A DNA stretch of 64,000 bases from a bacterium (GTDB lineage Bacteria; UBA8248), in contig OY843592.1 in assembly GCA_963692865.2 (NCBI GenBank), positions 3,877,599 to 3,941,598 of the forward strand, read 5' to 3'. The translations under genes were made by a program, and so were the position numbers. The notes beneath the pieces are model-generated. The model had not been told where the DNA came from. It made no database searches and worked only from the letters and a program-made list of their open reading frames with translations. Positions 1 through 64,000 of this stretch are shown piece after piece (position 1 is the first letter of the stretch; each line of letters opens with the position of its first letter).

Positions 1-100
1 CTGTGGGACAGCCCCGAGCAGGGGCAGTCACTACAAAAAACATAAATCCTCCCACATTGGATTTTTTCTACAACCCCGAAGACACCCTTCAAAACGGGTC

Positions 101-583
101 TTAGTAGGAAATCCTGTCCTCCATCCGCGCCCACAGGTTGAAGGATTCGAGCGCCTCGTCTTTCAGAAGCCGGGTCGATTCCAGTTTTCTTTCGCGCATC
201 GGCAGGGCGATTTCGTTGTAGAGAAATTCATCGGAAAACCCGATGGCGTCGGCCTCGACGATGGTGTTCCCGTAATACATGCGCTCGATTCTCGCCCAGT
301 AAACGGCGCTCAGACACATCGGGCATGGCTCGCAGCTCGTGTATATCTCACAGCCGGACAAGTCGAAATTATTCAGTTTCGCGCAGGCCGCCCGTATGGC
401 GAGCATTTCGGCGTGGGCGGTGGGGTCGCAAGAAGACGTCACACGGTTCGTCCCCTCGCCGACGATCTCGCCGTCCTTGACGACGACGGAGCCGAAAGGC
501 CCGCCGAGCCCGTCCCGCACGTTTTGAGATGCGAGCGCTATCGCCCTTCTCATGAAAGATTCCCGAGTCGCCATTTTTCTCAT
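101..583 (-). CDS. nucleoside/guanine deaminase (cytidine deaminase superfamily)
   Basis: HAE (PTAHAEMLAIR) and PCxxC (SCEPCPMC) zinc motifs; GuaD-like size; true start may be a few codons downstream. Confidence 0.88.
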   Translation of the reverse strand: MRKMATRESFMRRAIALASQNVRDGLGGPFGSVVVKDGEIVGEGTNRVTSSCDPTAHAEMLAIRAACAKLNNFDLSGCEIYTSCEPCPMCLSAVYWARIERMYYGNTIVEADAIGFSDEFLYNEIALPMRERKLESTRLLKDEALESFNLWARMEDRISY

Positions 584-779
584 CTCCCGGTTGGCTCCGT
601 TTTTCCGTCATCGTTTTCTTTTTACTGCGTCTATATTTTCTCCAGATTCACCTAATCATAACTTGTTTTTGGAGCCGTTTACATTCATTTTACAGGTTCT
701 CCCTTTATCGTCTCCAGGATGCGGAGCCTGAAACAAAAGAAACCCTACGCTGCGAAATTCGCAACCCGAAAAGGAATGG

Positions 780-1685
780 ATGATGAAAATCGGATTTATC
801 GGACTGGGAAACATGGGGGCCGGCATGGCGGCCAACCTCCAGAAGGCGGGCTACGCGCTCGTCGTTCACGACATCGTGCGCGAGGCGGCGGTGGAACACT
901 TGGAACGCGGCGCGCTCTGGGCGGATTCTCCCGAAGAGGCGGCCCGCGCGTGCGAGGTCGTCTTCACCTCGCTGCCGGGTCCAAAAGAAGTCGAGAGCGT
1001 GGCCACGGGGCCGAACGGGGTTCTCGCGGGCATCGGCGCGGGGAAGGTCTACGTCGACCTGAGCACGGGATACCCTTCAATCGTCCGAAGAATTCATGAG
1101 AAATTCTCAGAAGCGGGCGCGCACATGCTCGACGCCCCCGTGAGCGGCTCCACCATCGGCGCGAACACGGGGCGTCTGGCCATCATGGTGGGGGGAGACG
1201 AGGAGGTGTATGAACGCTGCAAACCCCTTTTCGAGGCATTCGGCGACCGCCCCACCTACACCGGCCCGATCGGCACCGGCACCGTCTGCAAGCTCGCCCA
1301 TAACTGCATGAGTTACGGCATTCAGGCCCTCGCGGCGGAATGCTACACCCTGGGCGTCAAGGCGGGCGCCGCGCCCGAAGTATTGGCCGAGACGATCCGC
1401 AACGGCGCGGTGGGCCGGGCCGTGCACTTCCACTTCATCTTCCCCGAGACTTTCTTCAAGGGGAAATTCGACGAACCCCACTTTCCCATGAAGGGATCGG
1501 TGAAGGACGTAGGCCTCGCGCTCAGGCTCGCCCGCGAGCACGACGTTCCCATGGCGATAGGCAACATCGCCTACGGGGAGCTCATCGCGGGGCTGAACCG
1601 GGGATGGGGGGAGGATGACGCGAGGCGCGCCATGACGCTCCAGGAAGAGCGCGCGGGCGGCGTGCAGATGAGAGTTTCAGAATAG
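780..1685 (+). CDS. NAD(P)-dependent oxidoreductase, 3-hydroxyisobutyrate dehydrogenase family
   Basis: IGFIGLGNMG Rossmann motif, LDAPVSG, catalytic K in CKLAHN. Confidence 0.9.
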   Translation: MMKIGFIGLGNMGAGMAANLQKAGYALVVHDIVREAAVEHLERGALWADSPEEAARACEVVFTSLPGPKEVESVATGPNGVLAGIGAGKVYVDLSTGYPSIVRRIHEKFSEAGAHMLDAPVSGSTIGANTGRLAIMVGGDEEVYERCKPLFEAFGDRPTYTGPIGTGTVCKLAHNCMSYGIQALAAECYTLGVKAGAAPEVLAETIRNGAVGRAVHFHFIFPETFFKGKFDEPHFPMKGSVKDVGLALRLAREHDVPMAIGNIAYGELIAGLNRGWGEDDARRAMTLQEERAGGVQMRVSE

Positions 1686-1772
1686 GAATTTCACGATTCA
1701 TCCGACGGGATGCGCGTTCTTTCCGCCCGCTTTCCCGACGGAGCGGGTCATCGAGGAACGAGGAGTATTCGA

Positions 1773-2798
1773 ATGAAACACGGAATCGCCATGCTGCCAC
1801 CCGCGCCCGAGACCTACGCGCACTGGTGCCGCCTCTCGGAAGAAGCGGGCTTCGACGTCATCTGGGTGCCGGACTCCCAATCCCTCTACCGGGAGCTTTA
1901 CGTCTCGTGCGCCATCTGCGCGGCGAACACCACGCGCGTTCTGCTGGGGCCCAACGTCACCAACCCGCTCACGCGGCACCCCGCGACGGCGGCGAGCGCC
2001 ATCGCCACGGTGGATGAGTTCTCGGGCGGCCGCGCGCTGTTCGGGATCGCCACGGGCGACAGCGCCGTCCTGAATCTGGGCCTGCGCCCCGGCCGCGTGG
2101 ACGAGGTGCGCGATTACGTGCTCGCGATGCGCGGGATGCTGGAGGAGGGCGCCGCGCACTACCGGGGAAAACCCTGCGCGCTGAGTTGGCACAAAAAGCG
2201 GGTTCCGCTCTACATCGCCGCCGAGGGGCCGCGCACCATCCGTCTTGCGGGCGAGATAGCAGACGGCGTCACCATAGGGTGCGGCCTCACGCCCGAGGTG
2301 GTGGCGGATTCCCTCACCTGGCTGGAGGAGGGCGCCAGGAAATCGGGCCGCAAGGTGGACGATCTCGACGTCTGGTGGCTGGCGAAGGTGAACGTGCGCG
2401 AAGACGGCGAGCAAGCGCGCGAGGAAATCCGCATGGCGCTCGCCGCGAGCGCACACCACGCCTTCCGCTTCACGCTGGAGGGCAAGCGGGTGCCCGATGA
2501 GCTTCGCTCCGCCGTCGAAACCCTGAAAAAAGGATACGCGTTCCACGAGCACGAGATGGTGGACAAGCAGACGAACGCCGAACTCGTGGACGGGCTCGGC
2601 CTTCGCGAATACCTGCTGGATCGCTTCGCCGTCGCGGGCGACGCCGCGGAATGCGTGAAGCGGGTCCGCGAACTCGAAGCGACGGGCGTGGGGGCATTGA
2701 GAATCGCCGCCCACGTGCACGACAAACCCGCCTTCATCCGGGCGTGGGGCCGCGATATCATCAGCGCAACCAAGCAACCACAGAGGACATCTTCATGA
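1773..2798 (+). CDS. LLM-class flavin/F420-dependent oxidoreductase (Mer-like), copy 1
   Basis: GFDVIWVPDSQ, VTNPLTRHP, GIATGDS, AAEGPRT motifs; GAGGAG SD before ATG 1773. Confidence 0.88.
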   Translation: MKHGIAMLPPAPETYAHWCRLSEEAGFDVIWVPDSQSLYRELYVSCAICAANTTRVLLGPNVTNPLTRHPATAASAIATVDEFSGGRALFGIATGDSAVLNLGLRPGRVDEVRDYVLAMRGMLEEGAAHYRGKPCALSWHKKRVPLYIAAEGPRTIRLAGEIADGVTIGCGLTPEVVADSLTWLEEGARKSGRKVDDLDVWWLAKVNVREDGEQAREEIRMALAASAHHAFRFTLEGKRVPDELRSAVETLKKGYAFHEHEMVDKQTNAELVDGLGLREYLLDRFAVAGDAAECVKRVRELEATGVGALRIAAHVHDKPAFIRAWGRDIISATKQPQRTSS

Positions 2799-3796
2799 GA
2801 CACGGCATTTCCTTCAGACCGCCCGATACGGATTCGTTCGCACGGTGGTGCAGGCGCGCGGAAGAACTCGGCTTCGACGCGGTGTTCATCCCCGATACGC
2901 AATCCCTTTACCGGGAGGTCTATGTCTCTTGCGCGATTTGCGCGATGGAGACGAGCGGGATCATCTTCGGCCCGTGCGTCACGAACCCCGTCACGCGCCA
3001 TCCGGCGGTGGCCGCGAGCGCCATCGGCACCATCAGCGAGCTCTCCGGCGGGCGCGCCTTCTGGGGGATCGCCACGGGCGACAGCGCGGTGTTGAACTTA
3101 GGATTAAGGCCCGCGAAGCTCGCCGAGATGCGCGAATACATCCTCGCCGTGCGGGGGATGCTCGAAGAAGGAAGCGCCGAGTACAAGGGCAGGCCCAACC
3201 GGCTGAGCTGGCACAAATCACACGTGCCCATACACATCGCCGCGGAAGGCCCCAGGACGCTGCGCCTGGCGGGCGAGGTGGGGGACGGCGTCATCATCGG
3301 AACAGGCTTAATCCCCGAGGTCATCGCGGACACGCTCTCCTTCATCGACGAGGGCGCCAGAAAATCTGGCCGGAGGGTGGAGGATCTCGACCTCTGGTGG
3401 CTGGTGGACGCCCACGTGGACGCGGACGGCGAGCGCGCCCGCGAGGACATCCGCACCGCCCTCGCCGCGAGCGCGCACCACTCGTTCGCCTTCACGATGG
3501 AGAACAAGCGAATCCCCAGGGAACTCGCATCCGGCATCCGCGCGCTGAGAGACGGATACCAGACTTCGGAGCACGGCTTCATGGATAAATCCAACAATGC
3601 GGCGCTCGTCGATCAGTACGGCCTCAGGGACTACCTCGCCGAGCGGTTCGCGGTCGTCGGCACGCCCGAAGAATGCAGGAAGAGACTCGAAGATCTCGAA
3701 AGCCTGGGCGTCACGGGGCTTCGCATCAACAACAACCTGCCCGACAGGACCGTCTTCATGAACGCCTGGGCGAAGGACGTGCGGGGGGTTGCTTAG
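2795..3796 (+). CDS. LLM-class flavin/F420-dependent oxidoreductase, copy 2
   Basis: Paralog of upstream gene (VTNPVTRHP, GIATGDS, AAEGPRT); ATGA overlap with upstream stop. Confidence 0.88.
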   Translation: MRHGISFRPPDTDSFARWCRRAEELGFDAVFIPDTQSLYREVYVSCAICAMETSGIIFGPCVTNPVTRHPAVAASAIGTISELSGGRAFWGIATGDSAVLNLGLRPAKLAEMREYILAVRGMLEEGSAEYKGRPNRLSWHKSHVPIHIAAEGPRTLRLAGEVGDGVIIGTGLIPEVIADTLSFIDEGARKSGRRVEDLDLWWLVDAHVDADGERAREDIRTALAASAHHSFAFTMENKRIPRELASGIRALRDGYQTSEHGFMDKSNNAALVDQYGLRDYLAERFAVVGTPEECRKRLEDLESLGVTGLRINNNLPDRTVFMNAWAKDVRGVA

Positions 3797-3876
3797 GAAG
3801 TATTCATGGCCGGGCTAATGGGCAGCGGGCGGAGTGGATCGCTAAAGAATTTTGACGGCTTTACTTCAGAGTGGAT

Positions 3877-4575
3877 TCAACCACGAAAAGAATCGACTCC
3901 TTTATAATTGAGTACTGCGTTTGATTTGAGGCTCTTGATCAAAATGGCCTCTACTTGTTTACGCAATGTATCGTCCTCAATCTCAATATAAGAAGCCTGT
4001 TCGACTATCGGAGATTTGAACCAGAACTTTTCGAAATGTTGTTTCAAACGATTCTTTATGTTCTTGGATTGTCCGATGTAAATCAGGCGATCGCTTATAT
4101 CGTAAAGCAGATAAACACCGGAAGTGGTAGGCCACTCTTCTTCATCATGCGGCGAAAAATCTTGGATTGACCCCAAGCCTTCTATGCGGGAGGCTTCGGC
4201 AGTATCTTTTGAATTCTCAACATCGCCTCGCGTCCATCGGTAAGTGCGATCTCCCCTTACCATCGCCCTCCGCTTTCGGAAGCCAAGGTTGCGGAGGCAC
4301 TCGGCAATCCTCATCTGCGTGGGCCTGTCCAGCTTGTCCTCGTCAATGCGCAGAACATCCCGAGCGATTTCAGCAAGTGTCATATCTCCGCCATCATACG
4401 CCGAAAAGAACTCCTCGATGAAGTTTTCCCACTCGTCTATTGAGTGTTGCTCCTCGTATCGCAGCCTCATTCCCTCCCTCAATACTATAAATCGTCGGGG
4501 CAGACACACCAGACGCTTGAACCTAACTTGTTCATGGTAAGGCGTCAAGAATTTCCCAGTCGGGTTTCGGAGCAT
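3877..4575 (-). CDS. GIY-YIG nuclease family protein
   Basis: C-terminal SGVYLLY...LIYIGQSKNIKNRLKQH...E...N; lower GC; start uncertain. Confidence 0.75.
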   Translation of the reverse strand: MLRNPTGKFLTPYHEQVRFKRLVCLPRRFIVLREGMRLRYEEQHSIDEWENFIEEFFSAYDGGDMTLAEIARDVLRIDEDKLDRPTQMRIAECLRNLGFRKRRAMVRGDRTYRWTRGDVENSKDTAEASRIEGLGSIQDFSPHDEEEWPTTSGVYLLYDISDRLIYIGQSKNIKNRLKQHFEKFWFKSPIVEQASYIEIEDDTLRKQVEAILIKSLKSNAVLNYKGVDSFRG

Positions 4576-4775
4576 GATTTCTTCGGAAATCCTATGCCTT
4601 TACTTCCCGAAAACCACTCTGGAACCCTCCCTTCCCCTCGAACCACAGCGGTTAGAATTGCTGGGAATTATCGCGACAGGCGGATTCGAACTCCCCGGAG
4701 GTTCATTCACAAGAGGTTGGACATGAGCGAACCGACTTGCCGCCGATTAGTTAAAGGAACACAGGAAATTACACG

Positions 4776-5003
4776 CTATTTCTCGGTATCTTCCAACCCT
4801 TTGTTGTAGCCGAGAGCGTAGATACAAAAAGGACATTTGCCAGCAGCCATCACCCTGCCCATGGGCGCATCAGGTAGCTGTTCTATCTTTTCCAGGAGAA
4901 CTCTTGTTTTCTCTGGTATTTCTCGATGAGATGGTACGCTGTGTTTCGTGCAATTATTTCCAGGCCCCATTAAATTTCTCTTTTCATAGGGATTTAACGC
5001 CAA
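4776..5003 (-). CDS. hypothetical protein
   Basis: 75-aa low-GC ORF with C/H and CPFC residues. Confidence 0.4.
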   Translation of the reverse strand: MALNPYEKRNLMGPGNNCTKHSVPSHREIPEKTRVLLEKIEQLPDAPMGRVMAAGKCPFCIYALGYNKGLEDTEK

Positions 5004-5060
5004 GTATTCGTCGGGTTTGTTTTTCCTGCGCCAATCCCGACCTGCCCGACAGGACGGTTT

Positions 5061-5834
5061 TCATGAACGCATAATCGCGACTTCCGGCAATTCCGCATCC
5101 GGTTCCAACGGCAGAATTGCACGCGCTTGCGTGTAATCTCCCTCCTGCACAATTGGTGTAATTTTGCTGACTTGCCGCACCGCTATAGGGTGGCCATTGG
5201 TCGGGTCGCGACTCACCAATCCTTCCACGACAGCGTGTTTTCCCCAAACTTCTCTCATGAGATCTTCCTGACCAGATTGCAAATAACACGAAACCGGACG
5301 GTCATTCAGAGCGTCATATAGAGTGAATCGCAACACGTTTCGCTTTGTTAATGTCTGAACTTCTCCCTCCACGGCGCCAAAGGCCACAGATATTACATTT
5401 CCCGGCAGACTTAAAACGTTGTCCGCCGCTCTCGGCTTACCAGTTGGAGGATTATGCAAGATTACCGTTTCCTCTTGTGTCTCAAATCGGACTCGTTTGA
5501 CGCCATTTCCAACCAAGCGTCCAAGTTTCATCGCTGGACCGGAAATTTTTCGTCCACGATCAATCCGAACATTTTCTCTAAGCGCTCTGCCAACGTCATT
5601 GTACCCTCTTACAACCCGTTCGACCCTTTCCGATTGAAGGCTATATCCTTTAATGGTCGCTAATGCGCTCCCGGGCTGAAGGTCTTCGATCTTCCACTCA
5701 ATACCGCCTCCCTCCTCAACCGTTAACGCACTGACGAGGCTATTCAGCGATTTTATCGCGGTGGCGAACGTCTCAAGAGTGACATCGCCTTCCAGCATCA
5801 GCGTAATCGTGTCAGGAGTCATTACTTCCCCCAT
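5061..5834 (-). CDS. hypothetical protein, C-terminus possibly clipped
   Basis: 257-aa low-GC ORF with protein-like composition; stop lies inside a duplicated LLM-gene fragment. Confidence 0.65.
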   Translation of the reverse strand: MGEVMTPDTITLMLEGDVTLETFATAIKSLNSLVSALTVEEGGGIEWKIEDLQPGSALATIKGYSLQSERVERVVRGYNDVGRALRENVRIDRGRKISGPAMKLGRLVGNGVKRVRFETQEETVILHNPPTGKPRAADNVLSLPGNVISVAFGAVEGEVQTLTKRNVLRFTLYDALNDRPVSCYLQSGQEDLMREVWGKHAVVEGLVSRDPTNGHPIAVRQVSKITPIVQEGDYTQARAILPLEPDAELPEVAIMRS

Positions 5835-6100
5835 ATGGGGTTCCTAAAGGATGCGGTATTGATGGATATCCTAATCAGGATATCAATATGTCTAAGCCTA
5901 TTGTCTCAAAATTTGCGTGTCAATCAATTCCCAATTCAGACCAAAACACCCCCAAAATCTCGTATTGATCCGAGAAGCGGATGCAGTTACGGCGCGAAAA
6001 ACTCTTTCTTCCCTCAGGCAGCGCCTTCGGTTAGAATGGCCGGAAATGATCGAAACGAGTGAATTCGACCTCCCCGAAAAACCTCACAATGGAGGATCAC

Positions 6101-6655
6101 ATGAGCGAAATGACGAAGGAGAAGGAAAAGATTCTCGTCTATGAACCCGTGGCGGAGGCGCCGGGCGCGGGCGCCGTCATGGCCGCGCGGCCCGAGAGCC
6201 TGAGCGGCAAGAGCGTGGGCCTCATCAACAACACCAAGGATTTCACGGATGAGATTTTCGACGTCATGGGCGCCGCGCTCGAAGAACAGTTCCCCGGCGT
6301 GCGCGTCGTGCGCTACAGGAAGGAATCCGTGAGCGGCGCATCGCCCGCCTTGATGGAGCAGGTGGAAGGAGAGTGCGACGCCGTCGTTTCCGCCCTCGGC
6401 GACTGAGGCTCGTGCACGTCGTGGAGTATCCACGACAGCGTCGCCCTGGAGAAGAGAGGGCTTCCCACGGTCACGGTCGTCACCGACGCATTCGAGGCCT
6501 ACGCCAAACAGCTCACCAGGCTGCACAAGATGAGCGAACTTCCCCTCGTTACCCTGCCCCATCCCATCGCGGGCAGAAAGCGCGAGGAGGTGGACGAGAT
6601 GTCGGCGAAGGCGAGCGCGCATCTGGCGTCCGCCCTCACGCAGGCGAGCGCTTGA
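6101..6655 (+). CDS. UGSC-family selenoprotein (Sec at TGA 6404-6406)
   Basis: GGAGG SD, ATG 6101; reads ALGD-U-GSCTSWSIHD in frame through to TGA 6653-6655; hairpin 11 nt after UGA. Confidence 0.85.
6418..6436 (+). promoter_or_regulatory. candidate bacterial SECIS hairpin
   Basis: GTCGTGGA-GTA-TCCACGAC, perfect 8-bp stem with G in loop, starting 11 nt after UGA. Confidence 0.7.
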
Positions 6656-6662
6656 TATCGGC

Positions 6663-7763
6663 ATGGACGCGCCAGAGCCCGCCCGCCGGATAGCGCTCGA
6701 CGAAGACGCGGGCGCGATATACGAACACTTCTACGAGGAGGGCTGGACGGACGGGCTGCCCGTCATCCCGCCGACCGAGGAGCGCGTCTTAGAGACCCTT
6801 CGCTTCACGGACTATGCGCCGCACGACGTCATCGCCCACGTTCCGCCCCGGAATGCCCCGGCGACGGTGGAGATCATCGCCATCAACGCCGTGATGGCGG
6901 GCTGCAGGCCGGAATACCTGCCCGTTCTCATCGCCGCCGTTCAGGCCATGACGGAGCCGGCCTACAACCTCTACGGCCGCCAGACGACCACGCACCCCGG
7001 CGCGCACCTGATGATCGTCCACGGGCCGGTTCGGAACGAACTCGAAGTCAACTGCCGCCAGAACGTGTTCGGGCAGGGCCGTCGCGCCAACGCGACGCTC
7101 GGCCGCGCGGTGCGGCTCCTGATGATGAACGCCGGCGGCGGCATCCCCGGCGTGACGGACATGGCCACCCACGGGCATCCGGGCAAATACGCCTACACCA
7201 TCGGCGAGGACGAGGAGGGAAGCCCCTGGCCGCCCTTTCACGTGGATAGAGGATTCGCGCCCGATACCTCCGCCGTCACCATGCTCTGCGCCGAATCGCC
7301 CCACAACGTGAACGACCTCGTGAGCAAGACGCCGCATAAATACCTCGGCACGGCGGCTTCGGCCATGAGCCACCTGGGCGCCAACGGCGTCTACCGGAGC
7401 GGGCTGCCGAGCGAGCAGATGCTGGTGCTGACCGCGGAAGCGGCGACGTGGCTGTCGAATCAGGGGTGGTCGAAGGCCGACGTATCCCAGTTCATCTTCG
7501 AGAACGCGCGTCAGCCGATCCGCCTCATGCGCGACCGCGGCGGCTTCGACATGACGCCGCTCGCCCCCTTCGTGAACACGGACGAGGATGAGGACATGGC
7601 CCCCATCGTCCCGAGGCCGGAAGACATCCTCATCGTGGTCGCCGGCGGCCACGGCCGCCACATGCAGGCCGTCTTGACTGCGAGCTACAACCTGAGCGTC
7701 ACCAAAGCCATCACCAGAAAAGACGGAACGCCGCTCGGGTCTGTAAGGGAGTTCGTGGAGTGA
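6663..7763 (+). CDS. UGSC-associated conserved protein (GWTDGLPVIPPT family)
   Basis: GWTDGLPVIPPTEERV, AINAVMAGC, RANATLGRA motifs; directly follows the UGSC gene. Confidence 0.8.
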   Translation: MDAPEPARRIALDEDAGAIYEHFYEEGWTDGLPVIPPTEERVLETLRFTDYAPHDVIAHVPPRNAPATVEIIAINAVMAGCRPEYLPVLIAAVQAMTEPAYNLYGRQTTTHPGAHLMIVHGPVRNELEVNCRQNVFGQGRRANATLGRAVRLLMMNAGGGIPGVTDMATHGHPGKYAYTIGEDEEGSPWPPFHVDRGFAPDTSAVTMLCAESPHNVNDLVSKTPHKYLGTAASAMSHLGANGVYRSGLPSEQMLVLTAEAATWLSNQGWSKADVSQFIFENARQPIRLMRDRGGFDMTPLAPFVNTDEDEDMAPIVPRPEDILIVVAGGHGRHMQAVLTASYNLSVTKAITRKDGTPLGSVREFVE

Positions 7764-7781
7764 GGGGGGCAAATCTCCGAA

Positions 7782-8273
7782 TTACTCATAAGGTAGCGTG
7801 TGCGTCTGGATAACCTCGATATCGAAGTATCGCTCCATCTGCTTTATGCCTTGATCGTCCGAGTAAATCGTACTTTCATTTTGAGCGAGAGCGACGGCGA
7901 CGATTTGCCTGTCGTATTTGAGTTGTGCTTTCGTAAACGGAGATTGGGATTCGAACACGCGGTTCTCGTGAATTTTCTGTGTGACATGGACAAGCTTTTT
8001 CACGGCATCAATGTCAAAACCTGCAATATGAAAGTGGCGGGATTGCTGGAGTATGGAAATCCACTCTTCTATGTTTCCTCTTGCAATAACGAGCACTTCC
8101 GCCAGTGCGGGAGTGGGTATGATGATTGGCTGGGATTTTGATTCCATATCGCGGATGAGATATTCGATCCGCTGACTCACATTGGCTAGGGGCTCACCGG
8201 TGGCGGGATCACTAGGTGGCTTGGCGTTCGGCTGCACCAAAAACATGAGAGTCGTTGCATCGAATACCGGCAT
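7782..8273 (-). CDS. PIN-domain toxin (VapC-like)
   Basis: N-terminal VFDA, IPTPALAEVL, KYDRQIVA, IYSDD acidic pattern; low GC. Confidence 0.75.
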   Translation of the reverse strand: MPVFDATTLMFLVQPNAKPPSDPATGEPLANVSQRIEYLIRDMESKSQPIIIPTPALAEVLVIARGNIEEWISILQQSRHFHIAGFDIDAVKKLVHVTQKIHENRVFESQSPFTKAQLKYDRQIVAVALAQNESTIYSDDQGIKQMERYFDIEVIQTHTLPYE

Positions 8274-8491
8274 TACTTTCTAATCTCGACGCCTCGTTCC
8301 CTCATGAGTTCGGCATACGGGTCATCGACGCCATCGAACAACCCCAAACCTCTCATTTTGCGAACAACCGAACCGATCGACTCTTCGGCGGGTTCACGCC
8401 CACTCGTTATATGCTCATCTTCTTGAAAATGGTTGTTGTTCCCAACGCCAAATTCAAGATTCGTTTTCTCTTCCTGATTTTTGTCGTCCAT
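8273..8491 (-). CDS. putative antitoxin partner of the PIN gene
   Basis: 72-aa acidic ORF whose stop overlaps the PIN start. Confidence 0.5.
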   Translation of the reverse strand: MDDKNQEEKTNLEFGVGNNNHFQEDEHITSGREPAEESIGSVVRKMRGLGLFDGVDDPYAELMRERGVEIRK

Positions 8492-8603
8492 GGCTCTCTC
8501 CCCTTGGACTCAATTATCCAGGAAACAGGAAATTCATACAAGCGAGAGGTTTTTGCGCCTCTTCCAACCGAGCCTCCCTTTCGCATGAAATCCGCACTCT
8601 CCC

Positions 8604-9977
8604 CTACCCATCCACGCTCATGCCGAACTGGCCCGCGAGGTGGGTGATGAGCCTGCCGGCGGCGTCATCGCTCATCCAGCCGCGTGAGGTGGCCGTCTCG
8701 AGCGCGGCGCTCACGCGCAGGAGCGCCTGGGACATCTTCTCGGTGTCGCGCACGGAGATATCCGGCAGAACGGGCGAGACGCCCGAGCGCAGCGCTTCTT
8801 CACTCAGCGCGCCCGCGCGGCGGGCTTCCTCCAACTGCTTGTCGGCCATGGCCTGCAGGATATGGCGCACGGTGCGCTGGCGGCGCGTCATCTTCTTGAG
8901 CGTGGGCTGATCCATCGACTCGGCCGAGGCGCGGTTCACGTCCTCTCCCTGGGCGAACCAGTGGGAGGGAACGCCCACGCCGCCGAGCAGCAGGCCGCGC
9001 ATCATCTTGGCGATCCCCTGCGCGCCGGACTCGCCGCCTTTCAAGTCGGGCGAGACGGCTTGCCACTCCTCTTTCTCGTTGTGAACGCGCACGCTGGAGG
9101 GCTTGGGCGCGACGCCGTTCTCGGCGAGCCACTCGGCTATCTTCTCGGGGCCCGCGCCCTTGAGCGTTACGTCGTAGATGAAGCTGTTCTGCAGGCGCGC
9201 GCGCTCCACGGCGTCGAATATGAAGCGCTCGTAGGTGTCTATCCAGTCGATGGCGGCGAGCAGATCGGAAGCCCCGCGCGCGGCGTCGCTCGCCTTGTTT
9301 ATCTGGAACAGGAACGCCTCCCCGTCTGTGAAGCGCGCCCGCTCCTTCTGCGCGGAGGCGCTCAGGTAGCCGCGCGGGTCGCCGCCCAGCGCCGTCCGGA
9401 TGCGCTTGCCCTTTCGCGCCGCCCCGCCCGGACCGTCTGCGCGCAGGACGACCCCTACGGCCAGGGCGCAGTTGTCCGGGTCCATCACCACCTCCTCTAT
9501 CAGGCGCGGGCTGACGTAGCCGAGCCGGACGCGCCCCTCGAAGCGCGAGACGGCGACGGGCAGGAGGAGTTCCCCGAAGATGCCGAGTTCGGAGACCAGC
9601 CGCTCGAAGCGGATGTCCATCTGGTTCACGGGGTCGGCCCAGAACGCCTTCACGGCGCGCAGGGCGCGCTCATCCTCCCCGTGCCAGCTCACCCCCTCGC
9701 CCACGACGTGGTCCGTAACGATCTCGATCAGCCGCTGGCCCATCAGGTTCGTGAGCCAAAGCTCATACGCCAGCGCCTGCATGCGCGCGTGGGTGTAGGG
9801 CGAAACCCCGCCGCGCCCCTCGCCCAGGGGCCGCCATATCCGCTCGTCCGGATCAATCGCCGCGCTCATTCGCCCCGAGCGCCGCGCGGCCGCCTTCACT
9901 CTCCCGGCATCTCCCTTGTTCCCGGGTCCCGACTTCCGCCCGGGAGCCTTCACCCTCTTTACACTCTCCATCCTCAT
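8604..9977 (-). CDS. phage portal protein (putative)
   Basis: 457 aa directly after terminase (ATGA overlap); portal-like segments QRLIEIVTDHVVGEG, ELGIFGE, GVGVPSHWF..GEDVNRASA. Confidence 0.75.
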   Translation of the reverse strand: MRMESVKRVKAPGRKSGPGNKGDAGRVKAAARRSGRMSAAIDPDERIWRPLGEGRGGVSPYTHARMQALAYELWLTNLMGQRLIEIVTDHVVGEGVSWHGEDERALRAVKAFWADPVNQMDIRFERLVSELGIFGELLLPVAVSRFEGRVRLGYVSPRLIEEVVMDPDNCALAVGVVLRADGPGGAARKGKRIRTALGGDPRGYLSASAQKERARFTDGEAFLFQINKASDAARGASDLLAAIDWIDTYERFIFDAVERARLQNSFIYDVTLKGAGPEKIAEWLAENGVAPKPSSVRVHNEKEEWQAVSPDLKGGESGAQGIAKMMRGLLLGGVGVPSHWFAQGEDVNRASAESMDQPTLKKMTRRQRTVRHILQAMADKQLEEARRAGALSEEALRSGVSPVLPDISVRDTEKMSQALLRVSAALETATSRGWMSDDAAGRLITHLAGQFGMSVDG

Positions 9978-10621
9978 CTCCTCTCGATCATCCGCTGGTG
10001 ATAAGTCCGCGGCGTCACCGTGCCCCCGGCGAAGGGGGCCAGCACGCCCTCGCTCCGCGCCAGGGACTCGGCCAGCCGCGCATAGGCGCAGGCGAAGCCG
10101 AAGTGGTTCTCGTTCCGCTCATACGCCAGCGCCGTCTCCCCGGAGGAGCGGACGCGCGGCTTTTTTCTCAAATTCATCAGGTGACGCTCCACCTCGTTCA
10201 GGAGCGCCTCCTCCCCGGTGTCCTTTGGACTCGGCAGCAGGACACGCCCGGCGCCCTCGTGGAACTCCTCCACCAGGTGATCGAGCAAATCCTCGCGGTT
10301 CATGCGCACGTGGCGGCGCTCGACCCCCAGAAACGAGACATCCTTGATCTGCATCTCGCCCTCGGTGTGCCGCCAGATGAAGCCGCCGTCCGGATTCAAG
10401 TCGTACACCGCGCGCGCCTCCCGGGTGTGGGGTCCGCCGTCTATGACGAACGCCTCCACGCCCAGGCCCGAGAACACGGCGCGGCACCGCGCGATGAGCC
10501 GCTCGACGGGCAGGGATTCGAAATATATCCACCGGGCGGGCCGGCCCTCCCCGTGTTCGCGCACTGCAAGCGCGCAGGCGTCGCCCGTGTCGATTCCGCA
10601 GAAACGATGCGCCGCGCTCAC
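9974..10621 (-). CDS. terminase large subunit, separately encoded nuclease (RNase H-like) half
   Basis: GTG 10621 with GGAGG SD overlaps ATPase stop (GTGA); FCGIDTG, FVIDGGP, NHFGFA..YA motifs. Confidence 0.7.
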   Translation of the reverse strand: MSAAHRFCGIDTGDACALAVREHGEGRPARWIYFESLPVERLIARCRAVFSGLGVEAFVIDGGPHTREARAVYDLNPDGGFIWRHTEGEMQIKDVSFLGVERRHVRMNREDLLDHLVEEFHEGAGRVLLPSPKDTGEEALLNEVERHLMNLRKKPRVRSSGETALAYERNENHFGFACAYARLAESLARSEGVLAPFAGGTVTPRTYHQRMIERR

Positions 10622-11676
10622 GCGGGCGCCTCCGCCAGGCGATAGGGCGCGGCGTCGCGCAGCTTCCCGAGCAACTCGCGGGAGATCGGCTGGGCGTCGC
10701 CCGCATCGGGGATGGCGAGCGCCGAGCAGCGAAAGCGCGCCCTCTCGCTCGGGAGGCGGGCGGCGGCCCATTTCGCCTTGATGCGGTCGAGGCGCACCGC
10801 GCCGACCGCGAGTTGGGAGAGGCGGTAGCTCCTGTGCCGCCGATTCGCCCGCGCGGCCTCCCACCGCCCCGCGCCTCTCTTGAGCGCGCCGCCACAGTCC
10901 GGGCAAGCGAGGCCGCCCCCGCGCAGGATGCCTGGCCAGTTCTCCTCCAGGACGCTCCCGGCGCGGCACGCCGGGCACCTCACGCGCCAGCGCCTCCGGT
11001 CTCCCGCCTCGTACATGGCGTGAATGCCCGCGCCCGGGGTTCTGCCGACGGCCAGGTTGAGCGTCAGGGCGAGCGGCGAGGCGTCGATGCGGTCGTTCGA
11101 CCACTTGAGGTTCTCCGGCGGCAGGTCGTCCACCTCGTCGCGAATCAGCACGTCGAGCGGAATCGATATGGCGTTGCCGATGTCCCTGAGACCCAGGATG
11201 TAGAGAAAACGCGAACCCCCGCTTCCGGGGAATTCCTTCAAGCCCTTGGGCGACGCGCCCTTGTATTCCCCATCGCGCATGAGCGAGGCGATGCGCCCGC
11301 CCCTGAGCGCGGGGCGCACGCGCGTCTGGTCGAAGCGGTCGGCGAAATCCTGATCGGGCAGAAAATAGCCCACGTTCAGGCGGTGGACGATGACGCAGTA
11401 AAGCGCAAAACCGATGGCGAACGTCGTCATGCCCACCTGCGCGCCCTTGAGGACGCTGACGGTCCGATCGGGCGCGCGATCCTTCAGCACCCCGTCGAGC
11501 GCGGCGACAATCTCCAAAAGCGCCTCTCTGCCCTCGAAGGTGAACGCGCCGGTGTCGGTCGACATCCCGCTCGTCAGAAACCGGGCCAGCCCGCGCGCCT
11601 CGCCCGAAAAGCGCGGGGCTCCGCCGGTCGTAAGGGCCATGCCGGGGGCCCGAAGGATTTTTCGGGACTTGCGCAA
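10618..11676 (-). CDS. terminase large subunit, GpA-type ATPase half
   Basis: VLKGAQVGMTT deviant Walker A, LIRDEVD Walker B, CPAC/CPDC zinc finger; TTG start with GGAGGAG SD. Confidence 0.85.
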   Translation of the reverse strand: MRKSRKILRAPGMALTTGGAPRFSGEARGLARFLTSGMSTDTGAFTFEGREALLEIVAALDGVLKDRAPDRTVSVLKGAQVGMTTFAIGFALYCVIVHRLNVGYFLPDQDFADRFDQTRVRPALRGGRIASLMRDGEYKGASPKGLKEFPGSGGSRFLYILGLRDIGNAISIPLDVLIRDEVDDLPPENLKWSNDRIDASPLALTLNLAVGRTPGAGIHAMYEAGDRRRWRVRCPACRAGSVLEENWPGILRGGGLACPDCGGALKRGAGRWEAARANRRHRSYRLSQLAVGAVRLDRIKAKWAAARLPSERARFRCSALAIPDAGDAQPISRELLGKLRDAAPYRLAEAPA

Positions 11677-11726
11677 TGCCGGAACTCCTCCAGTCCAAGG
11701 ATGCCGCGCGCATCCTCACGGGGAGG

Positions 11727-11781
11727 AATATAGGGGATGGGGGCCGTGAGCCATGACGCGCAAATGCGGGGAAATGCGCGG
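11727..11781 (-). promoter_or_regulatory. late-module promoter P1 (tandem box + 29 bp + TATATT)
   Basis: Minus strand CCGCGCATTTCCCCGCATTT-N29-TATATT upstream of terminase; same layout at 32929 and 35199. Confidence 0.75.
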
Positions 11782-11876
11782 TTTGCGGGGAACATCGTTT
11801 CTACCCCGCCGATGCGGGATGGTTTGCCGGGCGGCGGGAAAAAGGCGATCCTCCCGCATCAATCGGGCTTTCACCT

Positions 11877-11958
11877 GTAGGGGCCGCATATCATGCGGCC
11901 CGTTGCGGAGGCGAAAATCAGGGTCGCATGATATGTTGGACATATATGTCTGACCTAC
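11877..11958. repeat. GTAG...CTAC REP-like palindromic pair
   Basis: GTAGGGGCCGCATATCATGCGGCCC and GGACATATATGTC palindromes; inverted copies near 14008-14093 and 17475-17561. Confidence 0.75.
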
Positions 11959-12604
11959 AGAATCATCACGTCGCCGACCGGGCAGCGGAAGAACCACTCC
12001 CCGGTCGGTGAAATACGACGAATCACGAAATCAGGATTTTTTCACGACCCCGACCGGCAGACTGATGAGCGCATCCTTGCGCTCAGGCGCGCATCCGGGG
12101 TCTTTGAACCCGAAGCGCCCGGCGCGCTCTCGCCGCGCGGCGTTGATCGCGCCTCCGACTTCCTGTAAATCCGTCTTTGAAACAATGCCGAATGAAGGCA
12201 TGGTGTTCGCAAAGCTCCTCTGGAAACCGGGCGCACGCTACACACCCGGCGCTTCTGGTGGTATAGTAGGCGGCAGCTCATCCAACGCCCAGGATTGTTC
12301 TGGAGACGATTGGGGGGTTTCCCCCGCGAGGAATCCCTATTTTCCTTGACTGAACGGCTGGTTCCGACGCCTTCCGGGGCGCGAAACCATCTCAAGGAGA
12401 TTGGTGTATGCGTCGAATCACGACGAAAATCAAGTCCGAAGACGTCGAGAGAGCACGGGCCGGACGCGGTGGTGACGAGGAGATTCTCATCCACGCCACC
12501 CGGTGCGGCATCCAAACCGGCGGGCGGGCGAAGCCGCCGTCTAAAACCTGAACCAAAACCTTTTTTTCGATTCATTACCTGACGCATTTAGGGAGGTTGA
12601 AAAA

Positions 12605-13888
12605 ATGAAACGCTTTCTTTTGTTCCTTTGGGCCGCGGCGCTCGCCCTGGCCCCGGGGACCGCATTCGCGGCCGATAAGCTCGATACCGGGAACACCGCC
12701 TGGATACTGACGTCGACCGCCCTCGTCCTGTTCATGACGCTCCCGGGCCTCTCGCTCTTCTACGGCGGCCTCGTGCGCGCGAAGAACGTGCTCTCGGTGC
12801 TGATGCAGTGCTTCGCCATCGCCTGCGCGGTGTCGGTCGTCTGGCTCGTCGTCGGCTACAGCTTGGTGTTCGAGGCGGGCAACGCCTTCATCGGCGGGCT
12901 GGGCAAGGCGTTCTTCGCGGGCGTGGGCGTGGAATCGCTCTCGGGCAACATTCCCGAGACGGTCTTCGCCATGTTCCAGCTCACCTTCGCCATCATCACG
13001 CCCGCGCTGATCGTGGGCAGCTTCGCCGAGCGGATGCGCTTCTCGGCCCTGTTCATCTTCTCCATCGCGTGGGTGATCCTCGTCTACGCGCCGGTGGCCC
13101 ACTGGGTGTGGGGCGGCGGGTGGCTCGGCGCGATGGGCGCGCTCGATTTCGCGGGCGGCACCGTGGTGCACATCAACTCCGGCATAGCGGCCCTGGTGGC
13201 CGCCATCCTCATCGGCCCGAGGCACGGCTTTCCCACGACGGCCATGCTGCCCCATAACCTGCCCATGGCGGTGACGGGCGCGGGCATCCTGTGGGTCGGC
13301 TGGTTCGGCTTCAACGCGGGCAGCGCGCTGGCGGCAGACGGCGCGGCGGGCATGGCCATGCTCGTCACCCACATCTCCTCGGCGGCCGGCGCGCTCGCGT
13401 GGATGTTCGCCGAGTGGATCAAGCACGGCAAGGCGAGCGTGCTCGGCATCGTGACGGGCATGGTGGCGGGCCTGGTCGGCATCACGCCGGCTTCGGGCTT
13501 CGTGGGGCCGGTGGGCGCGCTGCTGCTCGGCGCGATAGCCGGCGTCGGCTGCTACGCCGCCACCAACTACATGAAGCAGGTGCTCAAGATAGACGACTCG
13601 CTCGACGTGTTCACCGTGCACGGCGTGGGCGGCATCATCGGCGCGATACTAACCGGCGTTTTCGTCGCCAAGGGGTTCGGCGGCGTCGGCTTCGCCGAGG
13701 GCGTCGGCATGGGCAAGCAGTTGTGGATCCAGTTCGTGAGCGTGGTCGCCACGCTCGTCTACTCGGGCGTCGTATCCTTCATCCTGTTCAAAATCGTGGA
13801 CGCCATCGTGGGCCTCAGGGCCGACGCCAACGAGGAATCCGGCGGCCTCGACCTCATGATGCACAACGAATCGGCCTACGAACGCTAG
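12605..13888 (+). CDS. amtB: ammonium transporter
   Basis: DFAGGTVVHINSG, WFGFNAGS, DDSLDVFTVHGVGG; signal peptide; GGGAGG SD. Confidence 0.97.
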   Translation: MKRFLLFLWAAALALAPGTAFAADKLDTGNTAWILTSTALVLFMTLPGLSLFYGGLVRAKNVLSVLMQCFAIACAVSVVWLVVGYSLVFEAGNAFIGGLGKAFFAGVGVESLSGNIPETVFAMFQLTFAIITPALIVGSFAERMRFSALFIFSIAWVILVYAPVAHWVWGGGWLGAMGALDFAGGTVVHINSGIAALVAAILIGPRHGFPTTAMLPHNLPMAVTGAGILWVGWFGFNAGSALAADGAAGMAMLVTHISSAAGALAWMFAEWIKHGKASVLGIVTGMVAGLVGITPASGFVGPVGALLLGAIAGVGCYAATNYMKQVLKIDDSLDVFTVHGVGGIIGAILTGVFVAKGFGGVGFAEGVGMGKQLWIQFVSVVATLVYSGVVSFILFKIVDAIVGLRADANEESGGLDLMMHNESAYER

Positions 13889-13898
13889 GCCGTACGCG

Positions 13899-13929
13899 AA
13901 AAGGCCCCGGGGCCGAGTCCCCGGGGCCG
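13899..13929. terminator. GC hairpin after amtB, between convergent transcription units
   Basis: AAAA-GGCCCCGGGG-ccgagt-CCCCGGGGCC; U-tract on minus strand. Confidence 0.55.
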
Positions 13930-13961
13930 CGCGTTCGCGTGAAAGGCGGCCTCTCCAATTC

Positions 13962-14152
13962 GGGGTTGTTGAAAAACTATCCCTCTCGCATCAACCACGT
14001 TTTACCCGTATGTCGGACATATATGTCCGACATATCATGCGACCCGGCCTTTTCGCCCTTCCGGTGGCGGGCCGCATGATATGCGGCCCCTACAAAAACC
14101 GCTCCCCCCCGGTCGCGTAAAACACTATTCATCAAGGCTTTTTCAACAACCC
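13962..14152. mobile_element. MITE-like element with GGGTTGTTGAAAAA terminal inverted repeats and REP cargo
   Basis: TIRs at both ends; interior nearly identical to 17427-17561. Confidence 0.75.
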
Positions 14153-15166
14153 TCAAGCCGTTCGCTTTTTTCCCACGTAGTCGAGCAGGACGGCCAGGAT
14201 GATGATCGCCCCCACCGCCAGCAGTTGCCAGTCGGCGGCTATCCCCAAGAGGTTCAGGCCGTTTCGGATGCACGCGATGATGAGCGTGCCGATGACGGTG
14301 CCGATGACGCGCCCCTCGCCGCCCAGCAGCGAGGCGCCGCCGATGACGACCGCGGCGATGACGTCCATCAAATCGAACATGCCCATGATGGCCTGGGCGG
14401 CCATGAGGCGCGAGGCCATCACCACGCCCGCCAGCGCGCCGCAGAAACCGCTGAAGACGAGCACGAACAGCTTGACGGCGAAGACGTTCACGCCGGCGAC
14501 GCGGGCGGCCTCCTTGTTGCCGCCGACGGCGTAGATGTTCGTGCCCAGGACGGTGCGCGAGAGGATGAGGTGCGCGATGAGAAAGACGACGCCCATGATG
14601 ACGGCGGCCATGGGAAACGGGCCGACGTAGCCCTGCCCGACGACGCTGAAGGCCTCGGGCAGGCCGAAGATGGACTGCTCGCCCGTCAGGATGAGCGCGC
14701 CGCCGCGCGCGAGGCTGTCCATCGCCAGCGTGAGGATGAAGGCGGGAATCGCGAACCAGCCCACGAAGACCCCGCTCACTCCGCCCAGCAAGACGCCGAG
14801 GATCAGGGTGGCGAGCACCGCGGGCACGATGGGCACCCCGTATTCCTTGAGCAGAAGCGCGACGACGACCGCACCCATCGACTGGATAGAGGCCACGGAC
14901 AAGTCGATCTCCGCGCAGATGATGACGAGCGTGAGGCCCGCCGCCATGATGCCGATGTTCGAGGACTGGAGCAGGATGTTCATCATGTTCGAGACGGTGA
15001 AGAAGTTCTCCGCCGTGATCGAGAGAAAGAGGATCAACAAGATGAGCGCGAGAATAAGGCCGTACCTGGAAAAGCCCGACGCGATGAGAGATGCGATATC
15101 GTATCCCCCGCTCGCTTCGGCGGCCGGGCCACGCCCGCTATCCATTTTTCCTTCGCCGCTCATCAT
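14153..15166 (-). CDS. sugar ABC transporter permease (RbsC-like)
   Basis: EIDLSV, YAVGGNKEAARVAGV, IAAVVIGGASLLGGEG. Confidence 0.92.
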   Translation of the reverse strand: MMSGEGKMDSGRGPAAEASGGYDIASLIASGFSRYGLILALILLILFLSITAENFFTVSNMMNILLQSSNIGIMAAGLTLVIICAEIDLSVASIQSMGAVVVALLLKEYGVPIVPAVLATLILGVLLGGVSGVFVGWFAIPAFILTLAMDSLARGGALILTGEQSIFGLPEAFSVVGQGYVGPFPMAAVIMGVVFLIAHLILSRTVLGTNIYAVGGNKEAARVAGVNVFAVKLFVLVFSGFCGALAGVVMASRLMAAQAIMGMFDLMDVIAAVVIGGASLLGGEGRVIGTVIGTLIIACIRNGLNLLGIAADWQLLAVGAIIILAVLLDYVGKKRTA

Positions 15167-15194
15167 TCCTCTCCCCGGCAGACACGTCTCTTAT

Positions 15195-15588
15195 GGGGTT
15201 GTTGCAAAAGCCCCCTTCGCCTCATCCTGAGTAGCGGCGAAACCGCGTATCGAAGGATGTCCTCTCGCCCCGGGGCAAGCGTTCGATTCCCCGCGCCCTT
15301 CGATACGCCGCCTCCGGCGGCTACTCAGGGTGAGGAAAGAGGCGTTGGCGGTTTGCGAGGGCCACAGACGAAGGTTATTCAACAACCCCCTATCGAGCAA
15401 GTTCGCCGGAATGACGAACAAAACCAAATTCGTCATCGACCCCGACAAAAGAGCGCCAACTACCGTAGGGACAGGCCTCTGTGCCTGTCCTGACGAAAGA
15501 CAACCATGGAGGGCTCGGACAGGCGTAAAGGCCTGTCCGCTACAAACCTTCTACTTGCAAGGCCCTTGCCGGGTTTTTCAACAACCCC
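15195..15588. mobile_element. composite MITE/REP repeat cluster
   Basis: GGGGTTGTTGCAAAA at 15195; TTCAACAACCCC ending 15389 and 15588; internal CATCCTGAGTAGC...GCTACTCAGG and GTAGGGACAGGC...CTAC palindromes. Confidence 0.7.
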
Positions 15589-15590
15589 TC

Positions 15591-17177
15591 TTACGCCGCC
15601 GTGCCCGTCGCGTAGCGCATGATGGTTTCCGCGTCTGCGTCTTTCCTTGAAACCTCGCCGGTGATGCGGCCCTCGTTCATCACGATGATGCGGCTGCAGA
15701 TCGCCGTGACCTCGGGCAGTTCGGAGGATATCACGATAATCGCCACCCCGAGCTGCGCGAGTTCCTCGAGGATGCGGTAAATCTCCACCTTGGCGCCCGC
15801 GTCGACGCCCTTGGTCGGCTCGTCGAGTATGACGATGCGAGCGCCCGTGGATATCCCCCGCGCGAGGAGCACCTTTTGCTGGTTCCCGCCGCTGAGCTGG
15901 GCGATCCGATCCGTCAGGGAGGCGACCTTGATGCTCAGCCTCTCCACGTAGTCGCGCGAGAGGCCATCCGCGCCCGAACCGTTGACCCAGCCCAGAAGGC
16001 GCGTGAGCCTTCGCGAGCGGCTCTCCCTGCCGAAGTTGAACAGGGTGATGAGCAGGTTCTCCAGCACCGATAAGAGCGGGAACACGCCCTGGTTCTTGCG
16101 GTCTTCGGTCAGAAAAGACAGCCCGTGGCGTATGGCGTCGCGGGGTTTCCTGATTCTCACCGACTCGCCGTCGATCAGCACCTCGCCGCCGTCCAGCCGA
16201 TCGAGACCGAACAGCGCGCGGAACAATTCCGTCCTTCCCGCTCCCACGAGTCCCGCGAAGCCGAGAATCTCGCCTCTTCTCACCTTGAAGCTCACGTCTG
16301 CGAACACGCCTGCCGTCGTGAAATTCCTGACTTCGAGAACCTCCTCGCCCATCTGGCCGCTGATCCTGGGGTAGCGCTCGCTGAAGGTGCGCCCCGTCAT
16401 CATGCGGATGAGGGCGTCGACGTCGGTGTCCGCGGCACCGATGGTCCCGACGTGGCGTCCGTCGCGCAGGACGGAGATGCGATCGCCGATCGCGAGGCAG
16501 TCCTCCAGCGTGTGGGAGACGTAGACGACCCCGATGCCGCGCGCCGTCAGGCGCTCGATGACCTCGAAGAGCGCTTCCTTCTCACCGGGACCCAGGGAAG
16601 AGGTGGGTTCGTCCATCAGGATGACTTTGGCGTCGAAGGCCACCGCCTTGGCGATCTCGAGAAACTGCATATCCGACAAACTCAGAGTCAACACCTCGGC
16701 GTTCGGGTCGACGTCTATCCTAAGTTCGGTGAAAATCTCGCGGCAGCGCCGCTCCATCGCCGCCACATCGCGCACGCCCAGACGCCCGAGCAGCCGGTTC
16801 GCGCTCCTCAAATCGCGGCCCAGGAAGAGATTGCTCTTCACGTCCATCAGCCGCACGAGGCTCAGTTCCTGGTGGATGACGCTGATTCCCAGTTCGCGCG
16901 TGAGGGCGGGCGAGCATCTCTCGATGACGCTGCCTTCGAACACCATCTCGCCGGTATCTTTTTCGACGACGCCCGAGATGATCTTGATCATGGTCGACTT
17001 GCCGGCCCCGTTCTCGCCCAGGAGGACGTGCACCTCGCCGGGGCGCACGCTGAAATCCACCCCGTCGAGCGCCACGACCCCCGGAAACGTCTTGCCGATG
17101 CCGCGCATGTCGAGGATCAAGCACTCCGAAGCGTCTTCCTGAGGGGATTCGGTTGGACGGGAGGGAGACGGCGTCAT
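15591..17177 (-). CDS. sugar ABC transporter ATP-binding protein (RbsA-like, two ABC domains)
   Basis: GENGAGKST, MDEPT, LSGGNQQKV, LDEPTKGVD. Confidence 0.93.
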   Translation of the reverse strand: MTPSPSRPTESPQEDASECLILDMRGIGKTFPGVVALDGVDFSVRPGEVHVLLGENGAGKSTMIKIISGVVEKDTGEMVFEGSVIERCSPALTRELGISVIHQELSLVRLMDVKSNLFLGRDLRSANRLLGRLGVRDVAAMERRCREIFTELRIDVDPNAEVLTLSLSDMQFLEIAKAVAFDAKVILMDEPTSSLGPGEKEALFEVIERLTARGIGVVYVSHTLEDCLAIGDRISVLRDGRHVGTIGAADTDVDALIRMMTGRTFSERYPRISGQMGEEVLEVRNFTTAGVFADVSFKVRRGEILGFAGLVGAGRTELFRALFGLDRLDGGEVLIDGESVRIRKPRDAIRHGLSFLTEDRKNQGVFPLLSVLENLLITLFNFGRESRSRRLTRLLGWVNGSGADGLSRDYVERLSIKVASLTDRIAQLSGGNQQKVLLARGISTGARIVILDEPTKGVDAGAKVEIYRILEELAQLGVAIIVISSELPEVTAICSRIIVMNEGRITGEVSRKDADAETIMRYATGTAA

Positions 17178-17426
17178 GGGCGAGTCTTCCAGTTGGAGGG
17201 TCGGGCCGTGCCGACGTGCGCCTCAAGGGTTGTTGAAAAAGCCTTATTCTCGTGATCCGGGGTATGGAGCCGACAGGGCAGGGAGTTCGACTCCGATTTG
17301 CAGGGATCGCATACATGCGACCCATGCGGATGAATCAAAACTACGCTCATCGGCAATCCCCCCGCCCGAATCGCGTCCATGACTCAAAAGGGGCAAATAT
17401 CAAATCACGAGTCGGGTCGCATGTAC

Positions 17427-17664
17427 GGGGCTGTTGAAAAAGCTATCCCTCTCGCATCAACCACGTTTTACCCGTAGGTCGGACATATATGTCCGACATA
17501 TTATGCGACCCGGCCTTTTTTCGCCTCTCCGGCGGCGGGCCGCATAATATGCGGCCCCTACACCGCCACTCGAACGACGCGTGTAAGAACAAACCCGAGG
17601 AGGGGCTGTCACTACGGAATCATCACGTCGCCGACCGGGGATATATGGACTTTTTCAACAACCC
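17427..17664. mobile_element. MITE-like element, same family as 13962-14152
   Basis: GGGGCTGTTGAAAAA...TTTTTCAACAACCC; an extra left TIR at 17227. Confidence 0.75.
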
Positions 17665-17794
17665 TATGTCTGCGACCCCTGCACCACTCCCTCGTTCTTT
17701 CCGGTCAACCGGGCGACCACGGGAGACTCCGGACAAGCCCCTGCGCCTGTCCAGCTACGCATCTCCCGCGTTTCGAATCGAACCCGTAGGGGCG

Positions 17795-19267
17795 CTTCTC
17801 TAATCGGGTAGGGCAAGTCAAGTTCCTCTCCCCTGGTTCTGTCAGACCTGTTCCGCCTTTGGCTGCAGATGACGCTCCATGGGGGTCTCGCTTCTCTTCG
17901 TGATCGACTCCCGAGCCGGGGGCCGTCAACAGGATGGGATCGGAGAACGAAGTGGAACAATCTTTCCTGCGCCCTCGCATCGTCACCGACGCAGCGGGGC
18001 TAGGCCGACAGCGTACTCACTTCGTCCCTCGTCCCCACGGGAGCATCCCCCGCCGAGGCGGAAGCTACAGGGTTTGTCTGTGGTCCTCCTTCTTCAGTGT
18101 CTCGACCTCAGGCAGCCGAAGCATCCGCGCCGTCGCGCTTCCAGCGGAACTCACTGCCATCCATCCACATGCGGTGCATGATGACGCCGAGCCGGCGGGC
18201 GAGCGCAACCTTCGCGCGCGACTTGCCGCGACGCTTCGCCACACCCATCGCCCAGGCTTTCAGCCATGACCACCGCGTCGTGCGCCCGAGCAAGACGTTG
18301 GCGGCTTCGTAGAGCGCCGCGCGCATCATCGCGTCGCCGCATTTGGAGATGCTTCCCGTGCGGTCGACCTCTCCGGATTGCCATTTGCGAGGCACAAGCC
18401 CGAAGTGCGCGCCCACCGAGCGCGAGCGCGCAAAACGCGATGGCACGTCGACGCTCGCCCGGAAGGTGAGCGCCGTCACCGGACCCACGCCGGGAACCGT
18501 CATCAGGCGCCGGCAGACCGGATCGGCTCGCGCCGCCTCCAGCATCATCCTGTGCAGCCGGACGTATTCCGCCAGCAGCGCAGAGCGAGCCCGCAGCATC
18601 GGCGCCACCAGGCGCGCCAACTCCGGGCGCTCCGCGACCAGACACCCTACACGCGCCTCCAAACCGCGACGGGTGACCTTGCCCATCTTCAGCCCGAAGT
18701 TGCGCAGCGTGCCCCGGATGTGGGCCTCGGCGTCGCACAACTGCTTCAGCATGAACCTGCGGTTGGCGAGGAGCATGCGTTTTTCCTGGCTCGACACCGT
18801 CTTCACGTGCACCGGGCGAATCAGGTTCGCGCGAACCAACTGGGCGATGCCGCGCGCGTCGTCGCGGTCGCTCTTGTTCACCGTCGCCGAGAGCACCGCC
18901 TTCAGTTGCCGCGTCTCGGCGCAAACCACCGGGAACCCGGCCTCGGCCAGACCGTCATGGAGCCACTGTGACAGCGGCCCCGCCTCCAGGCAGATGCGCG
19001 TTACGCCGAAGGCCAGTCCGGTGAAGAACGCCACGAGGGCCGCGGGTTCGCTCGCGACCTTCGCCTCCCGGACGATCCCGCCCTCCGCGTCCACCACGCA
19101 CACACTCGTCCACTCCAACGACACGTCGAGTCCTGCAAAGTAGTTCATGACTGCTCCTCCTGCGGGCGCGTAGAGACCGGACCATCCCGGCCTCGCCTCG
19201 AATCATAAGGCAGAGGAACATCCGCCACACGCGGTAGTTCGCAGACCAACCCGATTACCCCATCTTC
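17795..19267 (-). mobile_element. IS110-family (IS1111-type) insertion sequence
   Basis: Sub-terminal IRs TAATCGGGT (17801-17809) and ACCCGATTA (19249-19257); CTTC core at both ends; about 310-bp non-coding 3' arm with TTGACT near the right end. Confidence 0.8.
18108..19148 (-). CDS. IS110-family DEDD transposase/recombinase
   Basis: AGLDVS, CLEAG, KSDRDDA, VPGVGP, QSG motifs. Confidence 0.95.
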   Translation of the reverse strand: MNYFAGLDVSLEWTSVCVVDAEGGIVREAKVASEPAALVAFFTGLAFGVTRICLEAGPLSQWLHDGLAEAGFPVVCAETRQLKAVLSATVNKSDRDDARGIAQLVRANLIRPVHVKTVSSQEKRMLLANRRFMLKQLCDAEAHIRGTLRNFGLKMGKVTRRGLEARVGCLVAERPELARLVAPMLRARSALLAEYVRLHRMMLEAARADPVCRRLMTVPGVGPVTALTFRASVDVPSRFARSRSVGAHFGLVPRKWQSGEVDRTGSISKCGDAMMRAALYEAANVLLGRTTRWSWLKAWAMGVAKRRGKSRAKVALARRLGVIMHRMWMDGSEFRWKRDGADASAA

Positions 19268-19270
19268 CCT

Positions 19271-19497
19271 CCTCGGGAAGGCCGACAGTAAGCAGAGGGC
19301 GCAAGCCCGAAAGCGAACTGGTGGGGGGAGTTTTTCATTTCGGACCGTCCCCCCACCGAATCGACCTTCGCACAAACCGCTCGGCTTCATCGTCGGGTTC
19401 CCCCCTCGGGGAACCCGGCCCTCAAGGGGGGAGTGAAACTTCAAAAGCGTGCGCGAAACGCAAAACCGCTTCCCGGGGAACTTTTTCAGCAATCCCC
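19271..19497. repeat. REP/MITE-like repeat truncated at the IS end
   Basis: GGTGGGGGG...CCCCCACC and CCCTCAAGGGGGGAGTG palindromic pieces; degenerate TIR TTTTTCAGCAATCCC. Confidence 0.5.
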
Positions 19498-19537
19498 TCA
19501 TGTCGAGCGCAGAAAGCCGCGGGTCCCGCTCTCGCCG

Positions 19538-20743
19538 CTATATCTCCAGCGGCTCTTTGGGAAAGGACGTAAAGGAAACGCCGCCGTCCTTCGTGACGTG
19601 CACCATGTCCTCGTTGCCGAACAGATAGGTGTTCTCGACGGCGATGCGCGGCTCGACGGCGAGCACCATGTTCTCCTCGAGCGGCATTTTCTCGATTCCC
19701 ATGTCGGGGCGCTCGTGGATGTCCCAGCCCAGGCCGTGGCCCAGGAACCTGTCCCACAAATCGAACCCGGCGTCGCGGGCCATCGCCTCGGCCGTGTCGA
19801 CGAGCCTGCTCGCCACGACGCCCGGCTTCGCCTCCTCGATGACCGTCCGCTGGATATCGAGTATCGTCTCGTAGGCGCGCCGGTGGGTATCCGTCACCGG
19901 CCCCATGGCGCGCGTGCGCGAGGAGTCGACGGGATAGCCTTCGAACCTCATGCAGATGTCCCAGTGCACGACGTTGCCGCGCTCGATGGCCTTGGCCGGG
20001 CTGGGCATGTGCAAGAGCGCGCCCGCCACCGGATAGCCGCTGCAGATGAGGCTGGGCGAGCTGCTGCACGAATCCTCGTAAATCGGGTCGGCGGAGCGCA
20101 TCGCGTGCTCGGCGGCGCGGATGAGTTCGAGCTCCGTCGCGCCGACGCCCTCGGTGCTCAGGATGGCGGCGACGGTCTCGTGCCCCAGGTCCGCGACCCG
20201 GCCCGCCTTGCGCATCATCTCCAGATCGAAATCGCTCTTCACCATCCGGAGTTCCTCCACGATGGTCGAGCGCACGATTTCGAGGTCGGGGAACGTCTCC
20301 CTCATCCCGGCGTAGAGGGGCGCGGGGAACTTGTCGAACGTCTCGACGCCGACGCGCCTGACTTCGCCCGCGTCGCGAATCAGCTTCTCCAGGTTCTCGA
20401 CGGAGAGGCCGTCGCCCTTTTTCGCCGAAAACCCCTCCCCCGCCACGATGCGCGGGACGCACACCTCGCGCGTCGGCATGAGGCCCGGATCGACCATGAG
20501 CGCGGGGTCGTCGCTTTGCGTGATGAAGGCCGCGCCCCCGTCGACGATGGAGGTCTCCGTGGACGTCAGGCTGATCCACCCCGCCCGGTCGGGAAAGTAA
20601 TCGGTGAGATAGCGCAGGCTGCCGGAGAGCTTGTTATTGCCGTAAACGATCAAGGCGTCGTATTCACGCTCCGCCATCAGCCGCCGGGTGTTCGCCAGCC
20701 GTCTGTCGATTTCGGCCTGGAGCACATCGCGTGGAATGGGCAT
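19538..20743 (-). CDS. M24 family Xaa-Pro aminopeptidase-like protein
   Basis: LRMVKS, D/D/H/E/E metal ligands (WD, VDSSRT, GHGLGWDIHERP, VEP, NEDMV). Confidence 0.88.
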   Translation of the reverse strand: MPIPRDVLQAEIDRRLANTRRLMAEREYDALIVYGNNKLSGSLRYLTDYFPDRAGWISLTSTETSIVDGGAAFITQSDDPALMVDPGLMPTREVCVPRIVAGEGFSAKKGDGLSVENLEKLIRDAGEVRRVGVETFDKFPAPLYAGMRETFPDLEIVRSTIVEELRMVKSDFDLEMMRKAGRVADLGHETVAAILSTEGVGATELELIRAAEHAMRSADPIYEDSCSSSPSLICSGYPVAGALLHMPSPAKAIERGNVVHWDICMRFEGYPVDSSRTRAMGPVTDTHRRAYETILDIQRTVIEEAKPGVVASRLVDTAEAMARDAGFDLWDRFLGHGLGWDIHERPDMGIEKMPLEENMVLAVEPRIAVENTYLFGNEDMVHVTKDGGVSFTSFPKEPLEI

Positions 20744-20824
20744 GTCATCCCCCTGGGCGAGCGGACGCGCGGGGAGAGCGGGGTTCGAATCCCCCCGCCT
20801 CCGCGCGGCGCCGCGTTTGAACTC

Positions 20825-21775
20825 CTACTTGATGCCGGCTTTGAGGTTCTTGCCCACCGCCTGAAGCAGTCTCGTATCCAGCGGAATCGTCCCGGTGTCG
20901 ATCGTGTACTTGGACTTGTCGTCCTTGTCCATCGCCACGTCGACGCCCGTGCGCACGAGCTGCTTGCCGACCGAATCGCAAAAAGTCAGCACGGTCGCCA
21001 GCATGTTGCCGCGATAGACTTCCTGCATCGCCTCCTCGACGCCGTTGAAACCCGTGACGATGATCTTGCCGAGCTTCCCGCGCGCCTTCACCGCCTGGAG
21101 CGCGCCGAGCGCCATGTCGTCGTTCACGGCGACGATGGCCGAGATATCGGGATGCGCCGTCAGGATGTCCTCGGCTTTCTTCAAGCCCTGCGCGCGGTCC
21201 CAGTTGGCCGCCCAGACGCCGACCACCTTGATGCCCTTGTACTTGGCCAGCGTGTCCCTGGCGCCCCTTTTCCGCAGGATGCTGGACATGTTGCCCGGCA
21301 CGCCCTCCATGAGCGCGACCTTGCCCTTGCCGCCCAGCTCCTCGGCGACGGCCTTGGCGACCGCGGACTGCCCGTAGTACTGATCCGGCCCGACGAAATG
21401 CCGCGCCACCTGCTTGGCCAGATCGTCGGAATGGATGAGCACGCGGATGCCGCTTTTCTGCACCTTCTTGACCGTCTGCACCATGGCGTTGGGGTCGATG
21501 GCGCTGAAGGCGAGCACGTGCACGCGCTTCTGGATGAGGTCGTCGATCATCTTGGTCACGCCGATGAGGTCGGTGCCGAGAGCGCCGCTCAGGACCGTGA
21601 GCTTGACGTTGGGATGGTTCTTGGCCTCCGCCTCGGCGGAGCGTTTGAGGCAGGCGAAATAGGGGTTCCCCAGCGTCTCCACCACGATGCCGATCTTGAC
21701 CTCCTTCGCGAACGCGGGCGACGTGAACCCGGCGAACGCGACCGCTACGATGACGATACCTATCATGCGCTTCAT
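20825..21775 (-). CDS. sugar ABC transporter substrate-binding protein (RbsB-like)
   Basis: Signal peptide MKRMIGIVIVAVAFA, GNPYF, ANWDR, NDDMALGA; GGGGAGGAG SD before ATG 21775. Confidence 0.9.
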   Translation of the reverse strand: MKRMIGIVIVAVAFAGFTSPAFAKEVKIGIVVETLGNPYFACLKRSAEAEAKNHPNVKLTVLSGALGTDLIGVTKMIDDLIQKRVHVLAFSAIDPNAMVQTVKKVQKSGIRVLIHSDDLAKQVARHFVGPDQYYGQSAVAKAVAEELGGKGKVALMEGVPGNMSSILRKRGARDTLAKYKGIKVVGVWAANWDRAQGLKKAEDILTAHPDISAIVAVNDDMALGALQAVKARGKLGKIIVTGFNGVEEAMQEVYRGNMLATVLTFCDSVGKQLVRTGVDVAMDKDDKSKYTIDTGTIPLDTRLLQAVGKNLKAGIK

Positions 21776-21971
21776 AGACTCTCCTCCCCGGTTGGATCTA
21801 TGACCCAGTGTGCAATCGCATCTTCGGAATTCAGGTGATGGGAAAATGATCACACACGGACTCGCGCGCGTCAAGAAAGAAGATCGGCGGCAGCGCGGAG
21901 AGGCACGGATGAACGCGATGGTTCGTAGGGACAGGCCGCTGCCTACGGAAACCGGCTGGGTCCGACGACGT

Positions 21972-23843
21972 TCAGCGTTTGCCGCCGAAACCACCGAGGA
22001 GGTTGACGCGAGGCGTTCGATCATCAAGCACCCCCGCCATTTCCTCATGCGCCGGGCCAAAGAAGCCGCCGTTGATGCGGTTGTCGGTATCGGAGAAGGC
22101 ATTACCGGTCACTTGGATGGCGTATGCGAGGCTGGGGGCCCGGAAGGGTGTCGGTTTGTTCTCGACGAACACGCGCAGGTTGTCGAACCGTGCCGTGCCG
22201 TTGAGGTTCGAAAGCGTTACTTGGAGTTCCGCGTCGCCGAACACGGGGGGCAGCATGGCCTGCCCAAGATCCACACCAAGCAAAGAACCCGACCAAGATA
22301 CCGTCTCCTTTAAGGCGGGGTTTTGGGCAAGATTCGCACCCGGAGCGACACCGAATGCGTCGGCACCAGCCCATAAAGAATCCCATTCGTAATTGGGTGT
22401 GTTGTGAAATACAAAATCTCCTGCAAATCGAAGGGCCCGCGACACGCCTACTCCAAAAGCGCTGTAGCGTCCCCAAGCCCCAAAACCATAGATTTCCGGT
22501 TCGGACGCTGTTTTGGAATCCAGTACCTGATATCCGCTGTCTGCCAAAATGGCCTTGTCCAATTCGCTCGGGCCGTTGCTCCAAGTGCCATCAGCCCCGA
22601 CGCCGTCACCACAGTACGGTGCATAATATGTCATTATAGATCCAACGCAGCCGCCCGGATGCGCATAATCGACTATGGCACCGGGAGTTCCTGCTGGCAC
22701 ATTCACCCAAAAATCTCCTTCCAGATACCTACGAAACGGGACGGAATTCCCGCCGTTGGCTTCGCGCGCCTTGGGTCCATCGAATGTGCCATTCACGGTG
22801 TTTATGTGGCGCTGAAATCCCTCGAAAGCCCACAAAACATGCCCCAGTTCATGGGCTGCAGTGCCCATTTGCCTGTCCCAGTCAGAACTCCACCCACCTG
22901 GATTTCCGGGAAAACCGGCAACACGTCGAGTGAACGTTATTGTTCCAATCCGCGCTCGTGAATCGCGCGACGCTACTAAACCACCCGCACAAGCAGCAGC
23001 GCCACCACATCCTTCTTCCTCAAAACCCACCGACACATAAAGACCATCTATCGTGAGTTCTTTGAAAACTTGATCATCTAGCGAAATATTTTGGATAGTA
23101 TAAGAACCATAGTCGTTGATATGGTAGGACCACGCTTTCCCAGCCCGCTCAATAGCCGCTCGGATGCTTGAATCAAATACCGCCGCCGAGTTACCTCGGT
23201 ATTCGAACTCTATATTGAGCGTCCCGGCGGGGCCAGATTTCCATTGTCCATAGGTGATCCCGTTTCTTTCGCCGATGACTTCAACATCTTCTGGCCGCAC
23301 GTTGCGAAATCTGGCTCCGGCATTTTCTGGATTTCCGTCAGCGCTATCGAGCAAAACCTTGAGAACCCGTTTCCGTTGGACGATATCCGACTGGTTTACC
23401 ACCGACAGCCCAAGCGCAGACCGCAATGTCTGAGGATCGTTCCAATGATCGAGCAGATCCTCGGCAAAGATATTATTTCTGAAGTAACCCCAAGCCGTTA
23501 CAGTGGGCGCGCCGCCGGTCCGGTCGTAGGTCGCCGTGCCATCCGACGCCACCGTCACCACGCACGCCGGGCCGCCAGACGGACACGAGAGCACCATGTT
23601 GCCATGCTCATCGGAAACGCCCGGCTCAACTGTAATTCGGCCGGGCCGAATGCCATGGCCATAAGGGAGCGGTAAAGACAAATCCGGCGGCGGCACAACC
23701 GGCGGCGATGAAGTGACGCCACCCCCACCGCCACAGGCAGACAAGACAGTCAACAACAACCAAAGTAACGACAACTTGAGGTAAAAACCCCTGATTCCTT
23801 GACGCTTCATATCTTCACTCCCTTGACTCTTTCGAGGTTCCAT
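21972..23843 (-). CDS. surface lipoprotein with HExxH metallopeptidase domain and TbpB-like C-terminal barrel
   Basis: Lipobox LSAC-GGGGG, AHELGHVL, C-terminal GGFFGPAHEEMAGV...GGFGGKR. Confidence 0.7.
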   Translation of the reverse strand: MEPRKSQGSEDMKRQGIRGFYLKLSLLWLLLTVLSACGGGGGVTSSPPVVPPPDLSLPLPYGHGIRPGRITVEPGVSDEHGNMVLSCPSGGPACVVTVASDGTATYDRTGGAPTVTAWGYFRNNIFAEDLLDHWNDPQTLRSALGLSVVNQSDIVQRKRVLKVLLDSADGNPENAGARFRNVRPEDVEVIGERNGITYGQWKSGPAGTLNIEFEYRGNSAAVFDSSIRAAIERAGKAWSYHINDYGSYTIQNISLDDQVFKELTIDGLYVSVGFEEEGCGGAAACAGGLVASRDSRARIGTITFTRRVAGFPGNPGGWSSDWDRQMGTAAHELGHVLWAFEGFQRHINTVNGTFDGPKAREANGGNSVPFRRYLEGDFWVNVPAGTPGAIVDYAHPGGCVGSIMTYYAPYCGDGVGADGTWSNGPSELDKAILADSGYQVLDSKTASEPEIYGFGAWGRYSAFGVGVSRALRFAGDFVFHNTPNYEWDSLWAGADAFGVAPGANLAQNPALKETVSWSGSLLGVDLGQAMLPPVFGDAELQVTLSNLNGTARFDNLRVFVENKPTPFRAPSLAYAIQVTGNAFSDTDNRINGGFFGPAHEEMAGVLDDRTPRVNLLGGFGGKR

Positions 23844-23899
23844 GGGGCGCGACGCCCGGCGACGTAATCAACGAACCCGAACAGATCACACCACCCAAT

Positions 23900-24121
23900 T
23901 CAGCCGTCACATCTCTTGCTGGCCAAATATTCCGGATACATCTCTTTAGGGATTTTGGTAGTTCCGCCCGATGGCACCCAAGTTCCTTCCCGCCGCTCCT
24001 TGCCGGAGGGAATCGAGATTACGGTATTCCAAACGCATTGCCCAACCGGCACTTCAATCATCGTTGACCGACATCCGGCCACCATTGCGAGCAGTATGAT
24101 AAAAATCGCCGCTTCTCTCAT
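23900..24121 (-). CDS. small lipoprotein
   Basis: Hydrophobic leader with VAGC lipobox; GGGAGG SD. Confidence 0.55.
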   Translation of the reverse strand: MREAAIFIILLAMVAGCRSTMIEVPVGQCVWNTVISIPSGKERREGTWVPSGGTTKIPKEMYPEYLASKRCDG

Positions 24122-24378
24122 GATTCCGCCTCCCTGTTATGCATCGTTGCATGTCTCGCCCAAATCCAATTCGGTACCAATACCGTCCGGCGTCCAACCC
24201 GACACCACAGCAACAAAAGAAGCGGGGCCAAACCGTTGGAACATGCGCGAGAGCTCGATTCGCCGCACAAGCGGGACCGCAGGCGTACCCGCAATCGCCG
24301 ATCCAGCAATGCGCTCATTCGCCGTTCAGGCCTCAACCATTGCGCCTAAACCGAGGGCGCTCTAACAATCCGCGAATT

Positions 24379-25314
24379 CTATCTGTCGCCTATTTCCTTT
24401 GTTTTTCGGTCGATTTCTACCCATGGCGACAAAAAACCATCCCTCCTCAACGTCACGGTCGTGCGAAATCCCTTCGATCTTAAGGGAAACATGAATCTCT
24501 GAACTCCAGCTACACGCCCCACCTCATCGGTCCGGACCGGGAAGTCGTTCAGCTCCAAGGTCCAGTCTCCCAAGATACTCTTGTCGACCGTCGTAAACAT
24601 CGCGTAGAAAGTGGTTTCTCTACCAGGGCGAATTCGCACGTCCGATCCCAGAATTTTCAGGGGCCGCAAAGTTCCGACCACTCCCTTGCCGCTGATGCAC
24701 GGGAGCTTGGCCCTGATGTTCTGCGCAAGGATCTGGAAATCAGCCAACTCGTTGTCGTTGCCTGCCGGATCGACCAGAACTGCATCCGCCCGATCGAGCC
24801 TCAAAACGTTCGGTGTGCCATTCGTGATCCTGAACCGCCTTACATAAACTCCCTCCAGCGGGTCGACTTTGATCATTACCCTGGTTTTCTGGATGGAAAC
24901 CCGCCCCGTCCTCGCATTTACGTAACGCTTGGTATTGAATCGAAGATGAGCACCCTCGCAGGCCTGTACTACAACTGGCTGTACAAGGTCTTCTATTTCA
25001 CCTTGATCCTCGATAGTAACATTGTCCTTTGTTTGCTTTTTTTGATGATCTTCGGCCGCGACGATGGCAAAAGTGTCGATGTGCCGCAGTTTCGTCTCCG
25101 GTTCCCCTCCCGCGCACGCTGCAAGAACCAACAAGAAAGAAAGCGGAACAATACGGAAATATTTTGGCGGACAAATTGCAACAAAATCGGCAAGCCAACT
25201 GCGCAACCTGTCAATCAAACTCCAATCACTGAAGAAAAAATCGATATCGCACAGGTGGCGACGGAAAGGAACCATTTTCACATTCTCCTTGATTTGAGGT
25301 TTGTATACGTCCAA
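24379..25314 (-). CDS. hypothetical lipoprotein
   Basis: 311-aa ORF with internal LAAC lipobox, so the true start is probably downstream. Confidence 0.6.
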   Translation of the reverse strand: MDVYKPQIKENVKMVPFRRHLCDIDFFFSDWSLIDRLRSWLADFVAICPPKYFRIVPLSFLLVLAACAGGEPETKLRHIDTFAIVAAEDHQKKQTKDNVTIEDQGEIEDLVQPVVVQACEGAHLRFNTKRYVNARTGRVSIQKTRVMIKVDPLEGVYVRRFRITNGTPNVLRLDRADAVLVDPAGNDNELADFQILAQNIRAKLPCISGKGVVGTLRPLKILGSDVRIRPGRETTFYAMFTTVDKSILGDWTLELNDFPVRTDEVGRVAGVQRFMFPLRSKGFRTTVTLRRDGFLSPWVEIDRKTKEIGDR

Positions 25315-25415
25315 TCATGTTTGCTCTAGTCCGAGGATCAGCCCTAGACCAATACCTGGAAAAAACTCTCGATAGGGCTCAAGTTTAATGACACAGGCAA
25401 CCTTAAAAGTATCCG

Positions 25416-25670
25416 ATGCATTCCGGTATGAAATGCTTTTTGACGGGGGCTTTCTTCAGTATTGTGGGAGAGAAATCCACGAGTACTTGGGGACTTGAAT
25501 CGATCAAGCCCCCACTGGACAGCGGCAATACTGTCGAAGGGTTTGATGCAGGAATTTTGCTCGCAAATGGAGAAACGATTCGCGCTATTATCGCAATCGA
25601 ACGCGCAGTCCGTTTCGACCCCGAAAACGACTATATGGAAGCTTTTCGCGCCGCAAAAGAGGTCAGCTAA
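25416..25670 (+). CDS. hypothetical protein (TPR-like C-terminal helix pair)
   Basis: 84-aa ORF with AIERAVRFDPEN segment; may be a fragment. Confidence 0.3.
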   Translation: MHSGMKCFLTGAFFSIVGEKSTSTWGLESIKPPLDSGNTVEGFDAGILLANGETIRAIIAIERAVRFDPENDYMEAFRAAKEVS

Positions 25671-25686
25671 TTTTGGTCCTTTTCCT

Positions 25687-25731
25687 GTGTCGGGGTGTCG
25701 GGGTGTCGGGGTGTCGGGGTGTCGGGGTGTC
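25687..25731. repeat. 8-bp tandem repeat (GTGTCGGG) x5.6
   Basis: Read directly from the sequence. Confidence 0.95.
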
Positions 25732-26264
25732 CTTGGCGCATGTTAGCATCCTTACCCGAATGTAACAATATGAGTGATTTCACCACCTCGCTGAACTTTG
25801 CCATACACGGGGTTGTGGCTTTCGGCGAACTCTCGCGCTTTATGCGTTCAGACTCTTGCAGATCATGCGCCAGCCAAGAATCCCCGGCGCGATTTCTTTC
25901 TTCTAGGCACATCATGCCTTCATGTCCTACGCTCTTCACTTTGACAGGGATACCCATGAAGCCACAGTGAGAGCAATACGTCTCACCGGGCCAACTCTGT
26001 TTCTGAAGCCAACAAACTACTTTGCCTATTATTAGGCTTTTAATACACCAAAAGATTTGGTTAGGCAAGCATTACAACCCGAATTCTTCTGGATGTCGTT
26101 GCCGAGCACCCTCAAGGGGAGGTAGGGGCAAAGCAGGCTCTGGGCGGCTCCTCTTTGGCAGGGTCGCGCCACACCCCCTCGACACGCTCGGGACGGAGGA
26201 AAACAGTCTTTCCATCCCTACTCGCCGTGAACCCCCTTTGTAAGGGGAACCTTTTCAACAACCC

Positions 26265-28010
26265 CTACTTCGGCGGGATGATCGGCAAGAGCACGTGGGA
26301 GGGATGCTCGGGGCCGGTGTGGACCGTCACCTCGCCGCCGAACACCTCGGGCGGCCTGTCGGCAGGGTCGTCGTGCCGGAACGGCCCCACGCCCGAGAAT
26401 ACGGCGGGCATGTTGGGAAGCCCCCGGGTGACGCCGCCCGGATAGACGTAGTCGCACCCCCGGACGCTCAAGGCGATGCGGTAGCCTTTGGGAACCACGA
26501 TGCAGGTCGGCCAGATCTCCACGTCCAGCTCGTATATCTCGCCCGGGGTGAGCGGCTGAATCTCATCGTGCGCGTGGTAGGGCCGGTAGGGCAGCGTGAG
26601 AGCATCATCCAGCTTCCGGTGCGAGGCCCGGAGCCAGCCCTGGGCCACCGGGGTGTGGGGGTCGAGCGCGCCCTGGAAGGTGACTTCCCTGAAATCGGGC
26701 GTGAAGACTCTGAGGACGAGGAACAGGTCGGCGTCTTCGGTCTCGGAGGACACCCACAGCTTCGACGCCAGGGGGCCCGTGATCTCGGTTTCGCGCTTCA
26801 AGGGGGGCGAGACGAACGTCACCCCGTCGCTCAATCCGGCGTAGGTCGCCGAACCCGCCTCGGCGGGCGCGGCCGCGCCGAGCAGGTGGCCTTCCGTATG
26901 GAGATAGAGCTTCGTCCAGTTCGTGCGCGCGATGGGCCACTCGTTCTCCGCGCGCTCCACGAACTTCTCGCCGGGGTGGCGAATCTGAAGCAGGACCCTC
27001 GGTTGCTCCTTCCAGCCCGTATCCTCGCCCTTCAAGTAATGCCCGAAGAATTTCTTCTGGAGCGCGACGCCGTAATCGGTGTAAAACTCCGTCCAGTGCT
27101 CGATGCCGTGGCTCTCCAGCCATTTCTCTTCTGAAGCCGCGCGCATGAAGGCCTCGCAGTTGCCCCTCGGGTGAAGCCCCTGCCCGCCCCAGTTGTTGGA
27201 TGAGAGAAAGGGCACCTCGACTTTCGACCAGTCGGGGGTCTTGTTCTTCCAGTACTCATCATCGAGCGGGTGCGCGCGCATCTCCGCCCCCAGAGGACAG
27301 CGGTTGGCGCCCAGTTCCTCCTCGCTCAGCGTATCCGGCCCCGAGACCCAGTCGCCCGTCACCCGGCTCTTGTAGCCGCGTTCGCCCAGGCCGTGCTGTT
27401 TGGAGCGCCCCCTGTTCTGATACCAGTTCTCCGTGAACGTGCAGTAGATGCCCCCGTGGTAGTTCATGTCGCGGTAAAAATCCGCCGCCCCCTCCCAGGC
27501 GCACATGGCGACCAAGTGCGGGGGTTTCAGGCACGCGACCTGCCACTGGTTGATGGCGTAATAGGAGATGCCGTTCGCCCCCACCTTCCCGTTGCTCCAG
27601 GGCTGGACGCCCGCCCACTCGATGCACTCGTAGAAATCGCGCGTCTCGCGATCCGAGAAGGGGTCCATGTACCCCGGCGAGCGGCCGGCGCCCCTCGAAT
27701 CCACCCGCACGCAGGCGTAGCCGTCCGGCACCCATTTCTCGGGGTCCACGACCTCCCAGTTCTGGTATTTGTTCGAAGAGCCCGCGGCGACGTCGGGGTG
27801 TTGCTCCACCATGCGCCGCCACTGCTCCGGATAGCCGTCCTCGAAGTGGAGCCACTTCCCGTAAATCCCGTAGGTGATGATGACGGGATAGCGGCCCTCC
27901 TCTACGGGCCGGTAGACGTCGCAGCGCAGCACCAGGCCGTCGTCCATCTCGACCGGAACCTCCCAGTCGATCCGCATGCCGTCGGCAATTTCCGATTTAC
28001 GCCCTCTCAT
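26265..28010 (-). CDS. CocE/NonD family hydrolase, copy 1
   Basis: DSRGAGRSPG, GISYY nucleophile motif, PepX-like C-terminal domain. Confidence 0.92.
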   Translation of the reverse strand: MRGRKSEIADGMRIDWEVPVEMDDGLVLRCDVYRPVEEGRYPVIITYGIYGKWLHFEDGYPEQWRRMVEQHPDVAAGSSNKYQNWEVVDPEKWVPDGYACVRVDSRGAGRSPGYMDPFSDRETRDFYECIEWAGVQPWSNGKVGANGISYYAINQWQVACLKPPHLVAMCAWEGAADFYRDMNYHGGIYCTFTENWYQNRGRSKQHGLGERGYKSRVTGDWVSGPDTLSEEELGANRCPLGAEMRAHPLDDEYWKNKTPDWSKVEVPFLSSNNWGGQGLHPRGNCEAFMRAASEEKWLESHGIEHWTEFYTDYGVALQKKFFGHYLKGEDTGWKEQPRVLLQIRHPGEKFVERAENEWPIARTNWTKLYLHTEGHLLGAAAPAEAGSATYAGLSDGVTFVSPPLKRETEITGPLASKLWVSSETEDADLFLVLRVFTPDFREVTFQGALDPHTPVAQGWLRASHRKLDDALTLPYRPYHAHDEIQPLTPGEIYELDVEIWPTCIVVPKGYRIALSVRGCDYVYPGGVTRGLPNMPAVFSGVGPFRHDDPADRPPEVFGGEVTVHTGPEHPSHVLLPIIPPK

Positions 28011-28036
28011 CGCTCACCTCTCGTCTTCATCAGGAA

Positions 28037-29785
28037 TCATCCTTTCTGTGGTATCACCGGCAGCAATACGTGGGAGGGATGCGCCGGGCCGGTGTGGAGC
28101 GTCACCTTTCCGCCGAAGAGCTCCGTCGGCCTGTCCTCTTTCAGATCGTGCTTGAAGGGTCCCACCCCGTAGTAGACGCGGCCCGATATCTTTGGCGCCG
28201 TCGGCTCATAGCCCGGCCAGACGTAATCGCGCCCCCGGATGCTCAAGGCCAGGCGGTATTCTTTGGGGATCACGATGGAGGTCGGCCAAATCTCCACATC
28301 CAGTTCGTATATCTCGCCCGGCGTGAGCGGCTGCACCTCATCGTGCGCGTGGTAGGGCCTGTAGGGCAGCGTGAGGGACTCATCGAGCTTCCGGTGCGAA
28401 GCCCTCAGCCAGCCGATGGCGACGGGCGTGTGCGGGTCGTTCGCGCCCCGGTAGACGATCTCGGTCATGTCCGGCGTGAAAACGCGCAGGGTGAGGAACA
28501 GATCCGCGTCCTCGGTGTCCGAGGAGACGAACAGCTTGGCCGCCACGGGGCCGGTGATCTCGGTTTCCTCGGCGAAGGGCGGCGAGATGTAGATCAAGCC
28601 GTCGCCCAGGGCGTCATAGGTCTTCGTCCGCTCGTTGGTCTGGGGTTCGGGCCTGAAGGTTCCCGAGCCGGAATGGAGGTAATACTTCGTCCACTGCGTG
28701 CGCGCGATGGGCCACTCGCTCTCCGCGCGCGGCGCGAACTTCTCGCCGGGATGGCGCACGAGGAGCTGGACTCTCGGCTGCTCCGCCCAGCCGGTGTCCT
28801 CGCCTTTCAGGAAGTGGCCGAAGAATTTCTTCTGGAGCGCGACGCCGTAATCGGTGTAAAACTCCGTGAAATGCTCCAGCCCGTGCATCTCCAGCCATTT
28901 CTGGTCGGTGGCCGATTGCACGAAGCCCTCCGTGTTGCCCCTGGGGTGCAGGCCCACCCCGCCCCAGTTGCCCGCAGACAGGAGCGGCACGTTGATCTTC
29001 GAGTAATCGGGCATGCGAGCGCGCCAGTAATCATCCACCAGGGGATGATCGAGAATATCCTGGCCGAAATCGCTCCTGTTGGAAGCAAGTTCCTCTTCGC
29101 TCAGGTTGGCGGGGCCGGAAATCCAGTCGCCGTTGATGCGGCTCTTGATGCCGCGGTTTCCCTTGCCGTGCTGGCGGGGCACGACGGCCTGGCCGTACCA
29201 GGTGTCCGAGAAGCGGCAGGCGATGCCCCCGTGGTGGGCGAGGTCGCGGTAGAAATCGGCCGCCCCCTCCCAGACGCACATGGCCGCCAGGTGCGGCGGC
29301 TGGAGCGATGCCACCTGCCACTGGTTCATCCCGTAGTAGGAGATGCCGTTCAGCCCCACCTTCCCGTTGCTCCAGGGCTGCGCGCCCGCCCACTCGATGC
29401 AGTCGTAAAAATCCCTGGTCTCGCGCGGGGACCACACCTCCAGATAACCCGGCGAGCGGCCCGCGCCGCGCGAGTCCACCCGGACGCAGGCGTAGCCGTC
29501 CGGCACCCATTTCTCGGGGTCGACGAGCTCCCAGTTCTGGTATTTGTTGGTGGTGCCCATGACGGTCTCGGGGTAGTCGTTCACCATGAGGCTCCACTGG
29601 TGGGGATAGCCGTCCTGAAGATGAAGCCACTTGCAGTAGGGGCCGTAGCTCATGATGACGGGGTATTGGCCGTCCTCAATGGGCCGGTAGACGTCGCAGC
29701 GCAGCACCACGCCTTCGTCCATCTCGATGGGCGCGTCCCAGTCGACCCGCATCCCGTCCCTCACTTCGCTCTTGTACTCGCTCAT
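28037..29785 (-). CDS. CocE/NonD family hydrolase, copy 2
   Basis: Same motifs; close paralog of the adjacent gene. Confidence 0.92.
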   Translation of the reverse strand: MSEYKSEVRDGMRVDWDAPIEMDEGVVLRCDVYRPIEDGQYPVIMSYGPYCKWLHLQDGYPHQWSLMVNDYPETVMGTTNKYQNWELVDPEKWVPDGYACVRVDSRGAGRSPGYLEVWSPRETRDFYDCIEWAGAQPWSNGKVGLNGISYYGMNQWQVASLQPPHLAAMCVWEGAADFYRDLAHHGGIACRFSDTWYGQAVVPRQHGKGNRGIKSRINGDWISGPANLSEEELASNRSDFGQDILDHPLVDDYWRARMPDYSKINVPLLSAGNWGGVGLHPRGNTEGFVQSATDQKWLEMHGLEHFTEFYTDYGVALQKKFFGHFLKGEDTGWAEQPRVQLLVRHPGEKFAPRAESEWPIARTQWTKYYLHSGSGTFRPEPQTNERTKTYDALGDGLIYISPPFAEETEITGPVAAKLFVSSDTEDADLFLTLRVFTPDMTEIVYRGANDPHTPVAIGWLRASHRKLDESLTLPYRPYHAHDEVQPLTPGEIYELDVEIWPTSIVIPKEYRLALSIRGRDYVWPGYEPTAPKISGRVYYGVGPFKHDLKEDRPTELFGGKVTLHTGPAHPSHVLLPVIPQKG

Positions 29786-29942
29786 TTCTCGCCTTTCCGT
29801 GAAAATGGTGGATCACCGTCGGTGATGTATTTGGGGATGGGGGGAATATAACCGAGCGGAGATACGGCGTCCAGGGTTGGAGTGTGATTAGGGAAATGAT
29901 GCCTTGAGTCCTTCGGAATGAAGGGCTCGGGTGAGACGCTGA

Positions 29943-30182
29943 TTAATTTTCGTCGAAAAAACCTTCGGGCAGACCGAAAATGCGAATGATATCCTTTTGA
30001 TAACCCGGATAAATCGGGGTCTTCCCGCCATGATACGGTAGTGGGTAGTGGCGCTCTATGCCGTCAATATCAGGATGATAGAGCATCCGATGACTACCTT
30101 TGCCGCGTCTTGTGTGGACGCTGAACCTGGGATCAAATTCACGAAGGAGCTTCAAGAGTTGCCTGTACTCAATCGTTCGCAA
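29943..30182 (-). CDS. HicA-family toxin
   Basis: 79 aa, basic, RGKGSH motif. Confidence 0.8.
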   Translation of the reverse strand: MRTIEYRQLLKLLREFDPRFSVHTRRGKGSHRMLYHPDIDGIERHYPLPYHGGKTPIYPGYQKDIIRIFGLPEGFFDEN

Positions 30183-30185
30183 ACG

Positions 30186-30530
30186 CTAAACCTCTGCGAA
30201 TTTTTGCGGATCCACCTTGGGCAAGGGAAGGTCACAAGAGAAAATGTCCGGAAGGCTTTGCGGGGGTCTCGATTTGAGATGACGTTTCACGCTATCGCGC
30301 TTCACCGACTCATAGAGCGCGTGATAGGAGGGCTCGGCTGGGACGAAAATCTCATCCAGGGTGTCGTTTTGCACGGCGAACGACATCTGCGCCTCGACCG
30401 CCTCGGTGAGATTTTCCACCGCCTGATCTTGCGTTTCACCGTAGCCCCTGAGGCTCATATCCAGCGCAATCGCGCACCACGTCCCGTCTTCACGGACCAC
30501 CAGAACGCGCAGGGTATGGTTGAAATCCAT
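30186..30530 (-). CDS. HicB-like antitoxin
   Basis: EDGTWCAIALDMSLRGYGETQDQAVENLTEA; directly upstream of hicA. Confidence 0.75.
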   Translation of the reverse strand: MDFNHTLRVLVVREDGTWCAIALDMSLRGYGETQDQAVENLTEAVEAQMSFAVQNDTLDEIFVPAEPSYHALYESVKRDSVKRHLKSRPPQSLPDIFSCDLPLPKVDPQKFAEV

Positions 30531-30652
30531 GGGCGCGTGAACTCCTTTTTTATTCGTCAGTCTGTGGTGACAGCTAAATAGCCTACATGGTTTCGCAGGC
30601 TTTTGCACTACGCGCTATTTTAACAACTCACTCACCTGCTATCTCCCCCCCA

Positions 30653-30862
30653 TCACTTGGTCCGCTCCTCGAGCTTGCGCGTCGCCTCCTCGACGATCTC
30701 GCACACCCTGTCCATCAGGTCGGGGTGCGCGCGGAACGACTCGCGCACCTCCTTGACGATCGCCATCTCGGCGGCGGCGAAGACGTCCTCGTACTCCAGC
30801 TTGAGCTTCTCGGCCGATATGCGGCTGCGCTCCAGCCCGTTCACCATCTGCGCGAGTTTCTC
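30653..30862 (-). pseudogene. duplicated 3' fragment of the DUF3486/gp27-like gene
   Basis: 30661-30862 nearly identical to 31810-32011; no 5' part. Confidence 0.85.
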
Positions 30863-30938
30863 CGGCTTGTAGAGGAGTTTGAGTTAAAGAGATTTCTCTA
30901 GAAAATGCGGACTTCTTAGGATTGGAAACGGTCGAGGC

Positions 30939-31193
30939 TCAATAGGCTTCCGGCAATTCATTCTTCGCGCAGTCTTTGTCGATATGCAGATGACGAATCA
31001 TCTTTCTGATATGACCAATCTCGATCTCCGCCCGACGTCCCCTTCCATGCTCTCACTTCGGGAATGCCGGATAGGTTCTGCCCCCATATCGGATGCAGTA
31101 GTGATGCGTGGTTTCCCTGATGTCGCATCCGGGCGCGCAAGCCTCAAGCATTTCCCATATTTTCCTTAGTCGTACGCGCCCGCTTGAAGTCAT
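30939..31193 (-). pseudogene. HicA-like toxin interrupted by an in-frame TGA
   Basis: ATG abuts upstream stop (TGAATG); MTSSGRVRLRKIWEML...YPAFPK*EHG...IGHIRKMIRHL; TGA at 31053-31055. Confidence 0.6.
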
Positions 31194-31658
31194 TCAGGCG
31201 GCGACGGCCCTGGGTTCATCCAGCATGTTGCGCCGCGCCGTGGGTTTCTTAATGGCTCTCACCTGCACATAAGGCTGGTGCTCGTCTGCGTTTTTCTTTT
31301 CCATCCTTTCGGCTTCGATATCTCCCCGGCGCACAGCCTCAACGGCTTCATCCCATTCCCGTTTCGTTTCTTCGCAGATTTCGTTGAAGAAAGCCTCCAC
31401 TCGCCCTTTGAAGGTCGAAAAATCTTCGGCTTCTTCCGCCATGTCGAACAGGACGGACGTGTAGGTCCGCCGAAAAGTGGAGAATGCCTCATCCTCGTTT
31501 TGTCCGGTCGCGGCGATCCCACCCGGCTGTACGCCGTACATCCAAGTGGAATCATCCTCTTTCATCCCGAGGACCGTTCCCGTCATTCTTACGTCCGCCA
31601 CGAAGCCGTTCCCTTCCACCTTGTCCGAGAAGGTAAAAAAGAACGGAAACGCGCTCAT
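31194..31658 (-). CDS. HicB-like putative antitoxin
   Basis: WMYGVQPGGIAATGQNEDEAFSTF HicB-like segment; AAGGAG SD. Confidence 0.6.
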   Translation of the reverse strand: MSAFPFFFTFSDKVEGNGFVADVRMTGTVLGMKEDDSTWMYGVQPGGIAATGQNEDEAFSTFRRTYTSVLFDMAEEAEDFSTFKGRVEAFFNEICEETKREWDEAVEAVRRGDIEAERMEKKNADEHQPYVQVRAIKKPTARRNMLDEPRAVAA

Positions 31659-31801
31659 GTCACTCTCCTTCTGGATTAGTGAATTGGTTTGAGAAGCATC
31701 TCACACACCCATACCCTATCTCATAAATCGCAATGTTTCGCCATATCTTGCCATACATTCCAACCATTTCAACCAGCCCGAAACCAGCCTCATCCTCCGC
31801 G

Positions 31802-32374
31802 TTACTCAATCCGCTCCTCGAGCTTGCGCGTCGCCTCCTCGACGATTTCGCACACCCTGTCCATCAGGTCGGGATGCGCGCGGAACGACTCGCGCACCTC
31901 CTTGACGATCGCCATCTTGGCGGCGGCGAAGACGTCCTCGTACTCCAGCTTGAGCTTCTCGGCCGATATGCGGCTGCGCTCCAGCCCGTTCACCATCTGC
32001 GCGAGTTTCTCGGGCGTGAGGTTTTCAAAGGATTCCTTCCCCATCCGCGAGACGGCCTCGACCGCCTGGGTCATCAGCATCCGCCTGGCGGCCGCCGCCA
32101 CCTTCTCGCCGGGGTCCCTGCCCTCGCCGTCATAGGCCATGACTTCCTCGATCAGCTCGTCCACCATGGCTTCCACCCGCCTGGTCTTGCGGATGCCCTC
32201 GAGCAGGCGATTGTTGCGCAAGCCCACCGAGCGTAGTCCTATCTTCTCGCCCGTGGCCTCCTCGAAGGCCTCGGCCACCTCCCTGTAGGTCTTCCCCTCG
32301 GCGAGCATCGGGTCGACGACTTTCTCGGCGCCGTATTCCTCGATTTTCGACCTGCGCCCCCGCCTCCTCTCCAT
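31802..32374 (-). CDS. Mu gp27-like (DUF3486) protein, putative small terminase
   Basis: N-terminal RGRRSKIE followed by HTH-like TYREVA; helical C-terminus; coupled to gp26-like gene. Confidence 0.7.
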   Translation of the reverse strand: MERRRGRRSKIEEYGAEKVVDPMLAEGKTYREVAEAFEEATGEKIGLRSVGLRNNRLLEGIRKTRRVEAMVDELIEEVMAYDGEGRDPGEKVAAAARRMLMTQAVEAVSRMGKESFENLTPEKLAQMVNGLERSRISAEKLKLEYEDVFAAAKMAIVKEVRESFRAHPDLMDRVCEIVEEATRKLEERIE

Positions 32375-32706
32375 TATAGATCCCCCACGAGGACGTCGGG
32401 CGAAGCGGAAACCGCTCCTTCGAGCAGGCCGCGCCCCTTGCGGGTGAGGTGCGCCTCGTAGTCCGTCAGCAGACGCCCGAACCCGCCCGGCGTGCGCTTT
32501 TCCAGAAGGCCGCGCGCGGCGAGGTCGTCCACGAAGGCTTCGAGCGTCTCGCGCCCCAGGGGCGCGCCGTCCTCATGGTGGCCCGCTTCGCGCAGCGCGC
32601 TCCAAAGGAGAAGGCTGCCCACGCTCGACTCCGCACGCAAGGCATCCTGGTAATACAGCGTCTTCAATATGTCGCCGCGCAGGACGCGGGCCGTCAGTTC
32701 GTTCAC
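32374..32706 (-). CDS. Mu gp26-like winged-helix protein
   Basis: LRGDILKTL...DLAARGLL...AHLTRKGRGLLEG pattern; GAGGAGG SD; TAATG coupling. Confidence 0.65.
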   Translation of the reverse strand: MNELTARVLRGDILKTLYYQDALRAESSVGSLLLWSALREAGHHEDGAPLGRETLEAFVDDLAARGLLEKRTPGGFGRLLTDYEAHLTRKGRGLLEGAVSASPDVLVGDL

Positions 32707-32836
32707 GATGCAACACCTCCTCGGCGTCCCTCACGCCGGTGCGCCGGGCGCCGCTCGCCGAAATCCGGATATCTTCCAAGCACGGAAACACCTCCTCGAT
32801 GACGTTCATACCGAAATACCAAACGCCCCCGCGCGC

Positions 32837-32909
32837 GGGGTTATTGAAAATGCCCCCTTGTCAGGGGGGTAAATGCGATGTCCCCGGCGAGGAATTTTTC
32901 AACAGCCCC
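32837..32909. mobile_element. 73-bp minimal MITE
   Basis: GGGGTTATTGAAAA...TTTTCAACAGCCCC in the leader of the gp26/gp27 module. Confidence 0.65.
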
Positions 32910-32928
32910 GCGCGGGGGAGACCAATCC

Positions 32929-32983
32929 AACATACAACGCGGCGCGGGTTCGGGCGGCACGGGAAATGCGGGGAAATGCGCGG
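32929..32983 (-). promoter_or_regulatory. late-module promoter P2 (tandem box + 29 bp + TATGTT)
   Basis: Box 32964-32983 identical (20/20) to 11762-11781; same spacing to the -10. Confidence 0.75.
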
Positions 32984-33040
32984 CCTTCGCATTTGAGAAA
33001 AATCCCTCGGGGCCGCACAATGCCGAGCGAGGAGGCCTCG

Positions 33041-33442
33041 ATGCGCTCAATCGCCTGGAAAATCGCGGCGCTCGCCGCATTCGCGCTGTGGTTCGCTTGG
33101 CCGCCCGGCCCGGCCCAGGGCCACGGGGAGGAGGAAATCCTCCTGTTCGCCTACCTGGCGGAGGAGCGCAACCTGCTCAGAATCTCGACCGCCATCGTGG
33201 GCGGCATCATCCTGGCGATGGGCGCCTTCATCACCCAGCAATCGCGCGCCGAAGCGAGGGAAAGCTCGGGGGCCGAACGCATTGGCTTCCAGGTGATGCT
33301 GCCGGGGCTGCTCGTCACCTGCCTGGGCGTCGCCGTGCTGTTCACGGCCGCCTTCGTCCTGCCCGAGCAGATCAAGATCGTCCACGATCACCCCCTGGAG
33401 CGCGTCGAGACGAAGAACACGAAAAAAAGAAGCGGCCCGTGA
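33041..33442 (+). CDS. hypothetical membrane protein
   Basis: Signal peptide plus two TM segments; GAGGAGG SD. Confidence 0.6.
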   Translation: MRSIAWKIAALAAFALWFAWPPGPAQGHGEEEILLFAYLAEERNLLRISTAIVGGIILAMGAFITQQSRAEARESSGAERIGFQVMLPGLLVTCLGVAVLFTAAFVLPEQIKIVHDHPLERVETKNTKKRSGP

Positions 33443-33663
33443 GGGGTTGTTGAAAAAGGCCCCATTTACAGGATAAAGGCAACCCCCCCTACCACCCCTT
33501 GTCAGGGGGGCAAGAAAAAACAAAACACCCTCTACCCGGCGTGGCTCCATCGCCTTTTTTTACCCCCCTGACAAGGGGTGGTAGGGGGGGTTGGTTTTCC
33601 AGTAGAGAGGGGGCGTCCCTTCCGCCCCCCGCCCCCCTGAAAAAGGGCCTTTTCAACAGTCCC
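33443..33663. mobile_element. MITE-like element with internal long palindrome
   Basis: GGGGTTGTTGAAAAAGGCCC...GGGCCTTTTCAACAGTCCC; CCCCCCTACCACCCCTTGTCAGGGGG inverted pair. Confidence 0.75.
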
Positions 33664-33687
33664 TACTCGCTTGGAATCGACCACCGC

Positions 33688-33825
33688 CGTCATTCCGGCG
33701 AAAGCCGGAATCCATTTGCGGGTGCGGGTGAACGACCGGCGGCATTTCATTCCCCGCAGATGTGCGGGAACCATGACGAAAGGCAAAAGGCGTAAAAATG
33801 GATTCCGGCTTTCGCCGGAATGACG
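33688..33825. repeat. inverted pair of the CGTCATTCCGGCGAAAGCCGGAATCCA palindromic repeat
   Basis: Perfect inverted copies at both ends. Confidence 0.85.
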
Positions 33826-33939
33826 ATCAAAATCGAACCGCCTCGAAAGGACAGGTCGCGACCTGTCCCTACCACCCCCTCCTCGGTTGTTTGCATTCTC
33901 CAAATCGCTCCCTTTTCGGTCGCTATTGCCCCCAAGCCC

Positions 33940-34365
33940 TCACCGCGCCTTTCCCTTGAGTTTCTCGACGGTGCGGAGCGCGCCCAGACCCAGCATCCCC
34001 AGCGTGAGTTCCATCAACCCGTCCGCCGAGACGGGATAGGGCGCGAGCTCGCCGCTCATCAGCACCTGCCGCGTCCAGAGCCATGCCCCGAGCGCGAACT
34101 GCGGGATGAAATAGAAGGCGAGCGAGACGCCGCAGGTCCACAGGATGAACGGCCTGCCGCCTGCGACGAAGGCGCTCCGGTGGGCGGCCTCTATCCTGTT
34201 GATCTCGTTCTGGGCCTCAAAGGGCCGCATCATCAGCTTCTGTTTTATCGCCTCCGCCGCGCGCCGCTCGTCCGGCGTCTCGACGAACTTGTCGATGACG
34301 TTGGCGACCCCCTCCGCCGCCGTGAGGACGCCGCCTCCGATGAGCTTTTCCAAAAAGGCCATCAC
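33940..34365 (-). CDS. 3TM holin (GTA_holin_3TM-like)
   Basis: EAAHRSAFVAGGRPFILW and LGMLGLGALRTVEK motifs; coupled to lysozyme (ATGA-type overlap). Confidence 0.85.
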   Translation of the reverse strand: MMAFLEKLIGGGVLTAAEGVANVIDKFVETPDERRAAEAIKQKLMMRPFEAQNEINRIEAAHRSAFVAGGRPFILWTCGVSLAFYFIPQFALGAWLWTRQVLMSGELAPYPVSADGLMELTLGMLGLGALRTVEKLKGKAR

Positions 34366-34775
34366 GCGCTCCTCATGCGCTCGGCGACCCGGCCCGCCCG
34401 CGCGGGGAGTTCCCTCGCGTAAATTGAATCGAGCGCCTCATCGGCGGCGAGCGCGTAATCGCCCCCGGCGAGCGCGGCCCACATCTTCCGAAACCCCAGA
34501 AGGCGCGGCACGCCCATGTTGTAGGCCATGTTCATGACCGCGCGCCTGGCGCCCGGCTTGAGACCCCTGCAGGTCCCGCCGACGGGGGAGCGCTCCAGTT
34601 CTTCGGCCATCAGGCCGAGGCGGTGGCGAAGCAGCAGTTCGGCTTCGGCCTCGGATATGCCGTCTTCGAGCAGCGTCCCGTAGCCGATGGTCTTCTTGCC
34701 CTTGTTATCCAGATACACTACCGGCACGAAACCCTCCTCGCGCTTGATCTCCTCTACGAGTTCGTCGGTGAGCAC
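34362..34775 (-). CDS. phage lysozyme/endolysin (T4-like, GH24)
   Basis: EEG..VYLD..G.KTIGYG catalytic E/D/T triad; NMAYNMGV..L.GFRKM. Confidence 0.88.
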   Translation of the reverse strand: MLTDELVEEIKREEGFVPVVYLDNKGKKTIGYGTLLEDGISEAEAELLLRHRLGLMAEELERSPVGGTCRGLKPGARRAVMNMAYNMGVPRLLGFRKMWAALAGGDYALAADEALDSIYARELPARAGRVAERMRSA

Positions 34776-34993
34776 CCCGCGCCCTCCTCTTCAAGCAGAT
34801 CCCCGATATCTTCCGCCTCTCTCAACAGACGCAGGAGCGCCGCAGCGCCCCTGCGCGCCCCCGCGCGGCGCGCGTAGGTCCGGCTCGACGCCGGCGCCCG
34901 TCCGTTCCTCGCCCGGACGCGGAAGCGATGCCGCCCGGATCCGTCCGTGAAGGTCTCGACCGGGCGATGTTTCGACCTCTTCACGGCCCGCAT
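34754..34993 (-). CDS. YegP/DUF1508-like small basic protein
   Basis: ETFTDGSGRHRFRVRARNGR..ASSRTY..RAGARRG pattern; overlaps neighbours at both ends. Confidence 0.55.
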   Translation of the reverse strand: MRAVKRSKHRPVETFTDGSGRHRFRVRARNGRAPASSRTYARRAGARRGAAALLRLLREAEDIGDLLEEEGAGCSPTNS

Positions 34994-35130
34994 ACGAGCA
35001 CCCCCAGGAAAAAGCCCGAAAGCGCGAGCGCCGCGCCCGCGGCAATTAGACGCAAGGCGGTGTGCTTCCTGTTCGCCCAGCGCCACAAGGCGGCGTCCGT
35101 TCTTCGTTCGAATTCGTTTTTTTCGCTCAT
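34981..35130 (-). CDS. 49-aa single-TM protein, first gene of the lysis cassette
   Basis: GAGGAG SD; MSEKNEFERRTDAALWRWANRKHTALRLIAAGAALALSGFFLGVLVCGP; below ORF-track cut-off. Confidence 0.6.
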   Translation of the reverse strand: MSEKNEFERRTDAALWRWANRKHTALRLIAAGAALALSGFFLGVLVCGP

Positions 35131-35198
35131 GGTTCTCCTCCCTCATCATCGGTGGAATCCCGCGCGCAGCCGGTGGGCCGCGCGCCTTGACGGGAGAG

Positions 35199-35253
35199 AT
35201 TCTACGTCTTGCCGGCGCGCGTCCGATGACGGAAAATGCGGGCAACTGCGCGG
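35199..35253 (-). promoter_or_regulatory. late-module promoter P3 (tandem box + 29 bp + TAGAAT)
   Basis: Box 35234-35253 matches 18/20; a third repeat AGATGCG follows in phase; same spacing. Confidence 0.7.
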
Positions 35254-35402
35254 AGATGCGCCCCCGAGTTCCCGGTGCGCGCCGAAAACCTCGAAAACGG
35301 CGTTTCAACCGGCGGGCAAGGGGTGATAAAATACGCATCGCCCAAGGTCGTTTCGGTATAATGCGCGCTACAGCGCACGCCGCCACAAACAGGAGACGAA
35401 CA

Positions 35403-35891
35403 ATGAAAAGACTGACCGCCGCCGCCCTCATCGCCGTATTCAGCCTGGGACTCGCCGGGTGCCGCACCGATGGAAGCATGGACAAGCAGACCGGCGGCGC
35501 GATTCTCGGCGGAATCGCGGGCGGTCTGATCGGGTCGCGGGTCGGCAAGGGCCGGGGCCGCCAGGTGGCGACTATCGCGGGCGCGGTCCTCGGCAGCCTC
35601 GCCGGCAGTTCCATCGGACGCCAGCTCGACGAGCGCGACCGCCTGCTGATGGGGCGCAGCACGCAAAAAACGCTCGAACGCGGCAAGACGAACGTGGCCA
35701 GCAAATGGGTGAACCCCGACACGGGCAACCGCGGCACCATCACGCCCAGGCGCACCTACCGGGTCAGGAGAGGCGCGACCACCAGCTATTGCCGCGAGTT
35801 CCAGCAGACCATCACCGTGGGCGGCAAGACCGAGCGCGCCTACGGCCGGGCCTGCCGGCAGCCCGACGGGAGCTGGAAGATCGTCAACTAG
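35403..35891 (+). CDS. 17-kDa surface antigen-like lipoprotein (glycine zipper, RT0821/Lpp0805 type)
   Basis: LAGC lipobox, glycine zipper, W.NPDTG, YCREFQQT, ACRQPDGSW. Confidence 0.88.
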   Translation: MKRLTAAALIAVFSLGLAGCRTDGSMDKQTGGAILGGIAGGLIGSRVGKGRGRQVATIAGAVLGSLAGSSIGRQLDERDRLLMGRSTQKTLERGKTNVASKWVNPDTGNRGTITPRRTYRVRRGATTSYCREFQQTITVGGKTERAYGRACRQPDGSWKIVN

Positions 35892-36039
35892 GGCGGGCGG
35901 CGCAGAGGCGGTTTCTTTCGATTCGGCGAACACGAATCGGGCTGCGCCTTGCATCGAGGCATCGCTCGACCAAAATAGACGGCGAGTTCGGGAACCGACC
36001 GGGATGCCCGTAACGATTCAGGAAAGGAGGCCAACCAAC

Positions 36040-36540
36040 ATGGTTTCCGATCAGACGAGAAACGACGTCTGGCAGGATCTTCTGGACGTCACGAGGCTCG
36101 TTCGCTACTACGGGGCGCTTTCCGACCGACATCGACGCAATCATTCGGCCATCCGGTTTCTTCTGCTTGCAGCGGCGGCCGGCGGAATCGCCGCGCTGCT
36201 CGACCTGCTTCCGCAGAGCGTCCAACTGATCGCGGGGGGATTGATCGCCCTTCTCGTCGCTTGGGATTTCGTGTCGGATTACGCCAAGAAAGCCGCCGTT
36301 CTCCATACGATCAACATCGAATGCGGCCTCCTGGAAATCGAATGGCGCGAATTGTGGAACGAGGCCAACGACCCCGAGGCGAGCGACGCGGAGGTTCGGG
36401 AGAAGAACCGGCGTCTCGCCGAGAGAATCTCCTACGTGACCGCAAGGGCGGGAGACGCCGACATTCCGGAAAATCGAAAACTGAACGAAGAATGCGAGAA
36501 ATCCGCATACAAAGTTATTCAGGACAAGTATGCCGCTTAA
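36040..36540 (+). CDS. two-TM hypothetical protein (SLATT-like)
   Basis: AAGGAGG SD; N-terminal helix, TM hairpin, charged helical C-terminus. Confidence 0.55.
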   Translation: MVSDQTRNDVWQDLLDVTRLVRYYGALSDRHRRNHSAIRFLLLAAAAGGIAALLDLLPQSVQLIAGGLIALLVAWDFVSDYAKKAAVLHTINIECGLLEIEWRELWNEANDPEASDAEVREKNRRLAERISYVTARAGDADIPENRKLNEECEKSAYKVIQDKYAA

Positions 36541-36731
36541 CAAAGATATTCCAAAAACTCGACAAACCGCCAATCCTTAAAGGCCCGGTAAAACACCTCC
36601 CCCGAAACCACCGCCGAGACCGCCCGCGCCGCCGAAAAACAAGCCCACGAACTAGTTCCGCCCCATCCGCGCCCTTATCGAATTCACGCTTCGCCGGGAT
36701 ATCATGCGGCTTCACCCGCGAGGGGCGTCCC

Positions 36732-37205
36732 ATGAAGAAGCGGATATGCGCAGGAATCGCGTTCGCGTTTCTCGCATCCGGGTGCGCGGGCTCGGGGCCC
36801 GACCCGGTGGCGCCCTACGCGCCAGGGGATGAGAAACGAAACTGCGCGTCGCTCCGGGCGGAGATCAGGGCCAACAGGAAGGAAATCGCCCGAAAGAACG
36901 CCGAGCGAACGGAGAAGACGTTCCAGAACCTGGGGCTGGGCGCCGCGGGCGTGTTCCTGGTCGTTCCGTGGTTCTTCATGGACCTGAAGGGCAAGGAGGC
37001 GGCCGAGACCGAAGCGCTGGAGCGCCGCAACGCCGCGCTTCGCCGTATCGCCTTCGAGAAGGGCTGCAACGCGCCGCCTCCCGTCGGCGCGCATGAGAGG
37101 AAAGCCGGGGCGGGGGAGAGAGGCAAACAGACCCCAGGCTCGACAACGAATCAAGCGAGCCGTGAAGTGAACGGCCCGCGCTCATCCGGCATTTCCGCCC
37201 GTTAG
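36732..37205 (+). CDS. hypothetical lipoprotein
   Basis: LASGC lipobox, internal hydrophobic segment, paired Cys. Confidence 0.65.
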   Translation: MKKRICAGIAFAFLASGCAGSGPDPVAPYAPGDEKRNCASLRAEIRANRKEIARKNAERTEKTFQNLGLGAAGVFLVVPWFFMDLKGKEAAETEALERRNAALRRIAFEKGCNAPPPVGAHERKAGAGERGKQTPGSTTNQASREVNGPRSSGISAR

Positions 37206-37292
37206 AGAATATAATTCACATTCAGGCAAAGCCCTCAGCCAAACAACCGGGAGCGTGGGCAAGCAGTATTTCCAACATCTGGGATCGATAGC

Positions 37293-38240
37293 GTGGATAC
37301 CGACGCAACCACCACCCGGCCGCCAAGCCTCAACGCAGGGAGGGAGACTTCCCGCCGCCGAATACGGCGCGCATCACCTCCGCCAATCGGCTACGTCAGG
37401 GTGGACGAACCCGAGGGTACTGCATTCGGCGCCATAGAGAGGTCGCTGCTCATACGCGGAGACGCCCACCGAGCGCTCGATCTGTTGCCGGATGAATCCG
37501 TGCAGACCGTCGTTACGTCCCCGCCGTACTGGTCGCTGCGGGATTATGAGGTGGAGGCCCAGATAGGACGCGACGACGCCCTGGAGGATTATATAAACAG
37601 CATCACGAAAACTTTCGGGAAAGTAAGACGCGTTCTCCGGCCCGACGGCACGGTGTGGCTGAACGTCGGAGACACGTACACGTCGGGGAACCGCCGCTAC
37701 CGGGCGCCGGACAAAAAGAACCGCGCCCGCGCGATGAAAGTCCGGCCGCCGACTCCGAGCGGACTGAAGCCGAAAGACCTGATCGGCGTTCCGTGGAGAT
37801 TGGCGTTCGCGCTGCAAGACGCCGGGTGGTGGCTTCGCTCGGAAATGATCTGGCGCAAGCCGAACGCGCACCCGGAATCGGTTCGGGACCGGCCCACGAA
37901 GGCGCACGAGACGTTGTTTCTGCTTTCGAAGAACCAGAATTATTACTATGACGTAGGAGCCGTCCGTGGACCGAACGACAGGAGACTGCGCACCGTCTGG
38001 AACATTCCCACGGAACCCGGAAAGAACGGACATTTGGACGATCACCCGGCGATCATGCCGATGTCGATCGCAAGCAGATGCGTGAGCATCGCCACCAAAC
38101 CGGAAAGCGTCGTTCTCGATCCCTTCGCCGGGTCGGGAACGACGCTGCTCGCCGCGCAAAAACTCGGTCGAAAACGGGTGGGCGTCGAACTCAAGGCCTC
38201 ATACGTGAACCTGATTGAGCGACGAATGAACGGCAAATGA
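37293..38240 (+). CDS. orphan site-specific DNA methyltransferase (N4-C/N6-A, beta class)
   Basis: VTSPPY precedes LDPFAGSGTT. Confidence 0.9.
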   Translation: MDTDATTTRPPSLNAGRETSRRRIRRASPPPIGYVRVDEPEGTAFGAIERSLLIRGDAHRALDLLPDESVQTVVTSPPYWSLRDYEVEAQIGRDDALEDYINSITKTFGKVRRVLRPDGTVWLNVGDTYTSGNRRYRAPDKKNRARAMKVRPPTPSGLKPKDLIGVPWRLAFALQDAGWWLRSEMIWRKPNAHPESVRDRPTKAHETLFLLSKNQNYYYDVGAVRGPNDRRLRTVWNIPTEPGKNGHLDDHPAIMPMSIASRCVSIATKPESVVLDPFAGSGTTLLAAQKLGRKRVGVELKASYVNLIERRMNGK

Positions 38241-38515
38241 CCCTCCGAGAACTTAAATCCAAACTGACCGAATCGCATGGATACAGGATCTGCGCAGAGC
38301 GCAAGATCGGCGCGAGCAAACGCTCGGCCTGTTCAAAGAGTACACGGGCGCCGTAGACGCAATCGAAATTAAACGGTGATGTATCGTGTTTGGCCGCTAG
38401 TCGGAGTGACGCCCCTTTCCGTTACGTTTACACATCAGTGAAGATCGCCCCTGCTGAGGTGGTCACCGCAACTGGTTAGCAGCGGCTTTTTTAGCACAGG
38501 CGGCAGTATTTTCGG

Positions 38516-38543
38516 TTGACCGAGAAGTTCGTTTTCATATATT
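38516..38543 (+). promoter_or_regulatory. putative sigma70 promoter of the HTH/ATPase operon
   Basis: TTGACC-N16-TATATT. Confidence 0.45.
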
Positions 38544-38587
38544 TTCATTGACTATATTCATCTTTACTCAACTGGAGTGAGTCGAGG

Positions 38588-38830
38588 ATGGCCACTGAAG
38601 AAGGCTGGGTCGGAATTGCAGAGGTCGCCGCCCATCTGCAGGTGACTAAGGAGTCTATCTATCGTTGGGTGGACACGAAGGGCTTACCAGCGCATCGGGT
38701 GGGACGACTCCTACGTTTCAGGCTTTCTCAGGTAGATGAATGGGTTCAGAGCAACACTAGCACTGAACCGGAAGGTCGTTCGCTCGGTGTATCTGGCCGT
38801 CCCAACAAGAGCGATCAAACCGATGGCTGA
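38588..38830 (+). CDS. HTH_17 excisionase-family DNA-binding protein
   Basis: EVAAHLQVTKESIYRWV...LPAHRVGRLLRFRLSQVDEW. Confidence 0.85.
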   Translation: MATEEGWVGIAEVAAHLQVTKESIYRWVDTKGLPAHRVGRLLRFRLSQVDEWVQSNTSTEPEGRSLGVSGRPNKSDQTDG

Positions 38831-39347
38831 CAATTCCTTTATTGCCCAGATTGACAACCGAGTGTCCCCAATCGGGCAATTCGACGTGCTTGTTGTCCAA
38901 GAGGAAGCATGGTCCTTGGACGCGAACGAGTCGGCCGGATGTGAGTACCGCGTTCGCGTGCAGGAGAAGTGGCACAAGCACAATCTCACGAACACGCCGA
39001 AGAGCCAACTAAAGGAGCGAGAGGTACTAGAAACGGCGGTGGATGATGCCGGGCCGTCAGGTGATACCAGAGACGAAGCTGGCGGTGGAAATCGAGCCGG
39101 CGGTGCTCTGGACACACCTATCACACCGGACGCCTTAGGTGCCCGCGAGATCCTGGTTTTCTTCACTGAGGATCAAACCAGCTTGTACGCGGCCTGGAAC
39201 ACTCTGGCGAACCTCACGGACGTTACGGGCGAAGTCTCGGCCAACGCCAGAGCGAAACCCCCGAAGTACACCAACAAAGTCAATTTGGAGAGCAGCGTGC
39301 TTGGGACGTTGCAGGAACTCGGGCTACTTGAGGACGATGAGGCATGA
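38823..39347 (+). pseudogene. probable internally deleted DUF499-type ATPase remnant
   Basis: C-terminus LYAAWNTLANL...VLGTLQELGLLE resembles the tail of DUF499 ATPases (from memory); no P-loop. Confidence 0.4.
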
Positions 39348-41452
39348 AGATCAAAAGCCTAAATGTTCAGAATTTTCGTGCGATCAATCGGGTCGAACTG
39401 TCCGACCTCCCGGATATGATCGTCATCGCCGGACCGAACGGCTGCGGAAAATCTTGCATTCTGGATGCCATTCGCCTTTTCAAGTCAGTCTATGGTGGAT
39501 ATCAGCCAAACGAGTGGCAGCAGTGGTTCGGCGAGTTTCAGATCGATTTCCAAAGAAACCCTCATCAGATGGCGTCTCTTTTGAGAGATAAATCTCGCCC
39601 CTCGGAGATCGACGCAACGATTAGGTTAGCTGACGCCGAGGCTCGTTTTGTTGAAACTGAGTTGCAACAAATGCTGGAGGATCACGTTTGGAAGACGCTC
39701 TTCCCGGGTCTCCAACAAGGCAATATTCGTGTCCGACCTGGATTGGCAGCAGAGTTGCGAGCACATAAGCCAACGGTCGACGAGAGAGTTGGACAACTGC
39801 TACCACAGGTGCGCCATCAACTAGCGAATCGAGAGTTGCGAGGAAGACTTGTAATTCAGCCTAACGGAACGGCGGAGACCACTGCAAATGTCCTCCTGGA
39901 GCTCGTCTTTTCTTCTTTTCGACCGAAACATATAGGTTTGATCGACTATCACGGTTCGCATAGGAACTACGGCAGAGAACAACTCGGAGGCATTAACCTG
40001 AATCTCGATCAGGAAGAGGAGCGGTTTAGAACAGCAACTCTGTACAACTACGCGAACAAGTACGCAAACATCAAGAGCGAGATGGCGGCTGAATTCGTTA
40101 GACAAGCGCTCATGGAAAAGGCGTTTGGAGGGGCGGCCACCAAGGGAAGGGAGACACCCCTTGCCGATACGCTCCAAGAACTATTCAACATTTTCTTCCC
40201 AGACAAGAAGTTTCTTGGTCCCCAACCAACGGAAGACGGGAGTCTCAGTTTTCCAGTTGAGGTTGAGGGCGGCGTGACCCATGACATTAATGACCTATCG
40301 TCCGGTGAGAAAGAGGTACTATTCGGTTATCTGAGGTTGAGAAACTCGGCGCCAAAGTATTCCGTCATTCTTTTGGATGAGCCAGAGTTGCATCTCAATC
40401 CCGCGTTGGTGCGTGGCCTCCCTCAGTTCTATTTGAAGCGACTTGGCTTCGACTTAGAAAACCAAATTTGGCTGGTAACTCACTCGGATGCTTTTCTCAG
40501 AGAGGCGATGGGGCACAACGGTTTGCGGGTCTTTCACATGCAATACGCCGCCACGTCCAGCGTTACCGAGAATCAGGTTCACGAAATCCAAACCGGAGAA
40601 GAGACCGAAGCGCTCATACTGGAAATGGTTGGAGATCTAGCGGCGTATCGGCCGGGCGCTAAAGTTGTCTTTTTCGAAGGAGAGAACTCGGAATTTGATC
40701 TGAATATGGTGTCGCGTCTATTTCCATCCTTCGAAAAAGAGGTCAACCTAGTTTCCGGTGGCAATCGGACAAAAGTTGAAGCACTGCATAAAACGCTGGA
40801 GCTTAGCGTCCAAGCCGGCGAAATCCCCGTCAAGATATATTCTGTGGTCGACAAGGACTCCACTTCAGGGGTCGAAGCCACTGAGGAGTTTCATCGCCAC
40901 TTCTCGTGGGATGTCTATCATATCGAGAATTACCTCCTAAACGCTCCATTTATCAAATCGGCTTTGGACAGCCTAAACGTCCACCAAGATGGAGTTGCTA
41001 CCGACACTGCGATTGAGAATCATCTTGCGAGGATTGCGGATCAACAAGTTGACCAGCTTGTGGGCCACAAAATCAGGGCGGACGTTGGCGCGGCTCTAAT
41101 TCATGAACTTGATCTGGGATTCAACCCAATATCCAGTGAAATTGGCAAGGACCTTCATGATGCCGTGGACAGGTCGCTCACGCGAGTGAGACAACGAGCG
41201 GCTAATGAGTTCCGTCTTGAAGACATACAGGCTTGCGTAAACGAGGAACGACAGGTACTTCAAGCGTCTTTGGAGAATGGCGACTGGAAGAAACATTTTA
41301 AGGGTCGAGAAATATTGCGAGCGTTTGCCGGAGAATTCCTGCCGGGAATGAGGTACGAATACTTTCGAGACTTGCTCATCAGCCAAATGGTCAATGACGG
41401 ATATCAGCCTGAGGGAATGAAGGCCGTACTCGACCAAATCTTGAGCGATTAA
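39344..41452 (+). CDS. ABC/AAA ATPase with C-terminal TOPRIM-like domain (OLD/DUF4435-like putative defence nuclease)
   Basis: GPNGCGKS, LSSGE, LLDEPELHL, VTHS; FFEG..D, VDKD, IENYL. Confidence 0.8.
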   Translation: MKIKSLNVQNFRAINRVELSDLPDMIVIAGPNGCGKSCILDAIRLFKSVYGGYQPNEWQQWFGEFQIDFQRNPHQMASLLRDKSRPSEIDATIRLADAEARFVETELQQMLEDHVWKTLFPGLQQGNIRVRPGLAAELRAHKPTVDERVGQLLPQVRHQLANRELRGRLVIQPNGTAETTANVLLELVFSSFRPKHIGLIDYHGSHRNYGREQLGGINLNLDQEEERFRTATLYNYANKYANIKSEMAAEFVRQALMEKAFGGAATKGRETPLADTLQELFNIFFPDKKFLGPQPTEDGSLSFPVEVEGGVTHDINDLSSGEKEVLFGYLRLRNSAPKYSVILLDEPELHLNPALVRGLPQFYLKRLGFDLENQIWLVTHSDAFLREAMGHNGLRVFHMQYAATSSVTENQVHEIQTGEETEALILEMVGDLAAYRPGAKVVFFEGENSEFDLNMVSRLFPSFEKEVNLVSGGNRTKVEALHKTLELSVQAGEIPVKIYSVVDKDSTSGVEATEEFHRHFSWDVYHIENYLLNAPFIKSALDSLNVHQDGVATDTAIENHLARIADQQVDQLVGHKIRADVGAALIHELDLGFNPISSEIGKDLHDAVDRSLTRVRQRAANEFRLEDIQACVNEERQVLQASLENGDWKKHFKGREILRAFAGEFLPGMRYEYFRDLLISQMVNDGYQPEGMKAVLDQILSD

Positions 41453-41455
41453 CTC

Positions 41456-42862
41456 ATGTTCATGACCTCTGAAGAGATCGCGGCATTATCGACCGCTGGC
41501 GAATCAGAGACACTCGAATTCAAGGCCACAACGGGAACGCGCCGTGAGGCAGCAGCGACAGTATGCGCCATGCTTAACCAGCAGGGCGGACATGTACTGT
41601 TCGGCGTCACTCAGGAGGGCGTCATTGGTCAGCATGTGAGCGAGCGAACGATTGAGGAAGTGAGCGCTGAAATCCAGCGGATCGATCCACCTGCGTTTCC
41701 GGAAATCGAGAGGGTTCGGGTATCTGATGACCGTGAGGTGATCGCTGTGCATGTGAGCCGCGGTTCTTCACCTCCGTACCTATATCGAGGAATTTCCTAT
41801 CGACGTGTTGGCAATTCGACTCGGGCCATGTCGGCAGATGAGTACAATCGGATACTCTTCGAGCGCATGCACAGTGAGCGACGTTGGGAGAACCAACCTG
41901 CCGCTGGCTGGACCGTCAAAGATCTCGATGTGGCGGAAATACGCAACACGGTTGCAGAAGCAGTGCGGAGTGGCCGTCTGAACGAACCCGGAAGCCGGGA
42001 ACCGGAGGACTTGCTGCGCGGTCTGGGGCTGATCCGAGGCGACGTCTTGTTTCGAGCGGCGGCGGTGCTATTCGGGCACACAGAGCGTATCGAGTGTGAG
42101 ATGCCGCAGTGCCTGCTTCGTGTGGCCCGATTCCGGGGCCTCGACCGATCCGAATTCCTGGACAACCGGCAATTCAATGGCAACGCCTTCACGCTACTCG
42201 CGAGCGCTGAGCGCTTTCTGCGCGACACCTTGCCCATCGCCAGCCAGTTCGAATCAGGGCGTATGGCGCGCATCGACAAACCATTTTATCCGCCCCTAGC
42301 CACACGGGAGGCGCTGGCAAACGCCCTTTGCCATCGTGACTATGCGCTGGGCGGAGGCTCCATCGGGCTTGCGGTGTACGACGATCGCTTGGAAGTGACG
42401 TCGACCGGCTCGCTTCACTTCGGACTGACCCCGGACGATTTGTTCGGGCCACACGAGTCAAGGCCTTGGAACCCACTCATCGCTCGCACGTTCTACCGGC
42501 GGGGCATCATCGAGGAGTGGGGTCGCGGGACGCTCAAGATGGCGGACTTGGCGATCTCCGCCGGGTTGCCCAGGCCGGAGATTGAGGAATGCGGCGACTG
42601 CGTGACGGTGCGCTTCCGGCGCGCTGAGTTCGTGCCGTCCCGGCGCAGAGGGAACGACCTGTTCGAGCGGCAGGAGGCGATTCTGTCGCTGCTGGATCGT
42701 TCGGAAGAGGGCCTACCATTGCGCGACATTGTTTCCCGCATGGCGTCTGAAACCAGTGTACGACAGGTCAAACGGGCCTTATTGATGTTGCGTGACCGAA
42801 GGTTGGCGGAATCGGTGGGCCGTGGGCCTGCCGCCCGGTGGAGGCGAATTCGATCTGAATAA
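41456..42862 (+). CDS. Schlafen/AlbA_2 + HATPase_c_4 + HTH protein
   Basis: ESETLEFK, CAMLNQQGG, REALANALCHRDY, IEEWGRG. Confidence 0.85.
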   Translation: MFMTSEEIAALSTAGESETLEFKATTGTRREAAATVCAMLNQQGGHVLFGVTQEGVIGQHVSERTIEEVSAEIQRIDPPAFPEIERVRVSDDREVIAVHVSRGSSPPYLYRGISYRRVGNSTRAMSADEYNRILFERMHSERRWENQPAAGWTVKDLDVAEIRNTVAEAVRSGRLNEPGSREPEDLLRGLGLIRGDVLFRAAAVLFGHTERIECEMPQCLLRVARFRGLDRSEFLDNRQFNGNAFTLLASAERFLRDTLPIASQFESGRMARIDKPFYPPLATREALANALCHRDYALGGGSIGLAVYDDRLEVTSTGSLHFGLTPDDLFGPHESRPWNPLIARTFYRRGIIEEWGRGTLKMADLAISAGLPRPEIEECGDCVTVRFRRAEFVPSRRRGNDLFERQEAILSLLDRSEEGLPLRDIVSRMASETSVRQVKRALLMLRDRRLAESVGRGPAARWRRIRSE

Positions 42863-42886
42863 ACCCCCACGAGTCTCGGAGGTCTC

Positions 42887-42922
42887 ACTGGGGTCCCACT
42901 GGGGTCTTATTGGGGTCTTATT
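42887..42922. repeat. 11-bp tandem repeat AYTGGGGTCYY x3
   Basis: ACTGGGGTCCC ACTGGGGTCTT ATTGGGGTCTT. Confidence 0.7.
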
Positions 42923-43230
42923 CCTCTCGACACTATCATAGCGGTTCGCGAACGAGGCACGGAGCCCCGAGACGGACGACACAGATAACATCCAACAATG
43001 TGTGGATGTTTTACTAAAAGGCTGACTTGGCCCAGATCCACTAACTCTACACATGAAGGAGCCGGCTGAGCCGCTGAATCTGTCGGCTCGCTACAACGGT
43101 GAGTCGGGACACAACTTCGCGGCGCCGAGCAGGCTCTGCTGCAGCATAAGAGCGGTGGCGAAGCCTCCATTAAGCAGGAGTTTTCGCCCATGCAGCAGGT
43201 ACCCGACTTGCGCCTGACGACATCAAAACG

Positions 43231-43362
43231 GGATATGAGATCGGCTTCACCCGCTACTTCTACAAGCCGTAGCCGATGCGGACGCTGGAGGAGATTCGGG
43301 CGGACATACTGGCGCTGGAGGAGGAGACGGAGGGGCTGCCGGGGGAGATTGTCGGCGGGTAG
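43231..43362 (+). pseudogene. C-terminal remnant of type I R-M HsdM
   Basis: GYEIGFTRYFYKP*PMRTLEEIRADILALEEETEGL; internal TAG, no 5' part. Confidence 0.7.
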
Positions 43363-43556
43363 CGGTGGGAACCCCGTTATTCAAGGCAGCCTTCAACAAG
43401 AACGGGCTGCGCTCCCATATTAAACGCAGCTTATAACAAAACCCTCAAAAGCGGTTATATTATAGATAACCTTGCATAAGGTGGTTAAACATCTTTATAT
43501 TAAAGTTTGCGTACAATATGAGTTTGTTTTGCTTCTATATTTAACGAAAGAGTAAT

Positions 43557-44738
43557 ATGACCGAGCGCTTAAACGAACATACCGCCCGCGCAGGGACGTA
43601 CATTCGACAGTTGGGCGGGTACCGGGCCTTCATTCCAGCGCCCTTGCCGCCTGATCCGCCTGTCGAAATCACTGGAGAGTTGCAGGCGCTGCTCTCCCAG
43701 GCCGACCGCGCTCTGGGCCGCCTCGACGGGTCCATACAGACGCTGCCCCACCCGGACTTGTTCGTTCTCATGTACGTCCGCAAGGAGGCCGTGCTGTCGA
43801 GCCAGATTGAGGGAACGCAGAGTTCGCTGCAGGATCTGCTGGCGGCAGAAGCGAGGATATTCGCACCGAATCGAGCGAGCGACGTGGGCGAAGTGTTGAA
43901 CTATGTCGCGGCCATGAACCACGGCCTGAAAAGACTCCCTGAAATACCGGTTTCGATCCGCCTGATCCGCGAAATTCACGCCGAACTTCTCCAGGGCAGG
44001 CGGGGTTCTCATCTCATGCCCGGGGAGTTGCGGAGCAGCCAGAACTGGATCGGACCCGCAGGCTGCACGCTTCATGAGGCCCTCTTCGTTCCGCCTCCAC
44101 CCCAGCAGGTCGCGGAGGAGATGTCGCAACTGGAGCGATTCATCCACGCCGATACGGAGTTGCCTCTATTGGTGAAAATCGGACTCGCCCATGCCCAGTT
44201 CGAGACGATTCACCCTTTCCTGGACGGCAATGGCCGCGTGGGGCGGCTGCTCATCACCTTTTTGCTCTGCGAGCAGGGTGTGTTGCAGAAACCGGTTCTC
44301 TATTTGTCCTGGTTCTTCAAACAGCACCGGCAGCAGTATTACGATGAACTGCAATCGGTGCGCGACGCCGGGACGTGGGAGCGGTGGCTCGCTTTTTTCC
44401 TGCGCGGGGTCGTGGAGGTGAGCGGACAGGCGACCGACACGGCGAGGCGGATAATGTCCCTTCGCGAAGAACATCGCCGCATGATCACCGAGAGCTTCGG
44501 CCGCGCCGCCGCCAACGGCCACCGGGTGCTGGAGCATATCTATGAATACCCGATCGTATCGGTTAGCGACGTGCAGGAACTGATCGGGACGACCTACACG
44601 GCGGCGAACAATCTCGTTGCGCGGATGGCCGGTTGCGGCATCCTGCGCGAATTCACCGGTCGGATCCGCAACCGGAGGTTCAGGTATCAGAACTACATCG
44701 ACCTGTTCCACGATAACGAGTCGGAGACTGTCATTTGA
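43557..44738 (+). CDS. Fic family protein (Fic_N + Fic + HTH)
   Basis: SSQIEGT inhibitory motif, HPFLDGNGRVGR. Confidence 0.93.
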   Translation: MTERLNEHTARAGTYIRQLGGYRAFIPAPLPPDPPVEITGELQALLSQADRALGRLDGSIQTLPHPDLFVLMYVRKEAVLSSQIEGTQSSLQDLLAAEARIFAPNRASDVGEVLNYVAAMNHGLKRLPEIPVSIRLIREIHAELLQGRRGSHLMPGELRSSQNWIGPAGCTLHEALFVPPPPQQVAEEMSQLERFIHADTELPLLVKIGLAHAQFETIHPFLDGNGRVGRLLITFLLCEQGVLQKPVLYLSWFFKQHRQQYYDELQSVRDAGTWERWLAFFLRGVVEVSGQATDTARRIMSLREEHRRMITESFGRAAANGHRVLEHIYEYPIVSVSDVQELIGTTYTAANNLVARMAGCGILREFTGRIRNRRFRYQNYIDLFHDNESETVI

Positions 44739-44830
44739 TCGCGTGCTTCAAACCGTATACCAAGTACGCAACGAAGCCGATGCAGCGGGCAACTGCATAC
44801 TGATTGCGTACCTCTTTGATCGGAATCGAC

Positions 44831-45220
44831 CTACTCCCGCATGCCGCCGAATTTCCATTCGAGGTCGCGGGGGAAATCCTCCGTCATCTTCTCGACGTAG
44901 GCGAGCACGTCCTCGCGGCGGAAGCGCGCGCTCTTGAAGGAGGGGTGGTTCTCGGGGCGCCTCGCGCCCGCGCGCGGGGGCGGCCGGCGCAGGTAGACGG
45001 GCCGGAGGCAGGGCGCGTCGCTCGCGCAGTCCTCGGCGATGATGGCGTCGAGCGTGCGGTAGCTCCTGTAGCCGAGCACCCTGGCGAGCATGGGCTTGGT
45101 GAGAAACGCCTCCTCCTCGAGGATGCGGCGCGGGGTTCTCGGGTCGGGCGGGGCGTGTTTCGCGCTCCTCTTGCGCCGCTTGCGCGTGGCCGTCTTATCG
45201 CGGGGCTCTTCGGGCGGCAT
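44831..45220 (-). CDS. small basic Xis/BldC-like (HTH_17) DNA-binding protein
   Basis: FLTKPMLARVLGYRSYRTLDAII ... RFRREDVLAYVE pattern; TGATG coupling. Confidence 0.55.
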   Translation of the reverse strand: MPPEEPRDKTATRKRRKRSAKHAPPDPRTPRRILEEEAFLTKPMLARVLGYRSYRTLDAIIAEDCASDAPCLRPVYLRRPPPRAGARRPENHPSFKSARFRREDVLAYVEKMTEDFPRDLEWKFGGMRE

Positions 45221-45465
45221 CAGCCGAGCGCCTCGATGAGCGGGAGCAGGACCAGGTCGCTGCGACGGGCTTTCTTCATCCTGACGAGGGCGTCGGCGCG
45301 GGCGCGGGCGGACGCGGCGTCCGGGAAGATGAGGCGCACGCTCCTCTCGCGGGAGCGGTCGCGGTAGACGAGCAGCGCGGCCTCCCGGGGGACGCCCAGC
45401 CCCTCGTCCACAAGGTCGGAGAGCGTGCGCTCATGGGTTCCGATGAAGGAGACGGCCTCGTTCAT
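45220..45465 (-). CDS. hypothetical protein
   Basis: 81 aa; GGGGAGG SD; coupled to the downstream HTH gene. Confidence 0.55.
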   Translation of the reverse strand: MNEAVSFIGTHERTLSDLVDEGLGVPREAALLVYRDRSRERSVRLIFPDAASARARADALVRMKKARRSDLVLLPLIEALG

Positions 45466-45805
45466 GACGACGCCCCTCCCCCGCATTCGCATGCGGCCCC
45501 CTCCGCAAGAAGCGGTAAAGGCCCGGATGACCCGCGTGGTCTTGAACGTGCGATGGTCTCGGAAGGGGGCGTCCCGCGGGCGGTTCGAGACGCCGCGTTC
45601 GGTGGGGAAGATGGCGGGGTGTCGCGGGACGGGTCATCCGGGCGAGGCGAATTCCTGAAAATATGTATAAATTTGGATAAATTGACGGGGTTTTTCGGTA
45701 AATTCATGAAATTTCCCTTTTTTCTTCATAAAACCATTTATATCAACCAGATACGCCATGAATCCGCCTGTGCGCGATATTCCGATTCAGACATCAGGCA
45801 GGAAG

Positions 45806-45834
45806 AATATATCTATATATAACTATTATGTCAA
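45806..45834 (-). promoter_or_regulatory. near-consensus sigma70 promoter
   Basis: Minus strand TTGACA-N17-TATATT in an AT-rich island, pointing at 45465-44831. Confidence 0.7.
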
Positions 45835-45915
45835 GAAAAATATCTAAAAATAATTGTTCCATGAGATGCGCCTGGGTAAATCGTTGATAAGAGAGGAGAT
45901 GCGGGAGGGAGCGGG

Positions 45916-46800
45916 CTAGTCGAGATCCCTGCCCAGAAGCTCGATGAAGCGCCTCACGCCGCCGTGGAGGGGCTTGTCCCGCCCATGGACGAGGCCCAGC
46001 GGCCGGACGATGCGCTCCCCTTCGAAGGGCAGCACCGCCAGCGTGTTCATGGCCCGCTCGTTGTGGACGGCCGAGCCGGGCAGGATGCTCACCCAGGTGT
46101 CGATGAAGAGCGCTTCCTTGATGCTCTCCACGTTGTCGAACTCCATGACGACGTCCACGCTCACGCCCGCCTTGCGCAAGACCCTGTCTATCGCGCTGCG
46201 GATGGCGAGGTCGGCATCGAACGCAACGAAGGGCTCCCCCCCCAGGTCGGCGAGCCTCACCGCGTGGCGAAAGGCGAGTTGATGCCCCGGATGGCAGACG
46301 AAGAACATGGGCTCATCCCTGAAGGGCACGACGCGCAGGGCCTTGTTCCTCGGGGGATAGGAGAGAACCCCGACATCGGCCGTATCGTCCAGAACCGATT
46401 GCACCACCTTCTCGGGATGCAGGCATTCGAGCAGAACCCGCGCCTGGGGATACAGGGAGCGGAACCGCTGCATGTAGGCGCCCATCTGGTGAAGCCCCAC
46501 CGAGTAGATGGCGGCGACGCGAACCTGCCCGTGCACCTCGCCGATGCCGTGTGAAATTTCCGCGCAAACCTGGTCGAATTCCCCCAGCATCTTGCGGCAA
46601 GCCTCATAGAACCGGGCGCCTTCTTCGGTGACGCCGAAAGGCCGCTTGCTCCTGTCGAGCAACTCGACGCTCAAATCCCCCTCCAGTTGCCGAAGCGCCT
46701 GACTCGCAGCGGACTGGGTGACGCCGCTCAGGGCGGCTCCCTTGGAAAAACTTCTCTCCTGAATGACGCGGCAATACAGCCGCAAGGTCTCAATGTTCAT
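45916..46800 (-). CDS. LysR family transcriptional regulator, divergent from gltBD
   Basis: SFSKGAALSGVTQSAASQALRQLE HTH; substrate-binding domain. Confidence 0.92.
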   Translation of the reverse strand: MNIETLRLYCRVIQERSFSKGAALSGVTQSAASQALRQLEGDLSVELLDRSKRPFGVTEEGARFYEACRKMLGEFDQVCAEISHGIGEVHGQVRVAAIYSVGLHQMGAYMQRFRSLYPQARVLLECLHPEKVVQSVLDDTADVGVLSYPPRNKALRVVPFRDEPMFFVCHPGHQLAFRHAVRLADLGGEPFVAFDADLAIRSAIDRVLRKAGVSVDVVMEFDNVESIKEALFIDTWVSILPGSAVHNERAMNTLAVLPFEGERIVRPLGLVHGRDKPLHGGVRRFIELLGRDLD

Positions 46801-46997
46801 GACGAAACGTTACAGTATAAATAACCCTAATGCAATATATTAAAAATTTTAGTTTGTCTTATTTTCGGGGGCGTGTTATAGTCGAAGTCCGTTTCATGGA
46901 AATCACATGCGATATCCATAAGGCGCTTTCTGGAGTCCCCCATCGAATGGGCGCGGGGGATTACCCGAGAAACTCTCTGAACAAGAAAGTTGGTGCA

Positions 46998-49900
46998 ATG
47001 ATGAGGAAACCCTTACAAAAACAGGGTCTGTATGATCCTGCCTTCGAACACGACGCTTGCGGCGTTGCTTTCGTCGTGGACATCAAAGGACGCAAGTCCA
47101 ACGACATCATTCAGAAATCCCTTACCGTCTTGCGCAACCTCTCTCACCGGGGCGCCACGGGTTCGGAGAGCAACACGGGAGACGGGGCGGGAATCCTCAT
47201 CCAGATACCCCACAAATTCCTGCGCAAGGTCTGCGAAGCGGAGAAATTCAGGATTCCGGCGGAAGGCCGCTACGGAGTGGGTTCGGTGTTTCTTCCCAAG
47301 TCGCCGAATCAGGCGAACGAATGCGAACAGATATTCGAGTCCATCGTCTACGAGGAAGACGCTGACGTTTTGGGCTGGAGACCCGTTCCGAACGATCTCT
47401 CCGTTATCGGCCCCACGGCTCGCGAGGCCGCGCCCCAATTCCGTCAGGTCTTCATCGGCGGATTCGACGATGGGATCGACGCGATGGGAATCGAGCGCAA
47501 ACTCTACGTCATCAAGAAGCGTGTGGAGCACGCGATCCGCGAGTCGGACGTGCGCGACCGGGACGAGTTCTTCATCCCCTCGCTCTCCGCGCGCACGCTG
47601 GTCTACAAGGGGATGCTCACCGCAAAACAACTGGAGAAAGTATACCCCGATCTGCTCGACCCGGACGTGGAATCGGCCCTCGCGCTCATCCACTCGCGCT
47701 TTTCCACCAACACGTTCCCCTCCTGGCCGCTGGCGCACCCGTACCGCTGCCTCGCCCACAACGGCGAGATCAACACCCTGCGCGGCAACATCAACTGGAT
47801 GCGCGCCAGAGAGACGTTCTGCGAGTCCCCGCACCTGCCCGATCTGGAGAATATCCTGCCCATCATCATCGAGGGCGGAAGCGACTCGGCGATTTTCGAC
47901 AACGTGCTGGAGTTCCTCTACATGGCCGGGCGGGAGATGCCTCACGCCGCCTTGATGATGATCCCCGAACCCTGGGTGGGGCATGAATCGATGAGCGCGG
48001 AGAGAAAGGCGTTCTACGAATTTCACGCCAGCCTCATGGAGCCGTGGGACGGGCCCGCCTGCATCGCGTTCACCGATGGCTCGGTCATCGGCGCGGTGCT
48101 CGACAGAAACGGACTAAGGCCCGCGAGATACTACGTCACGTACGACGATCTGCTCGTCATGGCGTCTGAGGTGGGCGTCCTCGACGTCGCGCCCGAGAAC
48201 GTAAAGCTCAAGGAGCGCCTCCATCCGGGACGCATCCTGCTCGTGGACACCGAGGAAGGCCGCATCGTCGATGAAGAGGAGATCAAGTCGCGCTACGCTT
48301 CCGAGCATCCATACCGCGAGTGGCTGGACGCGCACCTGCTCCATCTCGACGAATTGCCCGACGCCCCGCAACCGCCCGAGTCCGATCACGAGACCATTCT
48401 CAAAAGGCAGAAAGTTTTCGGATACACGCAGGAGGACTTGCGGTTTTTCATCGGTCCGATGGTGAGCCAGAAAAACGACCCCACCGGCTCGATGGGCAAC
48501 GACGCGGCGCTCGCCGTCCTCTCGAACCGCGCCCGTCTTCTATACGACTATTTCAAGCAACTTTTCGCCCAGGTGACGAACCCGCCCATCGACGCGATTC
48601 GCGAGGAGATCATCACGCAGCTATCCTCCACCGTGGGGCCGCAAAAGAACCTCCTGGCGCCGCAACCCGATTCCTGCCGCCAGGTGCAGCTCGATTCGCC
48701 CATCCTCAGCAACGAGGATTTCTACAAGCTCGTGCACATCGAGCAGGCTGATCTGAAGGCCGTCACGCTGCCCATTCTCTTCAGAGCCGAAGACGGCCCC
48801 GGTGGACTCGAGCAGGCGATGGCCGATCTGTGCAGAAAGGCCAGCCGGGCCATCGAACAGGGCTACAGCTTCATCGTCTTGTCGGATCGGGGCGTCTCGA
48901 AGGAGTACGCGCCGATCCCGGCGCTTCTGGCCACCGCAGGCGTCCACCACCATCTCGTGCGCGAGGGAACCCGAACGCGCATCGGGTTGCTCGTCGAGAC
49001 GGGCGAAGCGCGCCAGGTGCACCACATGTGCCTGCTGCTCGGCTTCGGCGCCGCGGCCATCAACCCCTATCTCGTTTTCGAGACCATCGACGACATGATC
49101 CGAAACGGCCTCATCGAGAACATCGACCCCGATACGGCGCGCAAAAACTACATCGCCGCGCTCAACAAGGGCATCCTCAAGGTGATGTCCAAGATGGGCA
49201 TCTCGACCATCCAGTCGTATCGCGGCGCGCAGATATTCGAGGCCATCGGCCTGAAGCGAAATTTCGTGAGGAAATACTTCACCTGGACGGCCTCGCGCAT
49301 CGGTGGAATCGGCATCGACGTCGTGGCCCAGGAGACCTTGAAGCGCCTCAACAACGCCTTTCCCGAGAGGCCCGTCGGCTCCCAGGAACTCGAAGGCGGC
49401 GGCGACATTCAGTGGCGGCGGGACGGGGAATATCATCTGTTCAACCCCGAGACCGTCTTCAAGCTCCAGCACTCCACGATGTCGGGACGCTATGAGATTT
49501 TCAAGGAATACACCGACAAGGTGGACAACCAGAACAAGCATCTGGCCACGCTGCGCGGGCTTCTCGATTTCCGGTGGACGGAAAACCCCGTACCTCTCGA
49601 CGAGGTGGAGCCGGTCGAGGAGATCATGAAGCGCTTCAGCACGGGCGGCATGTCCTACGGCGCCTTGAGTTCCGAAGCCCACGAGGCCCTGGCCATCGCA
49701 TTGAACCGCATCGGCGGCAAGTCCAACTCGGGCGAAGGCGGTGAAGACTCGAATCGCTACACGCCCGATGAGAACGGCGACTTCCGGCGAAGCGCCGTTC
49801 ATCAGGTGGCGTCGGGACGCTTCGGGGTGACGAGCGAGTATCTGGTCAACTGTACGGATCTGCAGATCAAGATGGCGCAGGGCGCGAAGCCCGGCGAGGG

Positions 49901-51557
49901 GGGCCAGCTACCCGGCCACAAGGTCTATCCATGGATAGCCAAGACGAGGCACTCCACGCCCGGCGTGGGCCTTATCTCCCCTCCGCCGCACCACGATATC
50001 TATTCGATTGAGGATCTCGCGCAGCTCATATACGACCTCAAGAATTCGAATCCGCAGGCGGACGTTCACGTGAAGCTCGTCTCCGAAGTCGGCGTCGGCA
50101 CCGTGGCCGCGGGCGTCTCCAAGGCCCACGCCGACACCATCCTCATCTCGGGACACGACGGCGGCACGGGCGCCTCACCCATCACGAGCATCCTCCACGC
50201 AGGCACCCCCTGGGAGCTGGGGCTGGCCGAAACGCAGCAGGTTCTCGTGCTCAACAGGCTGCGCGACAGAGTGGCCGTGCAGGTGGACGGCCAGATGAAG
50301 ACGGGACGCGACGTCATCGTGGGCGCTCTTTTGGGTGCCGATGAGTTCGGTTTTTCCACTGCGCCGCTCGTCGTGATGGGCTGCATCATGATGCGCGTGT
50401 GCCACCTGAACACATGCCCAGTCGGCGTCGCCTCCCAGGACCCGAAGCTGCGCGAGAAATTCGACGGGAGACCTGAGTTCGTGGAGAATTTCTTCCGCTT
50501 CGTCGCCGATGAGGTACGCGAGTACATGGCCGGGCTCGGCTTTCGCACGATGGAGGAGATGATCGGGCGCGTGGACAGGCTCGACACCAAAAAGGCGGTG
50601 AACCACTGGAAGGCGAAAGGCCTCGATTTCTCGGCCATCCTCCACAAGCCCGATGCCGGACCCGACGCGGCGATCCGCCAAATCACCAGGCAGGACCACG
50701 GCCTCGAACGCTCGCTCGACATGCGCGAACTTCTGCCCCGGTGCAAGGAGGCCATCGAGAACAAAGCGCCGGTCGCCTTCGAACTCCCCATCAGAAACAC
50801 GCACCGGACGGTGGGCACCATCACGGGTTCCGAGATAACGCGCAGGCACGGCGGGGAAGGCCTGCCGGAAGACACCATCCGCATCCACTTCACCGGCTCC
50901 GCCGGGCAGAGCTTCGGCGCCTTCATCCCCAAGGGGATGACGCTATCGCTCGAGGGCGACGCCAACGACTACATGGGCAAGGGCCTCTCGGGCGGCAAGC
51001 TGATCGCCTATCCTCCCAAGGGAGCGAGCTTCAAGCCCGAGGAGAACATCATCATCGGCAACGTGGCGCTCTTCGGGGCCACCTCGGGGGAGGCGTATTT
51101 CCGGGGCGTGGCCGGCGAGAGGTTCTGCGTGAGGAACAGCGGCGCGCACACGGTGGTGGAGGGCGTGGGAGACCACGGCTGCGAATACATGACGGGCGGC
51201 CGCGTCGTCATCCTGGGAAAGACGGGCAGGAACTTCGCCGCGGGCATGTCTGGAGGCGTGGCCTACGTGCTGGACGATGCGGGCGATTTCGCCAGGCGCT
51301 GCAACACGGAAATGGTGGAGGTCGAGCCGCTCCAGGCACCCGACGACGTCGAGGAGGTGAAGGATATCATCAAGAAGCACATCGAATACACGGACAGCGC
51401 GCGGGCGAGGGAGATTCTCGACGCCTGGGACGAGAACCAGCCGCGATTCGCCAAAGTGATGCCGCGCGACTACAAGCGTGCGCTCACCGCGATTGAAGAA
51501 GCGAAGGAAAAAGGCATCCCGTGGGAGGAAGCGGTCATGGAGGGCGCCCATGGGTAA
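46998..51557 (+). CDS. gltB: glutamate synthase large subunit
   Basis: [43 protein letters not shown]. Confidence 0.97.
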
Positions 51558-53001
51558 GCCGACGGGCTTTGTGGAATTCGGCCGGGAAGCGCCCAAGACG
51601 AGGCCAGTGGAAGAACGCGTCCACGACTGGGACGTGGTCTACCTCCCCACGCCGCACGAGACGCTCCAGCGCCAGGGCGCGCGATGCATGGATTGCGGCA
51701 TTCCCTTCTGCCACGAGGGATGCCCGCTGGGAAACCTGATTCCCGACTGGAACGATCTGGTCTACCGGGATTTGTGGAAAGACGCCATCGACAGGCTCCA
51801 CGCGACGAACAATTTCCCCGAGTTCACCGGCTGGCTCTGCCCCGCGCCGTGCGAGGATTCCTGCGTCCTCACGATCAACGACTCTCCGGTGACGATCAAG
51901 GAGATCGAAAAATCCGTCATCGAGCACGCCTTTGAACAAGGCTGGGTGGAGGCGGCTCCGCCTGCGGTGCGCACCGGCAAGAAGGCCGCCGTCGTGGGTT
52001 CGGGCCCGGCGGGTCTGGCCGCCGCCCAGCAACTCAACTGGGCGGGGCACCACGTCACCGTGTTCGAGCGGGACGATAAGCTCGGCGGCCTCATGCGCTA
52101 CGGGATACCCGATTTCAAAATGGACAAGACCTACATCGACCGGCGTACGCGGCAGATGGAGGAAGAGGGCGTTACGTTCCAAGTGAACGCGGACGTGGGC
52201 GTCGACCCCAAGGTCTCCGAGCTACAGGAAGAATTCGACGCCATCGTGCTGGCCGCAGGCGCTTTGCAGCACAGGGATCTGCAGATTCCGGGCCGCGAGA
52301 TGGACGGCATCCACTTCGGTATGCGCTACCTCACCATGCAGAATCGGAGGCTCGCCGGCGAGGACATACCGGATGAGGATTTCATCACCGCGAAGGACAA
52401 GCACGTGGTCGTCATCGGCGGCGGCGATACGGGCGCGGACTGCGTGGGCACCGCGCACAGGCAAGGGGCGAAAGCCGTCCGCCAGTTCCAGTACCACCCG
52501 CGCCCCCCGGACAAGCGGGACCCGCTGAACGACCCCTGGCCGAACTACGCGAACATCTTTCGCACGGCGCCCATGTACGAAGAGGGCGGGGAGCGCATCT
52601 TCCAGATTCAGACCCGCCGGTTCCTGGGCGAAAACGGCCGCGTCAAGAAAATCGATACCGTAAAAGTGAACGAATCCCATGATGAAAACGGCAGAATCGT
52701 TTTCACCGAGATTCCGGGCACGGAAGAGGAAATCGACGCGGATCTCGTCCTCCTGGCAATCGGCTTCCAAGGTCCCGACTGCCACCCGCTTCTGGATGAG
52801 TTGGCGCTCGAGCGCACCGGGCGCGGCGCGGTGAGCCGAGATGAGCGATGGATGACGAGCGCGCCAGGCGTTTTCGTGGCGGGCGACATGATGCGCGGCG
52901 CGTCTCTGGTGGTCTGGGCGATAGCGGATGGACGCTCCTGCGCCCGCGCCGTGGACGAATACCTCATGGGAGAGTCCCACCTGCCCGCCCCGCTGGACTA
53001 G
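51550..53001 (+). CDS. gltD: glutamate synthase small subunit
   Basis: [33 protein letters not shown]. Confidence 0.96.
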
Positions 53002-53018
53002 GCCCGCATCGGGAAAAC

Positions 53019-53924
53019 CTACCTGCGCCAGCCCAGCCTGTCCGCGATGCGCAGGACGATGTCCGAGCGGTTGAGCGCGTAGACGTGGAAATGCCGGGCG
53101 CCCATCTCCATCAACTCCTGAATCTGGGCGGCCGCCAGATCGGCCGATTTTTCCTGAAAGGCCTCAGGGTCATCCTCGCAGGGCGTTAACGCCTCGACGA
53201 CGCTTCCGGGCACGCTCGCCCCGCATTTTTTTGCAAAACGCTGCACCTGGCCCAAGTCGCGCACGGGCAGAATGCCGGGCGCCAGAGGAATCATAACGCT
53301 TCGCATCGCCATCTGCTCCATGAACTGCTCCCAGAGGTGCGCTTCAAAGAAAAACTGCGAAGCCGCGTAGTCGGCCCCTTCCTCGACCTTGCGGACGAAG
53401 TGATCCATGTCCGCGCCCTTATCGGGCGTTTCGGGATGGCCCTCGGGGTAGCAGGCCACGCCGATGGAGGAGAACCCGCCCAGGTTCCTCAGCCAGCGCA
53501 CGAGGTCCGCGGCGTAGCGGAACCCGCCGGACTCGGCTTCTTCGCGCGTCATGTCCTCAGGGATGTCTCCCCGAAGCGCCAAGATGTCGCGCACTCCGTT
53601 TTGCTGGTAGACGGCCATCAGGCTCGATATTTCAGCCTCGTTCGCGCCCACGCCGGTGAGATGCGCCACCACGCGGCCCGGATAGCGCCCCGCGAGTTCG
53701 AGCACGAGTTCGAGCGTGCCCTCCTGCGTGGAGCCGCCCGCCCCGTATGTCACCGAGGTGAAGGCCACGTCCATCGCGTCCTGAATCGCCGCCACCTCGC
53801 GCAGGACGCGCTCCACCGCCTTGTCCCCCTTGGGCGGATAGAGTTCGATGGATACGCTCACTTGCTCTGAGGCGATGCTCTCGATGATGGCGGACAATCC
53901 ATTACCCCTTCCCAACCCCCGCAC
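53019..53924 (-). CDS. metF: 5,10-methylenetetrahydrofolate reductase
   Basis: SIELYPPK, SVTYGAGGS, ALRGD, YPEGHPE. Confidence 0.92.
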   Translation of the reverse strand: MRGLGRGNGLSAIIESIASEQVSVSIELYPPKGDKAVERVLREVAAIQDAMDVAFTSVTYGAGGSTQEGTLELVLELAGRYPGRVVAHLTGVGANEAEISSLMAVYQQNGVRDILALRGDIPEDMTREEAESGGFRYAADLVRWLRNLGGFSSIGVACYPEGHPETPDKGADMDHFVRKVEEGADYAASQFFFEAHLWEQFMEQMAMRSVMIPLAPGILPVRDLGQVQRFAKKCGASVPGSVVEALTPCEDDPEAFQEKSADLAAAQIQELMEMGARHFHVYALNRSDIVLRIADRLGWRR

Positions 53925-53950
53925 AGGGATGCCGGGCGCATGAGATACGC

Positions 53951-53986
53951 AAAAAAACGGGCGCGGGGCATGTCCACCCCGCGCCC
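53951..53986 (-). terminator. intrinsic terminator of sod-peroxiredoxin
   Basis: GGGCGCGGGG/CCCCGCGCCC stem followed by T7 on minus strand. Confidence 0.8.
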
Positions 53987-54010
53987 TCGAACACGAAACT
54001 CAAAAACAGA

Positions 54011-54475
54011 CTAACCCAAGCCCTCGATGGCCGCGAAGAGTTTATCGTCGTCGGGTTTCTCGGGCGGCGCGGCCGTCACCTCCATATAGGCGACGTTCCC
54101 GCTCTTGTCGATGAGAACCACCGCGCGGTTGCTGAAGCCCTTGTCGTTCAGAAGGCCGTAGGCCGCGCACGTTCCCTTGCCGAAAAAATCGCTCAGCAGC
54201 GGGAACTCGATGCCGTATTTCTCGGCCCAGGCGGCGTGCGCGAACGGGCTGTCCACGCTGATGCCGATGACCTCGCAGTCGGCGGCGTCGAACTTCGCCT
54301 TCTCCGCCTGATAGGCGGGCAACTGCTCGCTGCACACGGAGGAGAAATCGAACGGATAGAAGCAAAGAAGCACGTTCTTCTTGCCGCGGTAATCGCTCAG
54401 CCTGATCGTGTCGCCCTCGGCGAGGGTTCTCGGCAGCTCGAAATCGGGAGCCGCATCACCTACGTTCAAAGCCAT
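54011..54475 (-). CDS. peroxiredoxin (AhpE/AhpC-TSA family)
   Basis: [27 protein letters not shown]. Confidence 0.9.
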
Positions 54476-54487
54476 GAGACAGCCCTC

Positions 54488-55075
<588 letters not shown>

Positions 55076-55323
55076 TTCGTTTTCTCCTTGATGGGAATGG
55101 AACGTTCCGATTCAGGTGTTGAAAATCAATCCACAGGGGCCGCGGCCCCGAAAAATCATAAAATCCCGCCCGATCGCATGAACGGCGAAACGAGACGCTG
55201 CGGATATGTTTTCCGTTTTGTGAAAATTCGTATCTCTGCCCTGTTTCGCAAGCGCGCGTATTCTACTTTCAGGGATCGCTTCGCGTCAAATCGCATCATT
55301 GGCGAACAAAACCCGCCTTCCGG

Positions 55324-56223
55324 CTATTCGGGCGCACCCATCTTCTGAATCTGGTCAAAATCACGGTAGAGCAGCGTCAGGTCTTCCTCGATCATCCCCC
55401 GCTCGACGGCCTTCCTCAGGAACGAGAGCGTGTGCTCGGCGAGCTGGACGTCGGCGCCTCGCTTTCGTCCGATGCCCACGGCGAGACCAACGTCTTTTTG
55501 CAGGTTGTAGATGCGCGCCTGCCCGTTCCACGCCCCCGAGAGGATGTTGTTCGGAAAGCGGTGGCGGCTCGCGTAGCTGTAGGCCGTCGATGCGTTGAAG
55601 ATGTCGATCATGTCCTCGACGCGCATCCCGAGGCGTTCGACGAGTCGCGCTCCCTCGCACGTCGCCAGGAACATCGTGTGGAGCACCATGTTGTGGATGA
55701 GCTTCATGGTGTGGCCCGAACCCAGCGCGCCCAGATGGAAGGTGTGGTCCACGAAGGGTTTCAGGTATCGCCTCGTGCGCTTGAGGAGCTTCTCGTCCCC
55801 TCCGATCATCAAGGTCAGCTTCCCCTCCAGGATGTTGCCGGGGCCGCCGCTCATGCCGGCGTCTAAATAGCCCAGCCCCGCGCGCTCGGCGCGCTTCGCG
55901 AGACGCTTCGTCTTGGCCGGGTCGGACGTCGTGAGGTCGTAGACGACGAGGCCTTTCCTCGGGTTTTTGAGCAGTCCGTCTTTTCCCTTGAAACACGCAG
56001 CTATCTCACTTGAGGAGGGCACGACGAAGAAGACGACCGCGCAGGACTCGCCCATCTCGCGCGGCGTGGCGATGGTTGCGCCCTCGGTATCCTCGAAGGG
56101 CCCCCGCCTGTCTTTCGAGACGTCCCAGACCATCAAGGGCATCTTCGCTCCGATGAACCGTTGCGCCACGGGGTTGCCCATGCGGCCCAGGCCGATGACG
56201 CCCACGCGGTTTCTTTTCGCCAT
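55324..56223 (-). CDS. NAD(P)-dependent oxidoreductase, 3-hydroxyisobutyrate dehydrogenase family
   Basis: VIGLGRMG, LDAGMSGG, MKLIHN. Confidence 0.88.
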   Translation of the reverse strand: MAKRNRVGVIGLGRMGNPVAQRFIGAKMPLMVWDVSKDRRGPFEDTEGATIATPREMGESCAVVFFVVPSSSEIAACFKGKDGLLKNPRKGLVVYDLTTSDPAKTKRLAKRAERAGLGYLDAGMSGGPGNILEGKLTLMIGGDEKLLKRTRRYLKPFVDHTFHLGALGSGHTMKLIHNMVLHTMFLATCEGARLVERLGMRVEDMIDIFNASTAYSYASRHRFPNNILSGAWNGQARIYNLQKDVGLAVGIGRKRGADVQLAEHTLSFLRKAVERGMIEEDLTLLYRDFDQIQKMGAPE

Positions 56224-56261
56224 GAAACACCTCGGAGAATCGAGAAAATGAAGGAATATGA

Positions 56262-56338
56262 TGGAGCCGACGACCGGACTTGAACCGGTGACCTGCTGAT
56301 TACGAATCAGCTGCTCTACCTGTCTGAGCTACGTCGGC
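56262..56338 (-). tRNA. tRNA-Thr(CGT)
   Basis: GCCGACG acceptor, CTGAT-TCGTA-ATCAG anticodon region, GGTTCAAGTCC T arm, encoded CCA. Confidence 0.95.
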
Positions 56339-56523
56339 AAGAAGGAGCATGCAACCCTGGTGAGGTTCCGCGTTCCCCATGAGGGTGGTATTGAACACGC
56401 CGCCCCCGCCTTCGTCAAGCCGAAAGAGGGCCGGACGGCCTGAAACGCGGAGCCGCGCCCGCCCGCGGTTTGCCAATCCGGCTTGACTTACGGGCCGCCG
56501 CGTCGTAAATCTCTTTTCTCTTC

Positions 56524-56599
<76 letters not shown>

Positions 56600-56762
56600 C
56601 AAATCGCCCCGAATCCGTTCGGGTTTCATACTATTTCTCACAGGAACGCCCGGCCGACGGCATGGGCGGGCGGGGATGCGCCCTCCCCCCGGATGGGGGC
56701 CGGTTCGCGCGCTTGTAGCCACTCCCCGGCCGGCTTCCGCACCGACAAGATGGAGACCGAAG

Positions 56763-57146
56763 ATGGACGACGCCGAGAAGAAGGCCTTGATCGAGAAGAC
56801 CGTCGCCGACCGCGGCTGGGTGCTGCCCGAACAGGAGTTTTACATCAACAAAGACCCCGAATATCACGTGCGCCAAAGCGCGCTCTATAACCACGTCATC
56901 AAGCGCGAGGGCGCGCTCCCCGAGAAGATGCGCGAGCTCATCATCATCACCGCCCTTTGCGTGCGCCTGCCGGGGACCGAGGTGGAGACCTACGTCAAGA
57001 ACCACATCCGCCGCGCGCTGGACCTGGGCGCCACCGAGGATGAGATATTCGAGGCCGTTCAGTGCCTCATCTTCCCGGCCGGCGGCCCCTCGCTGATGAT
57101 GGGCATCAAGTGCCTGCGCGCCGTCCTGGAAGAACGGAAGTCTTAA
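56763..57146 (+). CDS. carboxymuconolactone decarboxylase (CMD) family protein
   Basis: LPEKMRELIII, HIRRALDLGATEDEIFEA, PAGGP. Confidence 0.8.
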   Translation: MDDAEKKALIEKTVADRGWVLPEQEFYINKDPEYHVRQSALYNHVIKREGALPEKMRELIIITALCVRLPGTEVETYVKNHIRRALDLGATEDEIFEAVQCLIFPAGGPSLMMGIKCLRAVLEERKS

Positions 57147-57179
57147 TATCCATTATTCGACATCCCTGGGGGAGGCAAC

Positions 57180-57917
57180 ATGGACAGAAGCATCTGGGCG
57201 ACCTGGTACGACCTGGCCCGAGAAGACGAGGCCGAATACAACGACTGGCTCCACCACACCCACATCAAGGACGCGCTCAAGCGCCCCGGCTACATGTGGG
57301 CGGCCCACTACGAACTCGTGGACAGGGAATCGCCCAAATCGAAGCGAAAAGACCACCTGGCCTACACGGACGACCCCTCGATCCCCGGCGGCACGGAGTT
57401 TCTGCTGCTCTTCGGCGGGACGAGCGCGGAGGTTTTCCTGAGTCCCAACCCGGCCCAACTCGCGGAGACCTATTCCGATGAGACGAAGACGATGATCGCC
57501 AGGAGAATCGGCGAGCGCACGGGCATCTTCACCGAAGTGGACAGGGTGAACGGCCCCGACGCCGCCACGCGCGCTCTGGGCGGCGTGCCGGCGCCGATAG
57601 TCCAGATGGGCACGTTCAACTGCTTCACGCCCGAGGATGATTTTGATCTCAGTTCCTGGTACGCGCAGGACCGCCTGCCCGCGATGAAGTACATGCGCGG
57701 CTGCGTGGGCACGCGAAAGCTCGTCTCGGTGGCGGGATGGGCGAAGCACAGCATTTTCTATGAGTTCTCATCGCTGGAGAAGGTGCTCGAGCACTTCCCG
57801 CGCGCGGACAAGCTCTTCCCCGGCGAGAACGACTGGTCGTACCACGTGTGCCAGCGCCTGCTCCACGCGCCCGGCTCGCCCACGCGCGGCAAGCGCATCT
57901 GGCCCCCCGTAGAATGA
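57180..57917 (+). CDS. hypothetical protein, duplicated EthD/DUF4286-like barrel
   Basis: Two repeats: EYNDWLHHTHI...RPG and SSWYAQDRLP...RG. Confidence 0.65.
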   Translation: MDRSIWATWYDLAREDEAEYNDWLHHTHIKDALKRPGYMWAAHYELVDRESPKSKRKDHLAYTDDPSIPGGTEFLLLFGGTSAEVFLSPNPAQLAETYSDETKTMIARRIGERTGIFTEVDRVNGPDAATRALGGVPAPIVQMGTFNCFTPEDDFDLSSWYAQDRLPAMKYMRGCVGTRKLVSVAGWAKHSIFYEFSSLEKVLEHFPRADKLFPGENDWSYHVCQRLLHAPGSPTRGKRIWPPVE

Positions 57918-57933
57918 GCAAGGGGGCGCAAGA

Positions 57934-58599
57934 ATGAGCTATATGAAACCGATACCGGTCGAGGAGGCGGAAGGCGAGGCCGCGAAACTCTTCGAGGGCG
58001 TGACGAAGATGCTCGGCCGCGTGGCGAATTCCTTCGCCGTCATGGCCTATCAGCCTCACGTCGCCAAGGTCATCCTGCCCCTCACGGTCACCCTCATGCG
58101 CGAGGGGCTGGGCACGGTGCTGCCCACCAGGATCAAGGAAATCGCCGTCATCAAGACGAGCCACCTGAACGGTTGCGACTACTGACTCGGGCACAACACG
58201 GCGCTCGGTCGAGACGCCGGAGTCACCGAAGAGCAGGTGCGCGAAATCTGCTCGGACGCCTATATGGATTCAAAGACGATGACCCCAAGGGAGAAGGCCG
58301 CCGTCCTGTGGGCGGAGCACGTGACGCGCAACACCGCCAAGACGCGCGACGACGTGTTCTGCGAGGTGAGACGGCACTTCGATGACCGCGAATTCGTCGA
58401 ACTCACGATGGTCATCACCTACTTCAACATGAGAAACCGCTTTCAGGACGCCCTGCGCATTCCGCTCGATGAGCCGAAAACGATATCGGGCATCACCATC
58501 GGGCGCAGGCAGGACCCCGAGAACCTCAAGAACTATCTCGAAGATATGGCGGCGAATTGGCCCGAGAGTTTCCCGGGGCCGAAAGAGGGGGATGATTAA
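57934..58599 (+). CDS. AhpD/CMD-family selenoprotein (CxxU, Sec at TGA 58183-58185)
   Basis: SHLNGCDY-U-LGHN in frame with ORF 58237-58599; matches the AhpD CxxC..H motif; hairpin downstream. Confidence 0.85.
58199..58219 (+). promoter_or_regulatory. candidate bacterial SECIS hairpin
   Basis: CGGCG-CTC-GGTC-GAG-A-CGCCG starting 13 nt after UGA. Confidence 0.6.
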
Positions 58600-58696
58600 G
58601 CCGACCGGACGCAACAAGCGCATCCGCCCCTGAGGAGTGAATTGACAAAAAACGAACAAGATACGAAAATGCTCCTGCTTTCTTGACAACATCATC

Positions 58697-59659
58697 GTGA
58701 TTAGAGACACTGCCTACGAAACAGGAGCAAGTGAAATGCCTCAGAGTTCGCCCGGCACTATCCACCAGAAAGACTGCACCCAGGACCAAAAACCAGTGGA
58801 ATCCAAAGATTCACATGCCGCAACCTTGCCGATTACAGAGAGCGTAACGCGCAATACGCTCTACTGCGGGGATTGCCTCGACGTAATGGGTGCCATGCCG
58901 GCTGAATGCGTGGACCTCATCATCACGTCCCCGCCTTATGCGAATCAGCGAGCGGCCACTTACGGGGGCGTGAAGCCTGATGATTACGTGGAGTGGTTCC
59001 TGCCCATCGTCGCCGAGATGCGGAGGGTGCTGAAAAAAACCGGCACCTTCATCCTGAACATCAAGGAGCCCGCGGTCAACGGCGAACGGCACACCCACGT
59101 CCTTGAACTGATACTGGAAATGCGCGAACAGGGATGGTTCTGGACCGAGGAATTCATCTGGCACAAGAAGAACTGCTACCCCGGCAAATGGCCCAATCGT
59201 TTCCGTGACGCCTGGGAACGTCTCTTGCAGTTCAACAAACAACGCAAATTCAAGATGAACCAATCCAACGTGATGATTCCCGTCGGTGAATGGTACGAAA
59301 GCCGAATGAACAACCTCAGCGCAACCGACCGCACGCGCGATGAATCCAAAGTCGGCAGTGGATTCGGAAAAAAAGTGGAAAACTGGCTGGGACGGGACAT
59401 GGTTTATCCCACCAATGTGTTGCATCGCGCCACGGAGTGCGGCAATCGAGAACACAGCGCCGTATTTCCCCATTGGCTTCCGGAATGGTTCATCGACCTC
59501 TTCACCGATCCGGGAGATGTCGTACTCGACCCGTTCATCGGCTCCGGCACCACGGCGTTCGCCGCTCTGAATAAAAGCCGCCACGTAATCGGCATCGAAA
59601 AACACGAGCCTTATTACCAGAGCTTGAAACAGAGACTGGAACAAGAATTAAGCTGGTAA
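58697..59659 (+). CDS. type II R-M DNA methyltransferase (beta class)
   Basis: ITSPPY, LDPFIGSGTT; adjacent to endonuclease; start uncertain. Confidence 0.9.
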   Translation: MIRDTAYETGASEMPQSSPGTIHQKDCTQDQKPVESKDSHAATLPITESVTRNTLYCGDCLDVMGAMPAECVDLIITSPPYANQRAATYGGVKPDDYVEWFLPIVAEMRRVLKKTGTFILNIKEPAVNGERHTHVLELILEMREQGWFWTEEFIWHKKNCYPGKWPNRFRDAWERLLQFNKQRKFKMNQSNVMIPVGEWYESRMNNLSATDRTRDESKVGSGFGKKVENWLGRDMVYPTNVLHRATECGNREHSAVFPHWLPEWFIDLFTDPGDVVLDPFIGSGTTAFAALNKSRHVIGIEKHEPYYQSLKQRLEQELSW

Positions 59660-59663
59660 ATAT

Positions 59664-60401
59664 ATGGCAACTCCCATTACCAACCAGCAGATTGCCGATT
59701 ACGTTCAAACCAACATCGGAAGTTTTCACGAGAAGAGGCTGGAAGCGTTAAACAACCTGCGATTGAACAAGCTGCTGAGGCGCAAAAACCCCTACCTGTT
59801 CCGAAGCAAGAACATCAACACGGCCTCCGAACTGATTACCTCCCTACTTGACGCCCACCTGAGTTCACAGGAGGAAACCTTGTTCGGAGACTTCCTGGAA
59901 GGGTTGGCGTTATATATCGCAATAACGGTTCACGGCGGCTGGAAATCAACCGCCACCGGAGTCGACATCGAATTTGAAAAAGAAAATTCTCGGTACATCG
60001 TTTCCGTAAAATCCGGCCCCAATTGGGGCAATTCATCTCAGATCGCCAGAATGAAGGAAAATTTCAGAAATGCTGAACGTCTGGTGCGTCAGGGCAACCT
60101 CTCCAAAAACGTCGTTAAGGTGAACGGCTGCTGTTATGGGCGGGACCGCAAACCTGACAAAGGCGATTATTTCAAGTACTGCGGACAGGAATTCTGGGAT
60201 TTGATTTCGGAGAATCCCCATTTTTATGCAAGCATTATCGAACCTTTGGGACATGAAGCAAAACAGCGCAACGATGATTTTTCCACCAAATATCAGGCCA
60301 TCATCGACCGACTATCAGATGAATTCAGCGAGAAATTCTGTAATCAAGAAGGCGCTGTAGACTGGGAAACACTCGTAGCCTTCGTTTCCGCCAAAATCTA
60401 A
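59664..60401 (+). CDS. type II restriction endonuclease (PmeII-like)
   Basis: RKNPYLF, SSQEETLFG.FLE, GVDIE..SVKSGPNWGNS, CGQEFW. Confidence 0.8.
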   Translation: MATPITNQQIADYVQTNIGSFHEKRLEALNNLRLNKLLRRKNPYLFRSKNINTASELITSLLDAHLSSQEETLFGDFLEGLALYIAITVHGGWKSTATGVDIEFEKENSRYIVSVKSGPNWGNSSQIARMKENFRNAERLVRQGNLSKNVVKVNGCCYGRDRKPDKGDYFKYCGQEFWDLISENPHFYASIIEPLGHEAKQRNDDFSTKYQAIIDRLSDEFSEKFCNQEGAVDWETLVAFVSAKI

Positions 60402-60468
60402 CCATAGTGGCGAAACAAGAATTGTTCATGCTTCAAAGTATTTCCAAGCAGCACACGGAGCAACCCAA

Positions 60469-60912
60469 ATGAGCGACAAACCCGATTTCGTCTGGGAGAA
60501 TCTCGAGGTCGGCATGACCATCGGCGAGCGCAGCCTCACGGTGACGCAAGAGATGGTGGACGCGCACTGCGAGGCCGTGGGCGCGCGGCGGGAGTGGTAC
60601 CGGGGAGACTCCCCCGCGGGCGGCCCCATCGCGCCGCCGATGATCTTCATCAACGACCTGCTCGCCATCTATGATGCGAACTACAAGCGCTTCGGCACCA
60701 TCCACGCCAAGCTCGGCTACCGCTTCCACAAGCCCGTGCAGGTCGGCGAGACGGTGCATCAGAAAGTCAAGGTGACCGACCTCTACGTGAAGCGCGGGAA
60801 GGGCTGGATCGTGAGCGAACTCTCCGTTACGAACGAGGCGGGCGAACTCCTGCTCACCTCCTCCCACACTTCCGTCCTGAGCCTCACGAGAAAGCACGAA
60901 GAAGATGACTGA
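60469..60912 (+). CDS. MaoC-like hotdog-fold dehydratase
   Basis: GPIAPP, YRFHKPVQVGE, YVKRGK. Confidence 0.75.
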   Translation: MSDKPDFVWENLEVGMTIGERSLTVTQEMVDAHCEAVGARREWYRGDSPAGGPIAPPMIFINDLLAIYDANYKRFGTIHAKLGYRFHKPVQVGETVHQKVKVTDLYVKRGKGWIVSELSVTNEAGELLLTSSHTSVLSLTRKHEEDD

Positions 60913-61336
60913 TACCACCCTCGAAAACCTGGAGCCAGGAGACGCCCTCCCCGAGCGGACGCACAAGGTGGGCTGGGAGGACATGCTGAGATTCAACCGC
61001 TACGTCACGGGCGGGGTGGATACGAAGAACATCCACACGGACGATGAGGTCGCGCGCAAAGCGGGCCTCCCCCGCGCGGTGGCGACGGGCCGCCACCCGG
61101 TGTCGTTCATCACCGAGCTCATGGTCGACCATCTGGGAATGGGCTTCATCGCGGGCGGCGCGGTGGAGGTCTCCTTCGTCAAGCCCATATTCCCGGGAGA
61201 CGTTCTGACGCTCAAGGCTGTGCTCAAGGAAAAAACGCCTGAGGACGGCGCGGCGCGCTATCTCTTCGACGTTTCGCTCGCGAACCAGGACGGCGCAGCC
61301 GTAACGGTCGGCACCGCCGACGGCCGCCTGGCCTGA
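60905..61336 (+). CDS. MaoC family dehydratase
   Basis: NIHTDDEVARKAGLP, FVKPIFPGD. Confidence 0.8.
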   Translation: MTDTTLENLEPGDALPERTHKVGWEDMLRFNRYVTGGVDTKNIHTDDEVARKAGLPRAVATGRHPVSFITELMVDHLGMGFIAGGAVEVSFVKPIFPGDVLTLKAVLKEKTPEDGAARYLFDVSLANQDGAAVTVGTADGRLA

Positions 61337-61346
61337 CCCCCACCCC

Positions 61347-63458
61347 ATGAACGCGCACGAATCCCTCAAGAGCCTTTTCCACCCCGAATCCTTCGCGGTG
61401 GTGGGCGCGGCTTCGGACTTGAACCGCCTGGGCGGCATCCCCTTGCGGCTCACGATGCGCTACGGCTTTCCCGGCCCCATCTACCCCATCAACCCGAGGC
61501 GCGAGGAGATAGCGGGCCTCAAGTGCTACCCCGACGTCGCCTCCCTGCCCGAAGCGCCCGAGTTCGCGCTCATCTGCACCCCCAGAGAAGACGTGCTGCC
61601 CGCCCTCGCACAGTGCGCGGAGCGCGGCGTCAAGGCCGCCGCCGTCATCACCTCGGGCTTCGCGGAGACGGGCGCGGAAGGCGCGGCGCTCCAGGAAAAA
61701 ATCCTCGCGCTGCGCGACGCGTCCGGCATGCGCGTACTCGGCCCCAACTGCATGGGCGTCGCGCACGTGCGATCGCGCCTCATGGCGACGTTCACGATAT
61801 CCATCCGCGACGACGACCCGCTCATACCGGGGGCGGTGGCCATCGTCACCCAGAGCGGGGCGATGGGGGCGTGCATGCTCACGGGCTTTCAGGAGAGCGG
61901 CTCAGGCATCAGCAGCCTCGTGAGCCTCGGCAACGAGGTGGACGTCGATTTCGCGGAATGCGTCGAATACTTCATCGACGACCCGCACACGCGCGTCATC
62001 TGCGGGTATCTGGAATCGGTGCGGGACGGCGAGCGCCTGAAGCGCGCCGCCACACGGGCGCTTGCGCGGGGAAAACCCATCGTCCTGCTCAAGGGGGGCA
62101 AGACCGAGGAGGGCGCACGCGCCGCAAGCAGCCATACCGCCGCCATCACGACTTCTAACGACGTTTTCACCGCCTTCGCCGCGCAATACGGGATTCAGGT
62201 GCTGGATTCGATGGACGAGTTCATCGAGATAGCGGATTTCCTCGCGCGCTCGGGGCCGATTCGGGGAAACGGGGTGGGCGTTTTGAGCTTTTCGGGCGGG
62301 CTGGGCTCGCTCGCGGCGGATCTGGCGACCGGGGCGGGCCTCACGCTCCCCATCCTCGCGGAAAGTACGCAGGAAAAACTCGCGGGCGTCCTGCCCGATT
62401 ACGCGCCCAAGGACAACCCGGTCGACCTCGTATCCCTGATGGTCAGCAAGCCCGAGAGCCAGCCGCTCAAGACGGCGGGCGAAGCCGTGGCGGGGGATGA
62501 GAACGTGGATGCTCTTCTCTTCTTCATGGGCGTCTACCACCACGTGGGCGCGCAGATTGCGCAGGAGGTGAAGGCGCTCTTCGAATCCTCGCCCGCGCCG
62601 CTCGCCTTCGCCTGGCTCACCGGGCCGCGAGATCAGATTCAAGCGCTCAGAAAAGCCTCCGTGCCCGTCTTCGGCGATTACGCCCGCGCGATTCGAGGAC
62701 TGGAGTCCCTCTTGTCCCTCAAAAACGCGCGCGAGGCGGCCGCTTCCCGGCCCAGCACTTTCGATGCGGCGCGCGCGGAGTCGGCCAAGCGAATCATACG
62801 CGAAGCCCCCCGGTCGCCCGATGGTTTGCTTCCGCCGGAGGTCTGCGGCCGGATTCTCGATCTCTATGGCGTCCCGAGACCCAGGGAAGCGCTCGTGAAT
62901 ACGGCGGAAGAAGCGCTCAAGGCTTGGGAGAAACTTCAGACCCCCGTCGCGCTAAAGGCCGTATCGGATAGCCTCGCGCACAAGACGGAAGCGGGCGGCG
63001 TGCTCCTGAACCTCGATACAATCGATGATGTGCTTGCCGGGGCCGAAAAACTCCTTGCCTTGGCGGACGATGCCCGCCTTCTTGTTCAGGAGATGGTGGA
63101 AGGCGGTCTGGAACTCTTCGTCGGTATATCGAACGACCCGACGTTCGGCCCGTGCGTCACGGCGGGTCTTGGGGGCGTGTACGTGGAAGCGCTCGACGAC
63201 GTGGCCCGCCTGCTGCCGCCTTTCGATACGAGGGAGGCCGAAAGAGCGCTATCGGGGCTTCGCTCGCGCGTCATATTCGACGGTTTCCGGGGCGGGCCGG
63301 CCGTTCAAATCCCGCACATATCCGATATAATGGTCAAAATCTCCGAACTGGCGGCGGAACTCGGGAACGAGGTCGCCGAGATGGACCTGAACCCGCTCAT
63401 CGCCACGGCGGAAGGCTGCATCGCCGTGGACGTTCGGATGAAGACCAACTCCCGGTGA
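61347..63458 (+). CDS. acetate-CoA ligase (ADP-forming) family acyl-CoA synthetase
   Basis: VVGAASD, LGPNCMG, TQSG, ASSHT phospho-His, NPVD, HKTEAGGV, EMDLNP. Confidence 0.9.
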   Translation: MNAHESLKSLFHPESFAVVGAASDLNRLGGIPLRLTMRYGFPGPIYPINPRREEIAGLKCYPDVASLPEAPEFALICTPREDVLPALAQCAERGVKAAAVITSGFAETGAEGAALQEKILALRDASGMRVLGPNCMGVAHVRSRLMATFTISIRDDDPLIPGAVAIVTQSGAMGACMLTGFQESGSGISSLVSLGNEVDVDFAECVEYFIDDPHTRVICGYLESVRDGERLKRAATRALARGKPIVLLKGGKTEEGARAASSHTAAITTSNDVFTAFAAQYGIQVLDSMDEFIEIADFLARSGPIRGNGVGVLSFSGGLGSLAADLATGAGLTLPILAESTQEKLAGVLPDYAPKDNPVDLVSLMVSKPESQPLKTAGEAVAGDENVDALLFFMGVYHHVGAQIAQEVKALFESSPAPLAFAWLTGPRDQIQALRKASVPVFGDYARAIRGLESLLSLKNAREAAASRPSTFDAARAESAKRIIREAPRSPDGLLPPEVCGRILDLYGVPRPREALVNTAEEALKAWEKLQTPVALKAVSDSLAHKTEAGGVLLNLDTIDDVLAGAEKLLALADDARLLVQEMVEGGLELFVGISNDPTFGPCVTAGLGGVYVEALDDVARLLPPFDTREAERALSGLRSRVIFDGFRGGPAVQIPHISDIMVKISELAAELGNEVAEMDLNPLIATAEGCIAVDVRMKTNSR

Positions 63459-63468
63459 GAGGACGCGC

Positions 63469-63903
63469 ATGAGTACGAGAATCACGCCCGAGATACGCGC
63501 CCTGGTGGGGCGAAAGCACGGCCCCTACCGCGTAAGGGTCGAGCAGGGGGCGATAGAGAAATTCGCGGACGCTGTCGGGGACGATAACCCCGCCTACCGG
63601 GGGTCTGAGGCCATAGCGCCGCCGACGTTTCCCACCACTTTCCGGCCCAGGGACCCCTATCCGGATCTCCCGCCCGGTTTCGGCGACGTGGGGCTTCACG
63701 CTTCGCAGGTCTACGAGGTCGAGCGGCCCATCCGCGCGGGCGATGAATTGGACGTATCCTTCACCATCGCCAACATCACCGAAAAATCGGGCCGAACGGG
63801 CGACCTCGTCTTCGTCGAGCGCGAGTACGAGTTTCTCGATGCGCGCGACGGCGCGCGCGTGGGCGGGGGCAAGTGGGTGTCGCTCAGGCGATTCAGGAAC
63901 TGA
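63469..63903 (+). CDS. MaoC dehydratase N-terminal (FAS1/HadA-like) protein
   Basis: IEKFADAVGDDNPAY, IAPPTF, RPIRAGD, KSGRTG. Confidence 0.8.
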   Translation: MSTRITPEIRALVGRKHGPYRVRVEQGAIEKFADAVGDDNPAYRGSEAIAPPTFPTTFRPRDPYPDLPPGFGDVGLHASQVYEVERPIRAGDELDVSFTIANITEKSGRTGDLVFVEREYEFLDARDGARVGGGKWVSLRRFRN

Positions 63904-63913
63904 AGGAGAGACG

Positions 63914-64000
63914 ATGAGCTACGAACCAGGCGACGCGCTCCCCGAACTCGTGAAGGCGCCCGTCTCGCGGACCCAACTCGTGAAATACGCAGGATCCAGC
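63914..64000 (+). CDS. MaoC family dehydratase (5' partial)
   Basis: AAGGAG SD; MSYEPGDALPELVKAPVSRTQLVKYAGSS. Confidence 0.65.
   Translation, partial: MSYEPGDALPELVKAPVSRTQLVKYAGSS

Follow-up and report, generated by a model that had tools for sequence, protein, structure and literature searches.

RcGTA, the gene transfer agent (GTA) of Rhodobacter capsulatus (Alphaproteobacteria), is a phage-derived system encoded at multiple loci. PBSX, a defective prophage of Bacillus subtilis, is encoded by a single contiguous cluster that includes a repressor and a sigma-like factor. PBSX is treated as GTA-like in PMC12946183. Mae-JY22 (PP438414) is a Mu-like siphovirus of Microcystis, contiguous over 41 kb, and the lambda gpA-type terminases join ATPase and nuclease in one polypeptide.

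Here we describe a near-complete complement of phage genes, for head, tail, DNA packaging and lysis, that is dispersed amid the ordinary genes of a bacterium from a family of uncultured Nitrospinota/'Tectomicrobia', mostly sponge-associated. The window, meaning the whole stretch of DNA that was analyzed, comprises 64,000 nt (GCA_963692865.2, contig OY843592.1:3,877,599-3,941,598, forward strand; genome G000, with relatives given other G numbers). An earlier note made from these letters alone had read the phage genes as a domesticated regulon, and checks of conservation, selection, trees and layout support that reading. To judge from sequence, this scattered and vertically inherited set looks like a new element of the GTA type.

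Phage late genes alternate with host operons

The main locus is bounded by cofE and gltB, and within it phage modules alternate with host operons. The named modules of the window (lysis, gp26/TerS, TerL and portal) all lie on the minus strand between positions 8604 and 35130, separated by amtB, an ABC operon, an M24 peptidase gene and two S15/CocE peptidase genes, and the late genes form about six transcription units. The placement, strand, translational coupling and host-like GC described in the earlier note are borne out: stop and start codons overlap by 4 nt or 1 nt at the TerL-C/portal, gp26/TerS and lysozyme/holin junctions, and GC content is 0.66-0.69 in the modules versus 0.63-0.67 in host neighbors. 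The CocE pair, ABC operon and amtB that it had placed between the modules are also present. The ABC operon is interrupted by an unrelated IS110 transposase gene.

A scan of ORFs at both loci, among them several small ones with no family, turned up no integrase, transposase, repressor or replication gene, in agreement with the earlier claim regarding integrase, Mu transposase and replication genes. A search with PF02914, the family of the Mu transposase, gave no information either way, since the control genomes were silent as well.

The lysis operon begins with an ORF for a 49-aa membrane protein (34981-35130; this and all other features given by window position are on the minus strand), which is kept in G020 and reduced to a 43-aa remnant in G010. 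It is followed by an endolysin of the phage lysozyme type (34362-34775; PF00959, E 4e-10; phrog_7, E 1e-18; dN/dS 0.21-0.27) and a holin (33940-34365; PF11351 GTA_holin_3TM, E 2e-11; phrog_3427, E 1e-23; dN/dS 0.12-0.21). Neither holin nor lysozyme was detected in G029, which belongs to another genus.

The second module had been described as a gp26/gp27-like pair. For the gp27 half, the small terminase TerS (31802-32374; dN/dS 0.15-0.53) is read as Mu gp27-like, of the DUF3486 type: it matches phrog_426 (E 1e-9), and its score against PF11985, 25 bits, falls under the 28-bit cut-off. Its 110-aa companion (32374-32706), however, occupies the gp26 position and resembles gp26 in no other respect; this ORF is kept in G020, G019, G007 and G029 with dN/dS of 0.12-0.28. 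The 3' end of TerS is present a second time (30617-30869; 90% identical; repeat family D4) as the scar of an insertion that carried a 154-aa ORF (31194-31658), and the intervening segment is missing from G020.

The large terminase is encoded by two ORFs. TerL-N, its ATPase half (10618-11676; dN/dS 0.22-0.30), matches PF05876 GpA_ATPase (E 7e-16), of which it is a member at 59 bits against a cut-off of 25.6, and phrog_675 (E 8e-48), where it aligns to positions 26-343 of 576. TerL-C, the nuclease half (9974-10621; dN/dS 0.18-0.57), begins with a GTG that overlaps the TGA of TerL-N. The TerL-C orthologue in G018 matches phrog_675 positions 461-549 (E 4e-4), and the unsplit TerL of G041 is collinear with TerL-N plus TerL-C through the nuclease half. 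The GpA-type assignment made earlier is upheld by the PF05876 match, but what had been taken for one gene is a pair of ORFs in different frames, joined by an RTGA stop/start overlap in 17/17 genomes examined. The TerL-N portion is itself spread over two frames in G029. A motor split in this manner could be a crippled one; the portion of the literature covered by a limited search contained no precedent for a split large terminase.

The portal gene (8604-9977; dN/dS 0.10-0.25) matches phrog_10963 (E 4e-46) and no Pfam family, and its product is 40% identical to the portal of Mae-JY22. After it comes a variable accessory gene, a 163-aa ORF (7782-8273; phrog_21691, E 4e-18) that is present in G001 and in the relatives' loci L016, L021 and L033 and absent from G020, G019 and G007.

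Head and tail modules lie outside the window

The earlier note reasoned that head and tail genes must reside elsewhere, and two such modules were indeed located, each behind the promoter motif described below. The first, at C1:3868386-3874314, is 3-9 kb away from the left edge of the window. It encodes a 693-aa protease-capsid fusion (PF25209, E 1e-46; phrog_4523), an HK97-gp10-like neck protein and a tail tube (PF18906, E 4e-13), along with three more conserved ORFs. As regards a Mu gpT-type capsid, the fusion scores 26 bits against PF10124, above the 20-bit cut-off, with no single domain passing alone.

The second, a candidate tape-measure and distal-tail module at C1:1633466-1640345, encodes proteins of 368, 177, 403, 231 and 561 aa. 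The 561-aa protein may be a tape measure, a tentative call from weak matches (phrog_1535, E 1e-5), and it carries two GEAGPE motifs. For the 403-aa tail protein, the Atlas clusters that come closest are viral, with PF13550 on 20% of members in one cluster, and 4/42 homologues have a C-terminal, lectin-like LamG domain. In profile searches, the 368-, 177- and 231-aa proteins, p300, p184, p130, p90, p129 and the protein in the gp26 position matched no family, and no PDB chain was matched by the sequences of the portal, capsid and tail proteins.

In G000, C1 carries one locus at 3.87-3.92 Mb and the other at 1.63-1.64 Mb, 2.2 Mb apart. In other complete genomes of the genus that were compared, the two are separated by as little as 0.27 Mb (G022) and as much as 2.4 Mb (G011), with 2.0 Mb in G020 and G001.

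A shared promoter motif and a candidate regulator

Late units share a promoter composed of a -10 box and, exactly 29 nt upstream of it, two or three CGCATTT repeats at 10-bp intervals. Before TerL (11727-11779), an exact motif, GCGCATTTCCCCGCATTT (11779-11762), is followed by the 29-nt spacer and TATATT, and both motif and -10 box recur at the orthologous site in G020, G001, G007 and G015. Before gp26 (32929-32981), the exact motif (32981-32964) is followed by the same spacer and TATGTT, and a variant is located at this site in G020. The lysis promoter (35199-35261) has three phased repeats (35251-35234, 2 mismatches), the 29-nt spacer and TAGAAT, and is kept in G020, G001 and G007. All three -10 boxes fit TAnnnT. 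Across G000 the motif precedes six units (capsid, TerL, gp26, lysis, the 368-aa gene and the tape measure), and it is kept at orthologous sites in relatives.

The earlier argument that a common promoter implies a regulon fares less well in G000 itself, where the genome holds 16 exact copies and 71 with at most two mismatches, most of them on dispersed repeats. With about 65 further copies, the late-type promoter is not exclusive to the modules in this genome. In G015, by contrast, the three matches at the same threshold are all at modules. Of two species without the system, G009 has no match and G010 has four, including one where the lost TerL promoter had been.

The claim of one promoter for each module is correct for TerL, gp26 and lysis, but the promoter at 45834-45806 is of a different, sigma-70-like kind (TTGACA-17-TATATT, followed by an inverted repeat). 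It precedes two coupled small ORFs, p90 (45220-45492; dN/dS 0.39-0.42) and p129 (44831-45220), and both p90 and this promoter are kept in G020, G019, G007 and G029. The p129 gene occurs in the same 20/22 genus genomes as the structural genes and is in pseudogene pieces in G033. Its product, which has no PDB match, is a candidate regulator, and by our own judgment its alignment may be read as a candidate helix-turn-helix. Neither p129 nor p90 matches the Mor/C regulator families, even at E up to 1.

Joint retention, joint loss and selection

Capsid, 403-aa tail protein, p129 and TerL-N are each matched in 20 of the 22 species genomes of the genus, and the portal is full length and in one piece in 19 of them. 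The G015 portal is in three pieces, with a single TGA. Portal, capsid, TerL-N, the 403-aa tail protein and p129 also occur in 8-10 of 14 genomes from other genera of the family. The two exceptions within the genus, G009 and G010, keep the host backbone without the capsid-tube, portal-TerL, TerS-gp26 and lysis modules, and p129 and the 403-aa tail gene were found nowhere in either genome; short remnants of three system genes are left in G010, including 27 aa of the portal. This joint retention and loss involves loci 2.2 Mb apart, and therefore linkage is no explanation for it.

Across the genus, as seen in G000, G020, G001, G019 and G007, modules and interleaved host genes keep one arrangement. 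The scattered layout is not a product of mis-assembly, for other species whose assemblies are single contigs (G001, G007 and G020) have it too. In G029, the capsid gene adjoins the portal gene, and the tail genes come directly after the tail-tube module.

For 20 system genes, dN/dS is 0.10-0.57, compared with 0.07-0.51 for 11 host neighbors, and dS is similar in the two groups. System-gene dS reaches 2.2, which excludes near-identical strains as the relatives compared. Trees of phage genes and of host genes have all their well-supported clades in common. These comparisons indicate that the system is inherited vertically across the family. Orthologue conservation, dN/dS below 1 and tree congruence, checks that the earlier note had proposed, came out in its favor, as did the scan for head and tail genes.

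Proposed function and alternative explanations

We consider the set to be a domesticated phage-derived particle system of the GTA type, with a probability of roughly 0.62. The capsid, portal, terminase, tail and lysis genes are phage-derived, reside in a cellular genome and are under purifying selection, and the ORF scan of both loci revealed no genes by which the system could replicate, integrate or transpose on its own. Since the two loci are 2.2 Mb apart, the whole system is beyond the capacity of any one particle, and therefore any packaged DNA would be host DNA.

The ancestor would have been a siphovirus with a head module resembling that of Mae-JY22, which has lost all autonomy functions, such that its late genes survive as about six units amid host operons and, in this genus, at a second locus as well. 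The sigma-70-type promoter with its operator-like inverted repeat would drive p90 and p129, and p90, p129 or another system-linked factor may activate the late promoters through the phased CGCATTT repeats, which lie roughly between -59 and -42. The predicted products are a protease-capsid, portal, neck, tail tube, tape measure and distal tail proteins, together with a terminase formed by TerS and by TerL as separate ATPase and nuclease polypeptides. Cellular DNA would then fill the heads, and holin and lysozyme would release the particles. In this scheme, expression, particle assembly, DNA content and transfer are inferred.

A tail, a tape measure and lysis genes would serve equally well in a PBSX-like killer particle or other particle weapon, whose selected role is killing or adhesion and whose packaged DNA is incidental. 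The lectin-like domain on some homologues of the 403-aa tail protein suits such a role, as does the treatment of PBSX as GTA-like noted above. We nonetheless regard this alternative as unlikely. Purifying selection on TerS, both TerL halves and the portal is as strong as that on tail genes, which is not expected were DNA packaging irrelevant, and no bacteriocin-like or immunity gene was recognized in the loci.

Somewhat more doubtful is the possibility that a subset of the genes was exapted for a host function without a complete particle, with the rest carried as linked passengers. The many components without an assigned function and the split TerL would be accommodated by this explanation. 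However, modules at two distant loci are kept jointly in 20/22 genomes and lost jointly in 2, and dN/dS is below 0.6 for every structural gene class.

We deem it very improbable that the genes are a decaying prophage, split by insertions and rearrangements and devoid of present function. Some features do resemble decay, including IS110 and other insertions in the region, the partial duplication of TerS, the two frames of TerL and complete loss in two species. Unconstrained genes at dS values up to 2.2 would be riddled with stops, whereas here frames are intact in 19-20/22 species and in other genera, dN/dS is 0.10-0.57, the overlap of the TerL halves is identical in all 17 genomes, and promoter motif and -10 box are conserved. 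Least credible of all is an active inducible prophage with cargo genes, or an artefact of assembly by which a contiguous prophage became scattered. In its favor, lysis, TerS, TerL, portal, head and tail genes succeed one another as in a phage late region. Against it, the interleaved layout is also found in the single-contig chromosomes G001, G007 and G020, tail genes lie 2.2 Mb off, the scan found no genes for replication, transposition, integration or a repressor, and system genes have the same dS as host genes, with congruent trees.

Comparison with known systems

The GTA-type system proposed here shares with lambda gpA-type terminases the PF05876 and phrog_675 matches of TerL-N, but in place of one ATPase-nuclease polypeptide there are two translationally coupled ORFs. 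TerL-N is only 24-28% identical to TerLs of deposited phages, among which TerL-C finds no match.

With Mae-JY22, the system has in common a protease-capsid fusion (33% identical over 695 residues), two homologous neck proteins and the order lysis, gp27-type TerS, TerL, portal, head and tail. Mae-JY22 differs in being contiguous, in carrying an annotated Gam gene and in having a single-ORF TerL of another type, and neither TerL nor TerS of the present system finds a match in it. Conversely, neither Gam nor the Mae-JY22 CDSs at 12171-15358, annotated 'hypothetical' and presumably the transposition genes MuA/MuB, have a match here. The gene set of a Mu-like transposable phage (transposase A, ATPase B, Gam and Mor/C) was not found in this system. 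Related IMG/VR contigs include 11 with portals 32-38% identical, and a capsid gene is nearby in 8 of these 11.

Like PBSX, which packages host DNA, the system is conserved and non-autonomous, although the PBSX particle is myovirus-like and its genes are free of interleaved host genes. The likeness to RcGTA extends to siphovirus-derived head, tail and packaging genes, to multiple loci with lysis genes separate from head-tail genes, to vertical inheritance under purifying selection without autonomy, and to a holin of PF11351, a family that takes its Pfam name from the GTA holin. That holin family is the only one known to be in common; the other genes match different families or none. The origin of the present system is independent, with a GpA-type TerL (PF05876) in two ORFs and a PF25209 protease-capsid fusion, and, unlike what is known of RcGTA, host operons stand between its modules and one dedicated promoter motif serves all units.

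Phage-derived modules among host genes

The genome under study (G000) comprises 4.15 Mb in eight contigs, with the window forming the end of contig C1 (3,877,599-3,941,598), and many of the sequencing runs that contain parts of this stretch are labelled as sponge metagenome. The earlier note had placed several phage modules here, all on the minus strand, and family and profile searches of the open reading frames (ORFs) agree with this placement. Specifically, the modules contain a portal gene (8604-9977), a GpA-type large terminase gene (from 11676), a gp27-type small terminase (TerS) gene (31802-32374) preceded by a 110-aa ORF, and a lysis group composed of a holin (33940-34365), a lysozyme (34362-34775) and a 49-aa membrane ORF that starts at 35130. 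The proposed gp26/gp27-like pair stands with regard to the small terminase, but its gp26 partner is the 110-aa ORF, which has no family match. The overlaps between stop and start codons of module genes are evident in the sequence, and measurement confirms a host-like GC content. Host genes do separate the modules, namely amtB, an ABC transporter operon broken by an IS110 copy, an M24 peptidase gene and genes for two S15/CocE peptidases. To the right of the modules lie genes for a DNA methylase, an AAA_21/DUF4435 ATPase, a Schlafen/AlbA_2 protein and a Fic protein.

Rfam returned no known RNA family in the window or in two further stretches (L036 and L053, the latter including one of the dispersed repeats described below), and there is no tRNA next to the element. 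Ten family-less proteins were put through Pfam at a relaxed threshold (E up to 1), and a weak PIN hit for a 163-aa ORF was the sole match. PDB sequence searches with the capsid, portal, TerS, a candidate regulator (p129), a 368-aa protein and the profile of a 403-aa protein gave no useful match.

Several repeats were observed in the same region. Two long inverted repeats (44 nt, 91%; 30 nt, 100%) lie at 33475-33825, between the lysis module and the gp26-TerS module, and they translate as a repeat-type 'protein', so the ORF at 33532-33903 is probably no gene. An 82-nt repeat that carries the perfect 26-bp palindrome TATGTCGGACATATATGTCCGACATA has three copies in the surroundings of amtB and the ABC operon (11914-11958, 13972-14053 and 17438-17519), one of them inverted, and is accompanied by a second palindromic repeat of 27 nt. 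The 82-nt sequence could be an operator or a repeat element. Elsewhere in the assembly, contigs C4, C5 and C8 partly duplicate C1 with few differences (C5:1196 versus C1:371615; C4:30984 versus C1:1208718). These are probably strain variants in the bin, which fits the contamination estimate of 6.7%.

Head and tail genes outside the window

The head and tail genes, expected to lie elsewhere in the genome, are present at C1:3868386-3874314 and at a second locus 2.2 Mb away. The nearest deposited phage is the Mu-like Microcystis phage Mae-JY22 (PP438414; portal 40% identical), whose proteins match three more places immediately left of the window. This region encodes, on the same strand as the modules, a protease-capsid fusion of 693 aa, a 300-aa protein, an HK97-gp10-like neck protein, a 184-aa protein, a tail tube protein and a 130-aa protein. 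It is flanked by cofDCE at one side, and a diadenylate cyclase gene, a dehydrogenase gene and genes for two luciferase-like monooxygenases lie between it and the portal.

In G029, a family member from another genus, a tape-measure-like gene and three more genes directly follow the tail-tube module, and the homologues of its 391- and 403-aa tail ORFs in G000 are found 2.2 Mb distant at C1:1637500-1640345. At this second locus, a 561-aa tape-measure-like protein and two small membrane ORFs accompany proteins of 368, 177, 403 and 231 aa. Judged by Atlas clusters, the 403-aa protein looks viral, and in some relatives it is fused to a LamG domain. Within the genus, the second locus keeps its synteny and lies far away from the first. 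Tail genes still adjoin head genes in G029 and G035, which places the relocation to the second locus in or before this genus.

Conservation, loss and selection

Orthologues are conserved in relatives, with five markers kept in 19-20 of 22 genus genomes. Of 22 genomes from other species of the genus, the same 20 match the capsid, the 403-aa tail protein, p129 and the ATPase half of the large terminase (TerL-N), and 19 have an undivided portal, that of G015 being in three pieces with one TGA. Beyond the genus, the five markers are present in 8-10 of 14 family genomes, although these are mostly fragmented assemblies in which single misses carry little weight; none of the five was found in three small genomes of one other genus.

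Two species of the genus, G009 and G010, retain the host backbone from cofDCE to a glycine-zipper gene intact (in G010, up to gltB), and every module looked for is missing from it. G010 keeps remnants, specifically the final 26 portal codons (a 27-aa portal remnant is matched), the initial 25 codons of TerS and 43 codons of the small lysis ORF; G009 has no portal. Host-gene identity to G000 is about the same for G010 and for the relative G020, whereas G009 is distant, and the two losses are therefore probably independent.

Gene order runs from cofDCE through tail tube to capsid, host genes, portal and large terminase, amtB, the ABC operon and CocE, and continues with TerS, lysis, the regulator candidates p129 and p90, LysR and gltB. 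This order is identical in four relatives (G020, G001, G019 and G007), and DNA matches extend it across the genus. Strain-specific additions in G000 are the IS110 copy, a low-GC stretch at 22-26 kb, a defence-like island at 38-45 kb and a duplicated TerS end. The IS110-family element (17795-19440) lies inside the ABC operon, is missing at this site in relatives and has five further copies in G000 that are 97-100% identical. The low-GC stretch (22100-26200; 0.53) carries an 8-bp tandem repeat (25687-25731) and two ORFs, one of 311 aa and a lipoprotein-like one of 623 aa, whose C-terminal barrel of TbpB type scores below the cut-off of the family; neither ORF has a match in the searched regions of G020, G001, G019, G007 and G029. 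The stretch at 38300-44800 (GC 0.55), with its AAA_21/DUF4435 (OLD-like) ATPase, Schlafen/AlbA_2-HATPase_c_4 and Fic/DOC proteins, has the appearance of an island for defence or toxin functions whose insertion separated the lysis genes from p129. G020 lacks it at this place and carries the Fic gene elsewhere.

Purifying selection, tested as the earlier note had proposed (dN/dS below 1), acts on system genes and host neighbours to a comparable degree. Values for 20 system genes against up to five relatives range from 0.10 to 0.57 (our own Nei-Gojobori code), and those for 11 host neighbours from 0.07 to 0.51; Biopython agreed for the gene pairs that gave values. The dS values are also alike, at 0.22-0.57 for system genes and 0.22-0.45 for host neighbours when compared with G020. 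Trees of 11 genomes built from both terminase halves and the portal, or from amtB, a conserved 366-aa neighbour and the dehydrogenase, are congruent in that three well-supported clades are common to both. They disagree solely inside the core clade, where support is weak.

A large terminase divided into two genes

The large terminase is not the single gene originally described. The ORF from 11676 ends at 10618 and spans just positions 26-343 of the 576-position terminase profile, and the remainder, the nuclease half (TerL-C), lies in a different frame to 9974. TGA is the stop codon of the ATPase ORF in 21 sequences that represent 17 distinct genomes, and in 20 of these an RTGA overlap (ATG or GTG over TGA) opens the second ORF, with the start site directly preceding a conserved FCGIDTGD stretch. 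For the one remaining sequence, from G029, the script gave other start codons; GTGA is visible by eye in the printed sequence. Across the family, terminase-profile matches all stop at positions 337-346, except for fragmentary sequences from G027, G029 and G031. Both halves evolve under constraint, with dN/dS of 0.22-0.30 for TerL-N and 0.18-0.57 for TerL-C (Nei-Gojobori). Seventeen independent genomes provide the evidence for the junction, and the split is not damage.

TerL-C has no match among deposited phages. IMG/VR contigs with related portals have another kind of terminase and are thus unusable as unsplit comparators, a role taken instead by a class-level relative (G041), whose homologous terminase gene stays in one frame across the junction. 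The partly accessible literature yielded no report of such a split large terminase.

In G029, the ATPase half itself lies in two frames (G029:C1:3141689-3142620), 10 kb separate the large terminase from the portal, and G000 queries detected neither a holin nor a lysozyme. This copy of the system may be decaying or rearranged further.

A late promoter and its dispersed copies

The proposed late promoter consists of two or three CGCATTT copies with 10-bp spacing and a TAnnnT box exactly 29 nt past the last copy. As the earlier note had claimed, each module in the window has its own, correctly oriented before the large terminase, gp26 and lysis genes. In G000 it stands in the same way before the capsid gene and the 368-aa tail gene, and a variant of it, likewise correctly oriented, before the tape measure gene. 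A 55-kb region of G020 contains five matches (≤3 mismatches) at four sites, which are exactly the four module starts, and the motif is retained at orthologous sites in G001, G007 and G019, the tail locus included. G029 carries a variant with CCGAATTT repeats before the capsid gene, a tape-measure-like gene and the next tail gene.

The motif is not private to these six units of the proposed regulon, as G000 has 70 sites (≤2 mismatches). Multi-copy families account for 37 of the 70, and a family member typically has the promoter followed by a short leader and then an AT-rich box. The proposal that the genome-wide copies are an ordinary repeat unrelated to phage genes was dropped in light of the motif's retention at relatives' orthologous sites and its counts by species. 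At ≤1 mismatch, G020 has 35 copies, G001 33, G010 two and G009 none, and 17 of the 19 examined genus genomes that have the system contain 7-29 exact copies. All three sites in G015 (≤2 mismatches) precede modules, as do two of five in G019. G010 has four sites, one where its lost terminase promoter stood, and G009 none. A reversed motif pattern, as a control, gave 0-2 matches. Because of these counts across species, which amount to two or three independent contrasts, we conclude that the motif is the predicted late promoter of the system itself, later copied around some genomes on repeats.

The dispersed repeat of G000 joins the motif, through a variable leader of 100-400 nt, to an AT-rich box of GATAAAT-like units. 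The family is genome-wide, with one copy in the window (45,560-45,640) and examples at C1:2203606 and C1:2209188. About 50 AT boxes occur on both strands of G000 at a median spacing of about 60 kb, and in 35 of 56 cases the motif lies 115-430 nt upstream of the box. G020 has 52 boxes, and G001, G009, G010 and G029 have 0-1. At the one locus compared, the repeats are not conserved in place between species, and so behave as mobile or fast-evolving elements.

We consider it quite unlikely that these repeats are cis elements of a gene transfer agent (GTA) that packages the whole host chromosome from dedicated genome-wide sites, driven by the split terminase. If they were, firing of the system would open and mark dozens of chromosomal sites at the repeats, and the AT box would be the pac-like site recognized by TerS. 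Such a function is in line with the confinement of the motif to modules in G015 and its near absence from the two species that lack the system.

Candidate regulators

The genes for p90 (45220-45492) and p129 (44831-45220), both on the minus strand, lie where the locus begins on its upstream side, and a near-consensus sigma-70 promoter precedes them. This promoter is conserved in G020, G019, G007 and G029, and an inverted repeat follows it. The presence and absence of p129 match those of the system, and p129 is a pseudogene in G033, a relative without the structural genes. An alignment read by eye suggests that p129 has the look of a helix-turn-helix protein, a reading with no family or PDB match behind it. 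The inverted repeat directly after the -10 box (45770-45806) has orthologous sites in G020, G019 and G007, the G019 version being a near-perfect palindrome. The repeat is a candidate operator for a repressor and could tie induction to a host signal.

Relation to known systems

As far as sequence comparison reaches, the data support the proposal of a domesticated GTA-like system. That the system is domesticated and vertically inherited is nearly certain; it is likely to produce DNA-filled particles, and gene transfer by such particles is plausible. In the accessible part of one source, GTAs are described as encoded by dispersed operons, as hard to distinguish from defective prophages and as rarely known outside Alphaproteobacteria (PMC12946183). 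The literature, available in part, yielded no reported GTA for Nitrospinota or 'Tectomicrobia', the one joint match concerning alphaproteobacterial GTAs.

The present candidate was detected by sequence analysis alone, in a lineage that is uncultured and largely associated with sponges. It has every comparative-genomic hallmark of domestication and, in addition, three unusual traits: a large terminase permanently separated into ATPase and nuclease genes, host operons now interspersed between modules, and a dedicated promoter spread on dispersed repeats in some species. If its particles move DNA, they would offer a gene-exchange route within sponge microbiomes, and the split terminase would be a natural experiment on the construction of packaging motors.

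A search with Mae-JY22 proteins found no transposition genes, and G000 has no match to the Mu transposase core (PF02914), a family for which the control genomes were equally silent, so that this absence carries no weight. The system is not a member of the RcGTA family, with which it has the holin family alone in common. Nor is it a Mu-like phage, although some of its head and neck genes are derived from such a phage, and its terminase is of other origin than that of Mae-JY22-like phages.

Follow-up and report, generated by a model that had tools for sequence, protein, structure and literature searches.

Short direct repeats with a period of 10-11 bp, such as the PhoB/OmpR-type boxes, the lambda cII site TTGC-N6-TTGC and the SARP heptamer repeats, are read head-to-tail at promoters without a -35; the Mor and C sites of phage Mu are dyad-symmetric. 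The middle and late promoters of Mu have a good -10 but lack a usable -35, and several late operons share an activator site further upstream; rRNA UP elements occupy roughly -40 to -60, their two subsites being separated by one turn of the helix. Phage-derived genes kept by a host are known from the gene transfer agent of Rhodobacter capsulatus (RcGTA): according to the accessible portion of one report (PMC9638019), GafA binds the RcGTA and gafA promoters, and RcGTA has separate head-spike, tail-fibre and lysis loci.

The promoters described here lie in and around a 64,000-nucleotide stretch of a bacterial genome (the window). As in RcGTA with GafA (and CtrA), so far as that portion of the report describes it, the host has retained genes of phage origin for head, tail, packaging and lysis, at several loci of the chromosome; co-activation via promoter-bound host-encoded factors, as in RcGTA, is proposed for the present element. 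Its holin matches Pfam GTA_holin_3TM. Unlike RcGTA, it has a terminase of the lambda gpA type and a protease-capsid fusion, structural-gene homology is undetectable save for a sub-threshold tape-measure match (33.5 bits versus a cut-off of 220), and a tightly specified direct repeat, whose distance from the -10 is fixed at 29 bp, serves as the cis element. The host belongs to an uncultured group outside the Alphaproteobacteria, and related records bear the titles of Nitrospinota, Nitrospinaceae or Candidatus Tectomicrobia MAGs. The promoter layout and the order of the lysis and packaging genes are Mu-like, yet the Mu C/Mor analogy that had been drawn in an earlier, sequence-only reading does not extend to membership: the site is a direct repeat and not a dyad, the element is not a contiguous phage, and the whole genome contains neither Mor (PF08765) nor Ogr/Delta (PF04606) proteins. 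With rRNA UP elements the box shares its position and its two subsites, and the genome's rRNA promoter has a sequence resembling the box in the corresponding position; the box differs in its invariant G/C positions, sharp specificity, genus-restricted distribution and absence from tRNA promoters. The PhoB/OmpR, cII and SARP sites are likewise short direct repeats of about one turn at -35-less promoters, but theirs overlap or replace the -35, while the box here ends 29 bp before the -10, about 6 bp from the place of the -35.

Box promoters and the operons behind them

The sequence-only reading had described three CGCATTT-N3-CGCATTT boxes on the minus strand, each 29 bp before a TAnnnT hexamer, and all three were found in place:

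11762..11781, minus strand: P1 box, CCG followed by CGCATTT-CCC-CGCATTT, exact match
11727..11732, minus strand: P1 -10-like hexamer TATATT, 29 nt 3' of the P1 box
32964..32983, minus strand: P2 box, exact copy of the P1 box
32929..32934, minus strand: P2 -10-like hexamer TATGTT, 29 nt 3' of the P2 box
35234..35253, minus strand: P3 box, CGCAGTT-GCC-CGCATTT, 2 mismatches
35199..35204, minus strand: P3 -10-like hexamer TAGAAT, 29 nt 3' of the P3 box

No full copy had been seen elsewhere in the window, and a search of all of it at up to 3 mismatches indeed returned only P1-P3; 100 dinucleotide shuffles gave 0 matches. Also borne out were the lack of a TTGACA-like -35 (TCATGG, GCCGCC and CATCGG, at 16-18 bp spacing, match at no more than 2 of 6 positions) and the 10-bp period of the direct repeat, which holds genome-wide: same-strand CGCAWTT pairs occur 65 times at 10 bp, 13 times at 20 bp and at most 3 times at each other distance up to 60 bp. 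The identity between P1 and P2 is confined to the 20-nt box, and since their spacers and flanks differ, segmental duplication is ruled out. About 60 nt downstream of the P3 hexamer lies GGAGGAG, followed by ATG. The regions behind the promoters contain:

7782..8491, minus strand: two small ORFs (72 aa, 163 aa) closing the P1 operon; the 163-aa ORF matches phrog_21691 (unknown function, 4.4e-18)
8604..9977, minus strand: portal protein, 457 aa (phrog_10963 portal, 3.7e-46)
9974..11719, minus strand: second frame, open throughout (frame analysis)
10618..11676, minus strand: large terminase, ATPase part, 352-aa ORF (Pfam GpA_ATPase, 6.6e-16; phrog_675 terminase large subunit, 7.8e-48)
12605..31700, no strand assigned: host-type block between P1 and the P2 operon (Pfam: ammonium transporter, ABC transporter, IS110 transposase, M24 and S15 peptidases, HicAB)
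31802..32374, minus strand: small-terminase-like protein, Mu gp27-like, 190 aa (phrog_426 terminase small subunit, 9.9e-10)
32374..32706, minus strand: 110-aa winged-helix protein, first gene past P2 (AlphaFold model, pLDDT 89.7)
33940..34365, minus strand: holin, 141 aa (Pfam GTA_holin_3TM, 1.6e-11; phrog_3427 holin, 1.3e-23)
34362..34775, minus strand: endolysin, 137 aa (Pfam Phage_lysozyme, 3.8e-10; phrog_7 endolysin, 1.3e-18)
34981..35130, minus strand: 49-aa ORF with a hydrophobic C-terminal half (from its translation), first gene past P3

The second frame of the P1 operon gave no family match in Pfam, PHROGs and NCBIfam searches; its 3' part presumably encodes the remainder of the terminase, and the same two overlapping ORFs (352 and 334 aa) are found in two related loci (L031 and L041), the former of which also has the ammonium transporter adjoining P1 upstream. 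Portal homologues in 20 loci of other genomes are 78-93% identical (dN/dS 0.13-0.25), and 18 of 22 genus-mates have the holin, with identities of 81-94%. The small-terminase-like protein also matches Pfam Phage_Mu_Gp27 (2.8e-5, under that model's cut-off), and the 49-aa ORF matches no NCBIfam family. The winged-helix protein is the sole protein with a DNA-binding fold inside the modules, its model finds TubR, PadR and MarR folds as the best Foldseek matches, and 20 of 21 small-terminase loci carry it, at 81-95% identity. It does not track the box: it is absent from a genome with 36 boxes (G001) and present in a sister-genus genome that has no box at up to 1 mismatch (G024).

As the sequence-only reading had anticipated, further hits in the genome precede phage structural genes. 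P4, 3.1 kb outside the window, stands before genes for a prohead-protease/major-capsid fusion and for neck and minor tail proteins, and P5 and P6, 2.2 Mb away, stand before tail-like genes. The fusion matches Pfam Phage_capsid_4 (1.2e-46), NCBIfam scaf_prot_MCP2 (4.6e-57, below the model cut-off) and, weakly, Mu-like_gpT (Pfam E 6.3e-6, where no stretch passed by itself), and the closest known phage capsid is just 33% identical. That the P5 and P6 products are tail-like is a weak assignment: orthologues of the P5 protein match phrog_8610 but its structure prediction failed, at a pLDDT of 47.6, and the P6 protein matches tape measures below cut-off only (RcGTA_tape, 3.3e-8; phrog_1535, 1.2e-5). 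No box, even at 3 mismatches, accompanies a phage-like M23 peptidase gene that runs divergently from P5, a point against the reading preferred below.

Conservation of promoters and phage-derived genes

The P1 box, N29 and an invariant TATATT recur in 16 of 20 related loci with variable spacer sequence, the other four being more distant or located on short contigs. The P2 arrangement was found in 17 of 21 small-terminase loci (with TATATT, TATGTT or TATACT) and that of P3 in 18 of 19 holin loci (with TAGAAT, TAAACT, TAGGAT or TAGATT), the upstream DNA being absent from the remaining one. P4 has its box at 28-29 bp in 20 of 21 loci (the last is cut by a contig end), and P5 in all 21 (N29 in 15, N28 in 6). 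In these footprints the box and its 28-29 bp spacing are kept across some 20 species while the spacer sequence drifts, and box, N29 and sigma70-type -10 together are, judged by their fixed spacing and conservation, a genuine and selected promoter architecture in the genus.

The genes behind the promoters are retained as well. Of 22 genus-mates, 20 have the capsid, 20 the small terminase and 20 the P5 protein; these and the holin are single-copy, and the best match per genome is without internal stops, the P5 match being split into two pieces in 3 genomes. The module order, with its intervening host genes, is unchanged in other complete genomes, as judged from coordinates. The phage-derived genes have dN/dS values of 0.07-0.43 and a dS similar to that of the host gene tal. 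The 'phage modules' of the sequence-only reading do not belong to a single phage: lysis, small terminase, large terminase plus portal, capsid and tail-like operons are separated by host genes. They form a dispersed, vertically inherited, host-interleaved set that is intact and under purifying selection, and not a prophage.

The number of boxes per genus-mate varies from 0 to 105. Four of the 22 have few or no copies of the motif, and all 18 genomes outside the genus have 0-3 matches at up to 1 mismatch. In two box-poor genus-mates the matches that have a -10 are phage-gene promoters: 3 of the 4 in G015 are those of P4, P1 and the P5 orthologue, and 3 of the 8 in G019 those of P4, P5 and P3, the other 5 having no -10 at N29. 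In a further genus-mate (G009) the box is not above control and the phage-derived genes are absent, and in another (G010) a P1-like promoter is kept, followed only by a 26-residue portal remnant. Sister genera have variants of the box, CGAATTT in G023 and CGATCCT-N3-CGAATCT, N29 from TACATT, in G024, which suggest a co-evolving reader. Two more distant relatives keep TACATT at the terminase promoter, preceded at a distance of exactly 29 nt by the end of an A/T tract in place of a double box.

The box across the genome and other readings of it

Within the whole genome the box occurs 106 times at up to 2 mismatches, versus 2 times for the reversed control, and according to a crude gene call, which covers 70% of the genome, 86 of 98 non-overlapping sites fall between genes. 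A nAnnnT hexamer stands at offset 29 in 60 of the 98 and at offset 28 in 10, versus 0-7 sites (mostly 0-4) at each other offset from 15 to 44; among 66 sequence-distinct sites the numbers are 30 and 10. Some boxes lie 9-990 bp 5' of ordinary host genes (GntR regulator, cytochrome c', DEAD helicase, TctC), and 70 of the 98 are in multi-copy repeats, having at least 2 other genomic copies of their downstream 415 bp. The box is thus specific neither to the window nor to phage genes, and with so many sites in repeats and others at host genes, the 'regulon' in this genome is mostly not phage-like. That the motif might be a common genome-wide repeat unlinked to phage genes, which would have spoken against the original proposal, is true in part: it is common across the genome, in repeats and also upstream of host genes and the rRNA operon.

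The main alternative, unlikely but serious, takes the box for a high-affinity UP-like element peculiar to this lineage, a portable -35-independent cassette without a dedicated activator, in which phased ATTT tracts at about -45/-42 and -55/-52 would be read by the two alpha C-terminal domains of RNA polymerase; phage-derived operons and repeats would then use a strong generic promoter, with lysis-gene control elsewhere. The position of the box coincides exactly with that of the UP-element subsites, which counts against an activator, as do the many unrelated promoters that carry the box and an activator gene that was not found. The A/T tract of the distant terminase promoters fits too, and so does the rRNA promoter of this genome, where a 2-mismatch box is followed by 5 nt, TTGACA, 18 nt and TAATCT, so that box and hexamer are again 29 nt apart. 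In 21 genus-mates this position holds variable A/T-phased sequences, box-like in about 12. Several results oppose the UP reading. The rRNA copy is not conserved as a box. The G/C positions of the heptamers vary as little as the A/T positions do (kept at 63-66 of 66 distinct sites), versus a relaxed A/T preference in known UP elements, and specificity is sharp: a hexamer accompanies 58 of 90 sites with a PWM score of at least 22, and 7 of 86 slightly weaker ones (score 12-22). No box lies in the 400 bp before any of the 50 tRNA genes or before the tmRNA gene, the motif fades beyond the genus and in four of its members, and holin and endolysin would be lethal if constitutively transcribed.

We consider it improbable that the box is a structural part of a mobile intergenic repeat, for instance a terminal site for a transposase or processing protein, and owes both its promoter-like look and its place before phage-derived genes to insertions of the repeat. 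Beyond the 70 repeated sites, an AT-rich ATAAATT core lies within 700 bp downstream of 49 of the 98; composite copies have inverted boxes at both ends, often as two convergent box promoters around the core; and the copy in front of tal varies, some genus-mates having it and others not, as box counts also vary. But the sequence downstream of P1, P3, P4, P5 and P6 is unique, their boxes keep the same orthologous place in about 20 species, nearly box-free ones included, a strict 29-bp distance to nAnnnT is a feature of transcription and not of transposition, and no transposase is tied to the repeat.

That the three modules form one inducible Mu-like prophage, whose own Mor/C- or Ogr-type late activator reads the box, is barely credible and already contradicted: the Mu-like order (lysis, gp27-like, large terminase, portal), the weak gp27 and gpT matches and the good -10 with poor -35 stand against 20 kb of host genes between small and large terminase and 12 kb between portal and capsid, conserved elsewhere, two operons 2.2 Mb away, co-divergence with the host under purifying selection, a site that is no dyad, and no integrase, Mu-type transposase, repressor or replication gene beside the modules among the ORFs scanned.

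A candidate activator site of a gene-transfer-agent-like element

The reading we prefer, and to which we give an even chance, is that an activator binding in tandem would use the box, at about -58 to -42, to co-ordinate a gene-transfer-agent-like element, and that the box promoter later spread in further copies on a mobile intergenic repeat. Given a transcription start some 7 nt beyond the hexamer, the heptamers would lie at about -58/-52 and -48/-42, on one face of the helix and just upstream of the place of the absent -35. A sequence-specific protein encoded by the host genome, and not RNA polymerase itself, would bind both heptamers in tandem, which retains the head-to-tail activator first proposed, and would recruit RNA polymerase in the manner of a class-I-like activator. 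The conserved core of the regulon would be domesticated phage-derived operons with one box each: P3 for the small membrane ORF, endolysin and holin, P2 for the winged-helix protein and small terminase, P1 for large terminase and portal, P4 for the protease-capsid fusion with neck and tail genes, and P5 and P6 for tail-like proteins, one of them tape-measure-like; together they may produce particles. In most species of the genus, this one included, the promoter cassette would additionally have been multiplied on the insertion-polymorphic repeat. If this best reading is true, the box promoters thus wire domesticated phage genes.

Promoters of the phage-like operons

Three minus-strand promoters in the window share one layout, which consists of a box (a CGCATTT-N3-CGCATTT direct repeat with a 10-bp period), a spacer of 29 nt and a -10-like hexamer. 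Three further promoters with this layout were found outside the window on the same contig (C1) of the analyzed genome (G000), where the window occupies C1:3877599-3941598.

Box promoters, and the operons behind those in the window
P1 box, 11781-11762, minus strand: CCGCGCATTTCCCCGCATTT, then 29 nt and TATATT
P1 operon, minus strand: lambda-gpA-type large terminase ATPase (10618-11676), portal (8604-9977) and two small ORFs
P2 box, 32983-32964, minus strand: CCGCGCATTTCCCCGCATTT, identical to the P1 box, then 29 nt and TATGTT
P2 operon, minus strand: 110-aa protein (32374-32706) and Mu-gp27-like small terminase (31802-32374)
P3 box, 35253-35234, minus strand: CCGCGCAGTTGCCCGCATTT, then 29 nt and TAGAAT
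P3 operon, minus strand: 49-aa ORF with a hydrophobic tail, endolysin (34362-34775) and holin (33940-34365)
P4, C1:3874446, minus strand, 3.1 kb before the start of the window: exact box, 29 nt, TAGATT
P5, C1:1640450, 2.2 Mb away: box, 29 nt, TATATT
P6, C1:1635268: box with two mismatches, 29 nt, TACACT

P1, P2 and P3 are the sole copies of the box in the window at three or fewer mismatches, and no match appeared in any of 100 shuffles of the window. The likeness between P1 and P2 is confined to the box, so that they do not represent a duplicated segment. The sequence-only reading had described these three promoters correctly, including the lack of a -35 element: read directly, the -35 positions match TTGACA at no more than two of the six bases. 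The large terminase of the P1 operon lies in two frames: the ATPase frame ends at 10620 and a second one stays open between 11719 and 9974 (minus strand). To judge from the reading frames, this arrangement could reflect programmed frameshifting or a terminase split in two. An overlapping pair of terminase ORFs (352 and 334 aa) was also observed in the loci L031 and L041, and two separate ORFs in the distant relative L046. A 181-aa ORF upstream of P1 is probably no gene, because it lacks conservation in L031 and its Atlas recognition is low.

Outside the window, P4 precedes a 693-aa prohead-protease/major-capsid fusion (Pfam Phage_capsid_4, 1.2e-46; NCBIfam scaf_prot_MCP2, 4.6e-57, below the model cut-off), behind which lie genes for neck/tail-completion (phrog_5) and minor-tail (phrog_290) proteins. 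The two remote promoters head putative tail-like operons: P5 precedes a 368-aa protein whose orthologues match phrog_8610 (its structure model, at pLDDT 47.6, is too poor for a fold search), followed by ORFs of 177 and 403 aa, and P6 precedes a 561-aa protein with below-threshold similarity to tape-measure proteins. Divergent from P5 (C1:1640944-1643970, equal to L120:13945-16971, plus strand) we observed a gene for a 498-aa M23-peptidase/endolysin-like protein (phrog_6700, 4.8e-31) and two more ORFs; the first, of 169 aa, has PHROG matches. No box was found at three or fewer mismatches on the strand of this gene group, and therefore the box is not used by every phage-like gene.

The layout is well conserved among relatives. 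At P1, the box, the 29-nt spacer and TATATT are found in 16 of 20 loci (12 with an exact box, three with one mismatch and one with three); the promoter is missing in L044-L047, which are more distant or lie on short contigs. P4 is kept in 20 of 21 loci (the contig of the exception has no more than 200 bp ahead of the gene), P3 in 18 of 19 holin loci (the exception comes without upstream DNA) and P5 in all 21, at 29 nt in 15 and at 28 nt in six. P2 is kept in 17 of 21 loci: G001, G007 and G019 lack it, and there the small terminase gene comes shortly after the lysis genes; in G015 there is only a box with three mismatches, farther upstream. At all five footprinted promoters (P1-P5) the spacer drifts in sequence and not in length. 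The arrangement of box, 29-nt spacer and hexamer is a real and selected architecture.

Counts at one mismatch or less amount to 36-105 boxes in 18 genus-mates and to 0-4 in G009, G010, G015 and G019, versus 0-3 in 18 genomes outside the genus and 0-1 in controls. The box matches with a proper -10 are P4, P1 and P5 in G015 (three of four matches) and P4, P5 and P3 in G019 (three of eight), a result to be read as a description and not as a test, since these two genomes were picked for their low counts. Variants occur farther out: the sister genus G024 has, by eye, CGATCCT-N3-CGAATCT at 29 nt from TACATT upstream of the winged-helix gene (the homologue of the 110-aa gene behind P2), G023 holds 16 matches of a CGAATTT-type variant versus none in the control, and in two distant Tectomicrobia-titled loci the terminase promoter combines TACATT with an A/T tract that ends exactly 29 nt upstream, without the double box.

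Dispersal and inheritance of the phage-derived genes

About 20 kb of ordinary cellular genes separate the P2 operon from P1 (HicAB, two S15 peptidases, a periplasmic binding protein, an M24 peptidase, an IS110 transposase, and ABC and ammonium transporters), and there is therefore no single contiguous prophage. In all, stretches of 12 kb and 20 kb of host genes come between the modules, with two operons 2.2 Mb off, and the phage modules that had been envisaged from the sequence give way to a dispersed, domesticated gene set. Several other features were observed in the window.

Other features of the window
3877-5834, minus strand: ORF with a GIY-YIG nuclease domain in a low-GC stretch (49% G+C at 4-6 kb)
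18108-19148, minus strand: IS110-family transposase, within the host block between the modules
26265-29785, minus strand: tandem paralogous S15 X-Pro dipeptidyl-peptidase genes (581 and 582 aa)
33500-33900, between the lysis genes and P2: palindromic REP-like repeats of two types, one C-run/TGACAAG/G-run and one that translates as 'IPAKAGIH'
37293-44738, plus strand, upstream of P3: defence-like island with an N6/N4 DNA methylase, a 702-aa AAA_21/DUF4435 ATPase, a Fic/DOC protein and a 468-aa Schlafen AlbA_2 + HATPase_c_4 protein; a weak SLATT-like ORF lies at 36004-36540

The gene set is shared by the host clade. Homologues of the portal with 78-93% identity occur in 20 loci of other genomes, the records of which are titled as MAGs of Nitrospinota, Nitrospinaceae or Candidatus Tectomicrobia. 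Among 22 genus-mates, the capsid fusion, the small terminase and the P5 protein were each found in 20 and the holin in 18; all four are single-copy and the best match per genome is free of internal stops, with the P5 protein match in two pieces in three genomes. G009 and G010 lack all four genes. In G010 (locus L095) a P1-like promoter persists, followed only by a remnant of 26 residues of the portal C-terminus, which looks like an element in the process of loss. The order capsid, portal/terminase, small terminase, holin, with interleaved host genes, recurs in complete genomes, at 426-428, ~438, 457 and 459 kb in G020 and at 2784, 2772-2775, 2760 and 2758 kb in G019, and L031 likewise has the ammonium transporter next to P1 on the upstream side.

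Comparison with several relatives yielded dN/dS values of 0.17-0.25 for the capsid, 0.13-0.25 for the portal, 0.12-0.21 for the holin, 0.08-0.43 for the small terminase and 0.23-0.36 for the P5 protein (overall range 0.07-0.43). The dS of the phage-derived genes (0.23-1.08) is comparable to that of the host gene tal (dS 0.42-0.66; dN/dS 0.08-0.18). The genes are thus inherited vertically and kept under purifying selection across the host clade. They cover head, packaging, tail and lysis functions; no integrase, repressor or replication genes were found among the adjacent ORFs scanned, and within that scope the set has no replication or integration module and is not excisable as a unit. Taken together, these features would fit a candidate phage derivative of the gene-transfer-agent (GTA) kind that is passed on vertically and maintained by the host. 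Homology to the structural genes of RcGTA was not found among 32 ORFs searched with NCBIfam, where only RcGTA_tape was hit, at 33.5 bits versus a cut-off of 220, and no capsid in a set of 50,697 phage records comes closer than 33% identity.

The box as a genome-wide element and its mobile repeat

Within the window the box looked specific to the phage modules; in G000 it is a genome-wide host element. In this assembly (4.15 Mb, 8 contigs, 97% complete) the 17-nt core (CGCATTT-N-CCCGCATTT) has 106 matches at two or fewer mismatches, 34 of them exact, versus two for the reversed control. When overlapping registers of three-unit arrays are merged, 98 box sites are left, 66 of which are distinct by downstream sequence. 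Seven sites lie on the small contigs C4, C5 and C8 and six of these look like near-duplicates of C1 loci, so that the true count is slightly below 98. The three contigs are near-exact repeats of C1 loci, with an additional tRNA-Sec on C4 besides the duplicate box sites, which fits the 6.7% contamination/redundancy figure of the assembly.

The geometry of the module promoters recurs across these sites, 86 of which are intergenic according to a rough gene call by GC3 with a coverage of 70% of the genome. Heptamers pair at a distance of 10 bp in 65 cases and of 20 bp in 13, and each heptamer keeps its C, G and C unchanged in 63-66 of the 66 distinct sites. A hexamer of the form nAnnnT follows at offset 29 in 60 of the 98 sites and at offset 28 in 10, with 0-7 (mostly 0-4) at any other offset from 15 to 44; with the distinct sites alone the counts become 30 and 10. 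These hexamers are of sigma70-like type (CAGAAT 14 times, TATCGT nine times, TATGGT six times; also CAGGAT, GAGAAT, TATATT and others), and the link is limited to near-perfect boxes (58 of 90 sites with a PWM score of at least 22, versus seven of 86 with a score of 12-22). If transcription starts about 7 nt past the hexamer, the heptamers would be located at about -58/-52 and -48/-42. Upstream of the single rRNA operon (16S at C1:510897-512447) come a box with two mismatches, 5 nt, TTGACA, 18 nt and TAATCT, again 29 nt in total, and the register of the box is therefore fixed relative to a canonical promoter. Sites with a unique downstream sequence and a good hexamer at 29 nt comprise P1, P3, P4, P5, P6, the rRNA site and a few others. 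The other annotated genes behind boxes are host genes, at 9-990 bp from the box: SCO1/SenC, TauE, acyl-CoA dehydrogenase, catalase-peroxidase, cytochrome c', a molybdoenzyme, GNAT, NAD kinase, pyruvate carboxylase, a GntR regulator, MnmA, a DEAD helicase, TctC and an integrase. A '374-aa transaldolase' behind one box is really a protein of ~220 aa preceded by translated repeat. No box stands within 400 bp upstream of any of the 51 tRNA/tmRNA genes of G000, and no known RNA adjoins the boxes according to Rfam (20 loci, gathering threshold) and ARAGORN (30 loci).

Most copies are carried by a repeat. For 70 of the 98 sites, the 415 bp downstream of the hexamer has at least two other genomic copies, and in 49 an AT-rich core with ATAAATT motifs follows within 700 bp. 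One family of ten copies consists of a box with TATCGT, a hairpin-forming leader, a variable stretch, the AT-rich core and a second box. In seven aligned composite copies (e.g. C1:1266042-1266286, 1369020-1369339 and 1539181-1539424), which carry inverted boxes at both ends, convergent box promoters of the TATGGT and CAGAAT types lie ~230-390 bp apart around a conserved AT-rich core of ~55 bp; the composite repeat matches no Rfam family and the ORFs inside it match no protein family. The next gene after an intergenic box lies on the opposite strand in 54 cases and on the same strand in 32, which fits short non-coding units. Comparison of 23 genomes showed that some genus-mates carry the copy upstream of tal and others do not, so the repeat is insertion-polymorphic. 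The 70 repeat-borne copies, being multi-copy, non-coding and insertion-polymorphic, are candidates for a MITE-like element. The REP-like C-run/TGACAAG/G-run type was also seen to recur beside many box repeats. In our reading, the box promoters have a conserved core, namely those of the phage-derived set, and most copies in G000 stem from later amplification on the mobile repeat.

Candidate readers of the box and implications

Our candidate model for the reading of the box is a dedicated activator that binds in tandem, a model to which we lend about as much belief as doubt. It is favoured by the sharp specificity, including the invariant G/C positions, by the direct-repeat geometry together with the box variants in sister genera, by the need for holin and endolysin to stay silent, and by the absence of the box from all tRNA/tmRNA promoters. 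An UP-like site bound by the alpha subunit of RNA polymerase would account for the exact position, with the box ending 29 bp before the -10 (its place relative to +1 is inferred), and at the rRNA promoter a box-like, poorly conserved sequence occupies this position in about 12 of 21 genus-mates. UP elements are, however, A/T-rich, relaxed in specificity and general to strong promoters, whereas the heptamers have an invariant C, G and C and none of the 51 tRNA/tmRNA genes has a box, and we regard this explanation as unlikely. A generic housekeeping promoter element was down-weighted, as only ~130-155 genome sites exceed the PWM thresholds and none of them precedes a tRNA gene.

As for the identity of a dedicated activator, no module protein other than the 110-aa product behind P2 has a DNA-binding fold; this product is modelled with confidence as a winged helix (pLDDT 89.7), nearest to TubR, PadR and MarR, and its gene is also found in two sister genera. 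It was rejected as the sole reader, because it is absent from G001 despite 36 boxes and the P3, P4 and P5 promoters (the gene was found neither in that genome nor at its small-terminase locus L182) and present in G024 with no box at one mismatch or less, and it may have a packaging role instead. The sequence-only reading had proposed a regulon under a head-to-tail activator, with Mu C/Mor late promoters as the known example. Its regulon holds in spirit, in that one upstream site would co-ordinate all particle-gene operons; a Mu-type activator does not, as no Mor/C (PF08765; whole genome, including the 53 window ORFs) or Ogr/Delta zinc-finger protein (PF04606; whole genome) is encoded in G000. 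Mor/C promoters of Mu do share a good -10 (here TATATT, TATGTT and TAGAAT) and a poor -35 with P1-P3, but the Mor/C site is dyad-symmetric, upstream of and overlapping the -35 region, and the box is a direct repeat with a 10-bp period.

No description of the box or the element was found among the papers listed on the motif or, judged by title or abstract, among those listed on prophages of the host group. To our knowledge, GTAs have been described in few lineages, and in no more than two or three of them is it clear how they are regulated. The cis-regulatory code found here can be read from sequence (one box, one spacing, six operons) in ~20 species of an uncultured group, and the box offers both a concrete handle towards the regulator and a means of recognising all parts of a dispersed element. 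The repeat is a natural example of a mobile element that spreads a promoter cassette. A caution also follows, in that a motif that seemed phage-specific within 64 kb proved to be genome-wide. Tentatively, and with more doubt than confidence, we propose that this uncultured family related to Nitrospinota/Tectomicrobia possesses an independently evolved GTA-like system, in which at least six dispersed operons are tied together by a lineage-specific direct-repeat activator box 29 bp from the -10, and that ~70 copies of the same cassette have arisen on a mobile repeat whose convergent promoters surround an AT-rich core, so that induction would fire short transcripts chromosome-wide. If true, these transcripts could mark or prime DNA for packaging, or, alternatively, the repeat-borne transcripts could act as a parasitic 'satellite' of the activator.
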